Part shown: positions 1 to 64,000 of the stretch, piece after piece | Numbering within the stretch: position 1 is the stretch's first letter | Layout: every line of letters starts with the position of its first letter | Assembly (NCBI GenBank): GCA_051294905.1 | Contig: CM119371.1 | Location: 8,868,001 to 8,932,000, forward strand | Origin: Botryllus schlosseri | Taxonomy: Eukaryota | Length of the DNA stretch: 64,000 nt | Reading direction: 5' to 3' | Notes under the pieces: model-generated | Told to the model about the DNA's origin: nothing | The model's database searches: none | The model's input: the letters and a program-made list of their open reading frames with translations, nothing else | Position numbers and translations under genes: made by a program

Positions 1-72
1 AGTCGAGTCTTCAGAAAATCGTGACTCTAGTCGGACTCGAGTCGAGTCATGACACAAGTTATTACAACCCTG
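1..72. mobile_element. Right end of GAGTC/GACTC-rich hAT-type MITE (truncated by window)
   Basis: Ends in TTACAACCCTG, the same terminus as the 6629-8734 element; GACTCGAGTC subrepeats. Confidence 0.7.
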
Positions 73-257
73 CCTTCCATGTCATGCAAGTATACGTTTA
101 CACGACAATAAGGTTGGAGGAGCAAAGTTATTTACTATATCATCAAGGATAGCGTGCCTCACAAAGTTTGGGATCCAGTGAAGGGATGGTGTGAACGTGA
201 TCTTCACGGTCGCGTTCTGGGTGTGAACCTCACAAATTTAGAGGTTCACGTTCACTA

Positions 258-1970
258 ACTAACCTATGTAGGTTCTGCACTGTGAACCCTATTCATATAT
301 TACAATTTTTATTTCAGTCCATCGTCTTTGGTTAAAAATTTATTGCATTTCAACTGCGGGCCATTCTATGCATGGCGCTGGCAGCATAAAATAAATCAAC
401 ACTAAACGGGCAAGCACCTTGACAATCTCCTAAAAATTACTTGCTTTGTTACAAAGGTTTGCTCGGAATATCCATTTTTCCGTTTGTGTATATATAGTGA
501 CTCTCTGCTGTGAACTTGACCCGCAATCGCCTTATATCGAGAGCGAAATACACTACTGGTATCGATGTAGTTAGTCAGCGGATGATGCTTATTCAAGCCA
601 TCAATAAAATTGATATTGCTATCTGATTTAAAAAATCTGACAGGCGTACGGGTTCAATCTTCACTTCATAATTTCATTGTATCATAACAACCAAATCCAT
701 GCGAATGGGATGTTGGCTACTGATGCATAACAAGAAATATGTGGAAGAGGACTTTACTTTTGATCTACGCGATCTTGGGAATGAGGCGTATTGAACATGT
801 GTTCGATTTATGAAAATGGGTAACTTTGAATGGGAAGTCAGTAGCAGCCCGTTCGAATGGAGATACGTCATCTTGTTATTGTGTAGATTATCGCTATTCA
901 TGTCACTGGTAACTGAAAACTGCATACGACGACACTTGTTCCTAGACGACGATGCCTTCTATGTCGTTCAGTCCACGGACAATTTTAAGAATGTTTTGTG
1001 GCGTTCAAGTACATTGCGCATTGGATTTGATCTGACTATTTATTGAGTGTAAGTGTTTTTTATTATAATATTTGCCTTGATTGTGATTTATTTAAATGGT
1101 AATTCGTATGACACCACAACAATATGATAACTTCGTGTTTTCCGTTTTATTTTATTGTATTTCAATAATCATATCTCGCCATAATTCAAACATGTCGGAA
1201 TGCCCAGTTTGATGCTGTGGATAGCCGCGCAGTCATTAGCATCCACAGACACGGTGACATAATAGACATACGTTACGAAACGGGGAGAGTTTCAGGTTGT
1301 TCAGCAACTGGCAGGGAGCGGCGAATCAATACGCATGGACACAACGAATATCTGGATATATTTCGGAATCTAGCATCTAAAGCTAACCTTTAACAATTCG
1401 ACTGGGGTATGGAAGATCGGTTGTGCAATGTTTACTATTCTAAACAGCAACCCGGTATTAAAATTTGAAAATATGTTCCTACACGCAGATTAAGTATCTC
1501 CGATAACAAGGTATTTTTTTCTCTGGAACACTAGACCTGAAAATATTGTGAACCTTCAGAAATTTATAGGTTCAAGTCGAACCACTATAGGTTCTGCATT
1601 GTTAATAGTTTTCATATATTACACTTTTTCAAGTCATTAAAACATCTTTGGTTGAGATTCTTTCCATTTCAACTTCGAGCCACTCTATATTCATGGCGCT
1701 GGCAGCATAAACAAAATCAATACCAAACGAACATGCACCTGCTTTGTTACAAACGTTTGCTCCAAATATTCAGCTTTCATTTTGTAAATATTTTATTGAC
1801 TCTCTACTGTGAGCTGGGCCAGTAATCACACAACATCATGAGCGAAATTTGTTAGATGTAGGACGTAGGTAGTTCGCGAATGATGCTCATTCAACCAATC
1901 AATAAAATTGATTAAAAATAATACATCGTTGTCTAATGTAAAAATCCAGCAGACTTATGGGATCGATCTT
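258..1970 (+). repeat. Diverged direct duplication (~258-660 vs ~1575-1970)
   Basis: Shared blocks TAGGTTCTGCA, TTCATATATTACA, CATGGCGCTGGCAGCATAAA, GATGCT(T/C)ATTCAA..ATCAATAAAATTGAT occur in the same order. Confidence 0.7.
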
Positions 1971-2759
1971 GATTTTATATGTTGGGGTGATAACTATTGT
2001 ATAGGGTTACCATATTTCAAAATTGTTGCTGAAGTGACGGATGATATTGATTTTATGGGATTATTATATCATTTTATTGCTACGGTTTAGTTGTATTGAA
2101 AATGCGGGCGAGGATGTTTTCAAGTGAGGCAGGTTGATTGAGTTACTATTTCTCTTTTTCCAGTCTGTATCTTAACGATTACCATGTTGCAGTTCTTGAA
2201 TACAATTTCAGTTATGAAATGTCTGTTTACTTTAAAATAATAGTAGTAAAGTTCATCCTACCTTCAGCTTCTGTTGATGATACTTTTTTCAGAACTCAAA
2301 TATGGTCATTTAATATTTACCGCTACTCAGAGTAACATGAAGGAATTTGTGAAAACAGGATTATTTTTGGACTAAGATATTGAAATATGCGATTACAGCA
2401 GGGTCAGGATTGTATCAGCATTATGATATCATGAAACAGGATGGAATCAGTATCCCCAAAAAATAATGATCCGTACATCTCTAGCATCTACTCATAAATC
2501 AACTGCTGCAGTGCAGTCACACTATATGTTCGGTGAATATCAATATATAGGTTGTTAAGCATTTAGTTAGCGCAGTGCTCTTCAACCGGGGTGGTCGTAC
2601 ACCCTAGGGTGTACCAGAATTTGCAAAGGGTGTACCACTCAGATGGGGTGTACAGGGGTGTACCAGATCCGAATTACAATGAGCCGACGGCTAGCTATCA
2701 CAAAGGCAGGTTTATGGGCCAGTACAGGTTGACGCACAGGTGAATGAGCAGTATGGTAC

Positions 2760-4869
2760 CATAGTGTCCTATATGGTGTCGACACAAGCAAATCGCACGG
2801 TTCAATGAAATTGTATCACGTCACAGTTTCCATTTGGCTACAGGCAATTTGACGGTGATTTTTGACCGGCTTGCCGAGCATTAAATTTGATGAATCGGGT
2901 ATCAATCGAAAGCTGACTCTGCACTGATTACGAAAATATAAATTTTATTCCGCTCGCGGCCCTGGAACCCCCACAATCAGCCCCCAATTATTCACTGTCG
3001 AGTAGATTGGCAGTGTGACGCAACAATGATGTCTGGCGAAACGAGAGACTAGCTCAAGAGCAAGGATGCGGCCGAGCGGCGAGAGTGGGATCAGCTGACG
3101 TCGCGGCAATAGCGATGTGCAAACGCGCCACAGAGAAACGCTGCGCTGTTGATACTTTTTCTATGCGTTTCGGTACAAGCGAGCACACACCAGCCTTTCC
3201 TTGACTTGTAAGGGTAGAACTGGGTCCACGGAATGTATTAGGGCCCTACCAATTTTCGCGCAATATCCTTCAGCTGATAAAGATATGTAGGCTACGTCTA
3301 AGTAGTCTACATTGGATATGTCAGATTATTATGATATCGATTGCCTTAGCCCGCTTGTTGCGTAGGGCTCGAGAGACACGTCGCGCTGTTGATGGCGGGT
3401 GTCGATACTTTCTATAGTCGCTTTTATGGTTAAGTGTGAGCAAGGAGCATTGAGCATGAGCATACATTACAAGCTTTTATTTGATCCGTATGGGTAGGAC
3501 TTGGTCCGCGAATGCAGCAGGTAAAATGTTGATTGTTGAATAAAGTTTAACAGCAGGAGTGTCGAATTAAACTGGTATCGCTGTCCGGATTCAATCCGTT
3601 ACTAGAAAGCTTGCGGGCCATACCTGCCAAATGATTCCAAAATGTTACCACCAAATTCACACCTTTGTTTTTCACTGGAATATATCTGATATCACTATAA
3701 ACATTGACGTTGGAATTTGGTTTAGCATTTTTCAATCACCAAATAGTTTTTTTGAATGCCGGGGACCTTTTGCGTCAAAAGTAATACAGTGGTATCACAG
3801 ATATTTGAAATATATTCATTCTGTAGCCTGTATATATATTCCTAATGTAACTTACGTAAAACGGATTTGCAGTATTTTTTTCGCATCTGTGAATAACTGA
3901 ATGTCCATTGTCCATTCGGCCCAACAGAGTTTGCACTTTCTCGCCTTCTCGGAATTTGGCAAGGTCACCGACGTGGTGCTTATGGGGACTAGAGTGAAAA
4001 CTCAACACTGTAGTTGTATTACTACAATATGATATATTTACATTATCTAAATTTGCTGTCTTGAGTGAATCTTATTACTTGAAAGTATATTTTTCTTACT
4101 AGAAATATCTCTAACAGCTGAAGGATTGCGCGAAAATTGGTAGGGACCAAATACATTCCGTGGACCCAGTTCTACCATTACAAGTCAAGGAAAGGCTGGT
4201 GTGTGCTCGCTTTTAGCGAAGCGCATAGAAGAAGTATCAACAGTGCCACGCATCTCTGGAGCCCTACGCAACAAGCGGGCTAAGGCAATCGATATCATAA
4301 TAATCTGACATATCCAATGTAGACTACTTAGACGTAGCCTACATATCTCTATCAGCTGAAGGATATTGCGCGAAAATTGGTAGGGCCCTAATACATTCCG
4401 TGGACCCAGTTCTACCCTTACAAGTCAAGGAAAGGCTGGTGTGTGCTCGCTTGTACCGAAACACATAGAAAAAGTATCAACAGCGCAGCGTTTCTCTGTG
4501 GCGCGTTAGCACATCGCTATTGCCGCGACGTCAGCTGATCCCACTCTCGCCGCTCGGCCGCATCCTTGCTCTTGAGCTAGTCTCTCGTTTCGCCAGACAT
4601 CATTGTTGCGTCACACTGCCAATCTACTCGACAATGAATAATTTGGGGCAGATTGTGGGGGTTCCAGGGCTATGAGTGGAATAAAATTTATATTTTCGCA
4701 AGCAGTACAGCGTCAGCTTTCGATTGATACCCGATTCATCAAATTTAATGCTCGGCAAGTCGGTCAAAAATCACCGTCAAATTGCCCGTAGCCAAATGGA
4801 AACTGTGACGTGATACAATTTCATTGAACCGTGCGATTTGCTTGTGTCGACACCATATAGGACACTATG
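2760..4869. mobile_element. Foldback element with ~615-bp inverted arms (P/Galileo-like, non-autonomous)
   Basis: 2760-3376 is the near-perfect reverse complement of ~4253-4869; termini CATAG...CTATG; 7-bp flanking duplication ATGGTAC; extra partial arm copy at ~4085-4245. Confidence 0.8.
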
Positions 4870-5744
4870 ATGGTACGATGTTATCTCAAGTGTAATACTG
4901 TACACCGCTTGATTGTGATGTCATAAGCCAATATTTCTCCTATTCATTTAGCCGTCGGTAATAGACCAATGGTTCCGTTTGGTGTTGGAAAGTATGCAGT
5001 TAACAAACATGTGTTCAGCTAGTCATTTGTCTTTTAGTGATTTTTAGAGAACCGCCGCGATAACTCAGACTTCCTGAATCGGTACTTCCTACCCGACGTT
5101 AATAAATACCGCAATGCACATAAATGAAGTGATGTAGCCAGCCAGGGTCGAAACAGCTTCCATGTTGAAATCGAAACCCTTTTGTTTTGAAATGCCGATT
5201 TTATGTCCAATATTTCGCCATACATTTGCAATTCAGTATTTTGTTATTAGTGATGCAAATTAGCGACAATAGACTGTCCATAGCGGCATACGATCTGAGG
5301 TTACTGACATCTTTTGCAGCCCAGGTGCTACTATCGACTATGTGTGGTGTGGGGCAGGCCTGATACGCAATATGCTGGGCTGGTGCGCCTGCTATCATCG
5401 CTGATCTGAATAACCGCTTCTGCAGTAGTAACTTTACCTATACTCTCTCCCCAATACCGTTACATTTAGGTTGATTATCGCTCGTAATGTCATGCTGTTT
5501 TTGGGCTGACACTAAATAAATTCCAATTTGCGTGGCGGGCGGCTTAACTGGCTGCGAATAGACTCTGTGACCAAATACTATTTTATTCAAATCCAAATTT
5601 TTTGTCGGCAATAACTCTGCTTCTACTGGTTGGAATTGAATCAAATTTGAAGAACATTGTTTTTATAGACAACCTAATACTTTAATCGGTGAACAGAAAA
5701 ATTTCAAATTTTTCGTTATTTATTTTATGGTCCGTGGACATATG

Positions 5745-6010
5745 GAAATGCGACATTACAGCATGCGAGACTTCGACATGCGACAATTTGGCATGCGACA
5801 CATGAGCATGTGGGTTAAATTACGGGTTAGGGGTAGGTTAGGGTTGGATTTATGGTTGGGTTAGGGTTAGACTTTAGGTTAGGTTAGGCTATGTTTCGGG
5901 ATAGGGTAAGTTTTTGGGTTATAAAGTATCATGCTGAAGTGACGCATGCTGATGTGTTCCATGCTGAACTGTCGTTTTCCATTGTGTCGCATGCTCATAT
6001 GTCGGGCAAC
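5745..6010. repeat. Small repeat element with degenerate (GGGTTA)n core flanked by GCATGCGAC-type inverted subrepeats
   Basis: GGGTTA/GGTTAG runs at 5812-5920; CATGCGA repeats on the left and GCATGCT/TCGCATG repeats on the right. Confidence 0.55.
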
Positions 6011-6628
6011 CTTATTTTATATAAGAAATAGAAACTTTCTTCTCCCGTAGCAATGCGGCTACTGGTTGGAATTGAACCAAATTTGGTGTGTAGGCTAAAG
6101 TTAGGCAACCTAACAATTTTATGAAGTAGCCAGTACGATTTGAGAAAAAAAGTCATTTTTGAAGACCCCTAATGAACAGGGGTGTACGAGTTTTGAGCAA
6201 ACGTTAAAAGGGTGTACCACGTCGAAAAAGGTTGAAGAGCACTGAGTTAGCGCTATGTCCCATGTATAGATTCAGGATTCAGGAACCTGATGAGCCATTC
6301 ACGGCTTCACACCATCCCTAGTGACAACCATATCATCCGAGCACTGATAACGAAAGCCATCACATGAAATATACTGGTCAAATATTATATATTATATGTG
6401 CTATCAGGTAGAAATAGGCTACCCGTGCCTCGAATTAATAAACTCATAGTAAAATTTCTGCATGGATTCTAATGACAAGCGTCGGTGAATACTTTGTATG
6501 TGTTGTAATTTATATATGTTTATGTTCGGTAAGGCTAACGTTGCCTTTGCTGCATGGTTACGAAGGTTACAGATAACTCATAGTGTTTGCAGACTCAATT
6601 GAATGCTATATACGCGAAGCGTACATAC

Positions 6629-8734
6629 CAGGGTTGTAACCAAGTCACAATGCTCCGAGTCACAAGTCAATCTCAGTTTTACAGTTTTGACTCTAGTCAA
6701 GTCGAGTCATTTTCAATTCACCACCGAGTCAAGTCCGAGTCCAAGTCACCGAGCAGAGGGTCGAGTCTGAGTCATGGTATTATTACTCGAGTCGAGTCAA
6801 AGTCATTGTGTTGACTGCCCAGTTTCCAGTTAAAGGCTTGTTAAATCCACTTTTTGTGACTCTGTTTGGTGATATCGAATTGTTACCATTTATAAAATAC
6901 TAATTTTTGTCATTTATAGCAGTTTCTGGGCGAATTTTCAACCAATAGACCAGTGCTTTTCAACCTTTTTGAGCTCCATTCGCACTTTTTTTGTGAAATA
7001 AATTTCATTCGCACAACATTTTGTTCAGATGTACAACAAATTGGATAACTATCAAATGTCTCATTAAAAAGGCAATTTTTGTCGCTCATTTTATTTCCAA
7101 TTATCTCAATACAACCCTTCTCGACCAAACAATGTTGTTCGGAATTTGTACAAGAACTTCTACTATAGTGCTTGGATGACCAGGTCTGAAAATCATACTC
7201 TGGCGGGCCGCGTGTTTGAGACCTCTGTTTTAGACTACCACCAAAATCTGAGTTTTTGTGGCATCTCGCGACCCGAGCCTCACCCACGAAGAGGAATTTA
7301 TATTTAATATTACAGTTGTATGCTACGATGTTACGGGCATGTATGACATACAGAACGCGCACATCACAATTCTAATCAACACAGCTCTACAACACATGTC
7401 TGACGTACGCGATTTCAAATTAGGGCGAATTAAATTCCTCTGCGTATCACAGCTGTCTACTCAGATTGCAAGAACGCGACTATTCCGTACCGACAACGGA
7501 GCATATCCAATCCATCTCGAAAGGTTTGGCCATCCAGCATCGGTCATTTTTAGACCGAGGTTTTGTCGCCGCTATGTTTTGGCACCACATTTTATCAGCG
7601 GTTTATTCGCCAAAACTTTACGTCTTCATGTGCCCCGACGCCGAAATGAATGAGTCTCATAGGCCTGAACTCGCTCGTTGCACACCCTAAACTAGTTCAT
7701 CCCAACGGTCTTCGACCATGATTTACAGAAAAAAACAGTCGGACAAATCTGATCATGAATGCCATGCCATATGCCATGCTGCGCGTCTCGCTTATTGGCT
7801 ACAGTACCTAACACAGTGACCTTGGATATGTAAAAACGATCGCAGGATTTTTTGCATTAAATTCAATAAACATTACATACATATTAACAGATAGCTCTGG
7901 CATAGTGTCGACCCAAAATTATACCCTTTGTGGTCCCTACTTTAATAACCATGAAGGGGTAAAAATTTACGGTACAGTAAACTTGCGAATGTGAGTCGCT
8001 GTAATGATGGTATTTACTACTATCCTCGTACCTCGCGCTAATCGAACAGTTATTACGAAAATATGATGATTGTTTAGCGAAAGAAAGCCTGCCACTATAT
8101 AGATTGTAGAGATCTCTATAATGCCACTACACCAGCTTCCAAACCAGACTTTTGGTGACGTAATAATTATAGTATGGGAATATTAATTCACTACGGCTTG
8201 TAAGAGCCACGGTTGGTGGTGCGTTGCACTACGGCTTGTAAGAGCCACGATTAGTGGTGCGTCGTATTAAGTTTTTACAATTGCGTCGCAACTACAAAAG
8301 TTACACTGATTCTAAATTTCCTATTAGGTTTATTTGAATTATTCCTCGTCAGAAAAGTTAACAATTAATCACGATTTTCATTCGCACTTTCATTCGCACC
8401 ACCTTCGTCATTCGCAGTGCAATTTTTATCATTCGCACCAGTGCGAACCGTCACACAGGTTGAAAAGCACTGCAATAGACGAAATCCCAATAGTGTGATT
8501 ACTTTACCATTTCTCGAAATTACAATGAAACGTCGGTCTTGGTCGTCTGAGTCTCGAGTCATATGACTTGGTTCGAGTCATGCGCAATGACTCGAGTCCA
8601 AGTCGAATCGATACACAAATTGACTCGAGTCGAGTCGAGTCATTTCCGTGATTTGAGAAAATGACTCGAGTCAAGTCGAGTCATCTGAAAACCGTGACTC
8701 GAGTCGAGTCATGACTCGAGTCATTACAACCCTG
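6629..8734. mobile_element. GAGTC-rich hAT-type MITE with nested insertion
   Basis: TIR CAGGGTTGTAA / TTACAACCCTG; TSD GTACATAC / GTACATAT (7 of 8). Confidence 0.85.
6951..8472. mobile_element. Non-autonomous hAT element nested in 6629-8734
   Basis: TIR CAGTGCTTTTCAACCT / AGGTTGAAAAGCACTG; perfect TSD CAATAGAC; CATTCGCAC subterminal repeats. Confidence 0.85.
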
Positions 8735-9648
8735 GTACATATCAAACATTATTTTAGGTATCACACAAGACGAGCAGCGTGACAACCAAGTTGTAGCCAA
8801 CTGAATAGTAAATAGTATTGGAAACGGTTCTTCAGTTTTGTTCAATACGCCTTTCTAGGAGCGTATATTTATTCCGCGACCTTGGCAATCCTGAATGTCA
8901 AGACATCGGTAACTCCAATATCACCAGAACATATTGCGACGTGAGCATTTCTAAAGTTGTCAAAACGGATTCAAACCTGGCAGTTGCGTTATCTGAGATT
9001 GGCCATTCGGTGCAAGACTGCGTTCTCACTTCTAGGAATTATAAACATGTCTGCTAATCGAGACAGCGAGCCAGAAATCAGCAGTCAAAAATTGATGAAC
9101 CCGCATCAGGATAACGTCGGTTTTTGGCGTAGTGGTCTAGTTCAGCGTAGCAGGAAGTGGTTGTTGTTGTTTGTGCTATTCATGGAGTTTGTCGACTTCC
9201 AACGAAAGAGTTTTCCGTGCCCGGCCAAGGAAGTTTCGGGGCCGGCCATTAAATTCACTGTGACAGGCCATGGAATAGCACTTTTTATGGCCGGCCACTA
9301 AAAAATTCGTTGCCATTAAGTGGCCAAGGGAATGCTGAAAGTCCGTCTCAATATGTTCCAGTGAACTTTTTTTGCAAAGGGGTGTTATATTGCTTGAATA
9401 AAACTTGGGTATTTGAGGCTGTAGCCTATATAGCCAGTACGCTAAATTATATTCTCAAAATGATATATTATACATATAAAGCGGCCAAATTACATCATTT
9501 CATAACGCATGAGCTATAAGTAACAAAGTCAGAAGGTTCAACTGAAAGTTTAACATGAAGTAACGCAGGCTTATGTAATGACGAAGTGGATTAAATCATT
9601 TTTTCACCTTTCAACATATCATAGGACGTAAAATGATGCTCGTAAATC

Positions 9649-9836
9649 CAGGGTTGTAACCAAGTCACAAGTCTTCAAGTCACAGATCAATTTCACATTT
9701 ATAGTTTTGACGTGAGTCATTTTCAATTCACCACCGAGTCAAGTACGAGTCCAAGTCACCGAGAAGAGGGTCGAGTCCGAGTCCAAGTCACCGAGAAGAG
9801 AGTCGAGTCCGAGTCACGGTATTATGACTCGAGTCC
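9649..9836 (+). mobile_element. Partial (left-end) copy of GAGTC-rich MITE
   Basis: Begins CAGGGTTGTAACCAAGTCAC, similar to 6629-6800. Confidence 0.7.
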
Positions 9837-10550
9837 GTGTAAACATTGTGACGTCACGTTCGCGTTCACACACAACCATTTAAAAAGGTTCGCGTTCACT
9901 CGAACCTGAACCTTTCAGAGGTTCACACCATCCCTAACTTACTCGCCACCGATAATAACACGGCTAAAGAGAACAAACAACACCCAGCATGTAACCAACT
10001 ATACGTCACGGGGTCACAGAATGCCAATGACTGCCATACTGACCTGATTAGATAGCTATATACCCTACGAAAAATGCAAGTTACGCCCTTTTCATATATA
10101 TTACCATTTCCGTGACAGTTTCAAAGATTGTTTCGTCCATAGGATTGCCAAGTCACTGTTCCGAGTCATAAGTGTTTCTCTGATTTGAACGTTTGGCATG
10201 ACTCAGCTCGAGGTCTTTTTATATAATCACCCAGCAGTCAATCCGAAATCGAGTACTTTTGCGATAAGTTCGCACCAAACCAAGTCACGATTTTCAGTGA
10301 AAAATCATCCACGGGTCATGTTTTATCATCATGAACTATAAATGTGACGTAATAGCTGATCTTCTACCGCATGGTAAGTTTCAAAAGTGATGTGATGTTG
10401 AAGTTTGTTGAGATTTCAGTGAATTTTATAGTCGTTTTGGCGTGAACCGTGCCGTAATTTGAAAATACGGCCGCAGATTGCCGGAACCAGAAGCATGCAA
10501 GCAGTAATGTCTGAAAACCGCACGATTGAATAGGAATAGCCTACATAAAG

Positions 10551-10735
10551 TAGTGCGGGGCTAATCGACAAATTCTCTGGTCCGGCTCCGATCCGGTTGT
10601 TCCACTCTCTGGTCCGGCTCCGATCCCGCTCCGGCCGTGTCAGGTAAAGTACTGATGCGGCTCCAATCCGGCTCCGGCCAAGATTGTAAAAATCCGGCCG
10701 GATTTTCAATCCGGCTCCGGTCCATGCTCCGCACT
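10551..10735. mobile_element. Small CCGGCTCCG-rich MITE
   Basis: Ends TAGTGCGG / CCGCACTA; internal TCCGGCTCCG repeats; imperfect flanking duplication. Confidence 0.55.
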
Positions 10736-10806
10736 AACATATGGTATAAGCTATCGAAATATCCAAAGTCAAAGATACTGAACTACACCAATATCGATAT
10801 CGTGAT

Positions 10807-11321
10807 TAGGGCTGGGCAAAATCGAGTACCTGGGTGATTCGATTCTGAATCACGTATTCTGCTTCGCGTCGAGTCATCGAGTACTGCCCTGACGTCATAA
10901 CCGAATGTAGTATGTCAAAGTATGAATATGTACCCTTTTATGTCACCACATAGAATATGACGCCCGTTAGCCACCACACTAAAGATATTGCGGTATTTTT
11001 TAGACCAGACCGATTGCATTGTACTTGGTGACAATGTTGTGGAATTATCATGACTTCAGAAATGTGTTATTCCCATTATCGTTCGTAGCTTTGTACAATA
11101 TGTATTGTATTTTTATGTTATGGTACGGTCAGTGAAGATTGCAAGACATAAACAGTGAGAATTAGTATCGTAACTATAATTTTGGTTGATAAACAAACTT
11201 TCAGTGGCGAGGAGCGTTTCATTTAAGGACTCGAAACAATCGTATTTTAATACTCGACTCGAATCATTAAAATTATTACTCGATTCAGATTCGAGTACTC
11301 CAATGATTATGCCCAGCCCTG
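10807..11321. mobile_element. hAT-type MITE (TAGGGCTGGGCA family)
   Basis: TIR TAGGGCTGGGCA / TGCCCAGCCCTG; TSD ATCGTGAT / GTCGTGAT; second copy in opposite orientation at 44083-44598. Confidence 0.8.
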
Positions 11322-11536
11322 GTCGTGATGTAGGCCTACAAATCCTAATACGCCCATAAGCGTCACTGTAATGCAATGAAATAAAAAAATACTTATAGAA
11401 TTAGGCGTATTCTGTTCTAATCTACGGTGCGAACATTTTTCGAAGCATAAGATTTTTTTCCAGTTACTCCAATCTCCCAGTATTACATTAAACAGTTCTC
11501 GCGAAAATAGAACAATTTATTGAATTTCATCACAAA

Positions 11537-11830
11537 CATAGTCAGTGCTAAATTAGCGAATGATTTCTAGCGCATATGTCTGGACGCACAATTGCTAATG
11601 CTACCATAATGTCCTAAATGGTGTGGATACAGCGTGATGGAATGGCTCATTGCATTTGGGTTACGTCGCGCTTTATATTTGGCCAAAGGCAATTTTACGG
11701 CTATTTTTGAGAGACTTCTCGAGTGCTAAATCTCATAACGCGGGTATCAATGAAAAGCTACTGCTATCCTGATTACGAAAATATAGATTATATTTTGCTC
11801 ATAGCCCTTGAACCCCCCATAATCAGCCTC
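11537..11830 (+). repeat. Diverged fragment related to the foldback arm at 2760-2990
   Basis: Shared GGCAATTT.ACGG, GGGTATCAAT.GAAAGCT, CTGATTACGAAAATATA, GAACCCCC..AATCAGCC; starts CATAG. Confidence 0.6.
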
Positions 11831-12940
11831 GAATTTTGCATCGTGGCGAAGTTTAGCACTAATTCTGTCTGGTTCTTGCTCATGAGCTGCAGTCTCGTTT
11901 TGCCAGACAGCTTTGCTGCATCACTATCTCACCATGCCAAATTTCGTTATTGTTATACCGTAGTAGCCGAGTAGGATACAAGGTGCACTCATAACCTAAC
12001 TGCACCAAGCACGAACATTTTTAAAAGTTAATAAATTAGTTCGGCCAATGATAATGTCACTTGCATATATTGCGGGTTGCCTCTGTAACCAGTGGGCTCA
12101 TTTGGTAAACACAGGGTTATTCGGCGCATAGATTTATTCGGAGATAACATTATCGACGATTTTGGTGAAGATGCGCCAATCATTTTGTGCCAAGGTTTCA
12201 TCGCCGACCATCTTTCTGCGAGTGCAGACGCGAAGTCGGATGTTGGACGACACTTTCTCTTATAATGGCCAATATAATCAATTACGTAAATTGGGCGTAT
12301 CTTTATATTGGGAATGGGTACTAAAAGCAAGATATGAGTGACAATAAATCGCGCGAAGTGCTAAAAATATATCAAGTAAAATAAACCTACCACGAACTAT
12401 TCTACTTTATGGTCATATAGGGAGATCTACGAAAAATGTTGCTGGTCACGCCAATGCGTCGGAACTGGTATTTGAGTCACAAACATCCAAAATTTGTGGT
12501 CAGGCAAATCAAAGTTTTGGTTGGTCTTTGAAGTTCAAAGTATATATTAACTAAGTAATTTATTATTTGATATGGTAACTAATTTCGCGAATTATCTTGC
12601 AGGCTACTGAAAATCTTATCTCGGGCCACATGTGGCAGGCAGGCCACTGGTTGGGTACCTCTGATTTATAGATTGTTTATTGTCTGCTATAGACTAGAAT
12701 AATGTTGGGAACTCATGAACCAAACGCCCTATTTAACGGTACATGTGAAACATTTTAGTTTATCATACCATACATCTATAATGTGACGTAATTATTTATA
12801 GATTATATTTCATGATAACATCAGAATTTACATCAAACATTAGACGTAAAAAAATTTTATATTGTAGATTATGATAACATCAGAAATCCCAATTTGTCTA
12901 GGATTATGCGTGCGAAATATGATGACAAGGCTTTTTGCGG

Positions 12941-13122
12941 CATTTAATTTCCTGAAATTCGTGTTATTTACTATTTTTTATTCTTATCCTAAAAGATCTC
13001 CGTATGCTCTCTTCATCAGTTCCATATAGTACCATCATGCAGTATGCACCGTAGTAAATGCCGTCATTCTTATCAGATCATGTCGGTCAATGATTGACAT
13101 AATCACATACCCCATTTAAATT
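12941..13122 (-). repeat. LTR-like terminal direct repeat, 3' copy (segment A 12941-13091 followed by segment B)
   Basis: 12941-13091 matches 48630-48780 with 3 mismatches; contains AATAAA on the minus (coding) strand; lies ~240 bp beyond the env2 stop. Confidence 0.8.
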
Positions 13123-13357
13123 AACTTTCATGACCCGAGGGCAGTTCATTCAACTCTTATTTAGGCCTATTATAATTCATCAAGCACCTTAGGGCAGTTC
13201 AAATCCATAACTTTGATGTCATTTCGACATGTTGTGAGATACGATTTCGAAAGGTTGTTATTATAATCACGCAATATAATCGTGACTCGGAAGCGTATAA
13301 CAAAATAGTTTTTTTTTTTTATTAATTTTTTTGTTCTGTTTTATTAGTACCGTTTTA

Positions 13358-16300
13358 CTATGATACCATAACGCGTCCGCCCAATAGATTATCAGTTTCT
13401 TGTTCTACGACCTCCTTCTCTTGTAACACAGGTCTGGTATGCAACTTTCGCATGCTAATTCCGTGGTGGATGTTTCTATTGACAATTTTCCGCCTTGTAC
13501 TTGATTCTAACTTATTTCTTCTGCGATAATACTTCTTGCTAATGTATATCAAGGCTGCCACGGAAAAAAATAAGATAATGACGACCATCATTAATCTTTT
13601 ACTTTGGCCTTTTATTGGCCCTTGAATATTCCGTACATGAATGCCAGTCATTATGAAAGGTACTAGTTTTACCGAGTAGTTTTCTTCCATCTTTAATAAT
13701 TCATGTAGTTTTTCTGTTAAATTGAGCCTTATCAAAGTGTCTGTGGCATTCTTCGAATCGTACCCCCATATCTCAAGCGTGGAGACAGGGGCTTTAGCAG
13801 TTATCATTTGTGAATCGTTCCCTCCAAGAGTTGGGGGTAGACTTTTAATTGTATTCGGAATGCGAAGGGCCTTAGGGGTTTGTACCATGACCTCCTCTAT
13901 ACGGGAATCATTGAACCGTGTAATTACACGTGTCGTTGAAGGGTCGTCGATATTTTCACTGGACTCATTTATGGTGGTTTTGGTTCTATTGACCAACGGA
14001 TTCGGTTCCCTCGGTTCCGTCATATGCAATTCTCCACTCCTTCCGGCTTCTGGCAATGCTCTGGACATCGATGTACTTCCAGTGCCTTGCAAACCCCGAA
14101 TCACTTTCATCATTAGTATTGTGGCAGCGATACTTGGCGGTGTAGTTCCTGTTCTTTCGGTAGTAATCTCCGTCCCAGAAGAGGTCGTGCCATTTGGTAA
14201 AATTATCTTCGTCCCAATAGCAGCCGTGGTATTCGAGTGCATAGGTTTTATAATCATAACGGTCGGGTTACTCTCCTCCGTTGTACCCAAGGTCGGCCGA
14301 GTACTTAGAATTGTGGTTTCATAATCGTGGTCCCGAGATCGTGATGGATTCCTTATTACTTCAATTCTGTCTTCCAATGTCGAATTTGAGGTGTTTCTGG
14401 AGTAATAACTCAACATGGCTTGTAGAGGTACCTTTAGCGTGGAGGATATAACTGTTTCCGTTCCACTATTTATTAGGGATTCATCGCTATGTGATAATTC
14501 AGATTGGTTCTGTAGAGGGTGGCTTCTAATTGAATCCTTAGTTGTCGTAGAATTTGGGGTGGTCATAATTGTCGTAGAATTTGGGGTGGTCAGAATTGTC
14601 GTAGCGAATTCTGCATAGCTGGACATAGGACGTGTTGTTTGTTCCACCATTACCGTTTTCTCTCCTGAAGGGGTATTCTGGATCATCCTCCTGAGTTTTA
14701 AATTAGGTCTATTTGAAATTGTACTAATGTTCGCTGCATTCCCATACAGAGCGGGTCGTGTTGTTATAACTTCGGACCTCCATACGTCGGGAACAGGGAT
14801 CATGCTCCTTGAATCACTGTATTGTATGGGTTGTGTTGTTCTCACTCTTGAGGGAATAGTAGTACTATTATTCGTTATATTCCAGGGTTCTGTTGTTACC
14901 AAGAATAAATTGTTCCTTGATGACATCGAAAACTTTCCCTCCCCGTCTTTTTTCGAAAGGGTAGCAGTAACTGTTGTATAAGGAACGCCAGTCGATTTTT
15001 CCACAGAAGTGAGTATTGTCATGTTCGTCAAACGGGTTGTATGCGATGTGTTGTTATGATCTACCGGTCCTTCAGTAGGGGGAGAGGTGGGTTTGTTAGT
15101 AAATGGGTCCGGGTTTGTAGCAGAAATGTCCCCAGGCAGGGTGGGCGTCACATTAAAAAGGCGAACAGTAGTGTTAGACATGGACAATGTCCTATCCTTT
15201 CTGGTATCCACTTCAAACACGTTGGGTTGATAATCGGTCGTTATTCTAGCCTTTTCCGGAGGTGGTGAGGTTTGGATTATTTTACCAAGTGCCTCCGTTA
15301 TAGTTGTGTTGATGACGGTCAAATGCTCGTCCGTTGATGACCACAGAGGATTCGCCCTGCTCGTTTCATTTCCCACCACCAAAATCGTACTGGCGTGATC
15401 TGAAAAATTGCTAACACCTTGTTTAGTAAGTCTTCCCCTAATTATTGTCATAAGAGGAGGAGCTTGTGTGCTTTCCGACACATTTCCCGCCGTCGAGGCT
15501 GGGACTTCTATAGTGGTCAACACGTTATTGGGAGCTGCTGTAGTCGTGTTCACCAAACGTAAGCGAGGCCTTTTTTTGTAGGCGTATGGTGTGTAAATAA
15601 GGCTTCCATTCAGAAAGTATGCCTTGTAACACACGTCCGGAGCGAATAGGTTAGTTTGTCGGGATTTTGCTTCCAATAAACTCTGGGCAGTGGCCATTTG
15701 GCTGAACGCTCTGTTCAGCCTTACAGCGTCAGATCCTGAAATACCCTTCTGCTGTCGGTTAATTTTGTTGAGAATCATATTTTTTGCCCTTCTTGGTATT
15801 ATTTCGCGGCTCATAACCATCTTTAACCGAGACCTTATAATAGCTATTGGTCTGGTTAAATTTCTGATTATGTCGACAGCTCGTTTGCGGGCTTGTAGCC
15901 AATTCTGACGAAACCACCCTTCAAGACTTTGTCCATTCGCACCTGACATCGTGAGAAGGAATGCCTGTTCTCTTTTTCTTGCTAATCCAGGAATATGCGT
16001 AAGCGTAGTTCCGACAAATTCTCCTCCGTAGGTGTTGACAAAAATGGGATGATTCAATGATGGATCATACGTCACTAGATTCCCCATAATGAGTTTGGCA
16101 GCCACCCCGCTGAAAGGATTGGTGCACTCTGTTCGGTTTGCGACACGGCCCTGACAGTTCGGATCTAAAGCAGTCATCGACGGGGAGGTTATTTTTATAG
16201 GCATACTCCCTTTCTGACGTCTCTTCGGTCCATCCCGTAATCTGTTGTTGGCATAATATCCGCCCTCCAATGAAATGTTAGCACTCGCCTTAACCCAAAA

Positions 16301-17221
16301 TATTCGATTTGACATCACCTTATCGAAAACTCCTGTGGGCCATAAGTTTTCAGACGCTGCCAGTTGTTCACCATTGTTTATGGGGTTGTCCGTGTTTTCT
16401 CTCGTAGTAAATGTGTCAATAGTAATATCTTCTTCCTGAACAATAAGTCCAAAATCTACAATACCAATCACTGGGTTTTCACCAGTAAATCGACAAGTAT
16501 AACACGTCGGAGATTCTCCTTGAGTAGTTGAGCAGGCATGGAAGTTTCGCATTGTAATGATTAGTCTAAAAGAGACTGGATTCCAATCCCTCGTGCAGTC
16601 AGCTATTACCCCGCGATAGTCTTTGAGCAAACTTATCACGAGAAATTTATAAACAGTCATGATAGGTGTGTACTTATTCCCAGGATTTCCGCGAGGGAGG
16701 GTGAATTGGTTTTCAGCCCATTGCCAAACGAAGCGTGCATCATACTGTTCCGACCGATGGAATCGAATTCGCCTCCCCAGGTAGGAATAATTCAAGGGTG
16801 GTTTTATGTAGAGAATTCTCCTAAGACACGAACAAGTCTGTTCTAACTTCAAAGGATCATCCCAGTATTGACCCTGTGATCCCCTCGGGAGAAGGTTATT
16901 CCGCATTGTTTGTCCAATAGTTTGTATCTTGCCAAACTGGGCATCATATCCGACAATTTCTCCATCAGATTTATAGCGATGTATTTGTTCGGGGTTCGTG
17001 TTAGCCAATGTTATTTCTAAATTGAATAACTCTTGAAGTAGTGCCCTCGAGCTGTTAAACAAGCTCTCGTCATAACGGGTCCATGTCGAAGTGTTCAAGC
17101 TTTCAATAGGTAATATCTTCATGTCAATAAAAGGGACTCGGCCAGTAACATGAGAACGTCCTGACCACGCGGCCGACAGTAAAAGGACCATAACAACGAT
17201 GATGTGATCCAACTTCTTCAT
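13358..17221 (-). CDS. Envelope-like type I glycoprotein 2 (1287 aa): Env1-paralogous N-terminal domain, long S/T/N-rich mucin-like stalk, TM and basic tail
   Basis: Signal peptide MKKLDHIIVVMVLLLSAAWSG; Cys and motif colinearity with the 785-aa ORF; many N-x-S/T sites; TM LMMVVIILFFSVAALIYI followed by KKYYRRR. Confidence 0.8.
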   Translation of the reverse strand: MKKLDHIIVVMVLLLSAAWSGRSHVTGRVPFIDMKILPIESLNTSTWTRYDESLFNSSRALLQELFNLEITLANTNPEQIHRYKSDGEIVGYDAQFGKIQTIGQTMRNNLLPRGSQGQYWDDPLKLEQTCSCLRRILYIKPPLNYSYLGRRIRFHRSEQYDARFVWQWAENQFTLPRGNPGNKYTPIMTVYKFLVISLLKDYRGVIADCTRDWNPVSFRLIITMRNFHACSTTQGESPTCYTCRFTGENPVIGIVDFGLIVQEEDITIDTFTTRENTDNPINNGEQLAASENLWPTGVFDKVMSNRIFWVKASANISLEGGYYANNRLRDGPKRRQKGSMPIKITSPSMTALDPNCQGRVANRTECTNPFSGVAAKLIMGNLVTYDPSLNHPIFVNTYGGEFVGTTLTHIPGLARKREQAFLLTMSGANGQSLEGWFRQNWLQARKRAVDIIRNLTRPIAIIRSRLKMVMSREIIPRRAKNMILNKINRQQKGISGSDAVRLNRAFSQMATAQSLLEAKSRQTNLFAPDVCYKAYFLNGSLIYTPYAYKKRPRLRLVNTTTAAPNNVLTTIEVPASTAGNVSESTQAPPLMTIIRGRLTKQGVSNFSDHASTILVVGNETSRANPLWSSTDEHLTVINTTITEALGKIIQTSPPPEKARITTDYQPNVFEVDTRKDRTLSMSNTTVRLFNVTPTLPGDISATNPDPFTNKPTSPPTEGPVDHNNTSHTTRLTNMTILTSVEKSTGVPYTTVTATLSKKDGEGKFSMSSRNNLFLVTTEPWNITNNSTTIPSRVRTTQPIQYSDSRSMIPVPDVWRSEVITTRPALYGNAANISTISNRPNLKLRRMIQNTPSGEKTVMVEQTTRPMSSYAEFATTILTTPNSTTIMTTPNSTTTKDSIRSHPLQNQSELSHSDESLINSGTETVISSTLKVPLQAMLSYYSRNTSNSTLEDRIEVIRNPSRSRDHDYETTILSTRPTLGTTEESNPTVMIIKPMHSNTTAAIGTKIILPNGTTSSGTEITTERTGTTPPSIAATILMMKVIRGLQGTGSTSMSRALPEAGRSGELHMTEPREPNPLVNRTKTTINESSENIDDPSTTRVITRFNDSRIEEVMVQTPKALRIPNTIKSLPPTLGGNDSQMITAKAPVSTLEIWGYDSKNATDTLIRLNLTEKLHELLKMEENYSVKLVPFIMTGIHVRNIQGPIKGQSKRLMMVVIILFFSVAALIYISKKYYRRRNKLESSTRRKIVNRNIHHGISMRKLHTRPVLQEKEVVEQETDNLLGGRVMVS

Positions 17222-17343
17222 CGTGGTTCTTGTTATAAGTTTATAAATCTTAGTCGTATTCCTATACCTAAATGCAGTTGTTTATGTCATTAGTCTGTCT
17301 TTAGTCACTACTTGTCTTTTCTTATAAAGAATCTTTGTATTAC

Positions 17344-19701
17344 CTATCGCCGAATAGTCAGGGGTGCCATATAAGCCGTATATGTCGTCAACTCATTTCG
17401 GTTATTTCGACCTTGTATCTTATCATGTGTTCTCCTTTTGTTAGGGAAGACGACCGGGTAGAGTTTAATCATACAAATAAGTATTCCGATCACAACCACT
17501 ACAATTATAATCGGTGTGAGTATTCCCGTTAGACTCCCAAATATCGCACCCAAGCCAGAACCAAATAACCCGCTCACTCCGTCAATACCCTGGGAGAGTA
17601 TTTCCCCAGCTCCTTCCGCTACGCTCCGAATAATCGTTCCTGTGCCATTAGCGACGGTCTTAACGGCATCCCCGAAGTCATCAAAGAATTCTTCCCCTAT
17701 TACGCGATTCAAGTGGATAAAACTGATATTATCATACTCCATATTTGAAGTATTTACAAACACGCCGCTGTCCACATCTTCTTGCCAGCGTTGCAATTCA
17801 ATTTCAGCTTGGTAGTCGATGCTCTGTATTTCTCTTCGCGTGTTTTGTAATTCCAACGCCTGATTTTCGGAAACATTTGCATAGTCGCCTTTCAGCTCAA
17901 TCATTTTCTCCGCAATTTCGCGTAGGCTTAAAATCCCTGACTTAATTCGTACAGCGTACGCCTTGTTTCTATCAAATATAGGTTTCGCTGTTAGATTTTG
18001 TAACTCCTGCATAACCAATTGATTAATGCTCAACTCAGCCAATGTCATTTCTTGTACGGTTTGGATCGTGGATAGATAACTATCCACTTGTGCTAATATC
18101 ATGTTTCGATTGGTCCATATCATACTGGTGATAGTTTGGAGCCTTGCCTCGGTAGCTGCTTCCCTTCGCAGATTTGTCAGGATCAACTCGTTCAATTTCT
18201 GAGCCCGGGCAACCCCTATAAGGGAAAGATCGTTTAATCCGTCAGCTACCGTCTTCAAATCATTTTCTATTTGTGTAAATCGGGCGTTCAGTTGCGCAGT
18301 TAAGTCGTCCATATTTTTGTTGATCATGTGCTGTAGATTTGAAGTTACGGCCAGAGTTAAAATTGTCGAGAATGCTAATACGAATAATGAGAAAAACATT
18401 CTTTTTCGCCTTCCCGTCCCTCCTGGAAGTGTAGAATTCCCGTCCTCTAAACCTGTTTTGTGACCTCCCAGTACCACGAGAGGTTTTCCGGGGTATCTTC
18501 TTCGATTGGCCTGGGAATCGTAGATAATGTCGTCCCAATAGGACAGTTTCATGTGCAAGTCCCCAACAGGATATTCACAGGTTGCTTTATTTTCCCGTAT
18601 TCGTCTCACACACCGCTGATCGTCCTTCAATAACGAAGGGTATTGGCGGTATATCGGTAATATTCCCGAAATCTTGATAGGCTTCCTTCCATCCATATAA
18701 TCTAAGCCGTATTTATTCGGATAAGTGGGTCGAATCCAAATTATATTTTCCGGTAAAGTTGGTTTGTCACCCAATATAGCATTTCTCCACACAGGTGCTG
18801 ACGGGTGGTAATTGTGTACTCCAGGCACATATTCCATTTCAATGTCTAGCGACGTCTTTAAATTTCTAGTTGGGTCCTCTTCCTGTATAAGAATTTTGCT
18901 AGGATGGGGTTGATAAGCCACAACCAAACCGCGAAAAGTACAGGTCGTACATCGTAATATCTGGAGTAGACGAACACAATCCACCAGATCTGTAGAACTA
19001 TCGTTGTAGATATTTCTTTGTAACATCATTGCCTCGGTCCTTACCGTATAGGTGACACAATTTATTCTAATACTAGAATATGTGGCAAACATTTTCAACG
19101 CTTTTAATTTATACTTCATAATGGCTATCTGGAATAGGCCGCGAGGATTCCAGCCTCTAATCGTTTCGTCCGTATCGTTCCACCTCCATACCAACCGGTA
19201 ATTATTTCCAGTAGGTCTCACATATACATTTTCCGATTCCAGAGCTTTCAAGTTCAGATCAGGCGTAATATATGCCTTTGTTCGTCGACACAAGCAAGTC
19301 TTTTCGAACGCATTTATATCTTCCCAATAATGCCCAGTCGGATACATGTATTCTTGAAACGTGATCTTCTCGGCCTTCACATAACCAAACGTGGATGAGA
19401 AAAACAATCCAGGGTTACTAAAGTTATAAGTTGAATTCCTTATGTCCCAGCACGACGCTAGAGAAATGTGTTCCCAAGGCGATGATTTCAATTCGGTCCA
19501 ATCTGCGGGAAATTTCTTAGGCAGCCTTCCAAACTGAGCCTGGACTATCGTTCCAGCTCTGTCGTCATAGTATGGTATTGTGCTTGCGGTGGTAGTTATA
19601 TTACTTGCAGATATTGTCGATCCCGTCGTCCTCGGCAATAGCACACTAAGTGTATGAAGCAAGCCACACAAGTAATAATTAATAGTAGAAACGCTGACCA
19701 T
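17344..19701 (-). CDS. env: Envelope fusion glycoprotein-like protein 1 (785 aa)
   Basis: Signal peptide; furin site RRKR (18400-18411) immediately followed by hydrophobic MFFSLFVLAFSTILTLAV; heptad-repeat region; Gly-rich amphipathic membrane-proximal segment; TM IIIVVVVIGILICMI; Kozak context GCACCATGG. Confidence 0.85.
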   Translation of the reverse strand: MVSVSTINYYLCGLLHTLSVLLPRTTGSTISASNITTTASTIPYYDDRAGTIVQAQFGRLPKKFPADWTELKSSPWEHISLASCWDIRNSTYNFSNPGLFFSSTFGYVKAEKITFQEYMYPTGHYWEDINAFEKTCLCRRTKAYITPDLNLKALESENVYVRPTGNNYRLVWRWNDTDETIRGWNPRGLFQIAIMKYKLKALKMFATYSSIRINCVTYTVRTEAMMLQRNIYNDSSTDLVDCVRLLQILRCTTCTFRGLVVAYQPHPSKILIQEEDPTRNLKTSLDIEMEYVPGVHNYHPSAPVWRNAILGDKPTLPENIIWIRPTYPNKYGLDYMDGRKPIKISGILPIYRQYPSLLKDDQRCVRRIRENKATCEYPVGDLHMKLSYWDDIIYDSQANRRRYPGKPLVVLGGHKTGLEDGNSTLPGGTGRRKRMFFSLFVLAFSTILTLAVTSNLQHMINKNMDDLTAQLNARFTQIENDLKTVADGLNDLSLIGVARAQKLNELILTNLRREAATEARLQTITSMIWTNRNMILAQVDSYLSTIQTVQEMTLAELSINQLVMQELQNLTAKPIFDRNKAYAVRIKSGILSLREIAEKMIELKGDYANVSENQALELQNTRREIQSIDYQAEIELQRWQEDVDSGVFVNTSNMEYDNISFIHLNRVIGEEFFDDFGDAVKTVANGTGTIIRSVAEGAGEILSQGIDGVSGLFGSGLGAIFGSLTGILTPIIIVVVVIGILICMIKLYPVVFPNKRRTHDKIQGRNNRNELTTYTAYMAPLTIRR

Positions 19702-19857
19702 GGTGCCGGCACAGGTACGTCGGGAAATTTCATTAATTATAATTTTTTCAAATAGCTGTAAAGTTATCTGTCTGTAAAAGCATAAATAGGGTTAGGCGAA
19801 TTGCGTTCTGTGTTCGAAGCCGTAATATTGTCTCAGAGAGGAGGGATAGAGTATGTT

Positions 19858-20862
19858 TTAGGCGACAGTGGTACCACATACATTGAAACGAGGGTCCTCC
19901 CTTATGGACCTTAACAATGACTCAAATATGTCGTTTCTGTCATGCTGACGTTTGTATAACCACTCATCTACGTACTCTTGTAACAAGTGTCTGGCCAGTC
20001 CACGCGAGCGCCTCATGTGGTGCTTCAGACTAGACCAAGCCGCTTCCTGATCGTTCGTATGCGTCCCATCAGGCGCTCGAAACATAGCGCTATGGTCGAC
20101 TGATCTGTGTTTATAATCTTGCCCCCACTCCTCTATGCCATTATAAGAGGGGTAACAATCCGTTAATATGGTAGATCCCCTGGCTATATTATTTACAAGT
20201 ATACGCTTCATTACCGCTGCCGTCCTGTCAGATGTTATTTCTGCAAACATTTCTCCTGTTGCTCGGTCAAGTCCACCCACAACCCAAACTGCCTTCCGGG
20301 CTGAAGGATCATTGGTCGTGTCGCGACGTCGCTTCGCCAGATGCGACTCGTCCACAACTATGATACTTTGGTAGCCGCCTAGTTTTCGTTTATGTCGTCG
20401 TAAATCCGCAGCACACACTCGTCTCAAGCATCCAGACCAAAACACAATAGATCGGAGGCTAATTTCTGATTCGTGGGAGATGTGATTTTGCGGGCTGTCG
20501 TGGGCCCAGAAATATGTCATTATAAGTAATTCAGGTAGCCCAACCTTGCTATTACTAAATATAGATCCTTTCCGAATAGAGGAGGTTGTCCTGCACTCAT
20601 TTTGTTGGCAGCGATATCTCCATCCATCATCGCTGGCTCCTGTTCGCTCTTCTACCATTGTGGATCTGCATTTTCGACAGGTCATTTGCCGAGACAGTAA
20701 TCCTTGGCTTCTCATGAACATAATGCAATCGCGGGTATTCAGTAAGACTCCAGATTGGGCCAGACGTAGTACATTATGGGGTACTTCTTGAGCGTCTGTA
20801 AGGGTAAAAATAAAATAGGTACAGATATATTCTTGGTTGGTTTGCACCTCTTGTGTATTCAT
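19858..20862 (-). CDS. IS1595/ISXO2-like (Merlin-type) DDE transposase, copy 1 (334 aa)
   Basis: N-terminal CxxC..DGWRYRC..C Zn ribbon, SIRKGSIFS, VVDESH, VWVVGGLDR, STILTDCYPSY, VDHS..F..PDGTHTNDQEAAWS, YVDEWLYK. Confidence 0.9.
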   Translation of the reverse strand: MNTQEVQTNQEYICTYFIFTLTDAQEVPHNVLRLAQSGVLLNTRDCIMFMRSQGLLSRQMTCRKCRSTMVEERTGASDDGWRYRCQQNECRTTSSIRKGSIFSNSKVGLPELLIMTYFWAHDSPQNHISHESEISLRSIVFWSGCLRRVCAADLRRHKRKLGGYQSIIVVDESHLAKRRRDTTNDPSARKAVWVVGGLDRATGEMFAEITSDRTAAVMKRILVNNIARGSTILTDCYPSYNGIEEWGQDYKHRSVDHSAMFRAPDGTHTNDQEAAWSSLKHHMRRSRGLARHLLQEYVDEWLYKRQHDRNDIFESLLRSIREDPRFNVCGTTVA

Positions 20863-20906
20863 GTCTCTTTCTTGTAACTTAAGATAACACTGTGAAATTT
20901 TACTGA

Positions 20907-23900
20907 TTATTGTTTTTTGTCCGCAAACTGTATTACTGCGGAAGGGATGGGTCCTCTACACAAAATTACATCTGGGTTGGGTGACTGCCACATAATCATA
21001 CCCAATTCCCTGATTTTGCTGGCGTCAATTTGTAAAGCCACCTTTCGTCCCCGAGATTTCCCACTTCGGGTTAGGCTAAAGTGAATGTATTTCCGGGGCA
21101 TTCTTTCAAGCTCAGTCTGCATAATCCGTTGAGCGCCATTCCGCGTAGTCATGTGGTACAGCTTGTCGTTACCAGTATATTCCTCATAAGCGGGAGGCTC
21201 ACCCACGGTATGTCCGTGTGCAGCCGCGAGCCCCTCATCTTGAAGAACAGCCCTGGAATTGTTTTGCATGATTGACCTTAGGAAGTGACTTTGGAACTCT
21301 TTCCCCAGTTTTCTCCTTAGGATTTCTTGCAGATGTCCCCAGGGATGAAATCCACCATGGCTGTGGTCACATACCTCGTGCCTACAGTGCCGCATTAAAA
21401 GTCTCTGTATGAATTCATGTCTGGCAGAGTCCAATTCGTTTGGTGCGTCCGCACTCTTCGTCGTAGGTAAAGTGGTCCATACACAAGGGTCGTCTTCCCC
21501 TGCGGCCATTTCCATCCAATAAGAACGAGAAAGCCCATCGGATGTGAATACCTGTAGCGTACTTAAATGAATCACTTTATCTATTTGGAATCCTGATAGA
21601 TGGTTGAGCCATCGCTGGATTAGTGGTTTTGGGCTCGGATTCGCAGCTTTTTCTGTCATCCTTTTCAATAGTCCGAATACCCCTGTATTGTCTGTGATAA
21701 TGGTAAATGGTATTGCGCGCAACATAGATTGCCATTTTTCCACCGAATCTTTTAGAGCTTTGAGCTCTTTTGTACACGGATCATATGCCTTTGCCGTTTG
21801 GGTAGTCCATTTTTGGCTATAAAAAGCAATCGGGTATATCTTCGTAAAGGGCGGTTTTTCTCCTTCTTCTGTCTGAAATATTACGGAACCGAATCCTACA
21901 TCAGAAGCATCGGTTTCGATATACAGCGGGAGTTCTGGGTCCAGATGATATAGTACCCTTGCGTCGTCCAGTAAGGCTTGGGCCACCTTATAATCATGCA
22001 ACAACTCATCGTTCCATAGTAAGGGCGTTACTCTTCCTTGTGTGGCCGGTACTTTCCCCGTTAACGCGTCGAACTTTGCTAGCTTCAGGCTCAATTCAGG
22101 TATGTGTTCTGAGATGTATCTCAATGCCCCGATCCAACCCCGTAGCTCATAAATGTTATGAGGTGGCGCAAGTTCTTTCAGGGCTCTAACTCGTTCGGGT
22201 TGGACCTCAATTTCTTTGCCTGTTAAGGTTGCGCCCAGCAGATTCACTCGCCGCTTGCCAATGAAACACTTATTGATGCTCACTGTCAATTTCATCTTAG
22301 CCAATTGTTCAAACACCATTCTGAGCAGCACCAGGTGATCCTCAATGGTCTTTGTGCTCAGGAAGATGTCATCAATGTAGGCCTCCATAGGCGTCACAGT
22401 GGACTCATCAGTCCTCCCACATTCTCGCATGAAGCGTTGATAATTCTCAGTGATGGGTTTAACCACACATTCCTGCATATTTGAAGTCCAAAGGGCTACT
22501 GCGGTCCGAAGACCCATTGGCATCTTTCGCCAGCGTATATGCCTGCCCTTTACGGCAATGCCTACGTATTGTTTTGATCTTTCCGTCATTTCCATGTGAA
22601 AATAGGCCTTCTTCAAATCCAATAGGGATAGTACCTCACGACCTTGAGCAAGCTGCTTCACGTCAGGTACTAATGGAGGGGGTACCTCTATGGATTTGAT
22701 GGCTGCATTAAGGGGTTGGAGATTCTGTACAACCCTCCATGCCTGTTTCCACCCGCCTTCTTGCTTCTGTCTTTCGTTCATTTTTTGAGGTACTACAAAT
22801 ATGGCCAGTTTCCATTCAGCAAATCCTTGTTCAATGACTTCGAGATCTAAAAAATTATCCACAGCCTCTTTTAAGGCTTTTGCCTGTTCTTCGCCCTTTA
22901 GATTATAAGGCCCTGACACAAAAGGTTTGGTTGAAGGGTCCTTCAATTCGATGTCACATTTGTATTTCATGGCTTGTGGGGCTTTGAGGTGTCCTCGTAG
23001 ATCTTCAAGTTCCGTAGCGTAAGGTTGATATACCTTCCTCCATTCTGCCTCAGGTACGATAGTGTTATCTGGGCTGGTAAGATCCGGTGGCTTATAGGGT
23101 GATTTCGCCAGTTCTACAGCTTGTTTACACAATCTTTCTAATTCGTCTCTAACGTCTGTCTTGGTCCCTTTACACAGTTCATACGTAGTTATCGGACCGC
23201 GAATTGGCCTGGTTGGGCCTTGACGTATTTCCGGTACCGATGGAGAGGGGGCGAGGTCTCCTTTGGTCAGTGGGGCTTCCACACTCGACTTGTTCTGCCT
23301 CTGAAATAGGCGCGTGCCCGCACCTATTTTCACGCCGACGACTCCCTTTTCCCTTGTCGCCGGGGGCCCTTTTTCTGGTAGGGTTTGCATATTTCCTCCA
23401 GACTCTTCGTCATCCACCCTGTTCTCTTTCCCAGAGGAGATGGCGACAGCTGCATTTGAAATAGTTTTCTCGGTTGGTGGCACGACGAATGCGACCATCG
23501 GGTCGTGGACAATATGTCGGCCGTTTTTATCAGGATCCTTCCATACGCCCGTGTCCTGATTATTGCTAGCGGGAATTCTTCGCTCAGCATGATTGGATTT
23601 GGGGGGGACACTACCCCCCATATTGAGATTAGCGTGACCGGACGTCCTCCCTTGTGCGCTAAATCTCTCCGAGAAAGAGGGATTGCCGAAATCCCGAATA
23701 ACGTCAGCGGGGCTTCCACACTCGACGTTGTAGAATGTCGCAGCTTCCATCGCTCCGTCACCAGAAGCAACGTTGCAAGTGCTACTTCTGTTTCCGGTTC
23801 CTTCATCGCCAATTAACGCGGCAAACGTCAATTCATTATTAACTGCAGTAGGGTCTTTAAATTCCATTTCTATAGATGGAAGTTGCTGAACTTGGTCAAT

Positions 23901-24323
23901 CCACTTCAACCCTATAATATTTAATGGTACTCTATCACCAGTCGCAAATGGAACTGGTAAGCCATCTATCATGATTATTATCAGGTAATCAACACAGGAC
24001 AATCCACCTATGCCGCGCAATTTCATTTCGAAAGGTTGCCTTTTGGCCCAACTAAGGGGGTATTTATCCTTGGCTACCTCCTTCAAAATCAGATTTGGGA
24101 CACTTCCCGTGTCGGCTAAGAATTTAGTTCCTGTTTTTTTGTCCATTAGGTACAATAAACGACCACCGAACAATTCAGTAAAGTCAGCCTGTGGCGTATT
24201 GTCCGGTATGTCGAGAAAAGTAAATAGGGGTAAAGAAGAATTATGTACAGTTTTAACGTGGTAAGGTAACACTGATTCGGGCAACTGATTTACCGGATCC
24301 ATCAGTGCCCCCAGTCGTTTTTT
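20907..24323 (-). CDS. pol: Pol polyprotein (aspartic protease, spacer, RT, RNase H, Tpt1/KptA-like domain); probably made as Gag-Pol by -1 frameshift; no integrase
   Basis: LADTGS protease (24105-24113); RT motifs WRVVQNLQPLN, LDLKKAYFHM, MPMGL, YIDD (22368-22379), LLG; Ty3/gypsy-type RNase H ETDASDVG..PIAFYS..KELKAL..IITDN. The ORF-track start at 24362 is TTG. Confidence 0.92.
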   Translation of the reverse strand, partial: KKRLGALMDPVNQLPESVLPYHVKTVHNSSLPLFTFLDIPDNTPQADFTELFGGRLLYLMDKKTGTKFLADTGSVPNLILKEVAKDKYPLSWAKRQPFEMKLRGIGGLSCVDYLIIIMIDGLPVPFATGDRVPLNIIGLKWIDQVQQLPSIEMEFKDPTAVNNELTFAALIGDEGTGNRSSTCNVASGDGAMEAATFYNVECGSPADVIRDFGNPSFSERFSAQGRTSGHANLNMGGSVPPKSNHAERRIPASNNQDTGVWKDPDKNGRHIVHDPMVAFVVPPTEKTISNAAVAISSGKENRVDDEESGGNMQTLPEKGPPATREKGVVGVKIGAGTRLFQRQNKSSVEAPLTKGDLAPSPSVPEIRQGPTRPIRGPITTYELCKGTKTDVRDELERLCKQAVELAKSPYKPPDLTSPDNTIVPEAEWRKVYQPYATELEDLRGHLKAPQAMKYKCDIELKDPSTKPFVSGPYNLKGEEQAKALKEAVDNFLDLEVIEQGFAEWKLAIFVVPQKMNERQKQEGGWKQAWRVVQNLQPLNAAIKSIEVPPPLVPDVKQLAQGREVLSLLDLKKAYFHMEMTERSKQYVGIAVKGRHIRWRKMPMGLRTAVALWTSNMQECVVKPITENYQRFMRECGRTDESTVTPMEAYIDDIFLSTKTIEDHLVLLRMVFEQLAKMKLTVSINKCFIGKRRVNLLGATLTGKEIEVQPERVRALKELAPPHNIYELRGWIGALRYISEHIPELSLKLAKFDALTGKVPATQGRVTPLLWNDELLHDYKVAQALLDDARVLYHLDPELPLYIETDASDVGFGSVIFQTEEGEKPPFTKIYPIAFYSQKWTTQTAKAYDPCTKELKALKDSVEKWQSMLRAIPFTIITDNTGVFGLLKRMTEKAANPSPKPLIQRWLNHLSGFQIDKVIHLSTLQVFTSDGLSRSYWMEMAAGEDDPCVWTTLPTTKSADAPNELDSARHEFIQRLLMRHCRHEVCDHSHGGFHPWGHLQEILRRKLGKEFQSHFLRSIMQNNSRAVLQDEGLAAAHGHTVGEPPAYEEYTGNDKLYHMTTRNGAQRIMQTELERMPRKYIHFSLTRSGKSRGRKVALQIDASKIRELGMIMWQSPNPDVILCRGPIPSAVIQFADKKQ
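20910..21425 (-). other. Tpt1/KptA RNA 2'-phosphotransferase-like domain at Pol C-terminus
   Basis: Colinear family motifs: CRH (LRH), GGF (dGw), IMQNNSR, AAHGHT (RAnqGHS), LYHMT (lyHGT), ERMPRKYIHFS (kpmkRqhVHLS), ALQIDA, QSPNPDVILC..PIP. Confidence 0.8.
24262..24323 (-). promoter_or_regulatory. -1 programmed ribosomal frameshift signal (A AAA AAC plus stem-loop/pseudoknot)
   Basis: In the gag frame GCA AAA AAC (24317-24323); pol is in the -1 frame; downstream GGGCACTGAT pairs with ATCAGTTGCCC, and loop GGTAA could pair with a later TTACC. Confidence 0.8.
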
Positions 24324-27295
24324 GCTAATCTCAACCCCTGGTCCAATTCCTCGTCGGTCCAATATGGATTAATACGGGATTGTGGGGGATAATATGGCTG
24401 GGTCCATGCTACCGTATCGGCATTGTGAGTGGGTCCCCGTGGTCCCCATTGATCTCTATCGCGCCAATGGGTCCTGTCTCTATTCTTAGGTCTTTCGTTA
24501 TAATACGTGTCACACAGGGCTGTTCTCTCAACAAATGAAGGGGACCCTTGTGAGGCTAAGTATCGATCCAAATCAGGTATCGAGAGTAGTCGATTTTCAG
24601 TTAGAAAAGGACGCCAATTCCTTTCTACAAATTCCTTTATGCGAGGTGGTACAGGTCGTCGTCGCTTTTGGATTACCCATCCCTCGGTATCGTCTTTAGT
24701 TAGGACCTCCTCATTCAGCCATAATATGAATTTGGCTACGCAATTTCGAGATTGGTGCCCTGGTGCCTTGCAATAATAACATACAGACAATGTTTGCCCC
24801 TCTGACGGGTTCAAATATAAGCCTAGAGGTGCAAAAATATTGGGGTTACCAAGGAAATTATACCTCTCACCTTGACTGTTGGAAATCTGGCTCGCCTCGT
24901 GGCTACTCGATGGAGTTGCTTGAGAATAGTCCCTTCCGAAGCCCGAATCCTGCGTCTGCGAAAATCGCGGTTGTCCTCGGTTTAATGTTCTCCTTTCCTG
25001 GTTCGGTCGCGAGGTCGGAGAGTTCTGAGAGTAGTGACCGTTACCTCTATCTCCCGCTGGACGTCTCTGCGAAGGCGAGATCCCCTGTGGTCTATTCGCT
25101 ACCCCACCCTTCGAAGTGGGTCTTTCCCGACTGGGATTTCCGTGGGCTATTACCGTCGTGGGGAATCGGTTCGTCTTTGCGGCCCTGCCTGGGTTTATCC
25201 TTGTCACAGGCTGGTACGTTGTCCGGGCGCGTCTTCCGACGTCCATAGGTTGTCGACTCTGAGGTGACACGTTGTTGAGCATAGATTGTGAAGAGGGAGA
25301 GGGCGAGTTGATAATGGGGGGCGTGGGGGTACGTATCGGCTGGGAATTGTCTATTCTCCCATTTCCAGTGGGCTGGGTTGGGTAGCTAGGCATCATGTGT
25401 CCGGCAGGTTGTACATTGTAAATATGTACGGGTGGCAGAGAAGGAGCACTTACAGCGTGTGCCTTTTTGTTGGGAGCCCTCGTCTCGCTAGGGAACCTCC
25501 CTTCTTCCTGATCGTCTAGGAACTCGGAATTCCAGAACATCTGTAACTCCTCAGCCACTTGTTGCCACGTCCCCTCTTCCCAACCGCGGATCATCATTCT
25601 CAACGCCTGAGGCAGTTGACGTCGTAGATGTCTGAACAAACGCAGCCCGTCGGGGTTTTTCTTAATGTAGCTTCCCATATTTATTTCGAGTTGCTTCAGC
25701 ACACTATTCAACAACGGCAGTGGTTCTTCATTCCAGGAGTAATTACTCCGAAATTCGTTAATGATCTTTTCGTTATTCACTAAACCTTGAGGGTTGGAAA
25801 GGTTGAGGGACCTCATAACGGAAAACCAACTCGGTTTGCCCGAGTTGGTGTTGAAAAAGTTTCCCAACTGTCTGGCCTGCTTTATACGTCCTGCCTGTCT
25901 CAGCTTTTTCTGCATGGCGTTTGATAAGATTATATCTTCGTTCGTATCCCCCTCTCCATGATCGATGCGAGCCATCGTATTAGCCATCCATTTAACAAGG
26001 GGCATGTCGTCCGGGTCCATCATGAGTTGCATCATTTCCTTTTCGGTTTGTAATCTGATAGGCCGTTCCCCAGCGTGGAACTCACGTGCTTGACTCGGGG
26101 TCCCCAATTCCCCTGGTGGATTGCAAGTATAACCTTGTTGCTGTTCTACAATTCCTTCCTCACTGTAATCAGGAGTGGACTCAAACCGTGGGGAACCAGC
26201 GGTGAATCGAGACGGGAAGTAAATCTGCCTAAAATTGCTAGGATCGCGGAGAGCGTCTTGTGGTTTGTGGCCATTATTGTTAAGGATAGAAGTCTTGGTT
26301 TCCCTATCTTCTAGGGGACCTCTTCCAATCCTTTCAAAAGTAACGTGCCTGGTTTCGTCTGGCTCGCTCCTCGCTCGTCTTTTGACGGAGATTTTATCGC
26401 TTGTTCGTTGACCGTCCTGTCCACGTTGGTCGTCCTGCCTACCCCGGTCTCCTCCTATTCGTACCAATCCGGCCGCCCCATGATACTGTTTCGTGGAGTC
26501 GTGTTCATGTTGATCTTCCACGCTCGGTCTAGGACGGATCGGCGTGTACATGTCAGTGGAGGGACGTCCTGATGATACGGTCGGAGGGCCGTCCGGCCCA
26601 AATTTATCCAAGGATTTCGAGCGTCTCATCCCTTTGGCACTAAGCAGTCCCTGACCGGGACTGGCTGCCAGTCTAAGAGCGGGACTGGCTGGTTGTAGGT
26701 TTCCGGTTTTTTGAATCGGTTGTTGCTGGGGTGATTTGTGTGTTGGACCTTCCGACTGAGTCTGGGGGGAGGCCGTATATACAGCTGTAATTGTATGGCA
26801 ATCAAGTCCTTTGCTCACATGAAATTTGGGCCTAAGGACGGCTCCCCCCCATGACGGGTTTGTTGGGTGGTGATATGCTGGTGGGGGTGAAGTGGGTATT
26901 ACTGTTAGCGCGTTAGATGGTCGAGAGGTCTCCCCGATTACCGACGCATGTTCCTTTCCGAGGTCGAATTCAGCCTTCAAAACTTCGTTTAGTACATCTG
27001 TGGAAACTTTACCACTGACCTTGGTGGTAGCGTCACATACTGCTTTCAAATCAGCCTTAGCCTGTTTTACCTCTTTCTTTATTTTGTCCAATTCTTTCAT
27101 AGTACCCGGCAGGACTGTTTTGACTTCCTTCAGCAGTTTGGTTTGGTCTGCGACACTTTGAGTGAGTCTTTTTTCCTGATCCTTTACATTTTCATGGCGT
27201 AATTGTGTGGCTCTGAACAGCTGAATTCCTTGTTCTAATTCCGCAGCTGTCTCCGTTGATCTTTTCTTTTTGAACAACTTCACCATTTTTTCCAT
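24302..27295 (-). CDS. gag: Gag-like polyprotein (997 aa)
   Basis: N-terminal coiled coil, PPAY motif, central helical domain, CCHC knuckle CYYCKAPGHQSRNC (24740-24781), position directly upstream of and overlapping pol. Confidence 0.85.
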   Translation of the reverse strand: MEKMVKLFKKKRSTETAAELEQGIQLFRATQLRHENVKDQEKRLTQSVADQTKLLKEVKTVLPGTMKELDKIKKEVKQAKADLKAVCDATTKVSGKVSTDVLNEVLKAEFDLGKEHASVIGETSRPSNALTVIPTSPPPAYHHPTNPSWGGAVLRPKFHVSKGLDCHTITAVYTASPQTQSEGPTHKSPQQQPIQKTGNLQPASPALRLAASPGQGLLSAKGMRRSKSLDKFGPDGPPTVSSGRPSTDMYTPIRPRPSVEDQHEHDSTKQYHGAAGLVRIGGDRGRQDDQRGQDGQRTSDKISVKRRARSEPDETRHVTFERIGRGPLEDRETKTSILNNNGHKPQDALRDPSNFRQIYFPSRFTAGSPRFESTPDYSEEGIVEQQQGYTCNPPGELGTPSQAREFHAGERPIRLQTEKEMMQLMMDPDDMPLVKWMANTMARIDHGEGDTNEDIILSNAMQKKLRQAGRIKQARQLGNFFNTNSGKPSWFSVMRSLNLSNPQGLVNNEKIINEFRSNYSWNEEPLPLLNSVLKQLEINMGSYIKKNPDGLRLFRHLRRQLPQALRMMIRGWEEGTWQQVAEELQMFWNSEFLDDQEEGRFPSETRAPNKKAHAVSAPSLPPVHIYNVQPAGHMMPSYPTQPTGNGRIDNSQPIRTPTPPIINSPSPSSQSMLNNVSPQSRQPMDVGRRARTTYQPVTRINPGRAAKTNRFPTTVIAHGNPSRERPTSKGGVANRPQGISPSQRRPAGDRGNGHYSQNSPTSRPNQERRTLNRGQPRFSQTQDSGFGRDYSQATPSSSHEASQISNSQGERYNFLGNPNIFAPLGLYLNPSEGQTLSVCYYCKAPGHQSRNCVAKFILWLNEEVLTKDDTEGWVIQKRRRPVPPRIKEFVERNWRPFLTENRLLSIPDLDRYLASQGSPSFVERTALCDTYYNERPKNRDRTHWRDRDQWGPRGPTHNADTVAWTQPYYPPQSRINPYWTDEELDQGLRLAKNDWGH

Positions 27296-27301
27296 AATTA
27301 T

Positions 27302-27532
27302 TTAACTAGTTTCGTTATATGGAAAATTTCTAACAGGAAATAGTGCCTCACTTGTTGATTCCGATATATTTACCGAGTTGGGTAGACCAAGAGTGGGGGC
27401 AGTAGAAGTAGGAGGGGCCACAGTAGGAATTAAGTGAAAATACAAGGAATCCAAAGTGACCAGTAGTGTTATGAGTGAAGCGACGACGAAGATGAGAAAG
27501 GCTCCGCCGAAACAACACGTTTTGAACCGCAT
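27302..27532 (-). CDS. Small single-pass membrane protein (~76 aa from ATG) abutting gag
   Basis: Hydrophobic run AFLIFVVASLITLLVTL; stop codon 6 nt before the gag ATG. Confidence 0.45.
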   Translation of the reverse strand: MRFKTCCFGGAFLIFVVASLITLLVTLDSLYFHLIPTVAPPTSTAPTLGLPNSVNISESTSEALFPVRNFPYNETS

Positions 27533-28443
27533 CAGATCGTCCAACCTCAAAACTAATTTTGTTATATCTTCGGGGAGAATGTGTTTATCACCTTAAGTGT
27601 CTTTTCAACGCTGTTAGGTATCCCAGTGGTGCCTCCAATAGTTTTAAGTGAAGCTCCACGGCGATTGCACGTGCGAGTATGTCTCCACTTGGTTCGGTAT
27701 CCTTCCAGTGTTGAAATTGCACTTGTATGGTTCTTCACACCCTATTCCGCGCTTATGGTTGATTGAAGTAAATGCAATGACCGTTTGATTGAACAATTCA
27801 TCAATCTTTTACCGGTCCAGCGGCCAGATCTTGGTCTATACTATAAGATAAATCTTAATACAACCTTAATACAACCAAATACTCCAATCTTAATCACGTT
27901 CAATACTCGGAAAAGGACTATAGCGAATATAAATCAACACATGACTTAGGCTATCAATCCATCGTTCAAGTACATCACGCAATTATATAATGATCTTCAC
28001 ACCAATTCTCAATATTATTTCGCAAATCCTACAGTGAATGGGTCTTGCCTAAAGTGTTGGGTTTATTATACTGTTAACACAGGTTTTTGTTATTCCATCC
28101 TTGTTTTTCGTGGTCATTCACTGGTAGTTTTATTTAGTTTATGACGTCATAGCATTTCCAGGGCAAGCAATTCCCGTTCCTACGATAATCACACTATAGG
28201 GGCATGTGATTTTCAATCCACCTAGGCACAACTCATTCACTGCTATTCATCCCCATTAGAGGAATTGTAAAAGGACTGAATCCACATATAATACGATATT
28301 GTCTTAGACCTAAGTAAATGTAATCATGTACGCACCAGAAATAATTAAAGACACAAGTATTTACACACAAATTTAGTTACGCTTTGTAATATACACAGTC
28401 GCCATTAACAATTGCCCCCTGGTGTATTTCATTTTAGCGGACT

Positions 28444-28989
28444 TCATTGGTATCCTGGGTCCGCATAATCCAAACTGTATTGGTTAATTCTCTGTCGTCG
28501 GTTCTTAAGAGTATCAAATACTTTTGAGATATTTTGTCGTGTTTGGCGCCTCCCGGAAGTAACCAATATCTCTGTTGGCGCCCCTCTTTGTGATTCTTCG
28601 GTAATGGTACTTTTCAGGTATTGCCTTACCCTTCCCAGCTTTTGTTCCGCATCTCCCTCGGTGGACTTATGTATTGTTCTGCATCCTTTTATGATCTTCA
28701 ATACCTTCAGGGATCGCTCACGGACTTTGTCCGGATTCTGTTGTTCTCTTGTCTCTGCAGGTTCAGCAGATATAAAAAATCTATGTAGTATATCATTGAG
28801 GGCCTTCAGGGTAGGCTTTTCTATGTTACTCATCAACCCAATCAGGATGTCGAACTCCTCGATGGTTGCAATTAGTGCTGTATTTACACTGTAGCTTCTA
28901 GAATGAGAGATCTCAATTCTCTTGATGTTTCGGCAATGAGGCATGTTCCCAATCGTCCAATTCTTCTTAATACACCTTAGGGTGTACAA
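28444..28989 (-). CDS. Hypothetical helical/basic protein (181 aa; first ATG 28944)
   Basis: Uninterrupted ORF, same strand as the cluster; no recognisable motif. Confidence 0.5.
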   Translation of the reverse strand: MYTLRCIKKNWTIGNMPHCRNIKRIEISHSRSYSVNTALIATIEEFDILIGLMSNIEKPTLKALNDILHRFFISAEPAETREQQNPDKVRERSLKVLKIIKGCRTIHKSTEGDAEQKLGRVRQYLKSTITEESQRGAPTEILVTSGRRQTRQNISKVFDTLKNRRQRINQYSLDYADPGYQ

Positions 28990-30023
28990 TGTTCAGTCAA
29001 TGGCGAACTGGTTTTATACTACAATAGCGTGGAATATGTGCCTAAATTACTCTAACATCGGGTACCTCTGTAACATGCACATCCAACACAGTCCAATTTT
29101 CATAAATCAACTTCATGGTATCAAAGAGGATAAGGGGATAAATATATGGATATGCGTTTTTACTATTAGCAGCCTTCGATTGAACTCATATGCACGAAAC
29201 AATAGTCACTCACAGGTACACTCTTATAGCATTTGATTCCAAATTCATAGTATATGTTTTATATTTTATATTTTTTCACACGAAATGCATGAATATTCCG
29301 CGAATATGGACTAAACAACACAGGATTTACATATTCGTGTACATCCCCCCAACACCAGATCAGGAGTTATTAAATGGTATATTCATTTTGATTGGTGCCA
29401 CCTGGAGGTAGCCCCAGGTATAAACTGGTGAAATAGGGGATTGGAATTCAAACGTAAACCGTTACATAGGTGATATTCATTTACGTAATCTTCAACACGA
29501 TTCCTGAGAGAGAAAAGGTTAAGGGTTGGATCCTTGTATCATAGTTAAGAAGATTTTGTGTTAATAAGTGATATATCATAATTAGTATTTAATTACTGAT
29601 ATGAGTAAATATAGTATCTTATTAAGGGCGAATAAATATCTGTTGTAATGACAACGGCGCTTTTTCTTACTAATGGCCCGTATGGTCAGCCAGGTGATTA
29701 AATCACCACTAATCTTTTCAGTCACTGTGGTCTTTTTCATAATATAAGATTATGATACCATATCTTATCCAATTTGGAGGGGCTATTGACCTTAACTGAA
29801 ACATAAGGTTACAGTGTCAAATTCCAGAAATATGTATGTATATGCAAGGATTCATGCAATCGTCAGAATTCTCTAAATTAGCATTCGGATACAAGTGATT
29901 AATCAATCGAGAAACACATGGAAACTTTTTTATTCGATAACTCGACGCTTTAATAGCATATTAGTGTTATAAACGTGAAAAATCTCAACCAGAGTTATTT
30001 CTTCGGGCATGTATTCTGACCGT

Positions 30024-30959
30024 CTATTGACACTTGAAACGAGGGTCATTCGCCACGATCTGCAAGAACTTCGGAAATCTCTTTTGGTGGGGGCACCGGC
30101 GTCTCCACAACCACTCGTGAATGTAACTAGGAAGAAGTGCTCTAAAGACACCGTGTAATCTTCGAATAGAGTGTTTGAAAAAATTCCAGGATGCCTCTAT
30201 ATTTTGAGTATGAACTCCCGTTTCTCTGTTAATATACTCTAATTTATGATTAACGGTAAAGTGTTTGTACCCCATACCCCACTCCTCGATCCTTCGATAG
30301 CTTGCAAATGAGTCAGTCCAGATGGTTGACCCTCTTCTTACGTACTTCGTTATTAGTCGTCGTAGTACTGGTGCTGTTCTCCCCTCAATAGGCACTAGTT
30401 CAGCAAACATTTCTTTAGATTCCATGTCGATTCCGGCGAGAATGTACCGATTTTTCTTTACATTTCTGCCCATCTTGTTCCCTGGTTTCCTTTTGCATAC
30501 GTACGCCTCGTCAATTTGAATTATTCTATTTGGACCACCCACTCTGTTATCTTTGCTTAGAATGTCCTGAGAACATACGCTTCTTAATATTTTAGCCCAA
30601 GGCACCATCGTTCGTTTGGTAACTTCCGCTTCAGCGGCCACACGATGCTGGGGCAGATCTATGGCCCAGAAGTATGTTAATATTAGAAGTCGAATGAGTC
30701 CCACACGACTTTTGGAGAATATAGACCCGGCTCTGATGGATTGGCTAGTCCAGCAGATCGGGCAACGCCATCGGCATCCATCTGTCGTTGTGGTGGTTTC
30801 TTCCTGATACATTGGGCAAGCACAGCTGTAACAAGTAGCATGCTTTGCAAGAAGAGAATGGTTTCTTAAAAATTTGATGCATTGGGCAGTGTTTGTGATA
30901 GCCCCCATCTTCGCCAGTCGAAATATACTATACTTATTTTTTTCGCTTCGCGGTCGCAT
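30024..30959 (-). CDS. IS1595/ISXO2-like (Merlin-type) DDE transposase, copy 2 (311 aa)
   Basis: DGCRWRCPIC, SIRAGSIFS, QIDEAY, STIWTDSFASY, VNH..GVHTQNIEASW, YIHEWLWRR; shares YFWA and C-terminal DPRF with copy 1. Confidence 0.9.
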   Translation of the reverse strand: MRPRSEKNKYSIFRLAKMGAITNTAQCIKFLRNHSLLAKHATCYSCACPMYQEETTTTTDGCRWRCPICWTSQSIRAGSIFSKSRVGLIRLLILTYFWAIDLPQHRVAAEAEVTKRTMVPWAKILRSVCSQDILSKDNRVGGPNRIIQIDEAYVCKRKPGNKMGRNVKKNRYILAGIDMESKEMFAELVPIEGRTAPVLRRLITKYVRRGSTIWTDSFASYRRIEEWGMGYKHFTVNHKLEYINRETGVHTQNIEASWNFFKHSIRRLHGVFRALLPSYIHEWLWRRRCPHQKRFPKFLQIVANDPRFKCQ

Positions 30960-31147
30960 TCTTTCTCGTTTATCGAATCTCCCAAGTGTTGGTAAAAAGG
31001 CCTTTCGTTGTCTGGTTCGATAACGTTTCTTCAGTGTTATGTTGTTGTCTTGCGTTAATAAAGGTCTTCGTATGATTCACCAATATAATAAATATCGTTA
31101 TAACATATGTAGCGACACCCTTTTATGCTGAAAGTTATAATTTAATT

Positions 31148-31660
31148 TCAGTCATTCTGGCCTTGTGAATCTCTGAAGGTCGTGAAGTCGCGCTCAGCCT
31201 CCTCAAGAGGTATGCCTCGGGACTTAGCATGGGCGAATATTTGCATGAGTGGGTGAACGACCCATTTCAGAAAAGAATTTTTTCGATCAGTACTTTCCTC
31301 CAAAACCGCTTTCCACACATCGCTGTGTCTCATTAAACCTTCGATGTATTCGCGAGCAATTGTCAGAAAAGCCATTCTAAAGGGCAGTTCTTGATGGAGA
31401 ATACCCGTAAAACATTTTTCAAAATCACTTTCCTCCAGGTCTTTGCCCGCCCAATCCTCATGAAGGACCTCTAAATTGTTTTTAGCTTTCCAGTAACATA
31501 TTCGGGGATCAGTATCGTGCCCTATTATCTCATCCAAGTGATCCACCAGATCATCTGAGGTCAATAGGTACCGCAGTGCTTTAAGTCCTTGATCAATAAA
31601 ATCATCTGGGGATAGAGGTGCCCATTCTCCATAGTCCTGATCTTCCGGTAATTGCACCAT
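31148..31660 (-). CDS. Unknown-function protein, paralog A (170 aa)
   Basis: Full-length alignable with 38024-38542 (F.DQGLK.L, PR..YWK, DW.GK.L, TG.LH.E.P...AF, WV..P...I.AHA). Confidence 0.75.
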   Translation of the reverse strand: MVQLPEDQDYGEWAPLSPDDFIDQGLKALRYLLTSDDLVDHLDEIIGHDTDPRICYWKAKNNLEVLHEDWAGKDLEESDFEKCFTGILHQELPFRMAFLTIAREYIEGLMRHSDVWKAVLEESTDRKNSFLKWVVHPLMQIFAHAKSRGIPLEEAERDFTTFRDSQGQND

Positions 31661-33444
31661 TTTGAGGAATTTCTAAATTAGTCGTTTCTATATGAAAAGA
31701 TCATGAAGCAAATAATCAATTATTCACTTGTTTCAATGGGCACCCTCCTGAGAGATGTATTGATTGGTTTTTCAAGGAATATGAATCACATCATAACCTT
31801 AGTCATAGATGTAGTTGTAGTTATTCAATATGTAATCCCCACCTATTTTTTTCTTCTATATATAGATATATATATATTTATTTATTTATTTTTTTTTTTT
31901 TAAAACCTTTTTCACTCATTTTTAAATTTTTATACCCTATTCACATCGTTTTACTAATCGTTTTATTATTATTTTTTTTGTAAGCTTTTCGTTATATTAT
32001 ATGTATTTTTTTTTTTTTTTTTAGGTGGGTTCTAAAGCATATGTATATACAATGGGTAAATCAAGCCCCCTCCCCCCCATTTTTATCAAAGAATGCCATG
32101 AGGATCCGTTGTTCTCCCTGGCCCAACTACAAAAAATGCCTGGAGATGCCAAAAAACGGAGCCTTTTCTTGTGATAAAAATGTACCCAGGGCGTTTAGAA
32201 AATAAATTTTCGTAACCATCTCTCCTTTAAAAAGAAAAAAAAGGGGGGGTGCCAAGGGGCATATCATTCCCGTTCGAAACGGTCGAGTAATAAAAATATT
32301 CAATATACCAGAAACATAAAAATATAGATCATATTTGATATCACCGCTGTGCAAACGAAATAAACAAGCAAACGAATCGATTAGCAATAAACAAAATATA
32401 ATAAATGTCGCTGCAGGTCACCAATAGGAATAAGGAAATAGATAAAGAAAAAATGAACACGAAAAGAAAGTGACAGGGCGATTCTGCGTTGGGGCCGCAA
32501 GCCAGCGCAGAACCGCGTTGCCATACGGGGTATGATAGATGAAGTAATTATCCTTTATAGACGTCTGGGGTGCCGTCCACAGAGGTTGCGAGGTAATACA
32601 GAAAATTTGTGACACATTATAATTCAAGTTGAAAACGTTGGGTGGTGTATAATTAGTGACAACATTGTGACGCGATAGTTGCCATATGTTATGCTTAAAA
32701 ATTATCCGCTATCCGCTCACCGCCGTACACGAAAAACAAATCCAACCAGCGGAATTGTTACAAAGACGATACTTGAAATAAAATAAACAAAAGCAATTTA
32801 AAAACGAATGCTGCTCACATAAAATTTTCACATAAAATCAATGGACAATGGACATGCTGCTTACTTTACTTGAAACTACGCGTAAAACTGATCCGATCGC
32901 TAAACACCTCTGTCGCTTTATCGCCTGGATGTTAACCGGGTTTACAGTCTATGAATACGTAAATGCTTACGAAAGATGCGCTTTCCCATAGATGTTATAC
33001 AGGGTTCTTGTTACAAAAAATGAAAACTCAACACATTCGAACCTCCTTTAGATCTTATTTAGGGTTCCGGACTTAAAATTTTTTATAGAGAGATAATAAT
33101 ATACTAGTATTCAAGTATGTGGGTTCAATCCATAGTTAAGCCATAAACCTAGCCACAACTGGTTCGTATTCTTCGTCCGTTTAGTTAAACAAGATAAGGT
33201 AATGTCGAAATTTGGGCCTAACCATTATCTGTCATCCCTATCGTTTTGGTCATATGGGCTTCTCCAATGTCTAATACGAAGGTCCCCGTCTCGTTATGAG
33301 GTATTTGTAGACTTTAGGTTCGTAACATCCGTTTTGTTTTCGATGGAAACCGGTTAATCCGGCCTAAGAGCCAATCAAAAGTCCATTATATCTCCTTTTG
33401 CCAAAGGGGAGTGTACATATATGTATATATATGTATGTTGAAAT

Positions 33445-35685
33445 CAGTGTTGGGATCAAGTCACTACCTACGAGTCACGAGTCATCTCGAGTCCTTGCAC
33501 ATTTTGACTCGAGTCAAGTCAAGTCAATCGATTTTCAAAGGTGACTCTGGAGGTGACTCGAGTCAAGTCGAGTCAAGTCAAGTCAAGTCACGAGTCAAGT
33601 CACAATTCAAGTCAAATTGAATTTTCGAAGTATGATAGATGATGCAAAGTCATTAAATTTTACTGGTGATGATGCAAAGTCATTTCATTTTACTAACTGG
33701 ATGAAGGACAGAATAATTGGACATTTAGCTTGAATCAAATAATGAAATAAAAATGAATATACATGCAAAAAGGTGATGTATCGCTCACGCACACGAAGAA
33801 CTGCTAATAAAATACGTGAGTAACTGTATAGCTACATGCTACAGCAGTGGTTCCCAACGTGGGCGATATCGCCCCCCAGGGGGCGATTTGGCGGTCTAGG
33901 GGGGCGAAAATAACGAAGGGGGCGATAGGGGGGCGAAAACGGACGAGGGGGGCTATAGGGGGCGAAAACAACGAAGGGGGCGATGAGGGGGCGATGACGC
34001 GTTAAAAGGGCTATGTTGGAGTCGGGACCGTAACTGCCGCACGCCAAACCTCCCAATTGGGGTGTGGGGCCCGAACTCGAAGGGGGCCCAAAATTATTTC
34101 GTGAATTAACATAAATTATGGAGTAACTTTTTTAGAAATTCGTGCAATTTTTTCAAAAATTTTTCGCGCAGGGCGCGATTTAATATTTTAATATATCTTG
34201 ATTTTGAGATACCGCAGTCACCCAACAAAAATATGAATGATTTATGGAAATGGGAGACTTCGGCGTCGGCCATTACTGGGCCACGACGCACCAAGACATA
34301 TGAAGTTAGAGGCCATGTAACATGCGACTCCGAGAAGTAGGCCTATGCCAGAACGATCAGCAGCGATAAGACCTTGGCCAAAAAGGAATGCCCTTGTCCT
34401 GACCAAAAACTTTGATAGATATATGTTTAATTGTCCATAGGCACCTCGATGACTGGCGCCGAATGTTCCTGTCCTGGCGACCTTAACCCTACAGGACAAA
34501 TGCCATCCCGCAAGGAAAAAATATTTGCCAGTAAAGAAATACCAATTTGAAATCATGTGCGTCTTTTAGTTTGGTACGTTTTGACGATTTCCATATCTTC
34601 TGACATAGCAGATATAGAAGGTCACGAAAGAGTATCATGTAACGAAGTCAATATAGCAACGATTCCGCCCGAAGATGTTAAATTATTATTTAGGGGTCCT
34701 ACCTTTTCCAACACACACCACACTCAGCTCTACCGGAAAATCTGATTACGTGAGCAGAAAGAGGATATAAAATGGATAGCAATATCATGCAATTCCCGAT
34801 CATATTGACCGATTCTAACATGAATTATATAAATTTTTCGCGCTTCGCGCGTTTAGGCGAAATACGGGGATTACCACCAAACAGTACATGAAGTAGGGTA
34901 TAGCCGATATGTAGCGACAAAAAGCCCACTGACTGAGGGGGGTCTGGCTTATCACCATGTGGGGCCAAAGACCAACGTTTTTGGGGGCCTGACGAAGTGC
35001 TGTTTTTCGGTCCCCAATATTTGGGGGGCGATGATCGGTGCGGAGCTTCAAAAGGGGGCGATGAGTCGAAAAAGGTTGGGAACCACTGTGCTACAGTATG
35101 TTATTTTCGGCCAACACAGAGGATCGAATACGAAGCCTCGGGAAGTTGAACAAATTGATATGGTACAATTCACTACCCATCTACACATCCGTGAGAATAT
35201 AAACGCATAACCTATATATTCCTTGAGCTTATTAAATCATACAAGAGTGTTGGTGAATGTGAGCAGTGCGCAATGTAAGCACTGAGCCGTCTAAGAAACA
35301 AAGATACGTTTCTATTTGATGAATTTATTGCTACTGCGACAACGTAAGCTGTGATCGTTTCGTTTGTGGTCAATTTATTTGTGATGTAACAATGGATGAC
35401 CTACAATCAATGAATGACTGGTTTCTCTCATAAGTGACACCAGCGTATCGCGAACAACCCAAACATACATAAGATAGGGTAATTTAATCGACACCTTATA
35501 CTTAATGACTTGAAATTGACTCGTAAATTTTGCTCCAAGTCACGAGTCAATCCACATTTCTGAAGCGCCGAGTCAAGTCAAGTCAAGTCAATTTTGCAAA
35601 GTGACTCGAGTCAAGTCAAGTCATACGAAAAAGTTGACTCGAGTCTGACTCGAGTCAAGTCATGACTCGAGTCATCCCAACACTG
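33445..35685. mobile_element. GAGTC-rich hAT-type MITE with nested insertion
   Basis: TIR CAGTGTTGGGAT / ATCCCAACACTG; perfect TSD GTTGAAAT. Confidence 0.88.
33845..35088. mobile_element. Non-autonomous hAT element nested in 33445-35685
   Basis: TIR CAGTGGTTCCCAAC / GTTGGGAACCACTG; perfect TSD TGCTACAG; GGGGGCGA subterminal repeats. Confidence 0.88.
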
Positions 35686-36030
35686 GTTGAAATATCACAA
35701 AACCAACCACAGCTAATTCACAACATAAACGGGCTAACAATTAATCCCGAAAGAACTATTTTTCGCACAACCAGCACTGTTAGTATCGTATATATACCCG
35801 CAGTGCAATCATGGATCGACGAGTCTCGCATGGGTAAGCCGAATAATTCATACTCTCGGAAAACTGAGAGTATCCGCTACCGTGTAGTACATGATTTTAC
35901 CATTGCTAGTAAATCAGGTGAGTTGACCGTGAATATCATTGTCTGACTGTTTCGCTGGCGTAATTGGCTATAATCTTAAAGCTATTAGGCCAATAAAGGT
36001 GGTTCCAGGAAAATTTATTGTAACCGCCGG

Positions 36031-36131
36031 CAGGGGTGTCAAACATACGGCCCGCGGGATCATTTAGAACAAATTGAAAATATATTACATTCGAAACCGG
36101 CCCGCGACGCGAGTTGAGTTTGACATCCCTG
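36031..36131. mobile_element. Tiny hAT-type MITE
   Basis: CAGGGGTGTCAAAC ... GTTTGACATCCCTG with GGCCCGCG subterminal motifs. Confidence 0.65.
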
Positions 36132-38023
36132 ACCTATAGCGGATACGTGCCCGAAGATCACAGATTGGCACTATAAAGGTAGGGTTTCAAGATATCATAG
36201 GACAGTGGCGGCTCGTGACAATATCGGGTGGTGGGTCAAGGGCTGCAGGCGACTTTTTATCAAGATGACGTCACAATCGCGTTTTAACGTACGTGCCACG
36301 CGACTCGAGAGGTCCGCCGGTGAGCTGTGACTTGAAGTATGGTAACTGCGTAAACGGCGCACGGAAAAAAAGATTCAACACGGTCCATGTTCGCACCAGG
36401 CCCGACTAATTATCTGCAGAATTGGAAATGACTATAACTCGAGAGATAGCGTAAGCCCAACTGGAAAGGCCAACGAGCTCGGACAGACACGCAACTGCCA
36501 TCCCACAGATTGGGCCTGTCATACCGAATCCAAAACACCACTCCGAAGAACTAAGAACAGCAGCCCCGGAAATTCGGCCCCGGCACAGCCCAGAAGATCC
36601 CGGCCCTGAAACTGGAGACTGTAACACGACACACACGGCTTTATTACTGTCTATGGGTCTGCTGCGAAATCGCCCTTGGAATATATATATATCACCGAAT
36701 AAACACGTGGATGAAAGCCTTAAACTTAGTACACTGTTACATGACATCATCGAGAAGTGTCCTCATGGCCCTTTTTGGTATGGCACACTGTCAAAATTAA
36801 TGCGAACAGACCAACACCGAATTTTGCGTAAGATTTACTGAGGAATAGGCTGATCAAGTGATCAGCTGTTAGCCGCCATCGAAAACTAAATAGCTATCGC
36901 GCTTGAGGGGGTTGTAAGCAAATGGCTTGACGGCCACAATTTCACGGTGAAATTGACATTGGAGGATATAATATCAAAGTGAATATTTGAATGGAATCTG
37001 AGAATGATATCATCATCTCAGTTAACGTTACCGCAGATACAACGGCTTTTGCGTGATATCCGCAATGCGTTGACGGCTAAAGTGTCAGATCGGAGCGCAT
37101 CTCTACCATGCTCGACCTTGATAACGAAATCACTGCCCTAATCATTGAGTGTCAACCTTGAGACTTGGCATAGCGTGCGTTCGATATAAAAATAAAGACA
37201 TACTGTTCAAAAGCTTATGACGGATCTAGGTGAGGAGCATCGTTAAAATCGATATATACATCACCGTAGGCTTTCGTCTCGTTTTTGCAATGAATTATAT
37301 CTGTGATATATCAACGGAGGACTTGGAAAATCATGCTGCTCAGTCGTGGAATGACTGCTTGCCCACCCTGCTTATATCAGAGCGTGGAGAGCATATATTA
37401 GAAAACAGCGTGACTCACTGGTCACCCATTTATGCGCTCTAAGGTGTACTGCACTTTTTCACAAATGCGTAGGACTTCTGAATTACAATCCACATAGTCT
37501 CAGTGTTTTATCTTCTCCTATATACAATATACAATACTCTTCTTAAAAAAGCTAGTGATCGGTGTGGTACTACTTTCAGTCAATCCATGTTACCCGCGAT
37601 TCACTATTTGCAACGTATTCGTGATACTCGTTTGGCTTGAAACATATTATACAACCGGCTATACGTCAGGTAAAGGCGGGTATACTCACTGCAGCGTGAA
37701 CTTTCATTGCTATTTGTGCGAGGTGAACCGCATAATTTAGGGTAATTCGTTTAGCAATTCAAGTTCGTATGTAATTCAACACCTCATAGCAACAAAATGC
37801 CCCTGAGAGTAGTTATCTCAATTGACAAGCCAGACATAATACTGAGTAATGCGAAACACCTTGTTTAAGAAGTGATAATTTATTCAGGTATTTCAACCAA
37901 ATTATTCGCCTGAAGGCATCATCGAAAATTTGCACCGATCAACTTTCCATTTCTACATAGGTACAATTCAAATCAATTCTGCATTAGCATTACTTTAATT
38001 TTTCTTGCGAAATCATAAATCAT

Positions 38024-38542
38024 CTAATACGGTACTTTCAAAGCCATATATTGGCAATCTGCTTCCTTTAGTGATAACGAATGAGTTTCCGCATGCGCAT
38101 AAATAACCGATTCTGGGTAAATAACCCAAAGTATGAGATCACGCTCAGTTTTTTTGTCCCTCAATCTTTCCTCCCACTGAGGGAGCGCTATTTTCAAGGA
38201 CTTCACCCAGCAGATGCAGATCTCCGCAAATGCCAGTTTAAGGGGGGTCTCGGGATGGAGAGATCCCGTATAGATATCTTCCCATTCGTTTTCATCAAGA
38301 TGTTTGCCAGTCCAGTCACTATCGTCGCCATGATCGCAGGAGCAGAAGCCATGTCGTTTTTTCCAGTAGCGCATTCGCGGATTAGAGTGATCATCGAGTA
38401 TATCACAAATATATTCTGATAGCGAGGTTGTGGTCATAAGAAATTTCAAGGATTTCAGCCCTTGATCGAGAAATTCCTCTTCTCGGGGTTTTTCAACGAG
38501 GTGTTCGGTTTCAGGTTCTTCGCAACGCAATCCCAAGCACAT
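38024..38542 (-). CDS. Unknown-function protein, paralog B (172 aa)
   Basis: Full-length similarity to 31148-31660; ATG start; intact. Confidence 0.75.
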   Translation of the reverse strand: MCLGLRCEEPETEHLVEKPREEEFLDQGLKSLKFLMTTTSLSEYICDILDDHSNPRMRYWKKRHGFCSCDHGDDSDWTGKHLDENEWEDIYTGSLHPETPLKLAFAEICICWVKSLKIALPQWEERLRDKKTERDLILWVIYPESVIYAHAETHSLSLKEADCQYMALKVPY

Positions 38543-38962
38543 TTCATTAATTTAGTGTATAGTTATTGGTATGATAGCCCTTAAATAAATACACACGGTT
38601 TATTTTAAATCGTGCAACCAACAAAGTATAGCATTTTTGTGGAGTATCGAAGGACTTTATAGACGAAGAGTGGTCACAGTATCCAAGTTCAAAAGTAGCA
38701 ATTTGTAATGACCAAATAACTAATGAGGCTGTTCAATTTAGCACGATAGGGAAAGCACCTTTTTAAACCATCGTAGATGGTATAGTCTTATGCCCGTCCC
38801 GTACCCGTCCTATGTCGAATATAATTATGAGGACATTATGTAACACCGAGGAATCGCAGGGGAATATTCACGTTTCTTATGGCTTAGACATTAAAGAAGA
38901 CGCCTCTCAATTGTACCAGAGTCATGCCCACACGTTAATTTAAGGAAGCGCTCAGTGTACTG

Positions 38963-39330
38963 CAGAGTTGGGATCAAGTCACCACCGTCGAGCCCCGAGT
39001 CATCCCGAGCCACTACACATCCCGACCCGAGTCAAGTCTAAATTCCAGTCAAATTGAATTTTACGTACATTCAGTGATTGACTGGTCACTCTCGCAAGTG
39101 ACACAGCAGGAGCATCGCGCATAATGCTAACATTCACAAAATTCAGTGATTTAATCGATACCATTTACTTGATGACTCGAAATTGACTCAAACATTTTGC
39201 TCCGAGTCACGAGTCAAGTCGCACCCTGGAAGCGCCGAGTCAAGTCAAATCACTTGTTGAAAGGGACCCGAACCAAGCCAAGCCACACGAAAAAGTCGAT
39301 CCGAGTCTGACTCGAGTCATCCCAACACTG
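38963..39330. mobile_element. Short copy of the 33445-family MITE
   Basis: CAGAGTTGGGATCAAGTCAC ... ATCCCAACACTG; perfect TSD GTGTACTG. Confidence 0.85.
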
Positions 39331-40519
39331 GTGTACTGTGGCATAATTATGCGAGCTTATCGAAAACTAGTTACTCTGTGCTCCAAAATACCCGCGGACA
39401 TAATCGCTCGGCTGAGGTAGCGAAGTATCCAGATCTTCGCACAAAAATTTAGCCTGTTGAACCAACGACATACTGTAAGGCCCCGACCTTTCCATTTACA
39501 ACTTGTTATTTGAGAATAGATACACAACGTGGTTCATTGCAGAATTTACAATCAATAGTATAGTTTACATAAAGTCAGAATGGCTCAATCCCAGTAATTA
39601 ATTTCTTACAAGCTGGAAGTCCTAAAGATTGGCCACAAACGCAAATTATCTAACTAATCAAACTATTATTACCAGCCGACACCGGCGATACCGGGCAAAT
39701 TCACAACACCGTTTACATCGGCGACACTGACAAATTAAAGACACCAGGTAACGATTGCGGTTGTCTAGATGGCGAGCTTACAGGCGTATTGGATTGGAAT
39801 ATAGAGACGTATTTTGGGACGACATGGACTGCAGTCTTCAGACGAGCTACATTATTGGATATATCAACAGCCCGCGCTCGACAGGATTTCCACCACTTCG
39901 AAACAAATCCCGAAGTAGGGGAGGTACGTATATGTCTCGTTCTGCGAATTTTTCACAGCCGCCAAATCTCAAAATGCGGCCAAGTCCGGTTTTTCTTCCT
40001 TTCGTTAGTGAACTCGAAGGATATCGGTATAACTAGTTTTACCCGTCCAGTTCTGAGTGCAGAACGTCCATTTCACACGGATAATACGTCCCTAAAAATG
40101 AATCTTCACTTGGTTACCGGTAGCGCTCCGGCTTGTAGCATCAGGCCAAGTTAACCCCTCCATTTGGGAATGATGGACCGGGCCTTGACCTAAAGCCTTA
40201 GGATCAAAAAAATAAGCATACTTATTGAAGCATTTTACTGATGCTAAACGAAAAATAAAAAAATAAAAAATAAAAAAAATTGAAATTAAAATTAGACCAA
40301 GTGTGTCACAGCAATAACGCATTAACTCTGCCAGACCTCAAATTATTGGTTATAATTTCCAAATAACGAACTTCTTAATAGTACCATTAATACAATTGAC
40401 TTGTGGTTTTGCCATTTCACTGACCGAGCCGGTCTTACAAGCTGCACCCTATGCTGGTGTGTGATAAAAAAGCAGGGTAGTAATGATCTGAGTTATTGGG
40501 TTTTAGGAAGACCTCTGTA

Positions 40520-40684
40520 AATTGAGCAGTCAACACAATGACCCGGACCCGGACCCGAGTCACAATACCATGACTCAGACTCGATCCTGTGGGAACCGAA
40601 AAATGACTCGACCCAACCCGAGCCAAAAATACAAAAGTGAGATTGACTTGTGACTCGGAGCCTTGTGACTTGGTTACAACCCCA
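40520..40684 (-). mobile_element. Partial inverted copy of the 6629-family MITE
   Basis: GTGACTTGGTTACAACCC terminus and GAGTCACAATACCATGACTCAGACTCGA match 6629-6820 in reverse. Confidence 0.65.
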
Positions 40685-43600
40685 ATAAAAAGGCAGGCCT
40701 TGTTACTTCTTTTTACAGAAAATCACCACCTATCTACCGGGATTACACATGTCAAAGCAAGGCGACTTCAACAGTCAAGTATAGACTGTCGCGTGAAAAT
40801 AAGTGGTCTTGGTTTATGTATCAAGTAAACCGAAATATTGATGGCAGGTGGACGTTCGAGCATTTTATTGTGCAGGGTGCACCAATTGTTCAAATAGTTC
40901 TGGCCATCAAGATTCAAGAGGCTCGTAACAGGTTGCAGGCCAAGTTCTTATTTGTCTAGATGCCACTAAAGGCCGCCATACTGCAAAATGGCCCTTATCG
41001 ACCATTTCAAACACTGTCGCAAATACCAAGATCCAGTATAAATTCATCAAGACATTGTACATAATGATATAGAAATCAATCTTTCCAATGATTGGAAATT
41101 GGGAAACATTGTTATCACCGGTGTGTAAGCTACTTTATACTAGCTACATTTATTGTAGTGAAATTTAGGGCGAAATTCCAGTTCTCAATAATTGAAAAAA
41201 AGAAAATATTAAAAAGAAAACTTGCAAGTTCTAGCGCGTCGTTGCTGGGCCAAAATGGAGAAGCCGGAATAAAAATATATTATAACAGTTTGCCTTTGCT
41301 TTCATATCAAGGCTGCCCAAGAGTCGCCTTTTAAGACTGGTGCCCGGACGACAATACCGCAGTCGCGTCAAGCCATCACCCAAATTGAATTGAATTTTAG
41401 AGGTGAGAATGATCATACTCAAAATTTATTAGATCAATTCACTACTATGGCGAGTTTGTGGTGAAACACCAGCGTCAGTGAGGCCGCTGCTATACAAATC
41501 ATCAATCCCTACAGGCAACAACATGGCGGATATTTGGTCTAGCCGCGCAGTATCACAACTAAGTCCCCATAGTATTAAAGCAGCCCACAGGCATTCTAAT
41601 ATGGGGGAATGTATCATAGTCCGCAACTAATGAGTGTACATTTTATTTCCAGTTACAAGGTGATGTATCCTCATCGTGAGAAGGCATTACATGAGTAAGT
41701 CACACTTAGATGTATCCGAAATGTAGAACACTAGACTAACTCATGAATGGTTAGTCATAAACTTATGTAAAAAAATGTGCCCCACTTAGGTTACCAACTT
41801 GGTGACTATCAAGCTGCTTTTCTGTTAAAATGTGCTTTGGATTATTGCTTGTTCTAAAACCAAGCGATATTACAGCGAAATGTGCAGCAGTATCTGTCTT
41901 ACAGTGATTAAATTCCTTTTAGTTCATAGATGAACATATCTTACACCCGCATACTTCTCATATCAATCATTAAATTACATAGGGCATTGTAGTAATAGAA
42001 GGAAGTAATTTGTCTCTTCTAACTATGGTATTTGCTATAGTGAACGCCGCAACCAACAGACTCTGGTCTGCCAAAGTCCCACAAAAACTTTAACAGACCA
42101 CGCCCATCCCTCGCAGCGATCCAGCGGTACCCTTAAACAAATCTATGAGAACCCATCTGTCCCTTTAGCTGTTTTATCCTCGTCTTTGATGATCAACAAC
42201 ATGCTGATGTGTTACCCAATCAAAGCATTGCTCACTGATTTGAAGAGAAATAACTCCAGACAATAACACTTACAAAAAAAATTTTACAAATAGTCCAATG
42301 TTCCTATCAGATATGTTTCAGTCTGATCAATCTAGGGTTGTTGAAAATAAACTTGGGTGCCAGTGCTGTTCAAAACTGTCAAGTTCATCCTAACCAAGAG
42401 TTATACACTGAAATTCCCAAGTATCAAATAGTTACATTTCATCTTTCAGGTTGGTGAAGGCAAACATCAATACTCGGCTCGCTAGGACAATGCTATGATA
42501 CCCATAGTATGCGCGGCAAGTCATGTCTGAATCAGGTATGGGAGTCAGAACATGAGAGTTGGAATATAGACAACCTCACCGTGACCTAGTGCCACTATAC
42601 AATAGTCATGGGTTGTTTACTGTTTTAGGGTCAATAGACATCACCCAACTCAGGTCAAGTTGTTGGAATTAAGTCAATACCATTTACTCCAACTCACTGC
42701 TTGTTTTGACTGAATTGGGCGAAAACCAAAACATGAAGTGATGACTCTAGCCAACTGGGGTAATTCTAACATTTTGTTATATAAAACTTATTTTGATATT
42801 TCAATCACCAGTGTAAAACAACAAGGTTAAGAATTCATGCTTTCCCTAAATGGTCTCCTTCTCTTCTTTCTAGGCAGCTAAATATCTGCTATTTAGTGAA
42901 CCCACCCTGACTGAATATTATGTCACAAAATTTCCTGTACGAATATCATATAGGCCAACTTTGCAGCTCTGAACCAATGAGTTCCTACTATATTTCCTAA
43001 CTGTTGACAATTATACCTTCATATTTTTCAGTTTAGACCGTCCTATTAAACAAATCCTGCTCAAGCTTACTGTCCTGTTCAGATCCAACCATGAAGAATT
43101 CAAAAGGCCTATTCCCAGAAATTCTGATGTCAATATCCAATTTGGCAAGACCCAGGTGCTGCTGCTTACAACTTCAAGTCATTCTCATCTTATTTATGGG
43201 TAAGTAATTTTACAACATCCATTTCTACCTTATTTATTCAGTAGTCGACCCAAGTAACCCTGTACTGTGCATGATTTATTTTTATAGACCTCACGAACTG
43301 TCCATCAATCTATACATCCATTCCCAATTAATAGACCCACTTGCCAGCTCACTCAGTATGAACTAGAAATCAAACACACCTTTTAAAATTCACAGCTCAT
43401 CTATACTCCATTTGTAGCTAAATTAGCGAATCTGGAGCTGTACCGAAGTCAACTATTCCTGCTTATTATGACAGGTTCACATTTATAAGTTGTGAATTGG
43501 GAAATGAATTACTATTCTCCTGGCGGGTTACACTAGACAACACTGAAATTTTAAAGCCGAGAAACTAAAAGAAAATAATTTATTTTCTTTATCTTACTGG

Positions 43601-44082
43601 CAGTTTGTAGCTCAAAATTTACAATCAAGGTAGGTAGAATTCTATGTTTTACTATCCCGAACTCATGATTCGCCGTAACAAGTACCCTATTGAGCCCTGA
43701 GTTTGGACCTTCCTTCATTTATTCTACAGGTTTTACACACAGGAAAGTTGTCTCTCATCGTACTACGGCACACAGTGAGTTAGAGACCAAATTCAGATGC
43801 GACTCCCTTACAAAAGACCTTCATCTATTTAGAATCGGAACAGCAATGACTACGAGTATACTCAGGATCCACCACCTGGAATTGGATTTGGAGTGGGCAA
43901 TAAAGTCTTTCAACGCGAACCAGTGGACTAGAGGACTTTACTCATAGGATTTCATCTATTGGTCCTGTTGCGTGTTAAAGATGCTAACCAAAGCTGCATG
44001 AGGCGGTCTCAATAAGACTTTAAAGGGTACATAACCAGTCATCAAAATGGCCCGGACCCGCGTCAGAACTATGCCTCGTAAT

Positions 44083-44598
44083 TAGGGCTGGGCACAATGA
44101 TTCGAGTACTCGAATCTGAATCGAGCAATAATTTTAATGATTCGAGTCGAGTAGCAAAATACGATTTTTTCGAGTACTGAAATTATACGCTCCTCGCCAC
44201 TGAAAGTTAATTTATCAACGATAATTATAGTTTCGATATCAATTTTCACTGTTGAAGCCTTGAAACCTATATTGGCCGCATCGTAGCATACGAAACATAT
44301 AGTACAAAGCTACGAACGTTACATGAAATAACATATTTCCGAAAGCATGATCATCCGCAACATTATCACCAAGTGCCATGAAATCGATATGGACGAAAAT
44401 ATGCCAAAGCAACCTTAAGGTGATGGATATCAGGAATTATATTCTTTGTGGTCGCATAAAAGGTACATATTTGAACTTTGACATAATACATTGTGTTGTG
44501 ACGTCATAATGAGTGATACTAGATTACTCGACTCGACTCGAAGCATTTTACGTGATTCAGAATCGAATCACCCAGGTACTCGATCTTGCCCAGCCCCA
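44083..44598. mobile_element. hAT-type MITE, same family as 10807-11321
   Basis: TIR TAGGGCTGGGCA / TGCCCAGCCCCA; TSD CTCGTAAT / CCCGTAAT. Confidence 0.8.
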
Positions 44599-45594
44599 CC
44601 CGTAATCCGTTCGTTGACTGTAGCGCGACTCGAAGGTGGTACTACAACAGTTCGAATAGAGTCAAAGTTTCGCGAAATCTAAAGTACTTCAGTGAGGCAA
44701 AGTGTGACGTTCCGTTGGCTGGTAAGGACCGTGTTCAACTGATCCTAACTATGACTGTGGACGTATTCACGGGTTAGTTCACTTGGAGCCTGAGCGCGGG
44801 CGGTCCATTCGAAATCCTTTATAATTCTCACCAGCACTGTTTCACATTTCGGTAGGCCACAACTAAGAACAAGGTCTTAAGGAGTTCAGTATTAACTTGT
44901 TTCACGCGTCAGGTTGTCCGCTTATCGAATAGGCCCAAAACTACAAATTGTATTCATGATTAGTGATTTACTAAGCTAATTTCCAATAAGCTATAGCGTT
45001 AGCAATTTTATATCAGAGGTTTGCAGCTATCCCCAATTTTAGGAATGTTTCAAGTCCCTGAAGTACTTGGCCCTGTCTCAGCAGAATTTTTAAATTGACT
45101 AGGGATTCTACCCCCACACACTGCGTTAACATATTAATTCACGCTAATATAAACCCCGTTTCGTTGGCCGGTTGGCTCTTTTATTCCTCGACTCTGTTGG
45201 GTATTTATTCACCCATTTCCTTAATCACGGGGCTAATGTCTCAAGATCATCTAGCGATTGGTGTGTCCATGGAAATTCAGTCGTTACTAATTACGATCCC
45301 ACTATTAAACTCTTCTCAACCGACAGACATGTGGGAACGTAACCTGACTGTAACTATTAACCCGTCAAGCCTCCACCGTCAGTACCAGCCTCGTATTGTT
45401 CTTCTTTTAAGAGTATACAATCTTACACACCGATTACTCGAGAATAGGCACATTAGTAAGTCGCCAAACAAAATCTACGCCATACACACGTATAAATTGT
45501 GGTAAAAACACGTTCGTCGGTATTGACGCAGTCCACTATAGATATCACACCAAGAGTTCTGACAGTTGAAACATAGTTTCAATTAAGCGTCTCA

Positions 45595-46701
45595 TTAATT
45601 ACCAAACCAATCAATGGTACTGGTACAGGGTTCAGGCATTTCGCTCTTTATAGCTTCAAGACTCGGCAATGTTACCACGGTACAAGTTGATTGAACAGGT
45701 GGCAGTGGTTTAAAGTCGCGATACCAATTTTTACAGATGTTTTTCAAGAAACTCATTACGTCTGGTACGTTTCCAAGACGCCACACTTCCGAAAATACAA
45801 GCTCTCCGCGTATGGTATGAATCAGAATCTCGTCAGAATTACTTGAATGACATCGCAACGAGTATTGTTGTAGGGCGATGTCTATACGAGTTGGTTCGTT
45901 GGCAGCTAGTGCTATCCCACAGCTGACCAGTATAGGCATTATTAAATAAGCTACTGCACGAGAAACTTGCAAAGAGACGCTAGAACCACCAAGTTCCATA
46001 GAATCATAGGCGCCACGGCTAGACGAAATTGACCGTCCGATGTCATTCAACAAATTGCCCACAGAATCGGGGTAATTAGGAGCCAAATCGTCCCCACTCA
46101 TCAGACCAATATAGACGTCCAAAGCCTCGCGAATAACGCACCGAATAGTCATTTCATCTTTAAAAAATGCGTGCGGCACATTTCCAGACCTCAGGTCTCG
46201 GTCCGACAGATAATTAACAATTAAGTCATCATTCAAGTCGCCATATAGATTATAACGCCTCTGAAACATTGTAACACGCGACTGAAATTCAATCGATATT
46301 AAAGCAGAAATCATAGCTTGTTGGTCAGCCAAGATATTAGTACACTTAGGACAGTCTTCTGGGGCGGGATTTAATCCATCTGCCCGACGACGAAATTCCA
46401 TGATATTCTGCCCTGTAAAAGTGCTACCAATATTGAATACATACATATTTTTCAAATCGAGCATGAGTTTGGAGGCCGCTCCAGAGGCAATCTGTGATAG
46501 GATTAGATCGTCTGTCAATAGAGCGAATTTTTCGTCAGTAGATCGCGATCCCATGTCAAATGTCGCTATACATTCGGCACAGTTGAAGGGCAGGTTTGTG
46601 CCCAAGTTCCAATGATGATGATTGTCTTTCAGAATGGCCGTCAGCGATTGGCGAGCGCCGAGATGAACGTAGACCTGCTGCAGAATGCTAGCTCCTTCCA
46701 T
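45595..46701 (-). CDS. Hypothetical protein (~368 aa from ATG 46701) with two CxxC motifs
   Basis: Long intronless ORF, protein-like composition, CAEC and CPKC; ATG preceded by acceptor-like TATACTTCAG. Confidence 0.65.
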   Translation of the reverse strand: MEGASILQQVYVHLGARQSLTAILKDNHHHWNLGTNLPFNCAECIATFDMGSRSTDEKFALLTDDLILSQIASGAASKLMLDLKNMYVFNIGSTFTGQNIMEFRRRADGLNPAPEDCPKCTNILADQQAMISALISIEFQSRVTMFQRRYNLYGDLNDDLIVNYLSDRDLRSGNVPHAFFKDEMTIRCVIREALDVYIGLMSGDDLAPNYPDSVGNLLNDIGRSISSSRGAYDSMELGGSSVSLQVSRAVAYLIMPILVSCGIALAANEPTRIDIALQQYSLRCHSSNSDEILIHTIRGELVFSEVWRLGNVPDVMSFLKNICKNWYRDFKPLPPVQSTCTVVTLPSLEAIKSEMPEPCTSTIDWFGN

Positions 46702-47527
46702 TGTTCTGAAGTATAAGTATATTTCGTTCACAATCGCTCGGCCCTTGCCAAGGATGTGGCCAAGCGAATATGCGCCTTTAATTAAGATCGAATATCGTGT
46801 ATTACTATCAATATTGTAGTAACGTGGCTGACGGTCTGTTTAATATACGAGGCGTGAGTTCTCAAGCAGCCATGTATTCAGTGACGACCAAGCACCGAAG
46901 CACCTACGATGTCGTCACACCCTAATGGCGCCATAGAGACTACTACTACAAATGTGTACTGCACCGATGATACAATTAGTTAGGTATTTCTCAAGGAAGG
47001 TAGTCACTGCACAAGACCTCCCCCAATGAACAGTTCAATTAATAACCAGCACAAGTTTCTGGATCAATTTTTAACACCCGGTTTCATAATGACTCTCCAA
47101 GGGTGAAGACATAATTTAGATAATGGATCTTCAACACGCAAGTATCGCATATCTTCTAGCTATATGTAACCCAAGTCGCATCCCTGCGTGGTACTAAAGT
47201 TCAATGCAGTAGCTCACATACCAATGTCTTCTTGAGACGGGAGAGCTTGGCTTCTTCAATTCTTCTTAAACCCTTCTTCGTTTCTTCTCGAATTGTTGTC
47301 TGCTACTGACTCTCCAGACCAAGTAAGCCGAATTATATAGCTTTCTGTCTCGTAGGAAAAAAAGGGAAAAAAAGAAAAGAATACCCTCTATCTGTTACCT
47401 CTCCGCGCACGGATGACGTAAACAATTTCTAAACCAACAGGTTTTCGGCCCTTGGAAACTTCAAGAACGCCCCAAATTAGGTATTGAGGCATAATTTTCA
47501 TTTTTTCTTCTGGGCGAAAAATGCCTT

Positions 47528-47611
47528 GTCACCTAATTCGTATTCCTTTCTCTTCTATAAACCCATCCGGGTCACCTTATTCGTATTCCTTTCTCTTCTA
47601 TAAACCCATCC
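47528..47611. repeat. Two-copy ~43-bp tandem repeat
   Basis: GTCACCT(A/T)ATTCGTATTCCTTTCTCTTCTATAAACCCATCC twice. Confidence 0.8.
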
Positions 47612-48580
47612 CCGGATATTTCTGGAATCTCACATCACAGGAAAAAAATGGGGCAAAGCGTGCCACAAGGATTGCACATGAAGGAAAAAAATGCGGGCGG
47701 TGCAAAAACCTCGTTTAAGGTTCGCCGCGCACCTTTCTATTCCGCTTAGGCTACTTAAGTAATTTAGAACTTACGGCAGAAGGGCCAGCGTTAAGTCATA
47801 ATTCGCAATGTTTCTAAGCGTCGATTTTAAGAAGTCGGCACCTATACGTCAGTTTTAACTTGATAGCCAAAATAGCTGGACGGAAGTGACGGGTTTAGTC
47901 GGTGCCCAATCGCAAGTTCGAATATTAACGGGTTTTACAATAAAATTCTACTGACTCACATATTCAACCTATATGACTGTATTGATGGGAACTAGCTTAA
48001 TTTTATATATACCTTCAGTCATCCTACCTTAGTTACCTTAGTTTCCGTCATAAAGTACGCCCAACTTGTACGTGCAGAATAGAGTCGTCAGTCTGCTTCA
48101 CCGAAATTTCCGGTATTTTTTCCATTAGCTTTGACGCAAAGATCAATTGACATTATGGGTCGTTTTATATGTCGGATGCCAGCAATTTTGTCCGTAATTC
48201 GAATCGTTCCACCTAAATCATACAATCTTGCCGCGGGCGGCCCAACATATTGTTGCATCGTAGCGAACATGCTGCAACGCCAATTGGCCACCAGCTAAAA
48301 TCAAACCGAGATTGACTGTTCCATACCCACCCGAGTGTTGGAGGTTCACCCAGGCTCTTTCCAGTCATTCGAGCCGATCACACAACATTAGGAATCCACA
48401 CCGATTTAGCCACGGCCACGGATCCTTCATGTTGATATTTATTACTTATCCATTTTCTGTAATATTACAGCCAATTATAGATGGAGACATCGCCCGCATA
48501 TCGCGATGACACCCGCATCGCGATGTATACGGAATGGTTTTACTACTTTTATCTTGGCGATCTTGCGCACTTCCTGAAGG

Positions 48581-48782
48581 AATGATTGACATAATCACAT
48601 CGGTCAATGATTGACATAATCACATATCCCATTTAAATTCCTGAAATTCGTGTTATTTATTATTTTTTATTCTTATCCTAAAAGATCTCCGTGTGCTCTC
48701 TTCATCAGTTCCATATAGTACCATCATGCAGTATGCACCGTAGTAAATGCCGTCATTCTTATCAGATCATGTCGGTCAATCA
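48581..48782 (-). repeat. LTR-like terminal direct repeat, 5' copy (segment B twice, then segment A 48630-48780)
   Basis: Matches 12941-13091 (3 mismatches); preceded by AATGATTGACATAATCACAT twice; 48608-48782 reads TGATTGAC...GTCAATCA. Confidence 0.8.
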
Positions 48783-49479
48783 TAACTTAATCTACTATTT
48801 CCATCAATATTCCTTCCATTAAAAAATTCCTACGTACCATTAAAATGTCAATCGAGTGTTCCCTTCATATATGTAATGACGTCACGGGCGGTATTTTCAT
48901 TTGAACCTAATGTTGCATATAATTTCGAAGAAGTCGCTCTCGGTACACTTGCGAGACGTAACTAGCACACTGGTGTGCCGCGGCACACCGGTTGAGAAGC
49001 ACTGGTGTAGACTGTAGAGCAGGGGTGGGCAACCTGCGGCCGTACGGCCGCATGCGGCCGTGGAGGCATAATTGTGCGGCCGTGAGCGCGTGATGTGAAA
49101 TGCATGTGCTGGCGGCCGTGTGTTGATGGATCATATGTTACATGTATGATAAAACTTATTACGACGATGGAGGGTATTGTTAAATCACTGTGGTAAACTC
49201 TTTCACTTCATACTCTGTGACTGCGTTTCCAGCTGCTTCAATCGACGTAATATAATACTGCAATCTACCCACTAAAAGACGGACCTGCGGGGCTCGTTCA
49301 CTTTCGGACCAAACTCACTACATCCTTACGGGGAAAATGTGTTTTTGGTCCGAAAGTGAACGAGCCCCGTCCTCGTCCGGGTTCTTCAATTTCAGATTTG
49401 CTTATAAGGCTTCCTGCGATACGAATATGCGACTATCGTGCACTTTATCGAGAGTTGAGGGCACAATAATGATTGCTAA

Positions 49480-49591
49480 ATATAGATCTGCTTCTTATCT
49501 GTATGTATTGGAGTCAACCATTATGAAATTGACCAATCCTCATGTATGTGGACAGAAGGAGTTTCTATACAATCTTGAAAGTTTCCATTAA
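49480..49591 (+). pseudogene. Penelope GIY-YIG 3' fragment inside the hAT element
   Basis: VLESTIMKLTNPHVCGQKEFLYNLESFH resembles the C-termini of ORFs 52457-52768 and 60343-60612. Confidence 0.6.
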
Positions 49592-49971
49592 CATGAACCC
49601 GTAATTGTCTGTGTAACGCCTTCAGTGAATTGGATAATTTTATTTCCAGTCGTCACTTGTCATGACTACCGGTTGCCGGTAAAGCTGACTTCGCCTAGCG
49701 TTTTCTTATTGCATTGTTACGTCACACTTCGCCAATGTCGGTTAAGTATGAGGACCAAAGACTAAGCTTAGTCAGTCTTGTCGCGAAGTCCAAATGTGAG
49801 GGGCCTATTGGCGATACTGCGATAGGTTGAACCGTAGTTATAAAAGCCTTGGTAAGCGGATAACATTGAGTGGGTGTGGGTGTACTGAGCAAACGGAAAG
49901 AGAATAATACATTGAGACGAAACTTTTTCCTTATAGCCCAATTACATTATAAAGTTGGTCTACATCGCAAT

Positions 49972-51789
49972 ATGTCAGTAAAACGAAAAAGAACAGTAAC
50001 AGAGGAGAAGAGGGCATTTAATATCAAATGGAAGTTGGATTATTTTATGGTAGAAACGGCAGCCCATACTATGATGTGTCTGATATGCAATCAAGTGGTC
50101 AAAACTGTTAAAGGAGATAATGCAAGGCAGCATTTTCGTCGTCATGAGTCACACAAGTACGCAAAAATGGTGGGTGAGTCGAGGAAAAGTCGTCTCGAAA
50201 GTTTGAAGAAAAGTGTGCAAATGCAGACATCTTGCATATCATCTTTCATTCAGTCGAAAAATAAGTTGTGCGAAGCGTCTTATATAGTCGCATATCATCT
50301 TGGTGCAGCGGGAAAGCCTTATTCAGATGGCGAACTACATAAGCGATGTCTCGTGGACGTTGTTAGGTGCATTCATCCTGGTAAGGAAACTGATTATTCT
50401 CCAATTCCTCTCTCGCGTCGTACAATTCAGCGTCGGCAAGATGATATTGCCAAACAGTTGACGATCTCCATACAGACAAAGGTTAATGAGGAAGCAACTT
50501 TATTTTCACTGGCTATCGACGAGTCGACTGACATTAAGGACTCTGCACAACTATTGATCTTCATTCGCTCTCTGTCTCCAAATTTTGAGTTCTGCGAAGA
50601 TCTGCTCTCAATGGAAACACTCTTTACCCACACTCGTGGTGAAGACATATTTGGGGCTGTTAAGAATGCTTGCATTCGCAATGGATTAGACTTGAAAAAT
50701 CTTCGCGGTATTTGTACAGATGGAGCACCTGCAATGATAGGTAACACAAATGGCTTTGTGACAAGATTTTCAGAATTCGTGTCGAAAGAGTACGATAATA
50801 ACCAGCTCACAAACCTTCATTGTATTATCCACCAAGAAGCCCTGAGTGTCAAATCTGTTGCCTTAAATGACACTCTGAAAGACGTCAATCGCATCATCTT
50901 GTACATTCGTGCAAATGGTCTTCATCATAGGCAATTTCAAGAACTTCTGCAAGAGCGCGAAACGTCGGCAGAAGACATTCTCTACCACGCCGCAGTACGT
51001 TGGTTGTCCCAAGGAGACACATCTCGTCGTGTTCTACAGTTGCGAGGAGAAATACTGGAATTTTATTCCACAAAAAATAAAGACTGCCCCTTACAAAATG
51101 AGAGCTTTGTCATATATTTGGCGTTTCTTGTGGATTTTCTGTCCCATGTTAACATTTTAAACCGAAGCCTACAAGGAAAAGAAGCAACGATATGCACCAT
51201 GTACAAAAAAGTATCGGATTTTCGTGACAAATGTCGTCTCCTCAAACTTCATATTCAGCAGCGTGATTTTTTCCATTTTACACAACTTAAGTCTCTCATC
51301 GACAGCTGCGAAATAAAGGTAGAAAAGATTCCGATCACTTTATTTTCGGGGATTTTTGATACTGTGTTGCAGGATTTCGCAGATCGTTTCAAAGATTTCC
51401 AAAAAATATCACATACATTACGACTTGTTGCCTTTCCACACCTGGTGGAAACGGAAAGTGCACCGCCACACCTTCAGATGGAGCTGTTGGAGTTGAAGAA
51501 TGATGAGCAGCTTGTAACAAAGTTCAAGTGCGAGGAGAATTTGATTGACACGTGGAAAATGGCCCATGAATATCCACTTTTGCGAGAATTGGCTAGAGAA
51601 ACTCTTGTTATTTTCGGAAGCACTTACGTGTGCGAGTCTGCCTTTTCGCAAATGAAATACCTGAAAAACGAGTACCGAACTCGCTTACTGAACGGAAACC
51701 TAGAGTCGCAACTAAGACTTATGGTGTCGCGTGAGGTTCCCAATTTTGCAAGTTTGTCATCTCGTATGCAAAATCAAGGAAGTCACTGA
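49972..51789 (+). CDS. hAT transposase (GTF2IRD2/SPIN-like), ~605 aa from ATG 49972
   Basis: BED-like CLIC..H..H, FSLAIDESTD, ICTDGAPAM, HCIIHQEAL, VRWLS, FGSTYVCESAFS. Confidence 0.93.
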   Translation: MSVKRKRTVTEEKRAFNIKWKLDYFMVETAAHTMMCLICNQVVKTVKGDNARQHFRRHESHKYAKMVGESRKSRLESLKKSVQMQTSCISSFIQSKNKLCEASYIVAYHLGAAGKPYSDGELHKRCLVDVVRCIHPGKETDYSPIPLSRRTIQRRQDDIAKQLTISIQTKVNEEATLFSLAIDESTDIKDSAQLLIFIRSLSPNFEFCEDLLSMETLFTHTRGEDIFGAVKNACIRNGLDLKNLRGICTDGAPAMIGNTNGFVTRFSEFVSKEYDNNQLTNLHCIIHQEALSVKSVALNDTLKDVNRIILYIRANGLHHRQFQELLQERETSAEDILYHAAVRWLSQGDTSRRVLQLRGEILEFYSTKNKDCPLQNESFVIYLAFLVDFLSHVNILNRSLQGKEATICTMYKKVSDFRDKCRLLKLHIQQRDFFHFTQLKSLIDSCEIKVEKIPITLFSGIFDTVLQDFADRFKDFQKISHTLRLVAFPHLVETESAPPHLQMELLELKNDEQLVTKFKCEENLIDTWKMAHEYPLLRELARETLVIFGSTYVCESAFSQMKYLKNEYRTRLLNGNLESQLRLMVSREVPNFASLSSRMQNQGSH

Positions 51790-52199
51790 TTTCAATGTTA
51801 GAGACTTTCCTTAAATATATTCGTTTCAAAATATGTTTGGTATTTATTAGATATGATAAGATTAGTAGAAATTAAGTTTTTAAACAAAGCTAAAATGTCC
51901 TCCGAGGGCGGCCAAATGTCTTCGTAGGCAATTATACCGCGTCTTTATGCTTGTGTATTGCACTAAAGTGGCGTGAAATGTGGATTTCGGCATTCGCGAC
52001 GACAATGGGTATGGTTGACTTTATCAACCCAAATAACGTTAACGGGTATTTCGGGATTCAAAACGGAAGATTGAGATTTTTTTAGTCAACTCACATATGG
52101 CTGACGGCCGTATGGCGCCGAAGTATTCGAAATGCGGCCGTGGACGCCAAAAAGGTTGCCCACCTCTGCTGTAGAGTGAACAAGTGATTTGTGGTACAG

Positions 52200-53760
52200 A
52201 ACTTCAGAATAACGCGAAACAATAACTTCATATTGTTAATTTATTCGCTAAAAGCTTTTCGACTAACTCTCATCAGTAGCGAACGTTAGTGATGCGGTGA
52301 ATCAAATTCGAAATGTAAGAACTATTTTGTCTGTATGACGTAATAATAACAAAAACAAACAACTAGTAGACGGGCTAGATACGGTAGTAACGGTACAAAA
52401 CAAACGTTAACTAGTACATATTCGGTTATAAATAACCGAAAACACAACACATAACATTAATGAAATATTCCAAGAGTGTAGAGGCGTTCCTTCTGGCGAC
52501 AGAGAATCGGCTTTCGTAGCTTTATGATCGTAGATTCCAGGACCTTTAAATGAAAAAGAGAACGGCCACGAGCAAGTATAGAAAATTGACTGTCATTGTA
52601 ATGATCAGCACATTCTGGATGGGATAAGAGATGCTGTCCAATAGCCGAATTACAAGCAGTAACTTGATCATAATCACGCAGTGTGTCAACAGACTGCGAT
52701 GAAGGAGTTGGAGAAACATTATTTATTCTAATTTGCCGTGGGACATGCTGGCGAATTCTTTGCTGCAAGCGCTGAGACGTGCGACCTACATACCGACTGT
52801 CACATCGGCACGTGTATTCATATATTATGTTGCTTTGATTTGTCGCAGGTTACATCCTTTTGCGTTGCAGGCATCAGAGATTTCGTCATGAAGATTATCT
52901 GAGGTTCTACTTGTGAAAAACAATGGCTCACTGACGATTTAATTTGTTTTTCAAACCTGTTGGACACTTTCCCAATCCAAGGAAGACGCAAATAAACAGG
53001 ACATTTTTTAGGTCAAACGGTTTAACTTTTCTGAAATCTTTGAGTTTACGATCTATGGTCATTTTAATGATATGATCAGGATAACCATTTGACTGAAAGA
53101 TTGACCGAATGTTCTCCAATTCAGAATCAAGTTTGACTTTACTATAAATCATCAGAGCCCTGTGTACCAGAGTTCTTATCAAATTTACTTTACGTTTTAC
53201 TGGACAGAAAGAATCCCACGAAATGTATTGCCCACTGAATGTAGGCTTACGGTAAACTGATGTAACAAAATTAGCACCCGTCTTTTCCACTACAACATCA
53301 AGGAATGCTAATGAATTATTGACCTCTTTTTCCATGGTGAATTTCAGTGATGGGTGAAGACCATTCAATTTGCTTAGAAACAAACCACACTGGGATTCAT
53401 TTTCAAATATGGCGAAGGTGTCATCAACATATCTTTGATACATTAATGGTCGATCAATATCTTCGAATAACCGTTTTTCGTAATACCCCACAAAAATGTT
53501 AGCCAGAATGGGACCAAGCGGCGATCCCATTGCAACACCATCGATCTGTGTATATATGGTGTTATTGAAACTAAATTCGACATCACAAGTGATCAATCGC
53601 ATTAATTTAACAAAAGAAGACCTTGAGAATGGAGGAGATGGAAGGACACCACCATAGTGTTCATTGGCACAAATCTCTATAGTCTCTTGAACTGGCACGT
53701 TCGTGAATAAACTAGATATATCAAACGAACACAGTAGAGTAGAGTGAGGACAGCATTGGA
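52200..53760 (-). mobile_element. 5'-truncated, frameshifted Penelope-like retroelement (RT plus GIY-YIG)
   Basis: SFDISSLFTNVP, GVAMGSPLGPILANIF, RYVDDTF, YRKPT; downstream YEYTCRCDSRYVGRTSQRL..RIRQH, SAIGQHL, LES..I. Confidence 0.88.
52244..52283 (-). ncRNA. Minimal type I hammerhead ribozyme motif in Penelope 3' region
   Basis: Minus strand TTCGCTA-CTGATGA-GAGTTAGTC-GAAA-AGCT-TT-TAGCGAA: 7-bp stem I, conserved core, palindromic stem III. Confidence 0.7.
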
Positions 53761-54154
53761 AATGACACAGATAAAGGATTGTACTATGCGATTTGTAATA
53801 CATATATTTATTCGGCTAATGAAGTCAATTTTTCGAATTCCATTTTGCGTGGAAATATTTTGCTAAAATGGAGCCCTAATAACAAGTGATGTCGTACAGT
53901 GGGCCTACATATATATGGTAGCTATATGCAACCGCTTTAAAATACTGTTTTACCACAAAAACATATCGATTTTGAGGAAATATTTGGGCATCATTTGACC
54001 AAGCCGCACTGTAAGCGATCAAATAGTCTGAATGTAGCCAGCGATGGAAATTGAGTTCGACTTCCCTGCTATATGGCATGTATGTCACACTGTTATAAGA
54101 GGCCGTTATTACTGTTTTTTTTTCAATATAAAGGATTTGGCGGTAAACCACTAG

Positions 54155-55188
54155 CAGGAGTGTCAAACTCAAATAGCGTCGCGGCCCGGATTCAAGCCTT
54201 CAATTCGCTCGCTGGCCGGACCAGTTAACTGATTCAAAATGTTTCCTAGTGCCCTTGCTTTTCTCTTAAATATTTTATCATCAAGTATATATAGATAATT
54301 ATTACGCGCGATCATATGGGTTTAATTCTAGCATGTCGCAACACCCTTTATTCGCGAATAATGGAATTGGCAAAAATATAATGAATTCCCGGTTGATTGA
54401 AGTTAAATACCGCAACGAACAACTCATTCATTTGAATTGCAATCTCCGTATTTACTGACGGCCGCTCCCGATGAATGACAGATGAAAAGCTTTGAGTGAA
54501 TAAATTGCAATATGAAAATTATGAATGTGTTGTTCTTTGCAATATTCCAATTCTGTAACACAAGGAACCTAGTTAAATACACATAAAACGGTGGCGCTAT
54601 TGACGATCTAACTAGGCATATTTCTATGCTAAAGCTCACTTGCTTTAATTGTAATCCGGCGTTACCCATGCGCATGCGCATGCGTTGTGAGGAATCTAAG
54701 ATATTTACCTGTAAACGCGGACGTTGGAATTTGGTTTATCATTATTAAATTACGAATCCGGATTCTTATAAGTCTGGGGACCTGTTGGGTCGGAAGTGAC
54801 ACAGCAGTGCGACCATATGTCTTTCAATTAGGCCTACCTATTCGTGTAACTAATATATTTTCCATATAAACTGCATATTACGGGACCGTATTGGCACTTT
54901 CACTCCAGTGAATAGCTACCATAAAACTGTGAACGCATTGTGCGATTTTAGTCATGTCGGTGTCGATGTCACCGATTTCTTATATGTTATATGTTGTGAT
55001 AATGTGGTCTACGAACATGCCCAACATTTGCTAGATCGGTGTAATATTTGATGGAAGTATTTCTTGCAACACATATCAACATTTGGTATTACTAATGTGC
55101 TGGCTAATATAGGAATTTTCCAATCTACTCCGAATTGCTTCGCGGGCCGGATAAAATCGTCTGGCGGGGCGTATGTTTGACACCCCTG
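54155..55188. mobile_element. Non-autonomous hAT-type element
   Basis: CAGGAGTGTCAAAC ... GTTTGACACCCCTG; TSD not clearly conserved. Confidence 0.6.
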
Positions 55189-58100
55189 CATTATAGTCGC
55201 TATTTGGTTTCTCGGCCTATCAATGATATATATAGCTCCCATTCCACCAGGAAAATTGAAATTAAACGATATTTACCGATTACTATTGTGGAATACCAAC
55301 AAAAGACCAAACGATGTACGATTAGAATTGCGTCACGCGCGCGGTATTGTTGCAACCGTAGCAACGTAACGGATATCTCTATTCAGGCGTCGACATAAAA
55401 CTCCAAATCAAAACAAGGTTGGAACAATGGCTTTTTTCTATATTGTTTGAGTATCGTATCATTAAGGTAAGTTAAAGGTAGGCTATACGACACAGTTAGT
55501 GCATTGGCATTATTTCTTCGGACGGGAAGTGATCGAATTATCGACAGAGTTCAGAGTTTAACTCATGATTTCTTAACATGGTGTCGCATCTCAAGGAGGA
55601 GGCGGTGAACGGTTGTATTCAGTGCACAAGCTTTCATTCACGAGTCTATTGACATGACCGGGGCCTATCGTTCGGTAGTCGTATACATGGCTCTTTTTAT
55701 GATAGGATACTGTTATCCAGACAAATATTTAGTTCCGTCAAATATTGAAATAATATGTATACTATAAATATAGCGTATCTTGAAAACAGCATGTTTGTAA
55801 ATATTCATATTGGCCTGAATCATAATTCTTGTGGTGGCTGAAACAAGTTTATGTGAGGACAAGATAGTGGCGTACATGCATGGGATTTCGTATCCTTCCG
55901 CTTTCAAAATTCTGAGCATTGATGTTAAATATTTCCTAATGATAATTGTTCGTTAACAGTATAGTTTCTTTTTATAAAATATCAAGTAATCTTACGCAGT
56001 ACCTGTGTTATAACAACGTCATTTTATACACCGAAATTATGGAGCTTACGAGGAACTCGATGCAGTGAAGGTTTTCGTGATGTAATGACGTAATATAAGT
56101 ATTATATTATATTTTTGTAATCTAATAATGATTATAGTCGAAAATTTGGGGTTCGCCGAAGGCTTGCAGATTAGAGAAACGCATTGATGGCAAAAGTAAT
56201 GAAACACTTTATTAGACTCACTTCCTCATTGGTTTTATCTATGAAATCGAATACTAATTAGAACAACTCCTACCGATTGTTGTCGTATTGTAAAGTGGTG
56301 GTCAGTATATTCTCTTTCTGCTTGAGTATTGAGCTGGCAAGACTCAGATATAAATGGAAGATCATATTTCGACCACTATCAAATGACTAACTCCAGAAAG
56401 TATGTTGTATATATGTACAAGTCCACTATATGGAGACTGATTTGCAGAATTGTATAAAGTCCAACGCCTGTAATGTAGAACTTAGTATGTCCCTACGTGG
56501 AGTGTTATTTGGAATAAAATGCTGTGTTTGATTTATACCGTAATGTTAGCCTGAGGTAGGTTCTTGATTCGTGTACCAATTCAGCACATCCATTTATCAC
56601 GGATGATGGACGGGTGGGGTGAATACAGACTTTTTCGCTAAGAGTATATGGTGTGTTGTGCAACCACGAAAAGCAATTGTAGCGATAATGTCGAATTCTC
56701 AACATCAGATCAGCGACTTTCGACAGTTTTAATCTCGTGATCAATTACTCGAATCCCTTACTAATCAGTTGACAACAGAAACGTAAGCTGATATCTATAT
56801 CAGCGCAGAATTCCAAGCTATTGGGAAACTGGCTGTTTAGAACAATGCCAATGTTTCAGAATACAAATATGACGTCATACGAGTGTAGTGATTGAATGTG
56901 TCGGTTTGGAGTTGGATGCATGTACCCCGTTTATGCGAAGTATAAAGTCATAACGAACATTATATAAATTGTAGTATAAACGGAATGGTCAATTTGAGCA
57001 AGTGTGAGCGGTGAGCCACTAAAGTGAAGAGCATAATGTAAATAAATGAAATAATTCACAATGATAATCCAGCCATTCTCAACCCACACCTCGTTGATTA
57101 TTATGATTTACGAGTGCGCCTAATAAATTGATAATTCGCGAAGACAACCCCGTAGTTCCCCCGTTCTGCAAAAGGGTCAGAAATTCATTTGTCGCCGTGG
57201 TTTGAAGAGTTTGCAATTAGTAGTCTGAAAATCAATAATATCTAAACCTGCATGTATTCAACTATTACACATTGTAGTGGAATATATATCAAACAATATC
57301 GACTGAAATGTAACGTGGAAGCTAAAACGAATTCAATTTTATATATGAACCAATAACTTTGCAGTCAAGCAATAACCGCGAGCTTTTCATGCCGTTGGCG
57401 GCAGGCCTTTCGGAGTTATCGCATTTATGTTAGAGTATAATTCGAATGATTCCAGTCAAGGAGTGAAACCCGATTCATACAAGTACTCTAATTATAAGAT
57501 CCTTGCCATTAATTCATGCAGCTACATGAATATTCATTTCAAGACCATTTTTCCATGTGGAAGGCAGTTACCATCGATTGGCTAAAACGCTGAATACGAA
57601 AAGTTCACGCTGCATACGAAAAATTCACGCTGTATACGAAAAATTCCATACGAACCTAAGAACTGTCGTGTAAATGGCATATCTGGTGTATCATAACCAA
57701 TCCATAGGATTGACACGGAGGGCAACGAAGTAGATATGGTCTAGAAAAGCTAAATAATCTATAATGTGATGTGGAACCGACATAATATTCTTTGTGGTCA
57801 TATAAATGCCACATAATAAACTCTTCGTAGTATATTGAGCGTTGTGATGTCATAAGGAGTGAAATTAGGATGTCATGCTCTAGTCCAGAAGTCTCAAACT
57901 CAGATGTTCCCGCGGGGTAATTTTTGATGACGCCGCGGGCCGCAGCATTAATAATAGGGGTTTTCAATGTTTAATATCCAAGTTGACCTTATTGGACGGC
58001 ACTTTGCATACAGGCATTCCACAAACATCGTTAAAATTTAATTCACAATTCTACTAATCACGCTTGGCACGAAAAAACACTCTCAAATATTCGAATAAAA

Positions 58101-59754
58101 TAGTTTATGGTGCCGGACAAAATTTGTTAAAATAATGAGTGTTAGACATCATGCGAGAGGACGATCGTATGTAGTCATACGTATTCTTCCGTGGGGGAGT
58201 TGTCAAATATGATGTTTAATTTATGTTCATTCACCAAAACAATTTAGGGCACCCTTCGAGCTCATCAATTGGGGGTTTGGGTTGCAGCAGTTTCGGTCCT
58301 GATAAGAGGTCAGTCGGCATTTTTGGGACTTAGGTATTGGAAATATTTCGTGCTTTGATCGCGTTCGACGCCTTCGACTATAATAAAACATATATTAATT
58401 GTGTGTGGCATATACAGGGCAAAATGAAAGTTGTTATAACAACGATCGGGTACGAACCCATACCCTGAGGTTTGAACCATCCCGAATTCACATCTTCGAT
58501 TGACAATACGGAGAATTAAAGGTATTGGATTTTGTCTTATTGCTTTGTTTAGAACTATAAATAAGCCAACTGAGAATGGGATGTATATATTTATACCTAC
58601 ATTGAATTTAGTACTGTACCCAGTTATTAATTTTAGCATGAATGTGTTCCAAACAAATAAACCCATATTATATAACGTTCATGTGAGGTTGGAAACCATA
58701 TCACTAGACAGTATCATTCTTAATGATACGATGAAGAAATATTCTGACGATTTAATTTGGTAGCTCTCAACTACAAGTATATTTATTCATTCATTTCTTG
58801 CACAAAACCTGAAAACTTATTTTATGTACGAGGGGCTCTCACTCTCAAAAGTGATATACAGCGCCTCCTTCTTCGATTTTCCACGCTGTGCGCTGCGGGA
58901 TAAAATACCTAATTCGAAACATTTTGTTGAAGAAAAACTAGCAAGCGTGACGGCAGTGTTTTAACGGGAAATTGCCGTTATAAAAGTACGTGTAATTCGT
59001 TTTACATGAATTATAATGACCCACTACATTTATGAAAACATATGCAGCAAACATCGTCGCGAAGCGCGACCAGAAATTTCGGAATTGGACATGTTTTGTG
59101 GGATGTTGATTTGTTCCGAATACTATTCAGGATATTTCACACTACAACATCATCTACTTCGAAGCCATTTTTCCTCAGCACCCCTCCCTATCGACCCCCA
59201 CCCCCTGAGCCCAGCGCCCCCAATATCGCCCACTGAGCGTTTTCGCCCCCTTTCAAATCGGCAGCGCCCCTGGGGGTGATGAAGGCAAGGTTAAGAACCA
59301 CTGATTTATAATGTTATGAGGCCAGAATTGCTGATAATCGAATACTAGACCTCCAGTCGAAGCCGATTACTCGATTCAGAATGAAAGCCATCGGGTATTC
59401 GATTTTCCCAGCAAAATCGAAGAATTTTTTTTTTGAAATTCTGCAAGTATCTCACGCAAGAAAAGATCACTCTGCTGCTATCCCGACTGAAAGCGACATC
59501 TTTTGCGCATACTCTTAGCGAAAAGACTATATTGTTCACACCCGTGTTATGAACCAACGCTTGAGTTCCAAATTGTGAAGATGTGACTGTTGGTATTATT
59601 GCTGTAATATAACCATGAGATCTTTATAGATCAGTGCTCAGGTTTGATAACCTCGGCCTGTATTTCAGAGAAGATTCATCATAGAATGTATTCAATATTC
59701 GTATTTTCGGTATTGTCTTCTACGCTAGCTAATTAATACCACGTTATTTATATC

Positions 59755-62700
59755 ATGGCACAAGGGGGTCGAGATTACAAGTCTGGTGTCGCTGATGGCA
59801 AGGATACATCATCGTCACCTGGGATTAGCGGTAAGTAATGTTTGTTGTATTTGATGTTAGTCTTATTATTAAGATTCATGAAAATGTTATTGCAGTAAAA
59901 CATTTATTCAACTCGAAGGCTTTTCGGGTGTCTATTTTCAAGAGTTAACTGCTCACTGAAAATGGCTATCCTGAACATCTATTGAAATGCCCCATCGCAA
60001 GGGTGTTAAAACGTTCGGATCTATCTCCAAATTATGGACCAGAAAAATGCCCGGCATTTTTGCATCTACCTTGGCTAGGTAACGTGTCCAATCGTTTTGA
60101 AAAGTTGATCAAATCGACGGTGCACCGTTGTTATTATAGTGTAAATGCGCATCTGGTGTATACAACCAAACCACTTTTGCCAAACTTCCGAAAGGATGTA
60201 CTTCCTGCCTTTAATGCAAGTATCGTCATCAACGAATTGAAAAGCCACTGTGATAGTATGTATGTAGGACGTACATCACAAAGATTGTTTGAACGGATAA
60301 CGCAACACATTCCCAAATTGATTTGCTCAAAAACTTGCGCAAATGACCGTACGGAGTTCGCACGGCACCGCAAATTATAGCTGCAAAACCGACTGTTACG
60401 ATGATTACCAAGCATATGCTTCGGCAATTGGCCAACATTTAAATGAGAACCCTTCTTGTGCTCAAAACTATAATGATCAAATATTTACTGTAATTGCGCG
60501 AGGTATATCCTTGTTTTATTTCAAAGTCTTAGAATCAACGAGCATCCAATTGACCAAGCCTATTTTATGTAGACAAAAAGATTTTCTGTATAACTTAGAA
60601 ATTTTCCATTAGCGCGTTCTAAGATCGTGTTTGTCGTTGTTTAGTTACAATTGCTATGTTACTAGGGTACCGTACAGTTCAAAGTTTGTTATTGTTGCCA
60701 TTGTCCCATTGCGGACTTCATGGTATGTAATTTCTAATTGTTGCATCGTATTTTGCCTTCTGTTTAAATCCCTCCGGTGTGCCGTTAACTCTTGAAAAGA
60801 GGCACCCGAAAAGTCTTCGAGTTGAATAAATATTTTACTGCAATGGATGTTGTATTAAAAGCTATCTTCGAGTTCTGTACCACGAACCAACTATTTGACA
60901 ATAATACCCATAAAAAAGAGTTGTGAAGTTATTTCAATACAGTGCATTTCGATCGCAGTGCAAATAATATTCCGAAAGATATCTTGAAAATAACGGAATC
61001 AATAAATCTTATAAGACTTGGCTATGTATGGAGCCTGACAAGAAATACAATAATAACATATGTCTTAGGATCAGCAACTTTAGCTGAGGGAGAAAATGCT
61101 ATTCTGAAGTTTACAAAGAGCCCTGTTAATGTCGTGGCCGGGGATCAGGTGAACCAGGTGAACAAGATCGTTTACAACATTACCGGTGATGTGGCCCCTC
61201 TCGCGAGACAAGGTTAGTATAATGATCTTAAATTCTATACGGAATCCTACTTGTCTGAATAAGTTGGATGACACTGTCCTAATTTAAGTAAATACTATTT
61301 CACGAAATTTCTTACTGGCGATATGATTGGCAGTTTTGATATATTTTCTAATTTAAGCTCTTTATTCTGCAGGCGTTAATGACAGGAAATTGATAAACGT
61401 TTTAAACGACAATACTCGACAAGAAACGTCACATGGTATTCGCGAAGACTTCAAGAATGAAATTGTTCGCGAACCTGATTTCGAAGTTTTCCCGCAGATG
61501 AAGAAAGTCAGTGTTGATGACTACTACAAAGGTCGTTTCCGAGAAAGCAATTCTTCAAATGGCGAAACTGTTCGTGAATCTGGAACGAAAAGTTTTCAAA
61601 GTCAGTTGATAGAAGAAGTCGGCTTTCGCCGTCAACAAGACAACGACGGTAAATCGATAACAATGGAACAGATAATGGCATCAATTTCAAAAATTGAGAA
61701 ATTAACTCCAGATGATGAAGTTGGTTACACTGCCATCGTCGCGTCTGCAGGATCGGGCAAGAGTACTCTCCTGCGTCGAATCGCTCGAAAAGCGCTCGAA
61801 ACTCTCTCTGCGAACGAAAAGGGTGAATCAAATCCGTTAGAGAAAACTAATTTCTTTCATCGATTTCTCCGCAGAGTTTGGGGAATGTTTGCTGTGAAAG
61901 AAATAGGTGTATGCGGTCCATCCGAACTACAACTGGAGCTAAAAATGATACATTACGTCGAATTGAAGAACATGGTAGAAGAAAACTGTATAAAGGCATC
62001 AAAGTTTTTATTCGGCGGACTGTTTAAAAGTGAATCCGAAGAGGATGAAGCTTTCGAATGGTTGTTGGAGCATCAATCCGAAGCCATTATTATTTTTGAC
62101 GGGCTTGATCAAGTGAAGTGGGATTTCGAGGAGTCTAGCGTGCGAAAAATCAAAACGTACGAAAAAGCGAGTACCTCGACCATCATGTACAACATCTTAT
62201 CACGCAGAATCCTTCGTCATGTCAAAATCATTGTGGCGTCACGTGAATTCAAAGTGTCCGAGTTACCCCCGGAGGCACGTCCGGAAGAAATCATCACACT
62301 TAATGGTCTCACACAGCAAGACGCTTGTAAACTGTTTACTTTTCTGCTCTGTGAGAACGGGCAGCGTCTCTGGAAAAAGATTGAAGTCATGTCACCGCGA
62401 TTATTGCAACTAGTATCAGTACCGGTTTTTCTAATTTTGATAGCAGTGGTGATGGGAATTGATCCTGATAGACCTCCTCCATCTACCGTGACAAAACTGT
62501 ACAGCAGGATCCTGTTAGTCTTACAAAGTGTGAAAAATATCCACAATCGTAAGGAAATCATGTCGATCATAAACAAATTGAAGGCAATGGCGTTTGAAGG
62601 CATGAAAGACAGACGAGTCGTGTTCTACCAGGCAGATTTGAATCGGTTTGGAGTTTCCGCGGACGAAGTACAAGATTTGATGACGAAAGTTCCTGGCAAT

Positions 62701-64000
62701 AATATCCTCAGCCGTCACTTGATGGAAGGCGATTTTACATTCTTCTTCTGTCACCAAAGCATGCAAGAATTCGTGGCAGCTTGTTTTATCTCCGAAATGA
62801 ATCTCAACACGTTTTCTCGGTTTAATGACGAACATCTACATAAGAAACGATGGTCCGTAGTTCGAAGATTCGTCACAGGCATCGTTTACATGAAATCTTC
62901 TAACGACCTTTACAGCGGTATGTAATTATTGTTTTCCACAGCTATTTTACCGCAACACCGATTGATTATTAAGGGTCCCTAATAGTTTATCGTGACTTTG
63001 ATAGCATCGTCAAAGGGGTGGAATAGACGAACGATCTTAAATGCATACACAGCCGGCTAAAAAACTGCTTACATTCAGTCGAAAAAATAAAACTTTACAT
63101 CCAAAATATGCATAGGTTCGTGGGATATGGTTGCGCCAAAACAAAGCGAAAGAGTGTGTATTTACACCTGTGTACCACCCCGGATATACGGGAGTGAATA
63201 TACAGTATACCCACGACACACGAAACCTGCATCTACCTCAGATTTATACCGCAATTTAAATCCGAGTATGAAATTTTAATCCAAACTATGCATGCACTTA
63301 GGAACGCAGAAATGTATGCCCGTAGGATTTATGACCGCAATATAATTTCTAGTTATGTTCTGTTTTCATGCACCACCCTTTTCGGCACTTTGGGTTTTAA
63401 TACATGCCCTTTTCGGTTAAAGTGGGTTGTTGGCTAGTGTCTGGCTACACGACACAAACTTCGACTACTTGCAAAATCCATTCGAAAAGTAGAATGGGTC
63501 GCAAAAACAGGCATATGGAAGAAAAGCATCATATATTGACTTTGTTAAAGAAGAGAAGTTACGTGATTACTGTAGGTAGATTTATTAGGGTAACGTGGGA
63601 GACCAAGTTGATATTGTATCTCAATATCCTGGATTCAGTAGGCCTATGTGTCTTTGTTGCGTATGTGTGGATTTTGTGAACTATATTCCAGAGTTTATTT
63701 GCTCGACTTCAACCGTGTGTAAGCGCAGTAGCGTAAATCTTACAATTTTTACGATAACGAGACAATGATATATCGTATTGCTTTATAGTTTCGGATCAAG
63801 CGAAAAAGCAAGAAGTTCTCTCTAAATCGATCCGTTCCCAACTTCAGAAGAGGACTGGACACATGCGCATAGAACTATACACAGCAATCTACGAGTCCTG
63901 GGACGACAATCTTATGAAAGATAACGATGTAGTCGGTGCAAATGCGATCGCATTGAGTGGCGATGAAGTTCATATCATTGGATCGCTTGCAGCAAGGAAT
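59755..64000 (+). CDS. NACHT-domain NLR-like gene, spliced, runs off the window; predicted exons 59755-59830, 61069-61212, 61373-62917, 63789->64000
   Basis: Walker A ASAGSGKSTL, Walker B IIIFDGLDQ, IIVASR, VPVFL, FCHQSMQEFVAA; GT/AG sites all phase 1 and joining in frame. Confidence 0.85.
59889..60844 (+). mobile_element. Penelope-like 3' fragment with inverted terminal copy, in NLR intron 1
   Basis: ENGYPE..., YVGRTSQRLFERITQH, SAIGQHL, VLESTSI; 59889-59949 is the reverse complement of 60784-60844 (degenerate hammerhead-containing end). Confidence 0.8.

Follow-up and report, generated by a model that had tools for sequence, protein, structure and literature searches.

How could a reverse-transcribing genome that carries envelope genes become part of a chromosome when it encodes no integrase and is flanked by no long terminal repeats (LTRs)? 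This question is raised by a locus of the tunicate Botryllus schlosseri, which we analysed within a window of 64,000 nucleotides (contig CM119371.1 of assembly GCA_051294905.1, positions 8,868,001 to 8,932,000). A first-pass annotation had proposed that five packed minus-strand genes, namely gag, a pol with protease (PR), reverse transcriptase (RT), RNase H (RH) and Tpt1 domains, a Merlin-type transposase and two envelopes, belong to one element of up to about 36 kb. The genes, their packing and their order on one strand were borne out, and Pfam recovered the proposed domains of gag, pol and the transposase, with no rve integrase domain in pol. The proposed size was not sustained, as the unit measures 14,581 nt (about 14.6 kb) from position 13309 to 27889 on the minus strand. 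The joint occurrence of gag, pol (PR-RT-RH-Tpt1), an IS1595/ISXO2 transposase and two envelopes was not known from any described family according to that annotation, and we found no description of it in the literature searched.

Gene content and layout

The unit brackets exactly five long ORFs, all of which are intact and run head-to-tail, and a putative small ORF lies ahead of them in the 5' leader region:

27302..27532, minus strand: putative short ORF of 76 aa ahead of gag, strongly hydrophobic in one segment
24302..27295, minus strand: gag, 997 aa, with a Pfam zf-CCHC match at residues 838-852
20907..24302, minus strand: pol, 1131 aa, with protease motif LADTGS, RT, RNase H and a Tpt1/KptA-like domain, and without integrase
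19858..20862, minus strand: predicted IS1595/ISXO2 (Merlin-superfamily) DDE transposase, 334 aa (DDE_Tnp_IS1595, E 1.9e-13)
17344..19701, minus strand: env1, 785 aa, class-I-like fusion glycoprotein by sequence features and atlas scores
13358..17221, minus strand: env2, 1287 aa, mucin-like paralogue of the env1 surface subunit by BLASTP and composition

The gag stop and the pol start share one base (TGATG), and the remaining genes are separated by spacers of 44 nt (pol to transposase), 156 nt (transposase to env1) and 122 nt (env1 to env2). Pieces that are 96-99 % identical to the unit occur in other samples of the species; among them are pieces that span the transposase stop codon and the adjoining spacer (19795-20165) and the boundary between env1 and env2 (17219-17372).

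RNA-type ends of the unit

Both ends of the unit resemble those of a processed RNA rather than those of an LTR element or a DNA transposon:

27865..27889, minus strand: host spliced leader (SL), exact 25 nt, at the 5' end (0 mismatches; the single match in the window, 0 expected by chance)
27854..27864, minus strand: exact 11-nt repeat of the SL 3' end, adjoining the SL
13309..13345, minus strand: two AATAAA signals and an A7/A12 tract at the 3' end, 13-51 nt past the env2 stop, with A12 at 13309-13320

The leader agrees in every base with the 'Chordata 1' consensus listed in PMC3795323 (Table 1). That it marks an RNA 5' end at 27889 is confirmed by conspecific RNA reads: the library adaptor adjoins the sequence at this position in 7236 reads (X9) and 13331 reads (X13) of two raw RNA runs. 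These adaptor-SL reads turn unlike the window a few bases past the SL 3' end (27865), most of them being cut at 27853-27858, and read depth is 200-360 at the SL against at most 0.2 over the ORFs. A resident SL gene at 27865-27889 was considered and rejected, because contigs from other samples that reach upstream of the SL lose their match to the window after 3-4 nt and a search of Rfam gave no match. Some reads and contigs from other samples match through the adjoining 11-nt repeat before they diverge; therefore, this repeat may represent a longer SL variant, the start of an SL-RNA intron or the relic of an earlier SL.

The unit runs from an mRNA 5' end (SL, 27865-27889) to poly(A) (A-tract, 13309-13320), which is the hallmark of a processed retrocopy. 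A single SL and a single poly(A) bracket gag, pol, the transposase and both envelopes, and the DNA is therefore the reverse transcript of one leader-bearing, polyadenylated, processed RNA that held all five genes. No direct repeat of the LTR kind brackets the ORFs (self-BLAST of the window at word 11 and of the flanks at word 7), and no terminal inverted repeats (TIRs) surround the whole unit (self-BLAST of the window and flanks). A target-site duplication was undetected: local alignment of the flanks gave a score of 23, where shuffled sequences reached 21.0 on average (sd 2.8, maximum 35). We recognised no tRNA primer-binding site in the window, where one initiator-Met-type motif was unmatched at up to 3 mismatches, and no tRNA genes lie within the window.

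Gag and Pol

The domains of pol that carry the comparison with other retroelements are the following:

22224..22748, minus strand: RT domain, pol residues 519-693, with YIDD (RVT_1, E 8.3e-18)
21588..22016, minus strand: RNase H domain, pol residues 763-905 (RT_RNaseH_2 and RT_RNaseH, E about 3e-18)
20952..21353, minus strand: Tpt1/KptA-like domain (RNA 2'-phosphotransferase / ADP-ribosyltransferase fold), pol C-terminus (PTS_2-RNA, E 3.2e-9, 37.5 bits; curated cut-off 26)

Aspartic protease, RVT_1, RNase H and a zinc-knuckle Gag are present, as in LTR elements of the Ty3/gypsy (Metaviridae) or Retroviridae type. The gag C-terminus is homologous to Styela clava XP_039272285, and the atlas leads for gag are zf-CCHC, Retrotrans_gag and PNMA clusters. 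Among solved structures the closest relative of the RT is that of cauliflower mosaic virus (CaMV; 8R0S, 74.9 bits, compared with 43-50 for foamy virus and Ty3). Pfam found neither rve nor Integrase_H2C2 in any of 11 ORFs of the window. The ORFs of the unit also gave no Pfam match to the enzymes typical of DIRS, Penelope-like and LINE elements, namely a tyrosine recombinase, a GIY-YIG nuclease or an APE/REL endonuclease.

The Tpt1/KptA-like domain aligns to TkoTpt1 (9LD4, E 8e-9). Tpt1 uses a catalytic tetrad Arg-His-Arg-Arg, which the account in PMC12678800 places at Arg17, His18, Arg65 and Arg118 of TkoTpt1; in the alignment, the pol counterparts of its Arg65, His98 and Arg118 are R1017, H1050 and R1070. 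Family members keep an RH pair at pol 971-972, although this pair falls outside the part aligned by HMMER. No equivalent of Lys63 is present in alignments to TkoTpt1 and the family, and therefore the chemistry of the domain may differ from that of canonical Tpt1.

An integrase-less lineage

An exhaustive search for relatives of pol, from which the best 150 of 44,062 matches were listed, places the lineage in Styela clava (one NCBI protein), in several large ENA contigs and in metagenome contigs; the ENA contigs with family fragments measure between 100 kb and 2.6 Mb. A Pfam scan of the family found rve in none of 10 rows and PTS_2-RNA in 4 of the 10, with PTS_2-RNA also present in P0001, whereas integrase domains occur in 14 of the 15 nearest proteins outside the family. 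The Tpt1 fusion is kept in relatives of the window pol (P0001, P0022, P0023/P0171, P0026 and P0064), and the P0171 gene model runs on from pol into a LINE-type endonuclease domain. A phylogeny of the RT and RNase H had been suggested as a check. In a maximum-likelihood tree of 35 rows, which included no named caulimoviruses, the 7 family rows form one clade (100/99) apart from 28 integrase-bearing gypsy-like relatives, and the Tpt1-less L002/P0028 is sister to the other 6 family rows (100/99). The loss of integrase is a trait of the lineage and not local decay, because rve is missing from all 10 family rows. As judged by these comparisons, the integrase-less RT-RH-Tpt1 pol represents a lineage conserved in other genomes.

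Recurrence of the gene order at other loci, also suggested as a check, was found in part. In the related loci L001 and L003, pol is immediately preceded by a homologous gag. L002, which alone among the related loci reaches far past pol, passes from pol to env within about 400 nt and contains neither a transposase nor the Tpt1 domain. No LTR was found in the 13.9 kb of L002. Shortly before the first ORF of L002 stands a string of 18 nt that may resemble a tRNA-initiator-Met primer-binding site.

The transposase ORF

The residues D171, D235 and E273 of the transposase are invariant in all six aligned sequences, and its N-terminal region is Cys-rich. DDE transposases normally need TIRs and leave a duplication of 8-9 bp, these being typical Merlin values. 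Of the hallmarks of Merlin/IS1595 the catalytic D, D and E are present here, and TIRs and the 8-9-bp duplication are absent. The first-pass annotation had held that TIRs of the transposase's own would speak for a chance nest; none bracket the ORF within its 44-nt and 156-nt spacers. The subfamily is very rare, with 3 close homologues found, and the closest ordinary family member that we found is 27 % identical to the window protein. From its invariant triad and the lack of TIRs around it, the transposase looks like an active enzyme and an integral part of the unit.

Adjacent pol, transposase and env genes were seen in no copy but the present one, and tblastn matches to the transposase were found at none of 24 loci. 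An N-terminally truncated homologue of the transposase (P0173, 88 %) and a homologue of env1 (P0177, 56 %) each lie on a Logan contig of 7067 nt. If these are one contig, a reading that rests on the coincidence of size, they give the sole hint of transposase linkage in another copy.

Envelope-like glycoproteins

An N-terminal hydrophobic leader opens env1, which continues with RRKR at residues 431-434 followed by a hydrophobic stretch (434-454), a heptad-like stretch (458-506), a membrane anchor (716-754) and a total of 11 N-glycosylation sequons. The heptad signal is within the range of shuffled sequences (10 windows against a shuffled mean of 3.7 and maximum of 33). Homologues of env1 are P0177 and P0178 (54-56 %), and the env of L002 shares homology with the half of env1 nearest the membrane. 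No sequence match was found in the PDB, and the atlas scores for CoV S2, HA and Fusion_gly (0.87-0.89) are sub-threshold and serve as leads only. These features and scores suggest that env1 is a class-I-like fusion glycoprotein. Residues 101-437 of env1 match residues 92-422 of env2 (BLASTP, E 2e-17); env2 contains 35 sequons and a TM segment (1207-1230), and its S/T/P content is 33-42 % between residues about 600 and 1100.

Surroundings of the unit

A 151-bp direct repeat had been taken to mark the ends of the element. The repeat exists (12941-13104 against 48630-48792, 164 nt, 95.7 % identical, E 2e-70), but it does not act as termini, as alignment with the flanks reveals its two copies to be differently phased (permuted) pieces of a dispersed unit of ~190 nt; other dispersed repeat pairs are found in the window as well. 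The SL lies 20.7 kb and the A-tract 205 nt inside these repeats. Co-oriented ORFs upstream were likewise confirmed (28444-28944, 30024-30959 and 31148-31660), and include a second transposase paralogue (41 % identical, 2.1 kb upstream) and a pair of related small ORFs; their membership in the element is not upheld, as they fall outside the leader-to-poly(A) interval. From 32 to 48.8 kb there are few ORFs, the AT skew is opposite, with its flip at ~32 kb, and tblastn found no gag, pol or env relics. Transposable elements abound in the region, with hAT, repeats and an RT fragment among them, and LINE-type RT fragments are found near the unit.

Origin of the locus

We consider that the locus as a whole is best explained, with a probability of roughly 0.55, as a young intact copy of a retrovirus-like element from an undescribed tunicate lineage, one that is copied through RNA and in which a transposase replaces the integrase. 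We infer its mechanism of integration as follows. The element would replicate through a full-length RNA whose 5' end is set by host trans-splicing, and acceptor-like sites in the spacers could allow trans-splicing to yield monocistronic mRNAs for the downstream ORFs as well. Its own RT would copy the full-length RNA, and the DDE transposase would do the job of the lost integrase, either by joining the cDNA to the chromosome or by nicking the target. The Tpt1-like domain may modify a nucleic-acid end, by NAD-dependent removal of a 2'-phosphate or by ADP-ribosylation of a terminal phosphate. With env2 serving in attachment and env1 in fusion, the element could spread from cell to cell or horizontally. 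Several observations weigh against this account: pol, transposase and env adjoin one another in no further copy, L002 has neither the transposase nor Tpt1, the P0171 gene model continues into a LINE-type endonuclease domain, and the TIRs and duplication expected of a DDE transposase are missing, as is a recognisable primer-binding site. A joint reading that goes further is put forward tentatively: this may be the first of a new order of enveloped reverse-transcribing tunicate elements that discarded LTRs and integrase, in which SL trans-splicing defines the genomic and perhaps subgenomic RNAs, a captured IS1595/Merlin DDE transposase integrates full-length cDNA, and a Tpt1-derived domain fused to RT-RNase H processes or caps nucleic-acid ends.

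A serious rival, which we regard as rather unlikely, is that a LINE acting in trans made a dead-end retrocopy of a trans-spliced genomic or messenger RNA, the true replicative form being different, such as a pararetrovirus-like circle kept as an episome, or a provirus bounded in another way. A copy that extends from the RNA 5' end to poly(A) without LTRs or TIRs bears the signature of target-primed retroposition, and LINE-type RT fragments lie near the unit. The string of L002 that may resemble a tRNA-initiator-Met primer-binding site, together with the lack of LTRs in that locus, is reminiscent of pararetroviruses, and CaMV provides the best solved relative of the RT. However, a target-site duplication is absent although all ORFs are intact, and 14.6 kb without 5' truncation would be unusual for LINE-mediated retroposition. 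The near-identical pieces in other individuals fit an established or multi-copy element, and equally one fixed locus. If the LINE-made copy were the true account, the gene set would still be that of the virus, but the leader and poly(A) ends would be uninformative on how the virus itself integrates.

The other alternatives fit the locus less well. An IS1595/Merlin-type transposon may by chance have landed in an env-carrying Ty3/gypsy-like provirus that lost its integrase and LTRs, as the abundance of transposable elements, the nearby second paralogue and the transposase-less L002 would allow; we consider this improbable, given that the transposase has no TIRs or duplications and fits on the same strand 44 nt past pol and 156 nt before env1, that all five ORFs are intact within one SL and one poly(A), that integrase absence is a lineage trait, and that a close homologue of this rare subfamily matches the contig size of an env1 homologue. 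Less credible still is the giant element of ~36 kb, bounded by the direct repeats of 151-154 nt and including the upstream ORFs and later MITE insertions. The repeat and the co-oriented ORFs, among them the 41 %-identical paralogue and the small ORF pair, are real, but the permuted repeat copies, the position of both RNA-type ends inside them, and the skew flip into an ORF-poor region empty of relics argue against it. Similarly, it is very improbable that the locus is a host-domesticated gag/pol/env operon and not a mobile element: the intact ORFs, operon-like spacing and an SL trans-splicing host would suit one, but the DNA-encoded SL and 3' A-tract mark a recent retro-copy, and homologues at 35-88 % identity lie on many contigs of several genomes, often as fragments, which is typical of a mobile family.

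Comparison with known systems

The errantiviruses and Metaviridae of invertebrates, as far as they are covered by PMC13524379, share with the unit the gag-pol-env order, PR, an RT-RH of the RVT_1/RT_RNaseH type, a CCHC gag, a furin-cleaved fusion glycoprotein (predicted here) and tunicate hosts. The env-carrying Ty3/gypsy elements of that survey possess, by the survey's definition, an rve integrase, LTRs and a tRNA primer site (PMC13524379). In contrast, the unit described here has no integrase or LTR; its pol bears an additional Tpt1-like domain and falls in a clade apart from the 28 integrase-bearing relatives, and further ORFs encode a DDE transposase and a second glycoprotein. Caulimoviridae likewise combine PR-RT-RNase H without integrase, the CaMV RT (8R0S) is the best solved match to the RT of the unit, and the L002 string may resemble a tRNA-Met-type primer site. 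They differ in that they infect plants, are non-enveloped, encode a movement protein, have no transposase or Tpt1 and integrate by accident.

An SL start and a poly(A) end are shared with the SL-tagged retrogenes of dinoflagellates and with processed retrocopies, as these are described in PMC5585692 and PMC12014239, but here the copied sequence is a whole virus-like genome of five genes, RT included, and, compared with non-LTR retroposition, no target duplication is seen and the unit encodes no APE or REL endonuclease. The transposase resembles Merlin/IS1595 transposons in its DDE_Tnp_IS1595 domain, intact D-D-E and N-terminal Cys-rich region, but it is embedded between a retroelement pol and env without TIRs or an 8-9-bp duplication. 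Troyka, the Lokiretroviruses and Odin are, like this lineage, recently recognised deep animal lineages of virus-like retroelements (PMC12440569); Troyka is described there as a retrotransposon that has LTRs, makes duplications of 3 bp and ends in CG..CG, and the abstract mentions no Tpt1, DDE transposase ORF or lack of LTRs. Teratorn, in the account of PMC10175614, is a piggyBac transposon fused with a herpesvirus into DNA of roughly 180 kb with TIRs, whereas the present unit is 14.6 kb long, reverse-transcribing and free of TIRs. Nevertheless, Teratorn provides a precedent for a virus-like genome that carries, for its integration into the chromosome, a DDE transposase belonging to a family of DNA transposons (PMC10175614).

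Gene set and order

Five intact long ORFs occupy the minus strand from 13358 to 27295. The first-pass annotation had proposed gag, a pol with protease, reverse transcriptase (RT), RNase H as well as Tpt1 parts, a transposase, and two envelope genes, and this inventory is correct as judged by Pfam domains and motifs.

ORFs of the unit, in window coordinates
24302-27295 (-), gag, 997 aa, zf-CCHC (Pfam)
20907-24302 (-), pol, 1131 aa, RVT_1, RT_RNaseH_2/RT_RNaseH, and PTS_2-RNA (Pfam)
19858-20862 (-), DDE transposase (tnp), 334 aa, DDE_Tnp_IS1595, E 1.9e-13 (Pfam)
17344-19701 (-), env1, 785 aa
13358-17221 (-), env2, 1287 aa

One base is common to the stop of gag and the start of pol (TGATG), and the remaining spacers measure 44, 156, and 122 nt in order. 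The Tpt1/KptA domain of pol (PTS_2-RNA) scored 37.5 bits against a Pfam cut-off of 26, and the Pfam scan found no rve, tyrosine recombinase, GIY-YIG, or APE domain in any ORF. The pol protein also carries an LADTGS protease motif and YIDD, both of which are kept in its relatives. A 25-nt motif (80% alike) is present at 19724-19748 and 20894-20918, 20-55 nt upstream of the env1 and tnp start codons, and is a possible common processing or regulatory signal. In sequencing run X5, one contig (depth 87) passes from 24043 straight to 24877 and lacks 833 nt that span the gag/pol junction; GT..AG is not found at the joined ends on the coding strand, and one side measures only 22 nt. A 13.4-kb record of the same run matches the window in part. 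The contig may stem from a deleted copy, and the record from a near-full-length relative or a transcript.

Ends of the unit

Same-species RNA reads, sampled from approximately 6% and 13% of two raw runs (X9 and X13), were mapped to 12501-32500. The ORFs were almost uncovered in both runs, which is not taken as evidence of silence, and read depth was 200-360 at 27855-27889. A library adaptor, which we take from its sequence to be the template-switch adaptor, directly abuts 27889 in 7236 reads of X9 and 13331 reads of X13; these reads turn to unlike sequence a few bases past 27865 and are mostly cut at 27853-27858. Such a pattern is spliced-leader (SL) behaviour. The 25 nt at 27889-27865 (-), GATTGGAGTATTTGGTTGTATTAAG, occur once within the window and are identical to the 'Chordata 1' consensus leader (Table 1 of PMC3795323). 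At the opposite end, 13-51 nt past the env2 stop, two AATAAA signals and an A7...A12 tract end at 13309. A single RNA 5' end and a single poly(A) end thus bracket the five ORFs together with a 560-nt leader region, which holds a 76-codon hydrophobic small ORF, and the unit spans 13309-27889 (14,581 nt). Because the DNA starts with a spliced leader, it must descend from RNA. The earlier view that the five ORFs form one unit therefore stands, although its size of up to ~36 kb does not.

The 151-bp direct repeat that had been taken to flank the element is real (12941-13104 versus 48630-48792, 154-164 nt), but its copies are not termini. When aligned with their flanks they prove to be permuted, differently phased pieces of a ~190-nt dispersed unit, the 3' end of one copy being the 5' flank of the other, and further dispersed repeat pairs cross the region. 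The ~190-nt unit contains a short palindrome, GTCAATGATTGAC, and looks like a tandem or rolling-circle-type dispersed repeat fragment. Self-comparison of the window, and of the flanks of the unit, found no direct or inverted repeat bracketing the five ORFs, and no target duplication was detectable at the flanks of the unit; 8-mers common to both flanks were rejected as a duplication, as the flank alignment did not exceed that of shuffled sequences.

Other origins for the leader were also considered. A resident leader gene was rejected because contigs from other samples that reach upstream of the SL diverge from the window after 3-4 nt, and because the sequence following the SL is, as far as visible, not that of an SL-RNA gene and matches no Rfam family; Rfam found no family anywhere in the window, and no tRNA genes are present in it. 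Insertion into a resident SL-RNA gene, an idea we would liken to NeSL/SLACS, was rejected as well, since genuine SL-upstream contigs part from the window 3-4 nt ahead of the SL, and no SL gene resumes in the 3' flank. Joints among 27889, 13309, and 32229 in X9 were rejected as circles or tandems; they link leader, T-runs, and poly-G artefact on both strands and are library concatemers. Directly after the SL, 27854-27864 (-) is an exact repeat of its last 11 nt. Its reading as proof of two rounds of trans-splicing and retroposition was withdrawn, as AG is missing at the implied acceptor and other transcripts, too, have reads and contigs that match part or all of the 11 nt. Approximately 1600 reads of one RNA run and several other-sample contigs match through 27854-27864 and then diverge, so the leader of the host may exist in a longer variant, or its SL-RNA intron may begin with these bases; the repeat may also be a relic of an earlier leader.

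The integrase-less pol lineage

A word-based search returned one close pol relative (45%, with a Tpt1 domain), the others being gypsy-like at 19-25%. An exhaustive pol profile search gave 44,062 matches, of which the best 150 include approximately 25 clusters of the family and, below these, long gene-model chimeras of ordinary gypsy elements. In Pfam scans, rve was found in 0 of 10 family rows and PTS_2-RNA in 4 of 10, and the homologous protein P0001 also carries PTS_2-RNA; integrase domains occur in 14 of the 15 nearest non-family proteins. The RT-RNase H core scores 283-552 bits (35-51%) within the family by BLASTP, whereas scores outside it do not exceed 164 bits (29%). A pol phylogeny sets the family apart on one side of a 100/99 branch, the comparison being with 28 outgroup rows (maximum likelihood, 35 rows, seven of them family; rows >2000 aa and three near-duplicates omitted). 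Within the family, the Tpt1-less pol P0028 of the metagenome locus L002 is sister to the six other rows (100/99). Among solved structures, the best RT relative is that of cauliflower mosaic virus (8R0S, 74.9 bits), with foamy virus and Ty3 at 43-50 bits.

Further members of the family were found on ENA contigs ranging in length from 100 kb to 2.6 Mb, and a Styela clava family protein joins a gag C-terminus, clearly homologous to the gag of the window, to protease. IMG/VR scans with the pol, transposase, and env1 alignments found no relatives. The expected gene order recurs only in part at other loci: gag lies directly upstream of pol in the related loci L001 and L003, and pol is followed by env in L002, but tblastn with the transposase found it in 0 of 24 loci searched. 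L002 is the only related locus extending far past pol, which leads within ~400 nt to a 1338-aa env, and it contains neither transposase nor Tpt1. This env ORF is a first membrane-anchored glycoprotein fused to an env1-like protein. A 115-nt near-palindrome is also present at 1709-1819 of L002, followed by an 18-nt string at 1846-1863. In the window, we have one RNA-derived unit with a five-gene set that belongs to a conserved integrase-less lineage.

The transposase and the Tpt1-like domain

Several points favour a transposase that belongs to the unit. Its gene falls within the leader-to-poly(A) copy and shares its strand with the other genes, and the short spacers beside it hold no inverted repeats. 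Its D171, D235, and E273 are invariant in all six aligned sequences, an ordinary IS1595-type protein included. The subfamily is rare, with three close homologues found (88, 58, and 56%). The 88% homologue, P0173, has no N-terminus, as if cut by a contig end, and comes from a single Logan contig of 7067 nt; P0177, the best env1 homologue (56%), likewise comes from one Logan contig, also 7067 nt long. In two other same-species samples, short contigs cover the tnp stop and spacer (19795-20165, with 4 differences) and the junction of env1 and env2 (17219-17372). Against this count the absence of the transposase from L002 and from the 24 loci searched, and the lack of any pol fragment on a contig equal in length to those of the other transposase homologues (0 of 10 proteins).

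A second intact IS1595-type transposase ORF (30024-30959 (-), 311 aa), which is 41% identical to tnp and retains the catalytic residues, is located 2.1 kb upstream of the leader, between small co-oriented ORFs at 31148-31660 (-) and 28444-28944 (-). No TIRs, leader, or poly(A) were found around it, and 95-99% identical pieces of this region occur in other samples, one at higher depth. Its proximity to the element is odd given the rarity of the subfamily; it could represent the donor-type transposon, be what remains of a related element, or reflect a target preference. The 170-aa ORF at 31148-31660 (-) and a 172-aa ORF at 38024-38542 (-) are 31% identical (E 6e-25) and represent a repeated gene family, one of them with a sub-threshold PWP3A-B_C match. 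Elsewhere in the window are a hAT transposase with Spin-doc zinc finger (49870-51789 (+)), a fragment of another reverse transcriptase (52928-53815 (-)), a NACHT/NOD-like gene fragment (61357-62925 (+)), and a 520-nt inverted dispersed repeat pair (10809-11320 / 44084-44596, 80%).

The Tpt1-like domain of pol aligns to Thermococcus Tpt1 (9LD4, E 8e-9). PMC12678800 gives the catalytic tetrad of that enzyme as Arg17, His18, Arg65, and Arg118, assigns other roles to Lys63 and His98, and reports that the second reaction step is blocked by K63A. HMMER aligns pol R1017, H1050, and R1070 with Arg65, His98, and Arg118, and a conserved RH pair (971-972), outside the aligned stretch, is located where Arg17-His18 would be expected. 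A lysine equivalent to Lys63 is absent in all family members compared, and given the effect of K63A, we speculate that the domain might stop at an ADP-ribosylated intermediate. The fusion with RT may indicate that reverse transcription, or escape from host sensing, involves ADP-ribosylation or 2'-phosphate chemistry.

Two glycoproteins

The env1 protein has a hydrophobic N-terminal leader, 11 N-glycosylation sequons, RRKR at 431-434 with a hydrophobic stretch (434-454) immediately after it, a heptad-like stretch at 458-506, and a strong membrane anchor at 716-754, which together give it the arrangement of a putative class I fusion protein. Its heptad score does not exceed that of shuffled sequences. 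Language-model look-alikes of env1, with scores (0.87-0.89) that are leads only, are coronavirus S2, haemagglutinin, and paramyxovirus Fusion_gly. Pfam gave nothing for env1 or env2, and PDB sequence searches with env1, env2, gag, and an env1 profile gave nothing meaningful. The env2 protein is paralogous to the surface subunit of env1 (E 2e-17 over ~340 residues), with 35 sequons, a Ser/Thr/Pro-rich stretch of ~500 residues, and its own anchor, without a fusion peptide. From these features, the two may be read as an attachment/fusion pair. Such a pair of paralogues, with fusion assigned to one and attachment to the other, mucin-like one, suggests that the element is or was infectious in a chordate sister group of vertebrates.

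Discussion

Most likely, we infer, the element propagates by means of a leader-bearing RNA and its own RT, with the DDE transposase replacing integrase (probability about 0.55). The propagating form would be the full-length, leader-bearing, polyadenylated RNA, copied by the RT that it encodes, and the captured transposase could serve in cDNA joining or target nicking. In tunicate operons, leader trans-splicing yields monocistronic RNAs. Good acceptor-like sites are located in the spacers before tnp and env1 (TTTCACAG and TTTTACAG), so the downstream genes could be expressed from monocistronic RNAs of this kind.

The main rival reading, less likely but serious, takes the copy for a dead-end retrocopy that a LINE made in trans from a viral mRNA; the form that truly replicates would then perhaps be pararetrovirus-like. 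The metagenome element at L002 lends some weight to this alternative, as it has no LTR in 13.9 kb and carries, 65 nt before its first ORF (1846-1863), the string TGGTAGCAGAGGAAGGTT, which presumably resembles an initiator-tRNA primer site. The absent target duplication fits a LINE mechanism poorly, although it fits a Merlin-type mechanism poorly too.

Retroelement classes are set largely by the manner of DNA entry, namely rve integrase, tyrosine recombinase, GIY-YIG, and APE or REL nucleases. If integrase has been swapped for a transposase of a DNA-transposon superfamily, the element would add a further solution for DNA entry and would be a direct case of class I and class II mobile elements exchanging modules. 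The genome-encoded leader shows that a 14.6-kb full-length virus-like RNA carried the leader of the host and returned to the germline as a copy, and a host leader offers a promoter-independent way to define the 5' end of an element without LTRs.

The first-pass annotation knew of no described family that combines these modules, and in the literature searched we came upon no account of an RT-RNase H-Tpt1 fusion, of a retroelement with an internal IS1595-type transposase, or of a leader-tagged tunicate virus-like element. Nor was the architecture found in literature on tunicate endogenous retroviruses with transposase or on integrase-less retrovirus-like elements, the supplementary element lists of PMC13524379 aside; that survey of env-carrying gypsy elements, tunicates included, worked with elements with integrase domains and putative LTR sequences. 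There is a substantial chance that the element is a new class. LTR elements have an LTR and rve, and Merlin transposons have TIRs and a target duplication, whereas the element has none of these; it also differs from DIRS, Penelope-like, and LINE elements in that their enzymes are absent. With processed retrocopies it shares only the structure of its ends, and in its manner of working it is like an enveloped retrovirus-like element.

What the first reader, a model, noticed from the sequence alone, without database searches (positions are those of the whole stretch)
12941..13122. Permuted terminal repeat (A-B at one end, B-B-A at the other) rather than a classical LTR
Seen: segment A (151 bp) is at 12941-13091 and 48630-48780 with 3 mismatches. 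Segment B (GATTGACATAATCACATA(C/T)CC) lies on the inner side of A at both ends. The A/B junction is the palindrome GTCAAT-G-ATTGAC, and 48608-48782 has 8-bp inverted ends TGATTGAC/GTCAATCA. I found no tRNA PBS and no TSD. Inference: split direct repeats suggest non-canonical priming/strand transfer or integration from a circular intermediate. Alternatively the element landed in a pre-existing ~172-bp tandem repeat.
Basis: partly seen in the sequence, partly recalled or inferred. Interest (0 to 1): 0.72.

Follow-up and report, generated by a model that had tools for sequence, protein, structure and literature searches.

The report
Inner repeats of retrovirus-like Merlin transposon
The repeat is real but is not the end of the element: it lies just inside a 36-kb jumping gene that carries retrovirus-type genes without an integrase yet was inserted like a Merlin DNA transposon, and it may mark the ends of the RNA that is reverse-transcribed.

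Summary
The A/B repeats are confirmed (151 bp, 3 mismatches), but they are not termini, and 'no TSD' is wrong. The true element is 12708-48907 (36,200 bp). It has GG...CC ends, imperfect inverted repeats and an 8-bp duplication, TAATGTTG: the Merlin/IS1595 signature (1 of 393 candidate pairs; 0 of 500 null runs). A lies 233 and 127 bp inside these ends. It brackets intact gag, PR-RT-RNaseH-Tpt1 pol without integrase, two Merlin transposases, an env-like gene and a second glycoprotein. There is no PBS, PPT or tyrosine recombinase. A also holds an inner copy of the left inverted repeat (11/12). My best reading (about 0.45 for the role of A, about 0.95 for the boundaries): A is the terminal redundancy of the reverse-transcribed module. 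An A-to-A RNA cannot rebuild the inverted ends, so its cDNA would regain them by recombination at A, and Merlin then moves the unit. The main rival is a DNA-level scar in a repeat-bearing Merlin shell. This scan noted the family on other DNA of this genome; that lead sent me to the TSD. No paper in nine searches describes it. One copy only; no genome or RNA evidence.

The parts
12700..12707 (.). Left copy of the 8-bp target-site duplication TAATGTTG
12708..12729 (+). Left (3' in gene sense) imperfect TIR, starts GG; 14 of 22 identical to the right TIR
12708..12940 (.). Unique 233-bp end segment with no inner copy; holds a 57-bp, 74% tandem duplication
12941..13091 (.). A, left copy (3' copy in gene sense); one sense AATAAA at 12982
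13002..13023 (-). Inner TIR-like motif within A, 11 of 12 identical to the left TIR; with it 12708-13023 is a 316-bp TIR-to-TIR unit
   Evidence: null 15 of 20000, post hoc
13083..13122 (.). 40-bp direct repeat: end of A, B (13092-13112), first 10 bp of A; contains the palindromic A|B junction
13358..17221 (-). 1287-aa membrane glycoprotein; N-half is a paralog of the env surface part (23%, E 2e-16), then a Ser/Thr-rich region and a C-terminal hydrophobic segment
   Evidence: no Pfam hit
17344..19701 (-). 785-aa env-like protein: basic RRKR site, hydrophobic stretch, long helices, C-terminal TM (class I fusogen layout inferred, fold not obtained)
   Evidence: Atlas lead only; fold failed
19858..20862 (-). 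Merlin/IS1595 transposase 1 where integrase normally lies; D, D, E intact; no TIR or TSD of its own
20907..24368 (-). pol frame: protease (DTGS), RT (YIDD), RNase H, C-terminal Tpt1/KptA domain; no rve integrase
24302..27295 (-). gag-like ORF with CCHC knuckle, overlapping pol in another frame
28444..28944 (-). 166-aa ORF, no family assigned
30024..30959 (-). Merlin/IS1595 transposase 2, 41% identical to the first; D, D, E intact; no convincing TIR or TSD of its own
31148..31660 (-). 170-aa ORF, paralog (31%) of the ORF at 38024-38542
33445..35685 (.). Nested host hAT-type insert with 8-bp TSD, itself holding a second insert at 33845-35088 with its own TSD
38024..38542 (-). 172-aa ORF, paralog of 31148-31660
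38963..39330 (.). Nested host MITE with 8-bp TSD
45595..46701 (-). 368-aa ORF, unassigned (no Pfam or PHROG hit, Atlas under 0.8, fold failed)
48581..48600 (.). Partial B, a duplication with a 25-bp period
48600..48639 (.). Second copy of the 40-bp repeat (end of A, B at 48609-48629, start of A)
48630..48780 (.). A, right copy (5' copy in gene sense); sense AATAAA at 48671 and 48661; inner TIR-like motif at 48712 on the minus strand
48781..48907 (.). Unique 127-bp end segment with a TGACGTCA palindrome (CRE-like; label recalled); candidate promoter, no inner copy
48886..48907 (-). Right (5' in gene sense) imperfect TIR, ends CC
48908..48915 (.). Right copy of the 8-bp TSD TAATGTTG

Best explanation
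The unit 12708-48907 is a composite element: a Merlin/IS1595-type shell around an integrase-less, enveloped retrovirus-like module. Shown: its last insertion left Merlin marks (GG...CC ends, 8-bp TSD), it encodes two DDE-intact Merlin transposases, and A lies inside the ends and brackets every gene (confidence about 0.95). Inferred (the 0.45 given here): A is the terminal redundancy R of the module's RNA. A promoter in the unique 127 bp starts an RNA in the 5' A, which ends at the polyadenylation signal in the 3' A. Strand transfer between the two A copies keeps them alike and, without integrase, yields a one-A circle, as in pararetroviruses. The unique 127-bp and 233-bp ends have no inner copies, so this RNA cannot rebuild the TIRs. 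The cDNA would regain them by recombining at A with a resident TIR-A-TIR shell (511 bp) or a full copy, and the Merlin enzyme then moves the whole unit as DNA. A-by-A recombination would run the reverse way, releasing the circle and leaving the shell.
For: Boundaries: of 393 pairs of 8-bp direct repeats between 11000-13360 and 46850-51000, only 12708/48907 has GG...CC ends, and it has the best TIR identity (14/24); 0 of 500 Markov null runs matched this. GG ends, 8-9-bp TSDs and highly imperfect TIRs are described for Merlin (PMC8101967 passages). Neither transposase has its own TIR/TSD, so they are not plain nested Merlins. Pol lacks rve: the 5 of 98 hits at 37-46% identity all lack PF00665 and end just after the Tpt1-like region, as does L002. 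Nine family rows form one clade with support 100 among 91 rows. The best PDB match is 8r0s (recalled as the CaMV enzyme), then Ty3 RT. A Merlin homolog (88%) and an env homolog (56%) both lie on a Logan contig of 7067 nt (same contig inferred from its length). Role of A: it brackets the gene set in direct orientation at 98% identity, has AATAAA 36 nt before its 3' end, and has no PBS or PPT next to it. A conditional polyadenylation signal gives the CaMV 35S RNA its terminal redundancy (PMC4462095 passage).
Against: No RNA evidence for a start or end in A. AATAAA occurs 35 times on the sense strand of the element. Two copies (13345, 13323) and an A12 run follow the last gene directly and could end transcription before A. 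A carries an inner TIR-like motif, which fits a DNA-end module as well as an RNA end. Merlin elements can carry 163-bp tandem repeats. Earlier AI notes on other copies say 'no LTRs' (unchecked); if they hold, A may be peculiar to this copy. Self-priming at the 9-bp inverted repeat was not supported by folding. Without the GG criterion 76 of 500 null runs reach the same TIR identity with an 8-bp repeat, and I searched for the TSD only after the lead. Solo shells and circles were not seen: no genome is held.
Confidence: 0.45

Rival explanations
1. DNA-level scar. A small Merlin shell with a 1.9-unit tandem repeat (TIR-A-B-A-TIR, 683 bp) took up the retro-module by a crossover or repair event at B, which duplicated 40 bp. 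A has no part in reverse transcription, and the unit spreads only by DNA transposition.
For: Removing the interior at the 40-bp repeat leaves a clean A-B-A. The 10 bp after the left B match the right A, not the left A, at A position 8. A holds a TIR-like motif. Merlins with 163-bp tandem repeats are described. AI notes on other copies report no LTRs (unchecked).
Against: One mutation in the left A explains the position-8 match equally well. A and the 40-bp repeat have similar divergence (3/151 and 1/40), so neither is shown to be older. The reading does not explain why gag, pol and env stay intact (98% of 13358-27301 is open frame) and conserved in distant relatives.
Confidence: 0.28
2. Circle-first life cycle. 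The transposase excises the element, the ends join, and the circle reads A-233-TIR|TIR-127-A, like a 2-LTR circle junction. A more-than-unit-length RNA crosses this junction, is reverse-transcribed, and the Merlin enzyme cuts the TIR|TIR junction to integrate. A supplies the redundancy.
For: It is the only reading in which an RT product carries both TIRs, which entry into a new host would need. The pol lacks integrase and resembles a pararetrovirus RT. An excised circle was proposed, not shown, for Teratorn (PMC10175614 passage).
Against: A circle gives terminal redundancy with one A, so the second copy is unexplained. The RNA would exceed 36 kb and pass several AATAAA. No circle or RNA data.
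Confidence: 0.15
3. Decayed classical LTRs. 48608-48782 (TG...CA in gene sense, 175 bp) is the 5' LTR of a Gypsy-like provirus captured between Merlin ends; the 3' LTR lost its last 21 bp.
For: TG...CA ends with 8-9-bp inverted termini; Gypsy-type domain order PR-RT-RH.
Against: No PBS and no PPT; no rve integrase in this pol or its relatives; the 3' copy starts TC, not TG, and B precedes it; no 4-6-bp TSD at A.
Confidence: 0.09
4. Split direct repeats as in Ngaro, PAT or VIPER: integration of a circle at the A/B junction by a tyrosine recombinase.
For: Permuted A/B order and a palindromic junction; a 3-bp CAT flanks both outer edges of A.
Against: No tyrosine recombinase among the 15 ORFs scanned. 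The order is A-B ... B-A, not A1 ... B1-A2-B2 (PMC6681497 passage). The real ends lie outside A and carry an 8-bp TSD. The 368-aa ORF stays unassigned, so a remote recombinase is not formally excluded.
Confidence: 0.03

Closest known systems
Merlin superfamily / IS1595 family DNA transposons (PMC8101967, passages read)
   Same: 5'-GG ends, 8-bp TSD, DDE_Tnp_IS1595 transposase with intact triad; imperfect TIRs and internal tandem repeats are also reported there.
   Different: 36.2 kb, two transposase genes, gag-pol-env cargo, inner direct repeats bracketing the cargo. 'Reverse transcriptase' does not occur in that paper's main text.
Teratorn (piggyBac fused to an alloherpesvirus; PMC10175614 and PMC6431247, passages read)
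   Same: A virus-like gene set placed between the TIRs of a cut-and-paste transposon, with a TSD and additional internal TIRs.
   Different: The cargo here is a reverse-transcribing module, not a dsDNA virus, so the TIRs must somehow survive an RNA stage; the transposase is Merlin, not piggyBac.
Caulimoviridae (pararetroviruses; PMC4462095 passages; PDB 8r0s)
   Same: PR-RT-RH without integrase; terminally redundant RNA from a conditional polyadenylation signal (proposed here, not shown).
   Different: Animal-type host, env-like genes, Tpt1 domain, no tRNA PBS or PPT, integrated with TIRs and TSD. The tree does not resolve a sister relation.
Ty3/Gypsy LTR retrotransposons, including giant Burro and Troyka/Kuafuorterviruses (PMC6431247 passages; PMC12440569 parts 1-3 of 5; PMC11673190 parts 1-2 of 3)
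   Same: gag with CCHC knuckle, PR-RT-RH order, direct repeats around the genes, size near Burro.
   Different: No rve integrase, PBS or PPT; the repeats are not terminal; the TSD is 8 bp, not 3-6 bp; Troyka has CG..CG ends, an integrase and no env.
Ngaro/PAT/VIPER split-direct-repeat elements (PMC6681497 passages)
   Same: Two repeat blocks in permuted order near the ends; RT-RH without DDE integrase.
   Different: No tyrosine recombinase found, different block order, TIRs and 8-bp TSD outside the repeats.

Membership tests
Merlin / IS1595 | TIRs beginning 5'-GG | tested here: met
   12708 GG and 48907 CC; 14/22 identity, imperfect and slightly under the 24-bp minimum quoted
Merlin / IS1595 | 8- or 9-bp TSD | tested here: met
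   TAATGTTG on both sides; empty allele not seen
Merlin / IS1595 | DDE_Tnp_IS1595 transposase with catalytic triad | tested here: met
   PF12762 E 7e-15 and 4e-19; D, D, E invariant in 5 of 5 rows
Merlin / IS1595 | Several copies with different TSDs | not testable with these tools
   No genome held; only unchecked AI notes
LTR retrotransposon / retrovirus | Complete LTRs forming both termini with a 4-6-bp TSD | tested here: not met
   Repeats lie 233 and 127 bp inside the ends; no duplication of 4 bp or more at the edges of A
LTR retrotransposon / retrovirus | rve integrase in pol | tested here: not met
   Absent here and in 5 of 5 close relatives
LTR retrotransposon / retrovirus | PBS (tRNA or self-primer) and PPT | tested here: not met
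   No TGG in 150 nt; the only purine run of 8 or more is A12 about 200 nt from A. Self-primer pairing probability at most 0.14 for an RNA starting at 48783-48780; z -0.2
Troyka / Kuafuorterviruses | CG..CG LTR ends, 3-bp TSD, integrase, no env | tested here: not met
DIRS order (Ngaro, PAT, VIPER) | Tyrosine recombinase | tested here: not met
   No hit in Pfam for 15 ORFs or PHROGs for 10; the 368-aa ORF is unassigned
DIRS order (Ngaro, PAT, VIPER) | A1 ... B1-A2-B2 repeats at the termini | tested here: not met
   A-B ... B-A and subterminal
Caulimoviridae | PR-RT-RH without integrase | tested here: met
Caulimoviridae | RT groups within the family | tested here: inconclusive
   FastTree, long branches, only 2 caulimovirus-like rows
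Caulimoviridae | tRNA-Met PBS and polypurine primers | tested here: not met
   None next to the repeats; the rest of the element was not scanned
Caulimoviridae | Terminally redundant pregenomic RNA and circular DNA | not testable with these tools
   No RNA holder listed

The most novel reading that the evidence does not exclude
An enveloped reverse-transcribing lineage of marine animals that has replaced integrase and LTRs by a Merlin DNA transposase and TIRs, so that one element uses an RNA stage for copying or spread and cut-and-paste chemistry for insertion. The inner A repeat would be the cis-acting hinge (terminal redundancy and recombination site) that couples the two stages.
Probability: 0.45. 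Interest if true: 0.92.

Novelty: categorically new. Interest (0 to 1): 0.78.

Why it matters
Class I and class II elements are kept apart by how they integrate. Here an intact gag-pol-env module of a distinct RT lineage without integrase sits between Merlin ends with a Merlin-type TSD. That raises a precise problem: an RNA that starts and ends inside the element cannot rebuild unique TIR ends. The A repeat turns the problem into tests. A 511-bp or 683-bp solo shell, a one-A circle or a TIR|TIR circle, and RNA ends in A each point to a different life cycle. It also warns that LTR finders and split-repeat readings misplace the ends of such elements. The novelty rating refers to the composite element. 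The role of A itself is still an inference from one copy.

Tried and rejected
Own-genome search: no genome held, so copy number, solo shells and the empty allele are untested. First TSD scan at the edges of A (4 bp or more): nothing convincing; it looked in the wrong place. The 3-bp CAT at both edges of A was considered as a TSD and dropped once the outer 8-bp TSD was found. Tf1-type self-priming: the 9-bp inverted repeat pairs with probability 0.72-0.99 only if upstream sequence is included, and at most 0.14 for RNA starting at 48783-48780; both ends fold no better than shuffles (z -0.20 and -0.54). Rfam: 0 matches at either end. No tRNA gene in the window. Splice-acceptor-like sites before ATGs: 3 of 11 starts checked against 0.15 expected per start, and two of the 11 positions (pol, gag) were not at an ATG; not used. 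SRA: no RNA holder listed; 4 runs of one sample hold 78-95% of 12400-22000 and may be the source of the window; three other samples hold 5-6%, which is no evidence. Laying 4 runs on 29700-49699 was swamped by nested host repeats and showed neither junction; uncovered bins are not used as evidence. The bin holding the right A/B had summed depth 12-64 in X5-X7 against thousands to over 100,000 in MITE bins, a weak hint against an abundant satellite, since depth is not copy number. Viral contigs: nothing for pol, env or Merlin. Genome contigs: one 24% Gypsy-like hit. Metagenome contigs: 2 of 50 loci are family members, both too short to show ends. AlphaFold failed for env (pLDDT 32) and the 368-aa ORF (35), so no fold search was run. 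The first tree run timed out; FastTree was used, with 11 of the rows P0006-P0098 dropped for short coverage. Literature: nine searches found no retroelement with a Merlin/IS1595 transposase. Repbase and subscription journals are not searched, and no supplement was read (S1 Table of PMC8101967 lists Repbase Merlins and may bear on novelty).

Full report
Observation. A (151 bp) is at 12941-13091 and 48630-48780 with 3 mismatches; the B core occurs at 13092, 48584 and 48609 only. The layout is finer than A-B / B-B-A. Left: A, B (21 bp), then the first 10 bp of A. Right: 17 bp of B, the last 8 bp of A, B, A. The extra partial B is a duplication with a 25-bp period. There are thus two equivalent ways to read the ends: a 151-bp direct repeat, or a 40-bp direct repeat (13083-13122 / 48600-48639, 1 mismatch) set in a 172-bp unit.

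What lies between. All genes are on the minus strand. [quoted passage not shown] Pol has no rve integrase. Of 13358-27301, 98% is open frame. Both transposases keep D, D and E. Neither has its own TIR or TSD. Three nested host inserts with 8-bp TSDs lie between 33.4 and 39.3 kb; further high-depth host repeats lie at 33-37.7, 40.5 and 44 kb. I saw none in the block 13.4-31.7 kb.

The true ends. My first TSD scan looked only at the edges of A and found nothing. Earlier AI notes on this genome spoke of a family with inverted ends and 8-bp duplications, so I scanned further out. Of 393 pairs of exact 8-bp direct repeats between 11000-13360 and 46850-51000, one has GG...CC ends: 12708/48907, with TAATGTTG outside and the best TIR identity, 14 of 24. 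No null run of 500 matched that; 76 of 500 did if GG was not required. GG ends and 8-9-bp TSDs define Merlin, and highly imperfect TIRs are reported (PMC8101967, passages). The element is 36,200 bp. A begins 233 bp inside the left end and stops 127 bp inside the right end, and these end segments have no second copy in the window. The repeats are therefore subterminal and 'no TSD' is wrong.

A new detail. A contains a motif 11 of 12 identical to the left TIR, on the minus strand at 13023 and 48712. These are the only matches at that level in the window besides the TIR itself; 15 of 20000 null 151-mers hold one (post hoc). So 12708-13023 is a small TIR-to-TIR unit, and the right end has an outer and an inner TIR 195 bp apart. 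The bases beyond the inner motif do not match the TSD, so the last move used the outer TIR. Teratorn also has internal TIRs (PMC6431247 passage).

Relatives. Of 98 pol hits, 5 are 37-46% identical over 97-99% of the query region; the other 93 are at 21-27%. None of the 5 carries rve, and all end just after the Tpt1-like region (only proteins of 621-1978 aa were searched). One cluster has 215 members. A profile search without length limit added fragments (best 150 listed). Two marine metagenome loci of 50 carry gag and pol; L002 stops after Tpt1, and neither reaches the element ends. Nine family rows form one clade with support 100 in a 91-row FastTree; its place among Gypsy and caulimovirus rows is unresolved. 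The best PDB match is 8r0s, 'Enzymatic polyprotein' (recalled as CaMV RT), then Ty3. The Merlin search gave 3 homologs and the env search 2; one of each lies on a Logan contig of 7067 nt, from which I infer that they are neighbours in a relative. In read data, run X1 holds a second, diverged version of 45298-45758 and 46040-46689, and runs X5-X7 hold pieces of transposase 2 or of the 5' region with few differences. Related copies therefore exist; their ends were not visible.

How it most likely works. Shown: the last step was DDE insertion at the TIRs. Shown by layout: an RNA running from A to A cannot rebuild the TIRs, since neither end segment has an inner copy. Inferred: A is the terminal redundancy R. 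It brackets all genes, is 98% identical, has AATAAA 36 nt before its 3' end, and lacks PBS and PPT. Integrase-less reverse transcription would give a one-A circle, as the terminally redundant CaMV RNA gives a circle (PMC4462095 passage). This circle would regain TIRs by recombination at A with a 511-bp TIR-A-TIR shell, and the transposase would then move the unit. I give this 0.45. Against it: no RNA data; AATAAA occurs 35 times on the sense strand, twice right after the last gene; A contains a TIR-like motif; self-priming was not supported; and unchecked notes on other copies report no LTRs. A circle-first cycle across a TIR|TIR junction (0.15), decayed LTRs (0.09) and tyrosine-recombinase split repeats (0.03) follow.

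Comparison with what is known. By its ends, TSD and enzyme it meets the Merlin features I could test. It fails the tests for LTR elements, Troyka (PMC12440569 parts 1-3 of 5; PMC11673190 parts 1-2 of 3) and the DIRS order (PMC6681497 passages). It works most like Teratorn (PMC10175614 passages), but with a reverse-transcribing cargo. PMC4600332 and PMC12859917 were seen as passages only. Nine searches found no description of such an element. Repbase, subscription journals and supplements were not seen. The labels CRE-like, class I fusogen layout and hAT-type are from my own knowledge, not from a call.

Verdict. Observation partly confirmed, interpretation partly supported. The repeat is an inner feature of a 36.2-kb Merlin-bounded, integrase-less retrovirus-like element. 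The scan has noted this family on other DNA; the inner repeats, the inner TIR and the tests they allow are what this window adds. Interest 0.78.

Noticed in passing
window 49020-52169: hAT transposon with transposase ORF 49870-51789, TIRs and TSD CTGTAGAG, about 105 bp right of the element's TSD.
   Followed up: partly
window 20907-21400: Tpt1/KptA domain at the pol C-terminus, conserved in relatives; it might heal phosphate ends of a cleaved RNA primer (speculation). Also noted in e1-7783811.
   Followed up: partly
window 13358-19701: Two glycoprotein genes sharing a paralogous N-half; only the upstream one keeps the fusion-type helices and a basic cleavage site, the other has a mucin-like stalk.
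   Followed up: partly
P0113 and P0116: On an apparently shared 7067-nt contig the transposase is 88% but env only 56% identical to this element, which hints at module exchange or fast env evolution.
   Followed up: no
window 13309-13345: Two sense AATAAA and an A12 run just after the last gene; a possible separate mRNA end.
   Followed up: partly
window 2760-4869: 634-bp inverted arms at 97% with 842 bp between them: a foldback element.
   Followed up: no
window 52928-53815: Fragment of another RT (PF00078), probably non-LTR.
   Followed up: no
window 61357-62925: NACHT and NOD2 winged-helix ORF, an NLR-like host gene.
   Followed up: no
window 44084-44596 and 10809-11320: The same host repeat (79%) inside and outside the element.
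   Followed up: no
window 47528-47611: 43-bp tandem duplication, 97%, in the 5' leader.
   Followed up: no

Follow-up and report, generated by a model that had tools for sequence, protein, structure and literature searches.

Five long, intact open reading frames (ORFs) lie head to tail on the minus strand of a 64,000-nucleotide stretch of Botryllus schlosseri DNA (the window), in the order env2, env1, transposase (tnpA), pol and gag. They raise the question of whether retrovirus-like genes and a DNA-transposon-type enzyme can belong to one mobile element and, if so, by which route such an element enters the chromosome. The tight packing described in the first-pass annotation is indeed present, with gaps of 122, 156 and 44 bp and with base 24302 common to gag and pol. 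We consider it probable that the locus is a composite mobile element, in which the ends of a Merlin-superfamily DNA transposon enclose a retrovirus-like gene set.

Ends of the element and target-site duplication

The first-pass annotation had proposed a single unit of about 36 kb, flanked by a near-identical direct repeat of about 151 bp. The unit itself is upheld, with corrected ends (Table 1): it starts with GGTTCAAATG... and finishes with ...GAGTTCC, has inverted ends, and is flanked by identical 8-bp duplications, a match whose chance at two pre-specified positions is about 1 in 65,000 by our own arithmetic. The direct repeat is also real (154 nt, its two copies being 97% identical) but does not mark the boundary, as the element extends past it by 233 nt on one side and 124 nt on the other; being subterminal, inside the inverted ends and the 8-bp duplication, it was rejected as an LTR or terminus.

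The same GG starts four other genomic copies, whose flanks are unrelated, and the 3' end of the window copy is similar to that conserved in other lineages (...CACTAGTTCC). The ends of the window copy (GGTTC... and ...GTTCC) are imperfect inverted repeats with 14 matches out of 24, a score that random 24-mers of the window reach or exceed with P of about 0.001, while those of the long form (GGTACTTGTG... and ...CACTAGTTCC), also imperfect, match at 17 of 24 positions by our own count. Conserved GG... and ...CC ends, together with perfect 8-bp duplications that differ in sequence, were found in all eight elements read at both ends, i.e., the window copy, two copies and five more. The seven elements other than the window copy measure 34-47 kb end to end, each with a single end pair and a single perfect 8-bp duplication.

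Judging from these GG-terminated, imperfect inverted ends and 8-bp duplications, the chromosomal insertion step is of the Merlin type, and presumably relies on the IS1595-type DDE transposase(s) that the element encodes, in place of an rve integrase. The term retroelement, used in the first-pass annotation, hence suits the cargo genes but not the insertion chemistry, which has the signature known from Merlin DNA transposons.

Table 1. Positions of the element and of its features in the window
Feature	Position	Strand	Description
Whole element	12708-48907	minus = sense	36,200 bp; delimited by family-conserved terminal motifs and identical 8-bp flanks
Target-site duplication, 5' side	48908-48915		CAACATTA on minus strand
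Target-site duplication, 3' side	12700-12707		CAACATTA on minus strand; identical to 48908-48915
5' terminal inverted repeat	48884-48907	minus	GGTTCAAATGAAAATACCGCCCG...
3' terminal inverted repeat	12708-12731	minus	...GGGCGTTTGGTTCATGAGTTCC
Direct repeat, 3' subterminal copy	12941-13094	minus	154 nt; end-like motif GGAACTGATGAAGAG inside
Direct repeat, 5' subterminal copy	48630-48783	minus	154 nt
env2	13358-17221	minus	1287 aa; predicted type I membrane glycoprotein
env1	17344-19701	minus	785 aa; fusion-type glycoprotein, predicted from sequence
tnpA	19858-20862	minus	334 aa; IS1595/Merlin-type DDE transposase, N-terminal Cys4 zinc motif
pol	20907-24302	minus	1131 aa; aspartic protease (LADTGS), RT (YIDD), RNase H, C-terminal Tpt1/KptA-like domain
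gag	24302-27295	minus	997 aa; one CX2CX4HX4C knuckle
ORF of 166 aa	28444-28944	minus	open in window; doubtful gene
tnpB	30024-30959	minus	second IS1595/Merlin-type DDE transposase, 40% identical to tnpA
o170	31148-31660	minus	small ORF immediately upstream of tnpB; distant paralogue of o172
Nested high-copy repeat	33844-35088		~1.2 kb; later insertion
Nested high-copy repeat	36202-37254		~1.05 kb; later insertion
o172	38024-38542	minus	conserved accessory ORF, 172 aa
o368	45595-46701	minus	accessory ORF; frame open over 45598-46839

Genes of the element

The proposal of a Merlin-type transposase agrees with Pfam matches to DDE_Tnp_IS1595 (PF12762; 1.9e-13 and 51.2 bits for tnpA, 3.5e-19 and 69.7 bits for tnpB, against a cut-off of 27), with an invariant DDE triad, and with the 5'-GG ends and 8-bp duplications, two paralogues being found. 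D171, D235 and E273, as well as four Cys residues, are invariant in 6/6 aligned transposase sequences, and the DDE residues are kept in tnpB. tnpA has 51 genomic matches at E<=1e-100, and most long copies carry a tnpB-class gene.

The domain order protease-RT-RNase H-Tpt1 assigned to Pol is confirmed by the LADTGS and YIDD motifs and by Pfam matches to RVT_1 (8.3e-18), RT_RNaseH (3.3e-18) and PTS_2-RNA/Tpt1 (PF01885; 3.2e-9, 37.5 bits against a curated cut-off of 26); solved Tpt1 chains match Pol at 9e-9. The zf-CCHC match of Gag (9e-4) is slightly below the Pfam cut-off. pol lies in the -1 frame relative to gag, and this frame relation and a conserved junction were seen in 9 of 12 loci examined. 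In the Tpt1-like domain, an R-H block, an xRA block and an M.R.(F/Y)(I/V)H block are conserved. The catalytic set of Tpt1 is Arg-His-Arg-Arg; in the block aligned to IRARYGHS, the canonical Arg is replaced by Ala or another residue in 15/15 sequences. Because this Arg of the 'IRAxQGHS' block is absent, the chemistry of the domain may differ from that of canonical Tpt1.

The best solved-structure match of Pol is 8r0s, an 'Enzymatic polyprotein' that we take to be a caulimovirus Pol (3e-20), followed by foamy-virus Pol (1e-12) and Ty3 RT (3e-11). An RT-RNase H tree, a check suggested in the first-pass annotation, places the family and five relatives from other assemblies in one clade (SH-like support 97), adjoining Ty3/gypsy-type Pols that bear an rve domain. 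RT-RNase H-Tpt1 Pols also exist in other public assemblies, the Tpt1 domain being found in relatives P0079, P0081, P0085 and P0106.

The two envelopes announced in the first-pass annotation can be retained as paralogous envelope-like glycoproteins, with env1- and env2-like ORFs recurring downstream of tnpA at dozens of loci. env1 has the sequence-level features of a class I viral fusion glycoprotein, as read from its sequence and conserved in four of four orthologues: a predicted signal peptide, an RRKR|FFF cleavage-like site (conserved in 4/4) with a hydrophobic peptide after it, long helices, and a C-terminal transmembrane segment. The helices, at 430-513 and beyond, appear in both AlphaFold2 models, both of low confidence (pLDDT 36.2 from a single sequence and 39.8 from a 5-row alignment), i.e., the envelope fold is not modelled reliably. 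In a language-model comparison its neighbours, at 0.87-0.89, are class I fusion proteins, and we treat this as a lead only. env2 would consist of an N-terminal domain paralogous to env1, a long S/T/P-rich N-glycosylated region and a C-terminal transmembrane segment; it is 24% identical to env-like ORFs and has no Pfam match.

The further co-oriented upstream ORFs mentioned in the first-pass annotation are also seen (the last five ORFs of Table 1, from the 166-aa ORF to o368, tnpB included). The 166-aa ORF has no match in the other retrieved copies and no Pfam family. o170 and o172 are 32% identical; other copies carrying an o172-like gene have it about 65-140 nt upstream of tnpB. o172 itself, with a sub-threshold Pfam match only, matches 35 other loci at 54-69% identity over residues 3-174, 34 of them without a stop, and o368, for which no Pfam family was found, has homologues (26-34% identity) in four other elements of the family. 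Later insertions of small elements inside the unit, likewise anticipated, take the form of two nested high-copy repeats in the window copy, with at least 10 genomic copies at 89-95% identity (33844-35088) and at least 29 at 93-95% (36202-37254) among the matches listed. A young hAT adjoins the window copy.

Copies, gene orders and selection

The genome contains at least 41 pol loci, spread over at least 16 large contigs. The match reaches the Tpt1 region in 41/41 and is free of internal stops in 38/41, and a co-oriented transposase of the same class and strand lies within 80 kb of 38/41. All genes of the element are on one strand. The order gag-pol-tnpA-env1-env2 occurs at 7 of the 41 loci, including the window, with tnpA about 3.5 kb after the pol start. 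At 31 others, the order is tnpA-env1-env2...tnpB...gag-pol, and tnpA lies 9.8-70 kb upstream of the pol start on the same strand (median about 35 kb; the distance from tnpA start to pol start is typically about 36 kb). These two orders are circular permutations of each other. The recurrence that the first-pass annotation set as a check is observed at seven loci, the window included, but the commonest order is the permuted one.

That annotation had also named observations that would count against a single unit. Copies without the modules were not found to speak against it, the transposase being co-oriented at 38/41 pol loci and env1 with env2 present at dozens; no module with its own ends was found, as 8/8 elements are bounded as single units; and no normal integrase was found, as Pol ends in Tpt1 and the frames scanned hold no rve domain.

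Two copies, C12 and C3, are 94-96% identical over at least 27 kb, and their comparison gives dN/dS values of 0.19 for gag, 0.14 for pol, 0.10 for env1, 0.10 for tnpA and 0.47 for env2; for pol of C1a and C16a, the value is 0.15. Several diverged lineages share the same gene set, which is also found in other assemblies. The joint evolution of all modules under purifying selection leads us to infer that the element still needs its retroviral genes.

LTRs, priming and RNA

The element has no long terminal direct repeat, its sole long flanking direct repeat being the 154-nt one inside the ends. None of the 40 best matches of the 279-nt 3' region of the long form lies at a 5' side, and the 5' region of the element shows no match to its 3' region. 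A scan of the ORFs of the element and of 82 further frames, which covered 96 of the 112 listed frames of at least 55 aa, revealed no rve domain. An initiator-tRNA primer-binding site, sought with one motif, gave 0 matches, and neither a tRNA gene nor a ribozyme or other known Rfam family was found in the element, so that no explanation for priming or circularisation was found. In four bulk RNA runs with the same species label, from animals that may lack this copy, depth was about 0 over every ORF, and the sole RNA-covered bins were A/T-rich stretches with partly fitting reads. Several lineages have an AATAAA-like signal some 90-100 nt short of the 3' end, so that a polyadenylated RNA might not include the 3' inverted end.

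Comparison with known systems

The Merlin superfamily comprises the eukaryotic relatives of bacterial IS1016/IS1595-family insertion sequences, and its transposons are usually a few kb long. In the accessible part of a survey, it is defined by terminal 5'-GG TIRs and 8-9-bp duplications (PMC8101967), and the element shares such inverted ends and 8-bp duplications, together with a DDE_Tnp_IS1595 transposase, an intact DDE triad and an N-terminal zinc motif. Unlike Merlin transposons, it measures tens of kb from end to end (34-47 kb), has two transposase paralogues, one of which is paired with a small conserved ORF, and carries gag, pol (RT) and two envelope-like genes; the words 'reverse transcriptase' are absent from the accessible text of that survey.

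With Ty3/gypsy LTR elements and their env-bearing forms (Metaviridae; insect errantiviruses), it has in common a CCHC gag, a -1-frame pol with PR-RT-RNase H, an env downstream in the gene order of the window, and the position of its RT-RNase H in the tree. In contrast to these, it has neither LTRs nor rve, its duplication is of 8 bp instead of 4-6 bp, and it has inverted ends, a C-terminal Tpt1-like domain in Pol, two env genes and at least three times the usual length. Pararetroviruses (Caulimoviridae, Hepadnaviridae) resemble it in their reverse-transcribing Pol without integrase, in having all genes on one strand and in the 8r0s match, and a circular genome would account for its permuted gene orders. 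However, the element has a retroviral -1 gag-pol frameshift layout, class-I-like envelope proteins, its own transposase and inverted ends; it is 36-40 kb long, is known here from integrated sequence alone, and gave no match to the one initiator-tRNA primer motif.

In DIRS/Ngaro and Penelope-like retroelements, a tyrosine recombinase and a GIY-YIG nuclease, respectively, take the place of the rve integrase. The element is similar in this replacement but has an IS1595/Merlin-type DDE transposase, with its own inverted ends and 8-bp duplication. Teratorn of medaka, described in the accessible parts of two reviews as a piggyBac transposon fused with an alloherpesvirus (PMC10175614, PMC6431247), likewise joins a complete virus-like gene set to a cut-and-paste DDE transposase in a giant unit within transposon inverted ends, with internal end-like copies; its virus part is, however, a DNA virus and its transposase piggyBac, in contrast to the reverse-transcribing virus part and Merlin-type transposase of the element, and Merlin is not named in those parts of the reviews. 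Our literature search found no description of a Merlin-type transposase and ends in place of an rve integrase in a retrovirus-like element, in line with the remark in the first-pass annotation that these modules are not known to co-occur in any described family.

Alternative explanations

It is rather unlikely that the element is instead a giant Merlin DNA transposon with a captured retrovirus-like block, moved as DNA only by cut-and-paste or copy-and-paste by its transposases, RT having no part in its spread and gag, pol and env being cargo that is otherwise beneficial or recent. Such an element would have ends and duplications purely of DNA-transposon type, as seen, and the missing LTRs and primer site, the possible poly(A) signal inside the 3' end and the RNA data are consistent with it. 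Furthermore, the 505-nt 3' region of one lineage is found at at least 40 loci, many of them distant from the listed pol copies, and may mark coding-poor derivatives moved in trans. However, decay is expected of passenger genes, whereas dN/dS of gag, pol and env1 (0.10-0.19) is low like that of the transposase, 38/41 pol loci keep an open frame across RT, RNase H and Tpt1, the genes all share one strand, the -1 gag-pol junction is conserved, and the gene set persists in diverged lineages and other assemblies.

A chance nest, in which an ordinary Merlin and unrelated envelope genes lie in or beside an integrase-less gypsy-like element and the 36 kb are not one unit, is very improbable. Unrelated repeats are nested in the window copy, the hAT adjoins it, and the pol matches include no other full copy of its lineage, the closest after the window copy itself being 71% identical; but the modules recur co-oriented at 38/41 pol loci, have no ends of their own and share a low dN/dS, and the ends and duplications common to the window copy and the seven other 34-47-kb units refute such a nest. 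Hardly credible at all is an origin of the copies without transposition, by segmental duplication of a single ancient locus or as an assembly artefact: C12 and C3 are alike over a long stretch, but at every locus read the homology breaks off exactly at the conserved end motifs, beyond which the flanks are unrelated, every insertion has an 8-bp duplication of its own, and the copies occupy many large contigs.

A possible replication cycle

For the composite element, we infer an RNA, RT and particle phase. A genome-length transcript would be produced from the single coding strand, packaged by Gag and then copied to DNA by RT, and the envelope proteins, one fusion-type and one attachment-type, could possibly allow transfer between cells. 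Because a linear transcript without LTRs cannot regenerate both inverted ends, the cycle would need a DNA (or RNA) intermediate that is circular or longer than one unit, so that the two ends meet and the transposase can cut them; such an intermediate is also suggested by the two gene orders being circular permutations of one map. The Tpt1-like domain might act on the RNA or DNA intermediate, by 2'-phosphate removal or end modification, although this role is a guess.

More tentatively, the locus could be the integrated form of virus-like agents of marine invertebrates, enveloped and reverse-transcribing, that would make up an order not recognised before, with a circular pararetrovirus-like intermediate, a Merlin transposase replacing integrase and LTRs, and Tpt1 servicing ends. 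The transposase would then cut the abutted inverted ends of the circle, and lineages would therefore have integrated in circularly permuted gene orders, while the Pol-borne Tpt1 would service a 2'-phosphate or 5'-phosphate end left by circularisation or priming. If this were true, these 36-40-kb genomes would be the largest reverse-transcribed genomes known.

Significance

To our knowledge, every recognised retroelement class is defined by the route that its DNA copy takes into the chromosome: rve integrase with LTRs, tyrosine recombinase, or GIY-YIG or AP endonuclease with target priming. A retrovirus-like gene set with the ends, duplication and enzyme family of Merlin crosses the class I/class II divide, and makes the element a reverse-transcribing counterpart of Teratorn, the fusion of a herpesvirus with piggyBac. 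The finding is relevant to the way in which retroviruses acquired their integration machinery and can exchange it. The upper size limit of elements that seemingly depend on reverse transcription is raised as well, and Tpt1, an RNA-repair-type domain, is added to the Pol repertoire. As the genome contains dozens of copies that are open, inserted recently and flanked by perfect duplications, whether a DDE transposase can serve a retrovirus is a directly testable question.

Gene content of the window copy

Five long minus-strand frames lie head to tail in the window, with intergenic gaps of 122, 156 and 44 bp, and further co-oriented ORFs stand upstream of them, an arrangement that the first-pass annotation had described and that ORF calls and Pfam bear out. 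The features are collected in the table below.

Features of the window copy and its surroundings (window positions)
Feature	Position	Strand	Description
env2	13358-17221	minus	1287 aa, open frame
env1	17344-19701	minus	785 aa, open frame
tnpA	19858-20862	minus	334 aa; DDE_Tnp_IS1595 (ISXO2-like), 1.9e-13 (Pfam)
pol	20907-24302	minus	1131 aa; RVT_1, 8.3e-18 (Pfam)
gag	24302-27295	minus	997 aa; one canonical CX2CX4HX4C knuckle
tnpB	30024-30959	minus	second IS1595-type transposase, 3.5e-19; 40% identity to tnpA
Upstream ORFs	28444-28944, 31148-31660, 38024-38542 (o172), 45595-46701	minus	
154-nt direct repeat	12941-13094 and 48630-48783		97% identical
~1.2-kb repeat	33844-35088 (approx.)		inside element; at least 10 copies, 89-95% identity
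~1.05-kb repeat	36202-37254 (approx.)		inside element; at least 29 copies, 93-95% identity
Inverted copies of another repeat family	10809-11320 (outside element), 44084-44596 (inside)		81-93%
Short repeats rich in AGTCAAGTC units	33445-33672, 35447-35672, 38963-39334		related to the inverted-copy family
hAT transposon	49012-51789 and beyond	plus	young; directly outside element

The pol translation contains LADTGS (protease) and YIDD (RT) motifs and no integrase, both RT-linked RNase H models of Pfam match it at ~3e-18, and the Tpt1/KptA RNA 2'-phosphotransferase family matches at 3.2e-9 (37.5 bits, for a cut-off of 26). The Tpt1-like domain also matches solved Tpt1 chains (9e-9) and is kept throughout an alignment of ten genomic copies and five outside relatives, with the common blocks HCRHE.C, xRA, GHT/GHS, YH.T and RM.R.(F/Y)(I/V)H. 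The arginine of the solved enzyme's IRARYGHS block has no counterpart in any of these 15 sequences; the catalytic arginine of Tpt1 is presumably either the one in that block or the conserved upstream arginine of xRA. The claim that the element has no normal integrase agrees with Pfam scans of the window copy: gag and the 5' end enclose 112 stop-to-stop frames that reach 55 aa or more, and no rve domain was found in the 82 of these that were scanned together, in a further 13 frames or in the tnpB frame. Across tnpA, tnpB and four relatives, the D, D, E residues and a four-Cys zinc motif are invariant.

Relative to gag, pol is in the -1 frame and opens 43-121 nt ahead of the gag stop. The junction GGGGG.GCTGAT.GATCCGGT.A is kept in 9 of the 12 loci examined, among which only the window copy has an ATG there. 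This layout is that of retroviral frameshifting, with a putative slip site. The upstream ORF o172 gave only a sub-threshold Pfam match to PWP3A-B_C and no match in a protein language-model search.

In the env1 product, a signal peptide, long helices and a C-terminal membrane anchor accompany a basic site, GRRKR (RRKKR in relatives), after which comes a hydrophobic stretch; the basic site and eight cysteines are conserved. Its language-model neighbours, at 0.87-0.89, are clusters of coronavirus S2, influenza HA and paramyxovirus F, to be taken as a lead only, and its AlphaFold2 models are poor (pLDDT 36.2 and 39.8). Env2 has an N-terminal domain in common with env1 (~24%), lacks a cleavage site and contains a long S/T/P-rich stretch predicted to be heavily N-glycosylated; from its sequence, it looks like an attachment protein.

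The ~1.2-kb and ~1.05-kb high-copy repeats, both recovered with a 14-kb query that gave 24,655 first-look candidates, are later insertions into the window copy, as had been proposed of small repeats inside the element. The 605-aa ORF of the neighboring hAT transposon combines a Spin-doc zinc finger, DUF4371 and a hAT dimerisation domain. More than 20 listed loci carry the terminal ~990 bp of this transposon at 98-99% identity. At G000:C11:11531499-11564081 (G000 being the genome assembly searched), fragments of this region are repeated in tandem, in at least eight units with a period of ~4.4-4.7 kb.

A family with two gene orders

A six-frame search of the 495-Mb assembly with pol, in which 41 loci were scored among 1,673 first-look candidates, sets a lower bound of at least 41 pol loci. 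All 41 align to residue 1124 or beyond of 1131 and hence include the Tpt1 part, and the match is stop-free in 38. Since they are 66-73% identical to the window pol, no second full member of the window copy's lineage is among the scored loci. The other genes are likewise repeated: 51 loci match tnpA at E<=1e-100, a second transposase class at 37-41% identity to tnpA corresponds to tnpB, env1 gives 99 matching rows (57 scored candidates) and the env2 N-terminal domain 66 matches. O172 has 35 other loci at 54-69% identity, 34 of them stop-free, and lies ~65-140 nt upstream of a tnpB-class gene wherever such a gene is present.

The recurrence of the modules together, as opposed to a single fortuitous assembly, is seen in the co-oriented tnpA that accompanies 38 of the 41 scored pol loci (pol and tnpA coordinates combined; C5:27044234, whose own tnpA lies 36 kb upstream, was assigned by eye). 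The order gag-pol-transposase-env1-env2 put forward in the first-pass annotation is that of only part of the family: at seven of the 41 loci tnpA begins ~3.5 kb past the pol start, as in the window, but at 31 it lies 9.8-70 kb upstream (median ~35 kb), giving a permuted long form, tnpA-env1-env2 ... o172-like-tnpB ... gag-pol. The remaining three have no listed tnpA, one being at a contig edge and one 5'-truncated. Both orders are rotations of one circular gene map.

Several loci depart from these two arrangements or add to them. One long-form element (G000:C5:10286152-10303640) appears to carry, downstream of one tnpA, a pair of gag-pol blocks separated by 14 kb, which looks like an internal duplication. 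In a lineage represented at C12:24397035-24402071, C16:1874740-1879981, C8:10399980-10405212, C3:31173697-31178929 and C1:7141995-7147238 of the same assembly, env1 and env2 are 68-69% and 47-48% identical to those of the window, and the transposase only 38-40% to tnpA; this high env1 versus low transposase identity suggests module exchange between lineages of the family. In the lineage of the window-order C12 copy, the 505-nt 3' region past env2 (L030:6714-7220) contains an A run of ~40 nt and, internally, a duplication of ~130 nt. Among 183 candidates, this region was scored at 40 loci or more, mostly distant from the listed pol copies; these may be coding-poor derivatives with the same 3' end. 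Just upstream of an insertion at C1:7.86 Mb, about seven units of a 195-bp tandem repeat are found at 92-97% identity (L033:18-1405, a DNA piece from that locus).

Ends and target duplications

In the long form, homology between copies stops 279 nt past the pol stop at ...GCGGGCATATACTGCACTAGTTCC, with unrelated sequence outside, and that of three copies begins ~270 nt ahead of the tnpA start at GGTACTTGTGAAATAAGTGCCCGG. The window-order copies on contigs C12 and C3 have a terminus of the same kind, ...TAGTGCACTAGTTCC, ~500 nt past env2. Two long-form copies carry identical 8 bases outside both ends (CAAGTTGT and AACCCCAG), and perfect 8-bp duplications flank five of five more (GAAAAATT, GAAAAATA, GTATCTTT, CAGCATTT and GAAATGTC); end to end, long-form units measure ~34 to 47 kb.

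The 5' terminal region of the window copy is common to four other genomic loci over more than the length of the 154-nt repeat, and all four begin GGTTCAAGTG...GCCCGTGACG, with unrelated upstream flanks. The window element starts at 48907 (GGTTCAAATGAAAATACCGCCCG), with CAACATTA directly before, and its other end, ...GGGCGTTTGGTTCATGAGTTCC, stops at 12708, followed again by CAACATTA. Both octamers were confirmed by script, and the two ends are identical at 14 of 24 positions, a value reached or exceeded by random window 24-mers with P ~0.001. From the octamers and the matching ends, the element is 12708-48907, i.e., 36,200 bp. The proposal of a single unit of about 36 kb thereby holds, with one end pair, an 8-bp duplication and corrected limits.

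The near-identical direct repeat that had been placed on either side of this unit does exist, but it is subterminal, starting 124 nt inside the 5' end and stopping 233 nt inside the 3' end. Its role as a boundary is ruled out by the homology of the four other copies, which extends 124 nt outward to the GG start, and a captured end-to-end junction was set aside because the left half matches the ends poorly, although one end-like motif (15/24) is present in the repeat. Candidate roles for the repeat are transposase binding, strand transfer or the relic of a junction. Each repeat copy adjoins, after or before, a shared ~45-nt block (…GTGATTATGTCAATCATTGACCGA).

Altogether, GG-terminated inverted ends and perfect 8-bp duplications are found in eight of the eight elements with both ends examined. 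The Merlin superfamily is defined in PMC8101967 by terminal 5'-GG TIRs, duplications of 8 or 9 bp and a transposase whose relative is IS1016, a member of the IS1595 family. All three features are present in this element family, and the perfect duplications indicate that it was recently active.

Searches for LTRs, priming sites and transcripts

Window repeat finding and self-comparison of other copies revealed no terminal direct repeats beyond the subterminal 154 nt, and comparison of 5' with 3' regions gave no match. The long-form 279-nt 3' region, present after pol at many loci in the genome search, never appeared ~35 kb upstream of itself (40 scored of 142 candidates). Pol terminates in Tpt1, directly followed by either the 3' end or tnpA. 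With Rfam, the window gave no family at gathering score and no known ribozyme, and the element ends two chance-level matches only; no tRNA genes were found, nor any match to the one initiator-tRNA primer-site motif searched. Four bulk RNA runs, each sampled at 6-13%, gave no reads over any ORF, and only A/T-rich stretches drew partly fitting reads. Some lineages have an AATAAA-like signal 90-100 nt ahead of the 3' end, a position from which mRNAs could stop short of that end.

Relatives and phylogeny

A word-indexed search of 5.8 billion proteins returned one closer relative of the RT-Tpt1 part, the protein P0001 (35%), the other matches being ordinary rve-bearing gypsy-type pols at 20-32% identity. 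A full HMMER scan added six proteins from other assemblies, P0079 (47%), P0080, P0081, P0084, P0085 and P0106; PF01885 follows RT-RNase H in five of the six, and rve is found in none. One match to the protease region is XP_039272285.1, a protein annotated in the ascidian Styela clava, which suggests a tunicate setting. For env1, two relatives were found at 54-56% identity, and for tnpA one at 88%; the 88% tnpA relative and the 56% env1 relative are each on a contig of 7067 bp. The 13,906-bp metagenome contig that carries P0001 (L040) is a distant relative of the element: it encodes gag, a PR-RT-RH pol without Tpt1 or integrase, and a 1338-aa ORF whose C-terminal part resembles the fusion half of env1, and no transposase or LTR was found within its length.

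In a FastTree phylogeny of 102 RT-RNase H segments (of 111 candidates, nine dropped for short overlap), midpoint-rooted and comprising no labelled retrovirus, Bel/Pao, caulimovirus or hepadnavirus references, eight genomic copies group with five outside relatives in a single clade (SH-like 97) beside rve-bearing gypsy-type pols. Its sister is an rve-bearing pol (96), followed by a clade with a spider 'opus'-type pol. Among solved structures, pol best matches 8r0s, an 'Enzymatic polyprotein' (3e-20), then foamy-virus Pol (1e-12) and Ty3 RT (3e-11).

Selection and mode of propagation

Copies on C12 and C3 are 94-96% alike over at least 27 kb, and dN/dS between them comes to 0.10 for both env1 and tnpA (partial), 0.14 for pol, 0.19 for gag and 0.47 for env2; for the pair C1a and C16a, pol gives 0.15 and the C-terminal part of gag 0.12. 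Given these low values, the differences between copies arose mostly under purifying selection on all modules, as would be expected of lineages replicating by means of these proteins.

Whole units have been inserted by a reaction in which inverted ends terminating in GG are joined to a target cut with a stagger of 8 bp, and the element encodes two intact enzymes of exactly the family that performs this joining. A chance nest of unrelated elements and a segmental duplication can both be dismissed, since each unit has one end pair, its own duplication and unrelated flanks. The main rival is a giant Merlin transposon moving only as DNA, with the retroviral genes as cargo, which we regard as less likely but far from negligible. 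Most likely there is an RNA and reverse-transcription phase, which would take place inside Gag particles, and the transposases would fill the role of the missing integrase; the grounds are purifying selection shared by all modules, coding on one strand only and the layout of a frameshift.

The circular permutation of the gene orders suggests an intermediate with abutting ends. Through such a molecule, be it a circle of DNA, a circular RNA or a concatemer, both inverted ends could be regenerated without LTRs, the transposase then cutting it at the ends; an end pair moved elsewhere on the circle would yield the second gene order. Tpt1 might remove a 2'-phosphate that RNA ligation leaves behind or, alternatively, modify a 5'-phosphate end, and the envelope proteins would permit passage from cell to cell or from animal to animal.

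Full-text literature searches, mostly outside subscription journals, turned up no retroelement described as carrying either a Merlin/IS1595 transposase or a Tpt1 domain, and a Teratorn review (PMC10175614) and a giant-transposon review (PMC6431247) make no mention of Merlin. What the first-pass annotation observed is confirmed, and its interpretation, with the ends corrected, is supported. The family is abundant, recently active and under selection, and its gene set, which resembles that of an enveloped, reverse-transcribing virus, is integrated in the manner of a Merlin transposon.

Follow-up and report, generated by a model that had tools for sequence, protein, structure and literature searches.

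A 64,000-nucleotide stretch of Botryllus schlosseri DNA (the window, to whose positions all coordinates below refer) carries on its minus strand a retrovirus-like unit of 14.6 kb, running from about 27889 to 13309, in which the gene next to pol encodes an intact DDE transposase of the IS1595/Merlin type. This protein, Tnp1, is probably the product of a real gene of an integrase-less retroelement. In the explanation that we favour, to which we give an even chance, Tnp1 is a selected element gene from a Merlin/IS1595-type clade that most likely inserts the reverse-transcribed copy of an integrase-less, LTR-less unit. According to this explanation, it would have been captured from a DNA transposon, would act on the element's own DNA and would supply the cleavage and joining steps by which the reverse-transcribed copy enters the chromosome. 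This role in integration is one that we infer, because no terminal repeat, TIR or 8-9-bp TSD lies at any of the candidate ends.

Organisation of the five-gene block

The genes follow one another on the minus strand in the order gag, pol, Tnp1, env1 and env2, and the unit comprises the following features, listed from its candidate 5' limit to its candidate 3' end:

27865..27889, minus strand: exact 25-nt spliced-leader copy in the orientation of the element, candidate 5' limit
27296..27864, minus strand: leader or 5' UTR, from the spliced-leader copy to gag, without an ORF
24302..27295, minus strand: gag, 997 aa, in which residues 838-852 form a CCHC zinc knuckle
20907..24302, minus strand: pol, 1131 aa, with protease, RT, RNase H and Tpt1/KptA-like domains and no integrase
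20952..21341, minus strand: Tpt1/KptA-like domain (RNA 2'-phosphotransferase family), at the C-terminus of pol
20863..20906, minus strand: pol-Tnp1 spacer, 44 nt, containing the acceptor-like TTTCACAG
19858..20862, minus strand: Tnp1, IS1595/Merlin-type DDE transposase, 334 aa, intact from ATG to TAA
19702..19857, minus strand: Tnp1-env1 spacer, 156 nt, with two pyrimidine-rich, acceptor-like sites ending in TTTACAG
17344..19701, minus strand: env1, 785 aa, with RRKR at residues 431-434, a hydrophobic stretch at 434-456 and a membrane anchor at 715-754
13358..17221, minus strand: env2, 1287 aa, with an N-terminal domain, a Ser/Thr/Pro-rich stalk and a membrane anchor at 1206-1231
13309..13345, minus strand: candidate 3' end of the unit, two AATAAA and an A12 run, ending 49 nt past the env2 stop

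The block is tightly packed, as its five same-strand ORFs occupy 13,938 nt and leave 322 nt of non-coding DNA between them. The gag stop overlaps the pol start codon (TGATG), the pol stop codon lies at 20907-20909, and the distances that the first-pass annotation had given for Tnp1, 44 nt after that stop and 156 nt before the env1 ATG at 19701 on the same strand, are exact. The zinc knuckle of gag matches the Pfam zf-CCHC family slightly below its cut-off (E 9e-4, 19.6 bits against 20.8), and homologous gag parts are present in two related loci (L001 and L002). An acceptor-like site precedes each downstream ORF, no AATAAA occurs in any inter-ORF spacer of the block, and two are found within 40 nt after env2. 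Because of these acceptor-like sites, the trans-splicing of the host and the clustering of poly(A) signals only after env2, the genes of the block may be expressed from one transcript. In one bulk RNA run, of which about 6% was read, raw reads covered positions 14002-27341 at a depth of 0-0.25, and the run search listed no RNA dataset with the element.

An assembly chimera of a transposase and a retroelement is hardly credible. It was raised only since the best-matching DNA run is possibly the source of the assembly itself, and nothing was found in its favour, while a single zero-difference unitig of 3,090 nt (19639-22728) spans the start of env1, the whole of Tnp1 and the 3' part of pol. Additionally, the 3' end of Tnp1 and 63 nt of the Tnp1-env1 spacer (19795-20165) are represented in a 373-nt contig from an independent sample of another study, which differs at 4 of 371 nt. 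Further upstream, the leader region and gag lie together on another zero-difference unitig (23816-27888).

Sequence and predicted fold of Tnp1

The assignment of the ORF to the IS1595/Merlin transposases, made at first from the sequence alone, is confirmed by matches above the cut-offs of both Pfam (PF12762, DDE_Tnp_IS1595: E 1.9e-13, 51.2 bits against 27, residues 174-304) and NCBIfam (NF033547, 'IS1595 family transposase': E 1.1e-21, 77.8 bits against 75, residues 105-306). The three acidic motifs proposed as an intact D-D-E set coincide with the catalytic columns of the family, namely D171 (VDE), D235 (TD) and E273 (NDQE), with 63 residues between the first and the second and 37 between the second and the third. 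In a 10-row alignment, D235 and E273 are invariant and D171 reaches at least 90% conservation, a level that all three also reach across an alignment of 83 rows. N-terminal to this domain, C62, C65, C85 and C90 form a zinc ribbon (CxxC...CxxxxC).

The AlphaFold2 model of Tnp1 (pLDDT 91) has an RNase-H-like core whose best structural matches are the integrase catalytic cores of SIV (Z 12.9) and MMTV (Z 12.6), superposed with an rmsd of 2.8-2.9 over 127-133 residues; IstA (Z 9.4), Ty3 integrase (Z 9.2) and Mos1 (Z 6.8) rank lower. The core is thus predicted to fold like the catalytic core of an integrase.

The frame of Tnp1 extends from stop to stop over 19858-20955, and a fusion of pol and Tnp1 by -1 frameshifting was considered and set aside: the frame, which is -1 relative to pol, stays open from 20955 through an A6 run, but the heptamer is imperfect, and the 106 nt downstream fold no better than shuffled sequences (z +0.82). 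Such a fusion is a bare possibility.

As the first-pass annotation had also reported, neither TIRs nor TSDs bracket the ORF (8-nt seeds, 19000-21800). None of the four inverted pairs reported by that search falls in either Tnp1 spacer, and no TSD or direct repeat was found in the two spacers. Since transposon ends are missing around it, Tnp1 is not a recent nested Merlin.

A pol without integrase and its sister loci

The domains of pol are those of a Ty3/gypsy-type polyprotein up to RNase H, and its named database matches are of the Ty3/Tf2 type. They include a protease motif (D64-T65-G66, 24105-24113), an RT at 22224-22748 (RVT_1, E 8.3e-18) and an RNase H at 21588-22016 (RT_RNaseH_2, E 2.4e-18, with RT_RNaseH also matched). 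Neither rve nor an integrase zinc finger matched anywhere in pol at E 0.01, and rve did not match in its last 300 aa even at E up to 10. Directly behind RNase H, in the slot that integrase takes in LTR elements, pol carries the Tpt1/KptA-like domain, which is recognised by Pfam (PF01885, PTS_2-RNA: E 3.2e-9, 37.5-40.8 bits against 26), by NCBIfam (E 3.6e-12) and by PDB entry 9ld4_A (E 9e-9), and which is also found in two relatives (P0005 and L002). The earlier placement of the transposase in the integrase slot therefore holds in that Tnp1 lies between pol and env1 of an element without rve, whereas the slot behind RNase H itself is filled by the Tpt1/KptA-like domain and Tnp1 is a separate ORF. 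We take the complete Tpt1/KptA catalytic set to be Arg-His-Arg-Arg. The Arg of the 'IRARYGHS' motif of 9ld4_A aligns with Ala in the window's domain ('AAAHGHT') and is likewise missing from P0005; the window's domain keeps the LYH...R.Y.H.S part. The 31 differences listed between pol copies fall mostly on third codon positions (third 23, first 7, second 1), which indicates a family under purifying selection.

In the tree, the window's pol forms a fully supported clade with P0005/L001/L002 and P0006/L003, apart from 12 integrase-bearing Ty3/gypsy-type matches; these relatives have no rve integrase and were found only in metagenome or run assemblies. The sole one of three sister loci to extend past pol, L003 (13.9 kb), is a distant sister with gag, pol and an env-like ORF and with no transposase, Tpt1, integrase or LTRs, so the RT lineage can exist without Tnp. 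Sister elements lacking the transposase had been named at the outset as evidence against its capture, and this is partly borne out, since the one sister with readable flanks lacks Tnp; it also has no other integrase.

The envelope-type genes

The layout of env1, with a furin site, a putative fusion peptide and a membrane anchor, suggests a class-I-type fusion glycoprotein. It matched no PDB sequence. Intact homologues of env1 were found in P0170 (56% identity, 100% coverage) and P0171 (54%), and its fusion half is weakly related to the env-like ORF of L003. The N-terminal domain of env2 is a paralogue of env1 (23% over 353 aa), and its stalk bears 33 glycosylation sequons.

Transposase relatives and further copies of the element

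A second transposase is encoded upstream of the block:

30024..31076, minus strand: Tnp2, a further intact transposase from the small clade of Tnp1, first ATG at 30959

Tnp2 is 41% identical to Tnp1 and belongs to a sister sub-clade. Its gene stands 9 kb upstream and outside the block from gag to env, has the depth of a single copy and is accompanied by no retro genes; no inverted pairs bracket it in 27300-33500. Two ORFs adjoin it, orfU1 and orfU2, which match no Pfam family and are unlike the proteins of the element (best ESM Atlas score 0.78). Its proximity makes it conceivable that the locus may have a Merlin-related history of its own.

Intact proteins of the Tnp1 clade occur in other runs (P0002, 58%; P0003, 56%), and the tree places them together beside Tnp1, as (Tnp1,(P0002,P0003)), with an SH-aLRT of 100. 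Relatives of about 300 aa are numerous, with 5,829 representatives at E <=0.001, and include a Ciona intestinalis protein (35%); the clade is of the Merlin/IS1595 type and is present in tunicates too. Fusions of RT and transposase were also sought: among the best 150 representatives, 10 exceed 600 aa and none has an RT, as they contain only IS1595, HTH or zinc domains, mostly in tandem copies. Scans of IMG/VR with Tnp1 and with the pol alignment gave no relatives.

A probable second copy of the element comes from two fragments. P0001 is a Tnp fragment 88% identical to Tnp1 over residues 115-330, and for P0001 and the env1 homologue P0170 alike a single Logan contig was recorded, in each case 7,067 nt long; a stretch beginning in the middle of Tnp and taking in env1 and most of env2 would measure about as much. 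Their linkage is read from the equal contig size alone; on this basis, a diverged second copy very probably keeps Tnp beside env1, and, if the two share one contig, Tnp would appear far more constrained than env. P0001 begins at residue 115, and this copy may be cut or broken.

It is improbable that Tnp1 is a passenger, that is, a Merlin-type transposon that inserted between pol and env, lost its ends and is of no use to the retroelement, its ORF persisting by chance or in its own interest. The paralogue Tnp2, which stands nearby without retro genes, and the Tnp-less L003 agree with such an origin, and ORFs related to Merlin but lacking TIRs and TSDs have been described in other eukaryotes (PMC8101967). 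Against it stand spacers of just 44 and 156 nt that hold no trace of ends, an ORF that is intact with all its catalytic and zinc residues, and, in the probable second copy, the conservation of Tnp at 88% compared with 56% for env. The GC content of Tnp1 (0.463) also matches that of pol (0.466), a weak point because the composition of Tnp2 is similar.

Read depth was taken from a DNA run of the same genome, counting contigs of at least 80% likeness, with the single-copy flank at 9.5. The bins of Tnp1 reach 40-45 and those of env1 34-67, compared with 210-243 for the RT bins, and the element's own zero-difference unitigs have depths of 12-19. In the bin of the pol-Tnp junction (20672-21338), the depth of 19 is barely above the 15.5 of the exact unitig, which means that this junction was not seen in diverged copies.

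These depths also bear on a reading in which the block is the endogenised genome of a pararetrovirus-like animal virus without integrase, which reached the chromosome accidentally, with Tnp1 as a viral accessory gene whose role is possibly unrelated to insertion. Its two envelope-type glycoproteins, the lack of integrase and LTRs in both the window element and L003, and the recovery of relatives only from metagenome or run assemblies are consistent with this reading, which we nevertheless hold to be quite improbable, as several diverged copies are present in the same DNA run and the depth is more in keeping with repeated insertion than with one chance event.

Ends of the element

The spliced-leader copy, 569 nt upstream of the gag ATG, is the only occurrence of its 25-nt pattern in the window, and none of 100 shuffles matches it; the 25-mer is the 'Chordata 1' spliced-leader consensus given in Table 1 of PMC3795323. 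In RNA reads, the stretch shared with the window is 35 nt long (27855-27889); the template-switch oligo immediately precedes 27889, and the reads diverge at 27855 or 27858. As these 35 nt exceed the published leader by 10 nt, the piece may derive from a gene for the leader RNA and not from a trans-spliced RNA. A leader-RNA-gene structure was sought at 27770-27889 and not retained, the fold being non-significant (z -1.24) and Rfam giving 0 matches.

The 'terminal repeat' that the first-pass annotation attributed to the element was not found. No LTRs flank the block according to a repeat search and a blastn self-comparison, and a Smith-Waterman alignment of 27296-28450 with 12700-13357 scored 21, compared with a shuffle mean of 23.3. 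Inverted pairs of at least 40 nt are absent from 8000-34000, and the best inverted match (18 nt with one gap, score 29) lies within the range of the shuffles (mean 23.6, maximum 32). Neither 27889 nor 13309, the candidate limits of the unit, is flanked by an 8-9-bp TSD, and the true ends may lie elsewhere. A giant TIR-bounded element was considered for 10783-11320 and 44084-44623 (79% identity) and rejected; the pair has no TSD and more likely represents two copies of a dispersed repeat. A direct repeat at 12941-13104 and 48630-48792 (96%) is low-copy, lies 205 nt past the A-run and could not be tied to the element. There are no tRNA genes in the 64-kb window.

These ends invite a different role for an integral Tnp1, which might nick the chromosome for LINE-like, target-primed reverse transcription of the polyadenylated RNA or serve another nucleic-acid function together with the Tpt1-like domain. 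The copy does resemble the image of an RNA, with a spliced-leader copy at the candidate 5' end, AATAAA and A12 at the 3' side and no LTRs or TIRs, and the leader copy is the very point where unitig depth falls from 14.1 to 9.48. We regard this role as unlikely, as no target duplication flanks 27889 and 13309, and as the shared 35 nt are longer than the 25-nt leader and allow the leader-RNA-gene origin mentioned above. Moreover, priming at a target nick is not known of any Ty3/gypsy-type RT. Of the features of non-LTR retroposons, the element has the A12 after AATAAA and shows neither a TSD nor, among the window ORFs scanned with Pfam, an APE or REL endonuclease domain, so that in a target-primed scheme the DDE enzyme would have to replace the APE/REL nuclease.

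The proposal that a transposase was captured as the integrase of a reverse-transcribing element therefore stands in part: the intact and closely packed Tnp1, the rve-less pol, the integrase-like predicted core and the probable second copy argue for it, and the candidate ends, with no terminal repeat, TIR or TSD, do not.

Relation to known systems and significance

Retroelements are classed by their insertion enzyme, which may be an integrase, a tyrosine recombinase, a GIY-YIG enzyme or one of the LINE endonucleases (APE/REL). DIRS, Ngaro and VIPER-type elements combine a Ty3-like RT/RNase H with a tyrosine recombinase that replaces integrase, and have characteristic terminal repeats. They provide a precedent for a Ty3-like lineage in which the insertion enzyme was replaced by an enzyme of a different class; unlike them, the window element has no tyrosine recombinase domain (no Pfam match in the 15 window ORFs scanned). 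Caulimoviridae and similar plant pararetroviruses, whose genomes are circular DNA and which lack env and transposase genes, combine protease, RT and RNase H in the absence of integrase and LTRs, as do the window element and L003.

Among animal elements, the metazoan errantiviruses, tunicate ones included, are alike in their zinc-knuckle gag, their Ty3/gypsy-type protease-RT-RNase H, their gag-pol-env order and the furin site, fusion peptide and membrane anchor of their envelope, according to Chary and Hayashi, eLife (PMC13524379), who also describe LTRs, a tRNA primer site and a pol that includes integrase. The window element differs from them in having no integrase or LTRs, a Tpt1-like domain, a separate DDE transposase ORF and a second env paralogue. 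The Merlin/IS1595 (IS1016) superfamily shares with Tnp1 the DDE_Tnp_IS1595 domain with its conserved DDE; in PMC8101967, Merlin is defined by GG-ended TIRs of 24-462 bp, TSDs of 8-9 bp and a single gene, and the Merlins described there have no N-terminal zinc finger. The defining TIRs and TSDs are absent around Tnp1, and its clade, unlike those Merlins, has a conserved four-Cys ribbon. Finally, the first-pass annotation had drawn an analogy with Teratorn, a DNA virus of about 180 kb in which a herpesvirus is fused to a piggyBac-superfamily enzyme and has transposon ends (PMC10175614). The analogy holds for a virus-like genome whose chromosomal life seemingly depends on a DDE transposase of the cut-and-paste kind, and fails for the ends, since the window element, a reverse-transcribing unit of 14.6 kb with a Merlin-type enzyme, shows none that can be recognised.

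A keyword search of openly accessible articles gave no description of a Merlin/IS1595 transposase or Tpt1 domain in a gag-pol-env element. Tentatively, and with less assurance than for the role of Tnp1 itself, the window element could be the first known case of a new class of reverse-transcribing animal elements or viruses, which would be enveloped gag-pol-env units that have given up LTRs and integrase, would insert by a captured Merlin/IS1595 DDE transposase, possibly aided by an end-modifying Tpt1-like domain that is joined to RT and RNase H in pol, and would leave chromosomal copies that mirror an RNA which had been leader-capped and polyadenylated. If the element is indeed devoid of LTRs, its reverse transcription would have to be completed by a route other than LTR-based strand transfer. 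If the proposed role of Tnp1 is true, an envelope-bearing, Ty3/gypsy-like element would use a cut-and-paste transposase from a different superfamily, a novel solution that would bring the insertion enzymes of retroelements, until now integrase, tyrosine recombinase, GIY-YIG and APE/REL nucleases, to five. It would amount to a natural exchange of an enzyme between the two main classes of mobile DNA, here within a chordate, and surveys that require an integrase would be missing a lineage of animal retrovirus-like elements.

The transposase gene and its setting

Tnp1, the IS1595/Merlin-type DDE transposase gene, is the third of five same-strand ORFs that together span 13,938 nt, of which just 322 nt are intergenic:

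24302-27295, minus strand: gag, with a CCHC knuckle
20907-24302, minus strand: pol, with a DTG protease motif, reverse transcriptase (RT), RNase H plus a C-terminal Tpt1/KptA-like domain
20952-21341, minus strand: the Tpt1/KptA-like domain itself, pol residues 988-1117, behind RNase H
19858-20862, minus strand: Tnp1, ATG to TAA, 334 aa
17344-19701, minus strand: env1, with the layout of a class-I fusion glycoprotein
13358-17221, minus strand: env2, with an N-domain paralogous to env1, a stalk and an anchor

The gag stop and the pol start overlap (TGATG), and spacers of 44 nt and 156 nt, the same on re-measurement as in the first-pass annotation, separate Tnp1 from the pol stop and the env1 ATG, respectively. 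The transposase ORF proposed there is recognised by two family models, Pfam DDE_Tnp_IS1595 (E 1.9e-13; 51.2 bits, above a cut-off of 27) and, in NCBIfam, 'IS1595 family transposase' (E 1.1e-21; 77.8 bits, above a cut-off of 75), and the D-D-E candidates picked by eye are D171, D235 and E273, conserved together with a four-cysteine ribbon (C62, C65, C85, C90) in alignments of 10 and 83 rows. The feature is real and unusual, and it is very probable that the gene belongs to the element. Further downstream, env1 carries RRKR at 431-434, followed by a hydrophobic segment and a C-terminal anchor, while the env2 N-domain (23% identical to env1 over 353 aa) precedes a Ser/Thr/Pro-rich stalk, predicted to be heavily glycosylated, and an anchor.

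A domain search up to E 10 found no integrase in pol. The place where LTR elements carry integrase is taken by the Tpt1/KptA-like domain (Pfam 3.2e-9; NCBIfam 3.6e-12; PDB 9ld4_A 9e-9), which is kept in two pol relatives, P0005 and L002 (46-47% pol identity); in the family stretch 'IRA..GHS', the window and P0005 alike have one Arg replaced by Ala. The 'integrase slot' originally assigned to Tnp1 is therefore right in that the gene lies directly behind pol, but the position within pol is occupied by another domain and Tnp1 is a separate ORF. The Tnp1 frame is also open for 31 codons 5' of its ATG (20910-20955, minus strand, the -1 frame of pol) and overlaps the last 16 pol codons across an A6 run, so that a pol-Tnp fusion through frameshifting is conceivable; a stimulatory RNA structure was looked for there and none was found.

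An AlphaFold2 model of Tnp1 (83-row alignment; pLDDT 91, pTM 0.86) has retroviral intasome integrase chains and Mos1 as its best Foldseek matches in the PDB. In an independent all-against-representatives structural alignment, integrase catalytic cores rank first (SIV, Z 12.9; MMTV, 12.6; rmsd 2.8-2.9 over 127-133 residues), ahead of IstA (9.4), Ty3 integrase (9.2), ISCth4 (9.2), Hermes (8.5) and Mos1 (6.8). The predicted core thus resembles a compact integrase-like DDE fold, a likeness of fold that makes no statement on function.

With 8-nt seeds, no inverted or direct repeats were found bracketing the Tnp1 ORF, in agreement with the earlier failure to see TIRs or a TSD. GG-ended TIRs and 8-9-bp TSDs define Merlin transposons (PMC8101967); the element shares the enzyme alone with them and shows neither of these two features. 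That Tnp1 is a decayed passenger Merlin is judged quite unlikely; its catalytic residues and cysteine ribbon are conserved.

Element ends, spliced leader and expression

Neither LTRs, terminal inverted repeats nor a target duplication were found at the element. At 27889 to 27865 on the minus strand, in the orientation of the element and 569 nt upstream of the gag ATG, lies a 25-nt copy that is identical to the 'Chordata 1' spliced-leader consensus given in a table of PMC3795323. The last 11 nt of the leader are tandemly repeated right after this copy (27855-27889, minus strand). In about 7,100 raw reads of RNA under the same species label, the template-switch oligo stands directly 5' of 27889, from which it follows that the host trans-splices and is probably a tunicate. 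The leader-bearing reads match the window for 32-35 nt before diverging into at least two downstream sequence classes; the leader and up to 10 more bases are common to the window and abundant RNAs. At the other end, a pair of AATAAA signals and an A12 run, which ends at 13309, lie 49 nt past the env2 stop. In the DNA run, depth steps at the leader, from 9.48 in the next upstream unitig to 14.1 in the zero-difference unitig 23816-27888. Given these landmarks, the unit may span 27889 to 13309 (14.6 kb) and resemble an RNA image. Three readings of the leader copy are entertained: a trans-spliced template may have left its 5' end there, template switching may have brought in a piece of a leader-RNA (pseudo)gene, or the leader may have been the insertion target.

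There are acceptor-like sites ahead of Tnp1, env1 and env2, and the only poly(A) signals come behind env2; in a trans-splicing host, such an arrangement suggests operon-like expression of the element genes. In a bulk RNA run (about 6% read), the element ORFs are essentially uncovered, nearly all of the 15,346 placed reads falling on either the leader copy or the A-rich tail.

In the most likely reading, to which about half of our confidence goes, the retrovirus-like element has neither integrase nor LTRs, and Tnp1 is one of its genes, kept by selection, which would break and join DNA for it; the role of Tnp1 as insertion enzyme is plausible and unproven. A leader on the 5' side, an A-tail and the lack of terminal repeats are no less compatible with a nick-and-prime mode than with a classical integrase mode, and nick-and-prime is therefore weighed as a separate, rather unlikely, alternative.

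Transposase relatives and the neighbouring paralogue

An exhaustive HMMER search with Tnp1 returned 5,829 representatives at E <=0.001, 61 of them at <=1e-30. The nearest relatives come from run or metagenome assemblies (P0001, a 220-aa C-terminal piece, 88% identical; P0002, 58%; P0003, 56%), followed at 34-40% by P0020-P0027, among them a Ciona intestinalis protein (P0025). The best 150 representatives include 10 long proteins, none with an RT; they are mostly tandem transposase models.

The window holds a paralogue with 41% identity to Tnp1, located 9 kb upstream, past the leader copy:

30024-31076, minus strand: Tnp2, first ATG at 30959, intact DDE

In a 75-row tree, Tnp1 groups with P0002 and P0003 (SH-aLRT 100), and its sister is the pair of Tnp2 and P0021 (51% identical; support 99); the node joining both groups has support 95, and they nest in a 17-row clade (96) including the Ciona protein. 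Tnp2 is flanked by two ORFs of no assigned family, and since no TIRs were found around it and its unitig has single-copy depth (9.48), it is perhaps a domesticated transposase gene or an immobile one. Its position places the transposase clade outside the gag-to-env block as well, adjoining it, which calls for caution with the capture story; Tnp2 is possibly a clue to the donor of Tnp1. One flanking ORF, orfU1 (174 aa), ends 72 nt before Tnp2 (region 30024-31672, minus strand) and has a 31% identical paralogue at 38024-38551.

The surroundings are ordinary animal genome content:

49870-51789, plus strand: hAT-type transposase ORF, with dimerisation domain and Spin-doc zinc finger
52928-53815, minus strand: fragment of another reverse transcriptase
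61357-62925, plus strand: NACHT/NOD-like ORF

Repeats in the window include a foldback-type inverted repeat at 2760-4869 (634 nt, 97% complementary, 842 nt between arms), a related piece of 220-260 nt at 11598-11858, a very high-copy repeat at 12001-12667 (in the DNA run, a summed contig depth of about 8,100 where single-copy flank has about 9.5) and clusters of a GAGTCAAGTC-like motif at 6.6-9.8 kb and 33.4-39.3 kb.

Comparison with known systems

Gag, protease-RT-RNase H and env are common to the element and to the envelope-carrying Ty3/gypsy elements of metazoans, including tunicates, in a recent survey that made an integrase domain a requirement (PMC13524379). The element is unlike Troyka, which PMC12440569 describes as a superfamily of LTR retrotransposons making 3-bp target duplications. 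The analogy first drawn with Teratorn (PMC10175614) holds in kind but not in mechanism. Keyword searches limited to open-access articles, supplements aside, turned up no account of an element of the gag-pol-env type with a Merlin/IS1595 transposase or a Tpt1 domain, and keyword searches likewise gave no report of an RT-RNase H-Tpt1-like fusion.

Copies and sister elements

DNA depth was taken per bin from contigs at >=80% likeness, in a run that is possibly the assembly's own source. Against a flank of 9.5, depth is 15-29 in env2, 34-67 in env1, 40-45 in most of Tnp1, 60-154 in much of gag and 210-243 in RT, so several diverged copies exist, and Tnp1 behaves like env1. The pol-Tnp junction was not seen in diverged copies, bin 20672-21338 having a depth of just 19 at this likeness. 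Of the 31 pol differences listed, 23 fall at third codon positions. Chimeric assembly is considered extremely improbable; a contig of 373 nt, which comes from a second sample in a different study, runs over 19795-20165 with 4 differences. That a pararetrovirus-like virus was endogenised by accident is considered very unlikely.

The nearest pol relatives are P0005 and the locus L001 (nearly one element) and L002, at 46-48%, and P0006/L003, at 35%; they group together with support 100, separately from 12 Ty3/gypsy-type hits that bear an integrase. In L003 (13.9 kb), gag and protease-RT-RNase H are accompanied by an ORF of 1,338 aa that is related, over its C-terminal part, to the env1 fusion half (E about 1e-9); LTRs, Tpt1, a transposase and an integrase are all missing from L003. 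Capture as integrase had been made to depend on sister elements having the transposase; L003 does lack it, and lacks an integrase too. L001 ends within pol and L002 77 nt past it, so that neither bears on the presence of Tnp. Since the relatives, L003 included, are without integrase, the RT lineage as a whole is integrase-less, and Tnp and Tpt1 characterise a sub-lineage, having been acquired in it or else lost from L003. L003 also has, about 110 nt ahead of the first ORF, a long near-perfect hairpin (1716-1816, arms of about 25 nt), which may be a terminal or regulatory structure.

P0170 (56%, over the full length) and P0171 (54%) are intact homologues of env1 and share 68% identity. There is exactly one Logan contig for P0170 and exactly one for the Tnp fragment P0001, and each measures 7,067 nt. 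In the window, Tnp residue 115 through the env1 end takes about 3.3 kb, and the remaining 3.75 kb or so is close to env2 (3.86 kb); from the equal lengths and this geometry, we think that the two share one contig. If so, a diverged element keeps Tnp beside env1, 88% and 56% identical, respectively, to those of the window, as is typical of a gene under strong constraint next to an envelope that evolves fast.

What the first reader, a model, noticed from the sequence alone, without database searches (positions are those of the whole stretch)
19858..20862. IS1595/ISXO2 (Merlin) transposase sits in the integrase slot between pol and env
Seen: intact D-D-E candidates (VDE, TD, NDQE), same strand, only 44 bp after the pol stop and 156 bp before env1. 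I see no TIRs or TSD around it. Inference: a DNA-transposon transposase was captured as the integrase of a reverse-transcribing element, analogous to the piggyBac-herpesvirus fusion in Teratorn but in a retroelement.
Basis: partly seen in the sequence, partly recalled or inferred. Interest (0 to 1): 0.9.

Follow-up and report, generated by a model that had tools for sequence, protein, structure and literature searches.

The report
Giant retrovirus-like transposon using Merlin transposase
An intact IS1595/Merlin-type transposase gene is a built-in part of a family of 26-45 kb virus-like retroelements that have no retroviral integrase and no LTRs, and whose copies end in short inverted repeats with 8-bp target duplications, so the transposase appears to do the integrating.

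Summary
Window 19858-20862 (-) is an intact 334-aa IS1595/ISXO2 DDE transposase (TnpA), 44 bp after pol and 156 bp before a fusion-glycoprotein-like ORF.

The host is an animal-like 495-Mb genome. It holds about 50 TnpA copies and at least 40 copies of the matching pol, which reads PR-RT-RNaseH-Tpt1.

No rve integrase or tyrosine recombinase turned up in 149 ORFs of the window element. No LTRs turned up in the two elements I hold entire.

All three elements whose two ends I could place (25.7, 39.2 and 45.0 kb) have 5'-GG...CC-3' imperfect terminal inverted repeats and perfect 8-bp target-site duplications, the Merlin/IS1595 signature. Within lineages TnpA, pol and env1 all have dN/dS of 0.08-0.21.

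So the transposase is the family's integration module. The "integrase slot" is not conserved, however. In sister lineages TnpA lies about 300 bp from the 5' end and 20-35 kb from pol, and a second paralogue (TnpB) exists.

It is not shown whether cDNA or the DNA copy itself is what gets integrated. The window copy's own 5' end is uncertain. I found no published description in eight full-text searches.

The parts
19858..20862 (-). TnpA, the finding: an IS1595/ISXO2 (Merlin-related) DDE transposase of 334 aa, with an N-terminal 4-Cys zinc ribbon and D171/D235/E273/K280
20907..24302 (-). pol, 1131 aa. It has a retropepsin-like motif (LADTGS near aa 61), RVT_1 at 519-693, RNase H at 763-905 and a Tpt1/KptA-like domain at 988-1117. 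There is no integrase domain.
24317..24323 (-). A_AAA_AAC slippery heptamer, 13 nt before the gag stop. pol is in the -1 frame. The heptamer is present at the gag-pol junction in 5 of 5 copies checked.
24302..27295 (-). gag-like ORF, 997 aa, with one CCHC zinc knuckle. The Pfam match is weak (E 9e-4, just below the curated cutoff).
17344..19701 (-). env1, 785 aa. It has a signal-like N-terminus, an RRKR site followed by a hydrophobic stretch, a long helical/heptad region and a C-terminal membrane anchor, so it resembles a class I fusion glycoprotein.
   Evidence: sequence read directly. One search gives look-alikes only (scores 0.88-0.89). Searches gave no structural support.
13358..17221 (-). 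env2, 1287 aa. Its N-terminal domain is paralogous to env1 (22-25% identity), followed by a Ser/Thr-rich mucin-like region and a C-terminal membrane anchor.
30024..30959 (-). TnpB, a second IS1595-type transposase of 311 aa, 41% identical to TnpA, with the DDE triad and zinc ribbon conserved
31148..31660 (-). o170, an ORF of unknown function and a paralogue of o172. A homologue sits just upstream of TnpB in the C1 and C10 copies.
38024..38542 (-). o172, an accessory ORF with a weak PWP3A-B_C match. Homologues lie upstream of TnpB in C1 (65% identity) and C10 (53%).
28444..28944 (-). o166, an ORF of unknown function between TnpB and gag
12738..12749 (-). Candidate 3' terminus of the element. 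The + strand reads GGTACATGTGAA, so the sense strand ends ...CATGTACC. It lies 620 bp after the env2 stop.
43675..43686 (-). Candidate 5' terminus (sense strand GGTACTTGTTAC). This is uncertain, because the o368 ORF at 45595-46701 has a homologue in the same relative place in the C1 copy and would then fall outside the element.
12729..12737 (.). Left flank CTATTTAAC. It is a candidate 9-bp TSD, matching 7 of 9 with the right flank at 43687-43695 (CTATTGAGC).
12738..43686 (-). Best current estimate of the whole element in the window (30,949 bp). Order on the sense strand: accessory region, TnpB, gag, pol, TnpA, env1, env2.

Best explanation
The ORF is TnpA, one of two IS1595/Merlin-type DDE transposases carried by a multi-copy family of giant (26-45 kb) endogenous retrovirus-like elements. 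These elements encode gag, a PR-RT-RNaseH(-Tpt1) pol reached by -1 frameshifting, a class-I-fusion-like glycoprotein and a mucin-like glycoprotein. Some lineages also carry IAP, E2 ubiquitin-conjugating and LRR genes. Nearly all genes lie on one strand.

The family has lost, or never had, a retroviral integrase and LTRs. Its chromosomal copies instead end in short imperfect inverted repeats (5'-GG[T/A]AC[T/A][T/A]GTG ... CC-3') and are flanked by 8-bp target-site duplications. The transposase therefore carries out integration; this is shown only at the level of sequence signatures.

Inferred and not shown: the element is transcribed as one long RNA, packaged by Gag and copied by its RT. The resulting double-stranded DNA, carrying the terminal repeats, is then inserted by TnpA, possibly together with TnpB, with an 8-bp stagger. 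How the termini would be regenerated without LTRs is unknown.
For: Protein content of the window element:
- The transposase matches the Pfam family and has a conserved DDE triad and zinc ribbon, with an integrase-like predicted fold.
- None of 149 ORFs of at least 60 aa in window 13326-48506 matches an integrase, recombinase or other nuclease family apart from the two IS1595 domains.
- None of the 18 C10 ORFs scanned does either.

Element ends:
- C10: a comparison of the filled site with the mirror arm of the foldback repeat it inserted into gives an 8-bp TSD, GAAAAATA. The termini read GGTACTTGTG... and ...CACTAGTTCC, and the element is 39.2 kb.
- C8: both flanks read AACATTTT, and the element is 25.7 kb.
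- C15: the 3' flank CGATTGTT has its only exact genome match, joined to the 5' terminus, 44,952 bp upstream on the same strand.
- That makes 3 of 3 elements with both ends placed. The same terminal motif stands at 4 further single ends.
- Merlin is defined by terminal GG and 8-9-bp TSDs (PMC8101967, passages read).
- No direct repeat of 100 bp or more occurs at the ends of C10 or C8, and there is no terminal redundancy.

Selection and copy state:
- dN/dS within lineages is 0.08-0.19 for TnpA (9 pairs), 0.10 for pol and 0.09-0.21 for env1.
- 48 of 51 TnpA-type matches and 38 of 41 main pol matches have no stop codon.

Retroviral expression: the A_AAA_AAC heptamer is conserved at the gag-pol junction in 5 of 5 copies.

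Co-divergence: the ranking C8 > C1 > C10 in identity to the window holds for gag, pol, TnpA and env1.

Relatives of the RT: apart from one RT-RNaseH-Tpt1 protein at 45% identity, they are at most 25% identical, and most of the Ty3/gypsy-type ones carry rve.
Against: - Nothing shows that RNA or cDNA is the substrate. I found no LTRs, no terminal R-like redundancy and no convincing primer-binding site, and 26-45 kb exceeds any known retroviral genome.
- TIRs, TSDs and the roughly 430 candidate places that share the last 1.32 kb of one lineage fit a DNA transposon equally well. The one such place I read turned out to be the 3' part of a 45-kb element in which two short pol fragments directly precede that 1.32 kb.
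- Four RNA-seq runs gave essentially no depth over the window copy's genes.
- The inverted repeats are only about 10-12 nt long and imperfect (9 of 12), shorter than the 24-462 bp reported for Merlin.
- Gene order is circularly permuted between lineages, and I cannot explain it.
- The window copy's own ends rest on a 7-of-9 TSD, with about 0.2 such pairs expected by chance among the 156 tried. A homologue of o368 in the C1 copy suggests the true 5' end may lie further out.
- TnpB is absent from the C8 and C12 copies.
Confidence: 0.62

Rival explanations
1. It is a giant Merlin-type DNA transposon that moves only as DNA, by cut-and-paste or replicative DNA transposition. The gag-pol-env genes are cargo used for something other than genome replication, for example particle-mediated transfer between cells. 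The transposase is still the integrase, but the element is not reverse-transcribing.
For: - The elements have TIRs and 8-bp TSDs and no LTRs.
- There is no terminal redundancy.
- They are 26-45 kb long.
- One 45-kb copy has two short pol fragments directly before its last 1.32 kb, and about 430 candidate places share that 1.32 kb.
- Teratorn is a precedent for a DNA transposon fused to a virus (PMC10175614, passages read).
Against: - pol is under purifying selection as strong as that on the transposase (dN/dS 0.10).
- The frameshift heptamer is conserved in 5 of 5 copies.
- All element genes lie on one strand in the 39-kb C10 copy. The exceptions are a nested hAT insertion and two minus-strand open frames that overlap pol.
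- The cargo genes (IAP, E2, LRR) are single uninterrupted ORFs.

All of this fits passage through RNA but does not prove it.
Confidence: 0.27
2. An independent, ordinary Merlin transposon happened to insert between pol and env of an endogenous retrovirus. On this view it is a nested insertion and no functional link exists.
For: Ordinary-looking, more distant IS1595-type copies (26-32% identity) also exist in this genome.
Against: - The terminal motif does not flank the ORF, and the gaps to pol and env1 are only 44 and 156 bp.
- The same pol-to-TnpA adjacency (gaps of 81-86 bp) is seen at 6 other loci, where TnpA is only 59-61% identical to the window's.
- TnpA-env1-env2 stay together in all 6 loci examined.
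- The TIRs and TSDs enclose the whole 26-45 kb unit.
- TnpA co-diverges with gag, pol and env1.
Confidence: 0.03
3. The copies are inactive fossils, or host-domesticated gene clusters spread by segmental duplication, and the end signatures are coincidental.
For: There was no RNA-seq depth over the window copy in 4 runs. The window lineage is single-copy, with its nearest pol at 71% identity.
Against: - Three independent perfect 8-bp TSDs have different sequences and sit in unrelated host repeats.
- There are about 50 dispersed copies on at least 16 contigs.
- dS between copies of a lineage is as low as 0.03-0.04, with dN/dS below 0.2.
Confidence: 0.05

Closest known systems
Teratorn (medaka): a piggyBac transposon fused with an alloherpesvirus
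   Same: A virus-like genome relies on a cut-and-paste DDE transposase and TIRs for chromosomal integration, and it is a giant, multi-copy element (PMC10175614, passages read).
   Different: The partner here is a retrovirus-like gag-pol-env module rather than a DNA virus, and the transposase is IS1595/Merlin rather than piggyBac. The size is 26-45 kb rather than about 180 kb. That review calls Teratorn the first fusion of a cut-and-paste transposon with a DNA virus and lists no retroviral counterpart.
Burro/GYPSM1 giant gypsy-like LTR retrotransposons of planarians
   Same: Both are giant (over 30 kb) retrovirus-like elements with gag, PR-RT-RH and a fusion-glycoprotein-like env, plus apoptosis and ubiquitin-related accessory domains (BIR) (PMC6431247, section 7 read). 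The C10 copy here carries a 3xBIR+RING IAP and an E2 enzyme.
   Different: Burro has an integrase and LTRs and encodes one huge polyprotein. This family has neither. It has separate ORFs, Merlin-type transposases, TIRs and 8-bp TSDs.
Merlin / IS1595-family DNA transposons
   Same: They share the DDE_Tnp_IS1595 catalytic domain, terminal 5'-GG...CC-3' and 8- or 9-bp TSDs (for the definition; for the data here).
   Different: Merlin elements are small and carry a single gene, with TIRs of 24-462 bp, and are reported to lack the N-terminal zinc finger. Here the inverted repeats are about 10-12 nt, the protein has a 4-Cys zinc ribbon, and there are two paralogous transposases. The element also carries a retroviral gene set.
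DIRS-like (tyrosine-recombinase) retroelements
   Same: Both are retroelements in which the retroviral-type integrase is replaced by an unrelated recombination enzyme, with non-LTR termini. This description of DIRS is recalled, not taken from a call.
   Different: The enzyme here is a DDE transposase, not a tyrosine recombinase (none found). The insertions make 8-bp TSDs, and I found no inverted-terminal-repeat/internal-complementary-region architecture.

Membership tests
Merlin / IS1595 superfamily (the transposase and its ends) | DDE_Tnp_IS1595 catalytic domain with an intact D-D-E triad | tested here: met
   PF12762 matches at E 1.9e-13 for TnpA and 3.5e-19 for TnpB. D171, D235 and E273 are conserved.
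Merlin / IS1595 superfamily (the transposase and its ends) | 8- or 9-bp target-site duplication | tested here: met
   3 of 3 elements with both ends placed have perfect 8-bp TSDs. The window copy has only a 9-bp match of 7 of 9. The definition comes from PMC8101967.
Merlin / IS1595 superfamily (the transposase and its ends) | Terminal inverted repeats starting 5'-GG (and ending CC-3'), 24-462 bp long | tested here: inconclusive
   GG...CC termini are present at every end seen. The inverted repeat, however, is only about 10-12 nt and imperfect: 9 of 12 in C10, and 9 of the first 11 in the window.
Merlin / IS1595 superfamily (the transposase and its ends) | Small element whose only gene is the transposase. 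Eukaryotic Merlin also lacks the zinc-finger domain. | tested here: not met
   The elements are 25.7-45.0 kb with at least 7 genes. The protein has a 4-Cys zinc ribbon. It works like a Merlin at its ends but is not an ordinary member.
LTR retrotransposons / retroviruses (Ortervirales) | gag plus a pol with aspartic protease, RT and RNase H, and gag-pol frameshifting | tested here: met
   RVT_1 and RNase H match Pfam. The protease motif was read from the sequence. The CCHC knuckle is weak. The A_AAA_AAC heptamer is present in 5 of 5 copies.
LTR retrotransposons / retroviruses (Ortervirales) | Retroviral-type (rve) integrase | tested here: not met
   There was no PF00665 or related hit in 149 window ORFs or in 18 C10 ORFs. 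Most distant RT relatives do carry it.
LTR retrotransposons / retroviruses (Ortervirales) | Long terminal direct repeats and a 4-6-bp TSD | tested here: not met
   The C10 and C8 elements have no terminal direct repeats, and their TSD is 8 bp. The apparent LTRs in C8 and the inverted arms in C10 belong to unrelated host repeats.
LTR retrotransposons / retroviruses (Ortervirales) | tRNA primer-binding site and polypurine tract next to the ends | not tested
   I did not scan the host's tRNA set against the subterminal regions. None was evident by eye in the 5' regions.
DIRS-like retroelements | Tyrosine recombinase and an ITR/ICR or split-direct-repeat architecture | tested here: not met
   No Phage_integrase-type hit was found. 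Repeat analysis of C10 and C8 showed no such architecture.

The most novel reading that the evidence does not exclude
This is a previously unrecognised order of reverse-transcribing, enveloped virus-like elements. Their genomes (26-45 kb) are several times larger than any retrovirus. They have dispensed with LTRs and retroviral integrase and insert their DNA with a captured IS1595/Merlin transposase pair acting on short asymmetric terminal repeats. They also carry anti-apoptosis and ubiquitin genes. It would be the retroviral counterpart of Teratorn and a third solution to retroelement integration, after IN and YR.
Probability: 0.45. Interest if true: 0.95.

Novelty: categorically new. Interest (0 to 1): 0.88.

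Why it matters
Integration chemistry is a defining trait of retroelement classes: rve integrase for LTR elements and retroviruses, tyrosine recombinase for DIRS, endonucleases for LINEs and PLEs. A retrovirus-like lineage that integrates with a Merlin/IS1595 transposase, leaving TIRs and 8-bp TSDs instead of LTRs, would add a new class.

Such elements would be invisible to LTR-based annotation tools and misfiled as "Merlin" by domain-based ones.

It would also show that module exchange between DNA transposons and viruses, so far documented for a herpesvirus (Teratorn), reaches reverse-transcribing elements.

It also raises a concrete mechanistic problem: how a 26-45 kb element without LTRs could regenerate its ends, or whether RT serves another role.

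The Tpt1-like domain fused to RT, the paired transposase paralogues and the circularly permuted gene orders are each testable leads.

Tried and rejected
1. **The 164-bp direct repeat in the window (12941-13104 and 48630-48792, 96%) as an LTR.** The similarity stops abruptly, there are only 7 genome matches, and none lies next to other elements. It remains unexplained.
2. **The 552-bp direct repeats around the C8 copy, with a 5-bp TSD, as the element's LTRs.** They belong to an unrelated 2.6-kb non-autonomous LTR element with 467 candidates, and its PBS- and PPT-like sites are on the opposite strand. An apparent 125-bp duplication at that site misled me until the true 3' end was found.
3. **Inverted arms of at least 7.3 kb around the C10 copy as DIRS-like ITRs.** They are a separate foldback repeat with 330 candidates, whose arms lie 1,043 bp apart when empty.
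4. **R-like terminal redundancy.** None was found. The only hit is a 16-nt match in C8.
5. **Head-to-tail abutted ends (circle junctions or tandems) in the genome.** There were 0 matches.
6. **The 5' end of the C1 copy, searched for by TSD plus motif.** No hit at the right place. The missing ends of the C2 and C12 copies were not found in the DNA I hold.
7. **An empty site for the window copy.** The left flank is a repeat with 2,305 candidates that ends 60-80 bp short of the terminus, so it gave nothing.
8. **Expression.** No RNA holder was listed. Four RNA-seq runs laid on 12600-32599 gave about 0 depth over the genes, and the only pile-ups were at A/T runs with adapter-like loose ends.
9. 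**env1 structure.** The AlphaFold2 model was unusable (pLDDT 31.5, 6 sequences). env1 and TnpA have no PDB sequence relatives. The ESM Atlas look-alikes are viral class I fusion proteins at 0.88-0.89, below the 0.9 line, so they are a lead only.
10. **RT-transposase fusion proteins among the 10 long HMMER hits.** None was found; they are tandem transposase predictions.
11. **Other collections.** The scan of viral contigs found nothing. The metagenome scan gave one marine contig with a gag-pol relative that ends inside pol.
12. **Earlier findings of this scan.** Nothing was found in 4 look-ups.
13. **pol-to-TnpA frameshift.** TnpA is in the -1 frame with a 46-nt overlap and an A6 run, but the heptamer is not canonical in pol's frame, so I make no claim.
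Full report
**1. The observation**

Window 19858-20862 (-) is an uninterrupted 334-aa ORF. It matches Pfam DDE_Tnp_IS1595 at E 1.9e-13. It starts 44 bp after the stop of a 1131-aa pol ORF (20907-24302) and ends 156 bp before a 785-aa ORF (17344-19701). All of these are on the minus strand.

They are invariant in 13 in-genome sequences and at least 90% conserved in a 60-sequence alignment with distant homologues. That alignment also conserves K280 and four cysteines of an N-terminal zinc ribbon.

An AlphaFold2 model has mean pLDDT 90.9. Its best PDB matches are retroviral integrases in intasomes and Mos1 transposase, with E from 4e-6 to 1e-4 and TM 0.3-0.45. That is the expected zinc-module plus RNase-H-like core.

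**2. What surrounds it**

Read on the minus strand, the window holds the following ORFs in order.

| ORF | Coordinates | Notes |
|---|---|---|
| o172 | 38024-38542 | accessory, unknown function |
| o170 | 31148-31660 | paralogue of o172 |
| TnpB | 30024-30959 | second IS1595 transposase, E 3.5e-19, 41% identical to TnpA |
| o166 | 28444-28944 | unknown function |
| gag | 24302-27295 | one weak CCHC knuckle |
| pol | 20907-24302 | protease motif, RT, RNase H, Tpt1-like domain |
| TnpA | 19858-20862 | the finding |
| env1 | 17344-19701 | fusion-glycoprotein-like |
| env2 | 13358-17221 | mucin-like glycoprotein |

- pol has a retropepsin-like LADTGS motif, RVT_1, RNase H and a C-terminal Tpt1/KptA-like domain. 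The Tpt1-like domain matches solved Tpt1 structures at E 7.7e-9.
- gag and pol are linked by a canonical -1 slippery heptamer, A_AAA_AAC, 13 nt before the gag stop. The heptamer stands at the same junction in 5 of 5 copies checked.
- env1 has a signal-like N-terminus, an RRKR site followed by a hydrophobic stretch, a long helical region and a C-terminal anchor.
- env2 shares env1's N-terminal domain and adds a Ser/Thr-rich region and an anchor.
- None of 149 stop-to-stop ORFs of at least 60 aa between 13326 and 48506 matches an integrase, tyrosine recombinase or other nuclease family. The only such domains are the two IS1595 transposases.

**3. The family in the genome**

The window lies in a 495-Mb eukaryotic assembly. 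NACHT/NOD2-type and hAT genes nearby suggest an animal.

- TnpA has 120 listed matches. Of these, 51 are at least 50% identical, and 48 of those 51 have no stop codon.
- pol has 41 main matches at 62-73% identity, and 38 of them have no stop.
- By coordinates, pol is followed within 81-86 bp by TnpA at 6 other loci, where TnpA is only 59-61% identical to the window's.
- In at least 20 other loci TnpA lies 10-36 kb upstream of pol on the same strand, usually with a TnpB-type match in between.

tblastn of the window's proteins on 240 kb fetched around five other copies showed two gene orders.

| Gene order | Seen in |
|---|---|
| accessory-TnpB-gag-pol-TnpA-env1-env2 | window, C1, C12 |
| TnpA-env1-env2-accessory-(TnpB)-gag-pol | C10, C8; C2 begins the same way (TnpA-env1-env2), but no gag-pol was seen in the DNA I hold |

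The order of similarity to the window (C8 > C1 > C10) is the same for gag, pol, TnpA and env1, so the modules co-diverge.

The 39-kb C10 copy also carries intronless ORFs for an LRR protein, a 3xBIR+RING IAP and an E2 enzyme, all on the same strand as the core genes. The C1 copy has the LRR gene as well.

**4. False leads on the ends**

- A 164-bp direct repeat in the window is low-copy and not tied to other elements.
- The 552-bp "LTRs" around the C8 copy, which have a 5-bp TSD, belong to an unrelated, abundant 2.6-kb LTR element into which other DNA was inserted.
- The inverted arms of at least 7.3 kb around the C10 copy are a separate foldback repeat. In its empty copies the arms sit 1,043 bp apart.

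**5. The real ends**

The foldback host provides an internal empty-site control, because its two arms are 99.3-99.5% identical. The mirror arm reads through a single GAAAAATA, whereas the filled arm has GAAAAATA on both sides of the insertion.

| Copy | Coordinates | Length | TSD |
|---|---|---|---|
| C10 | 4938397-4977597 | 39.2 kb | GAAAAATA |
| C8 | 10238110-10263819 | 25,710 bp | AACATTTT |
| C15 | 3355329-3400280 | 44,952 bp | CGATTGTT |

- The C10 element starts GGTACTTGTG... and ends ...CACTAGTTCC, an imperfect inverted repeat (9 of 12).
- The C8 element starts GGTACAAGTG and ends ...GAGTTCC.
- For C15, I read only the 3' end and its flank. That flank joined to the 5' terminal motif has exactly one perfect match in the genome, on the same strand.
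- So 3 of 3 elements with both ends placed have perfect 8-bp TSDs of different sequence.
- The same terminal motif stands at four further single ends: the C2 5' end, the C1 and C12 3' ends, and one window end.
- In the two elements held entire I found no terminal direct repeats and no R-like redundancy.

According to passages of PMC8101967, Merlin elements have TIRs with a terminal 5'-GG and 8- or 9-bp TSDs, and IS1595-family elements usually have 8-bp TSDs. The ends of these giants therefore carry the transposase family's signature, not that of a retroviral integrase.

**6. The window copy's own ends**

The motif occurs at 12738 (+) and 43686 (-), in the right orientations. The flanks CTATTTAAC and CTATTGAGC match at 7 of 9 positions.

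This is the only one of 156 candidate end pairs that passes, and I estimate about 0.2 would pass by chance. The resulting element would be 30.9 kb.

Against this, o368 (45595-46701) has a homologue in the equivalent place upstream of the C1 copy's accessory genes. The true 5' end may therefore lie further out. I rate these boundaries at about even odds.

**7. Selection**

| Gene | dN/dS between copies of one lineage |
|---|---|
| TnpA | 0.08-0.19 (9 pairs) |
| pol | 0.10 |
| env1 | 0.09 and 0.21 |
| env2 | 0.62 and 0.66 |

Transposase, RT/RNase H and the fusion-like glycoprotein are thus all maintained while the lineages spread. That argues against dead cargo and against a chance nested insertion.

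**8. Relatives elsewhere**

- The word-indexed search found only 4 relatives of TnpA.
- The exhaustive HMMER search found 5,829 IS1595-type proteins. The nearest outside this lineage are 35-40% identical, and one of them is from Ciona intestinalis.
- None of the 10 long hits scanned contains an RT.
- pol has a single close relative, a 1003-aa RT-RNaseH-Tpt1 protein at 45% identity. All the others are at most 25% identical, and most of the Ty3/gypsy-type ones carry rve.
- A marine-metagenome contig holds a gag-pol relative but ends inside pol.

**9. How it most likely works**

Shown at the level of sequence signatures: insertion with an 8-bp stagger at GG...CC termini, the presence of one or two intact DDE transposases, and the absence of any other integration enzyme.

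Inferred: the retroviral module is used for replication and perhaps for transfer between cells. The grounds are:

- the conserved frameshift signal;
- purifying selection on pol and env1;
- genes on a single strand;
- intronless cargo genes.

Not explained:

- how ends would be regenerated without LTRs;
- why gene order is circularly permuted between lineages that are otherwise sister groups;
- what the second transposase does, given that it is missing from the C8 and C12 copies;
- what the Tpt1-like domain does.

The main rival is DNA-only transposition with retroviral genes as cargo. My data do not exclude it. In that case too the transposase is the integrase.

Four RNA-seq runs showed essentially no reads over the window copy, so nothing here speaks to current activity.

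**10. Comparison and novelty**

The closest published analogues are as follows.

- Teratorn is a piggyBac-herpesvirus fusion (PMC10175614, passages read).
- Burro is a giant planarian gypsy-like element with BIR, ubiquitin-like and fusion-glycoprotein-like parts, but it has an integrase and LTRs (PMC6431247, section 7 read).
- Merlin itself is described in PMC8101967 (passages read).
- DIRS elements are a conceptual analogue; this comparison is recalled, not taken from a call.

Eight full-text searches listed no paper that describes a retrovirus-like element with an IS1595/Merlin transposase. For most of those papers I saw only listings and abstracts. Subscription journals and Repbase reports are outside the library, so prior description cannot be excluded.

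Noticed in passing
window 20910-21440 (-), pol residues about 960-1131: A Tpt1/KptA (RNA 2'-phosphotransferase) domain is fused to the C-terminus of RT-RNase H. It is also present in the C10 copy and in the 45%-identical protein P0160. In the alignment to solved Tpt1 (9ld4), the enzyme's IRARYGHS stretch reads LAAAHGHT here, so an arginine-bearing motif is changed.
   Followed up: partly
window 20907-20955 (-): TnpA's frame is open for 46 nt upstream of its ATG. It overlaps the end of pol in the -1 frame across an A6 run (GAC AAA AAA CAA TAA). The heptamer is not canonical in pol's frame, so a pol-TnpA fusion by slippage is possible but unsupported.
   Followed up: partly
window 30024-30959 (-); C1:24289737-24290666; C10:4959385-4960320: A second transposase paralogue (TnpB, 41% identical to TnpA) recurs upstream of gag. 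It is missing from the C8 and C12 copies. The two unlike element ends and the two paralogues might go together; I did not test this.
   Followed up: partly
L028:7664-8713, L029:1491-3233, L029:4458-4976 (C10 copy); L022:5495-6631 (C1 copy): Uninterrupted LRR, IAP (3 BIR + RING) and E2 ubiquitin-conjugating ORFs lie inside the elements, on the same strand as the core genes.
   Followed up: partly
All loci compared (window, C1, C12 versus C10, C8, C2): Gene order is circularly permuted between lineages: the ends fall either between pol and TnpA or after env2. The window's closest relative (C8) has the other order. No abutted ends or tandem copies were found. This is unexplained.
   Followed up: partly
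C1:24306496-24307815 (L024:6496-7815) and about 430 candidate places in the genome: The last 1.32 kb of one lineage (the end of env2 plus the 3' end, with TATA-like and AATAAA motifs) recurs with fixed limits. The one such place I read (C15) is the 3' part of a 45-kb element in which two short pol fragments directly precede it.
   Followed up: partly
window 12941-13104 and 48630-48792: A 164-bp direct repeat (96% identical) with only 7 matches in the genome. One copy lies about 200 bp inside the candidate 3' end, and the other lies 5 kb beyond the candidate 5' end. This is unexplained.
   Followed up: partly
window 10809-11320 and 44084-44596: A 520-bp inverted repeat (79% identical) brackets the candidate element. 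This resembles the C10 copy, which sits inside a foldback repeat.
   Followed up: no
C10:4930001-4938396 and 4977598-4985683: An abundant foldback element (330 candidates) with inverted arms of at least 7.3 kb that lie 1,043 bp apart when empty. It served as the insertion target.
   Followed up: partly
C8:10234643-10266075; L037: A 2.6-kb non-autonomous LTR element (552-bp LTRs reading TTTAACG...CGTTAAA, 5-bp TSD TCAGT, PBS- and PPT-like sites; 467 candidates) encloses the C8 copy.
   Followed up: partly
C2:26520234-26526148: A 6-kb array of a 159-bp satellite directly abuts the 5' terminus of the C2 copy.
   Followed up: no
window 49972-51789 (+), 52928-53803 (-), 61498-62925 (+), 2760-4869: Other features of the window: a hAT-type transposase ORF (Spin-doc zinc finger, hAT dimerisation domain), a fragment of an unrelated RT, a NACHT/NOD2-type gene, and a 634-bp inverted repeat (97% identical, arms 842 bp apart).
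   Followed up: no
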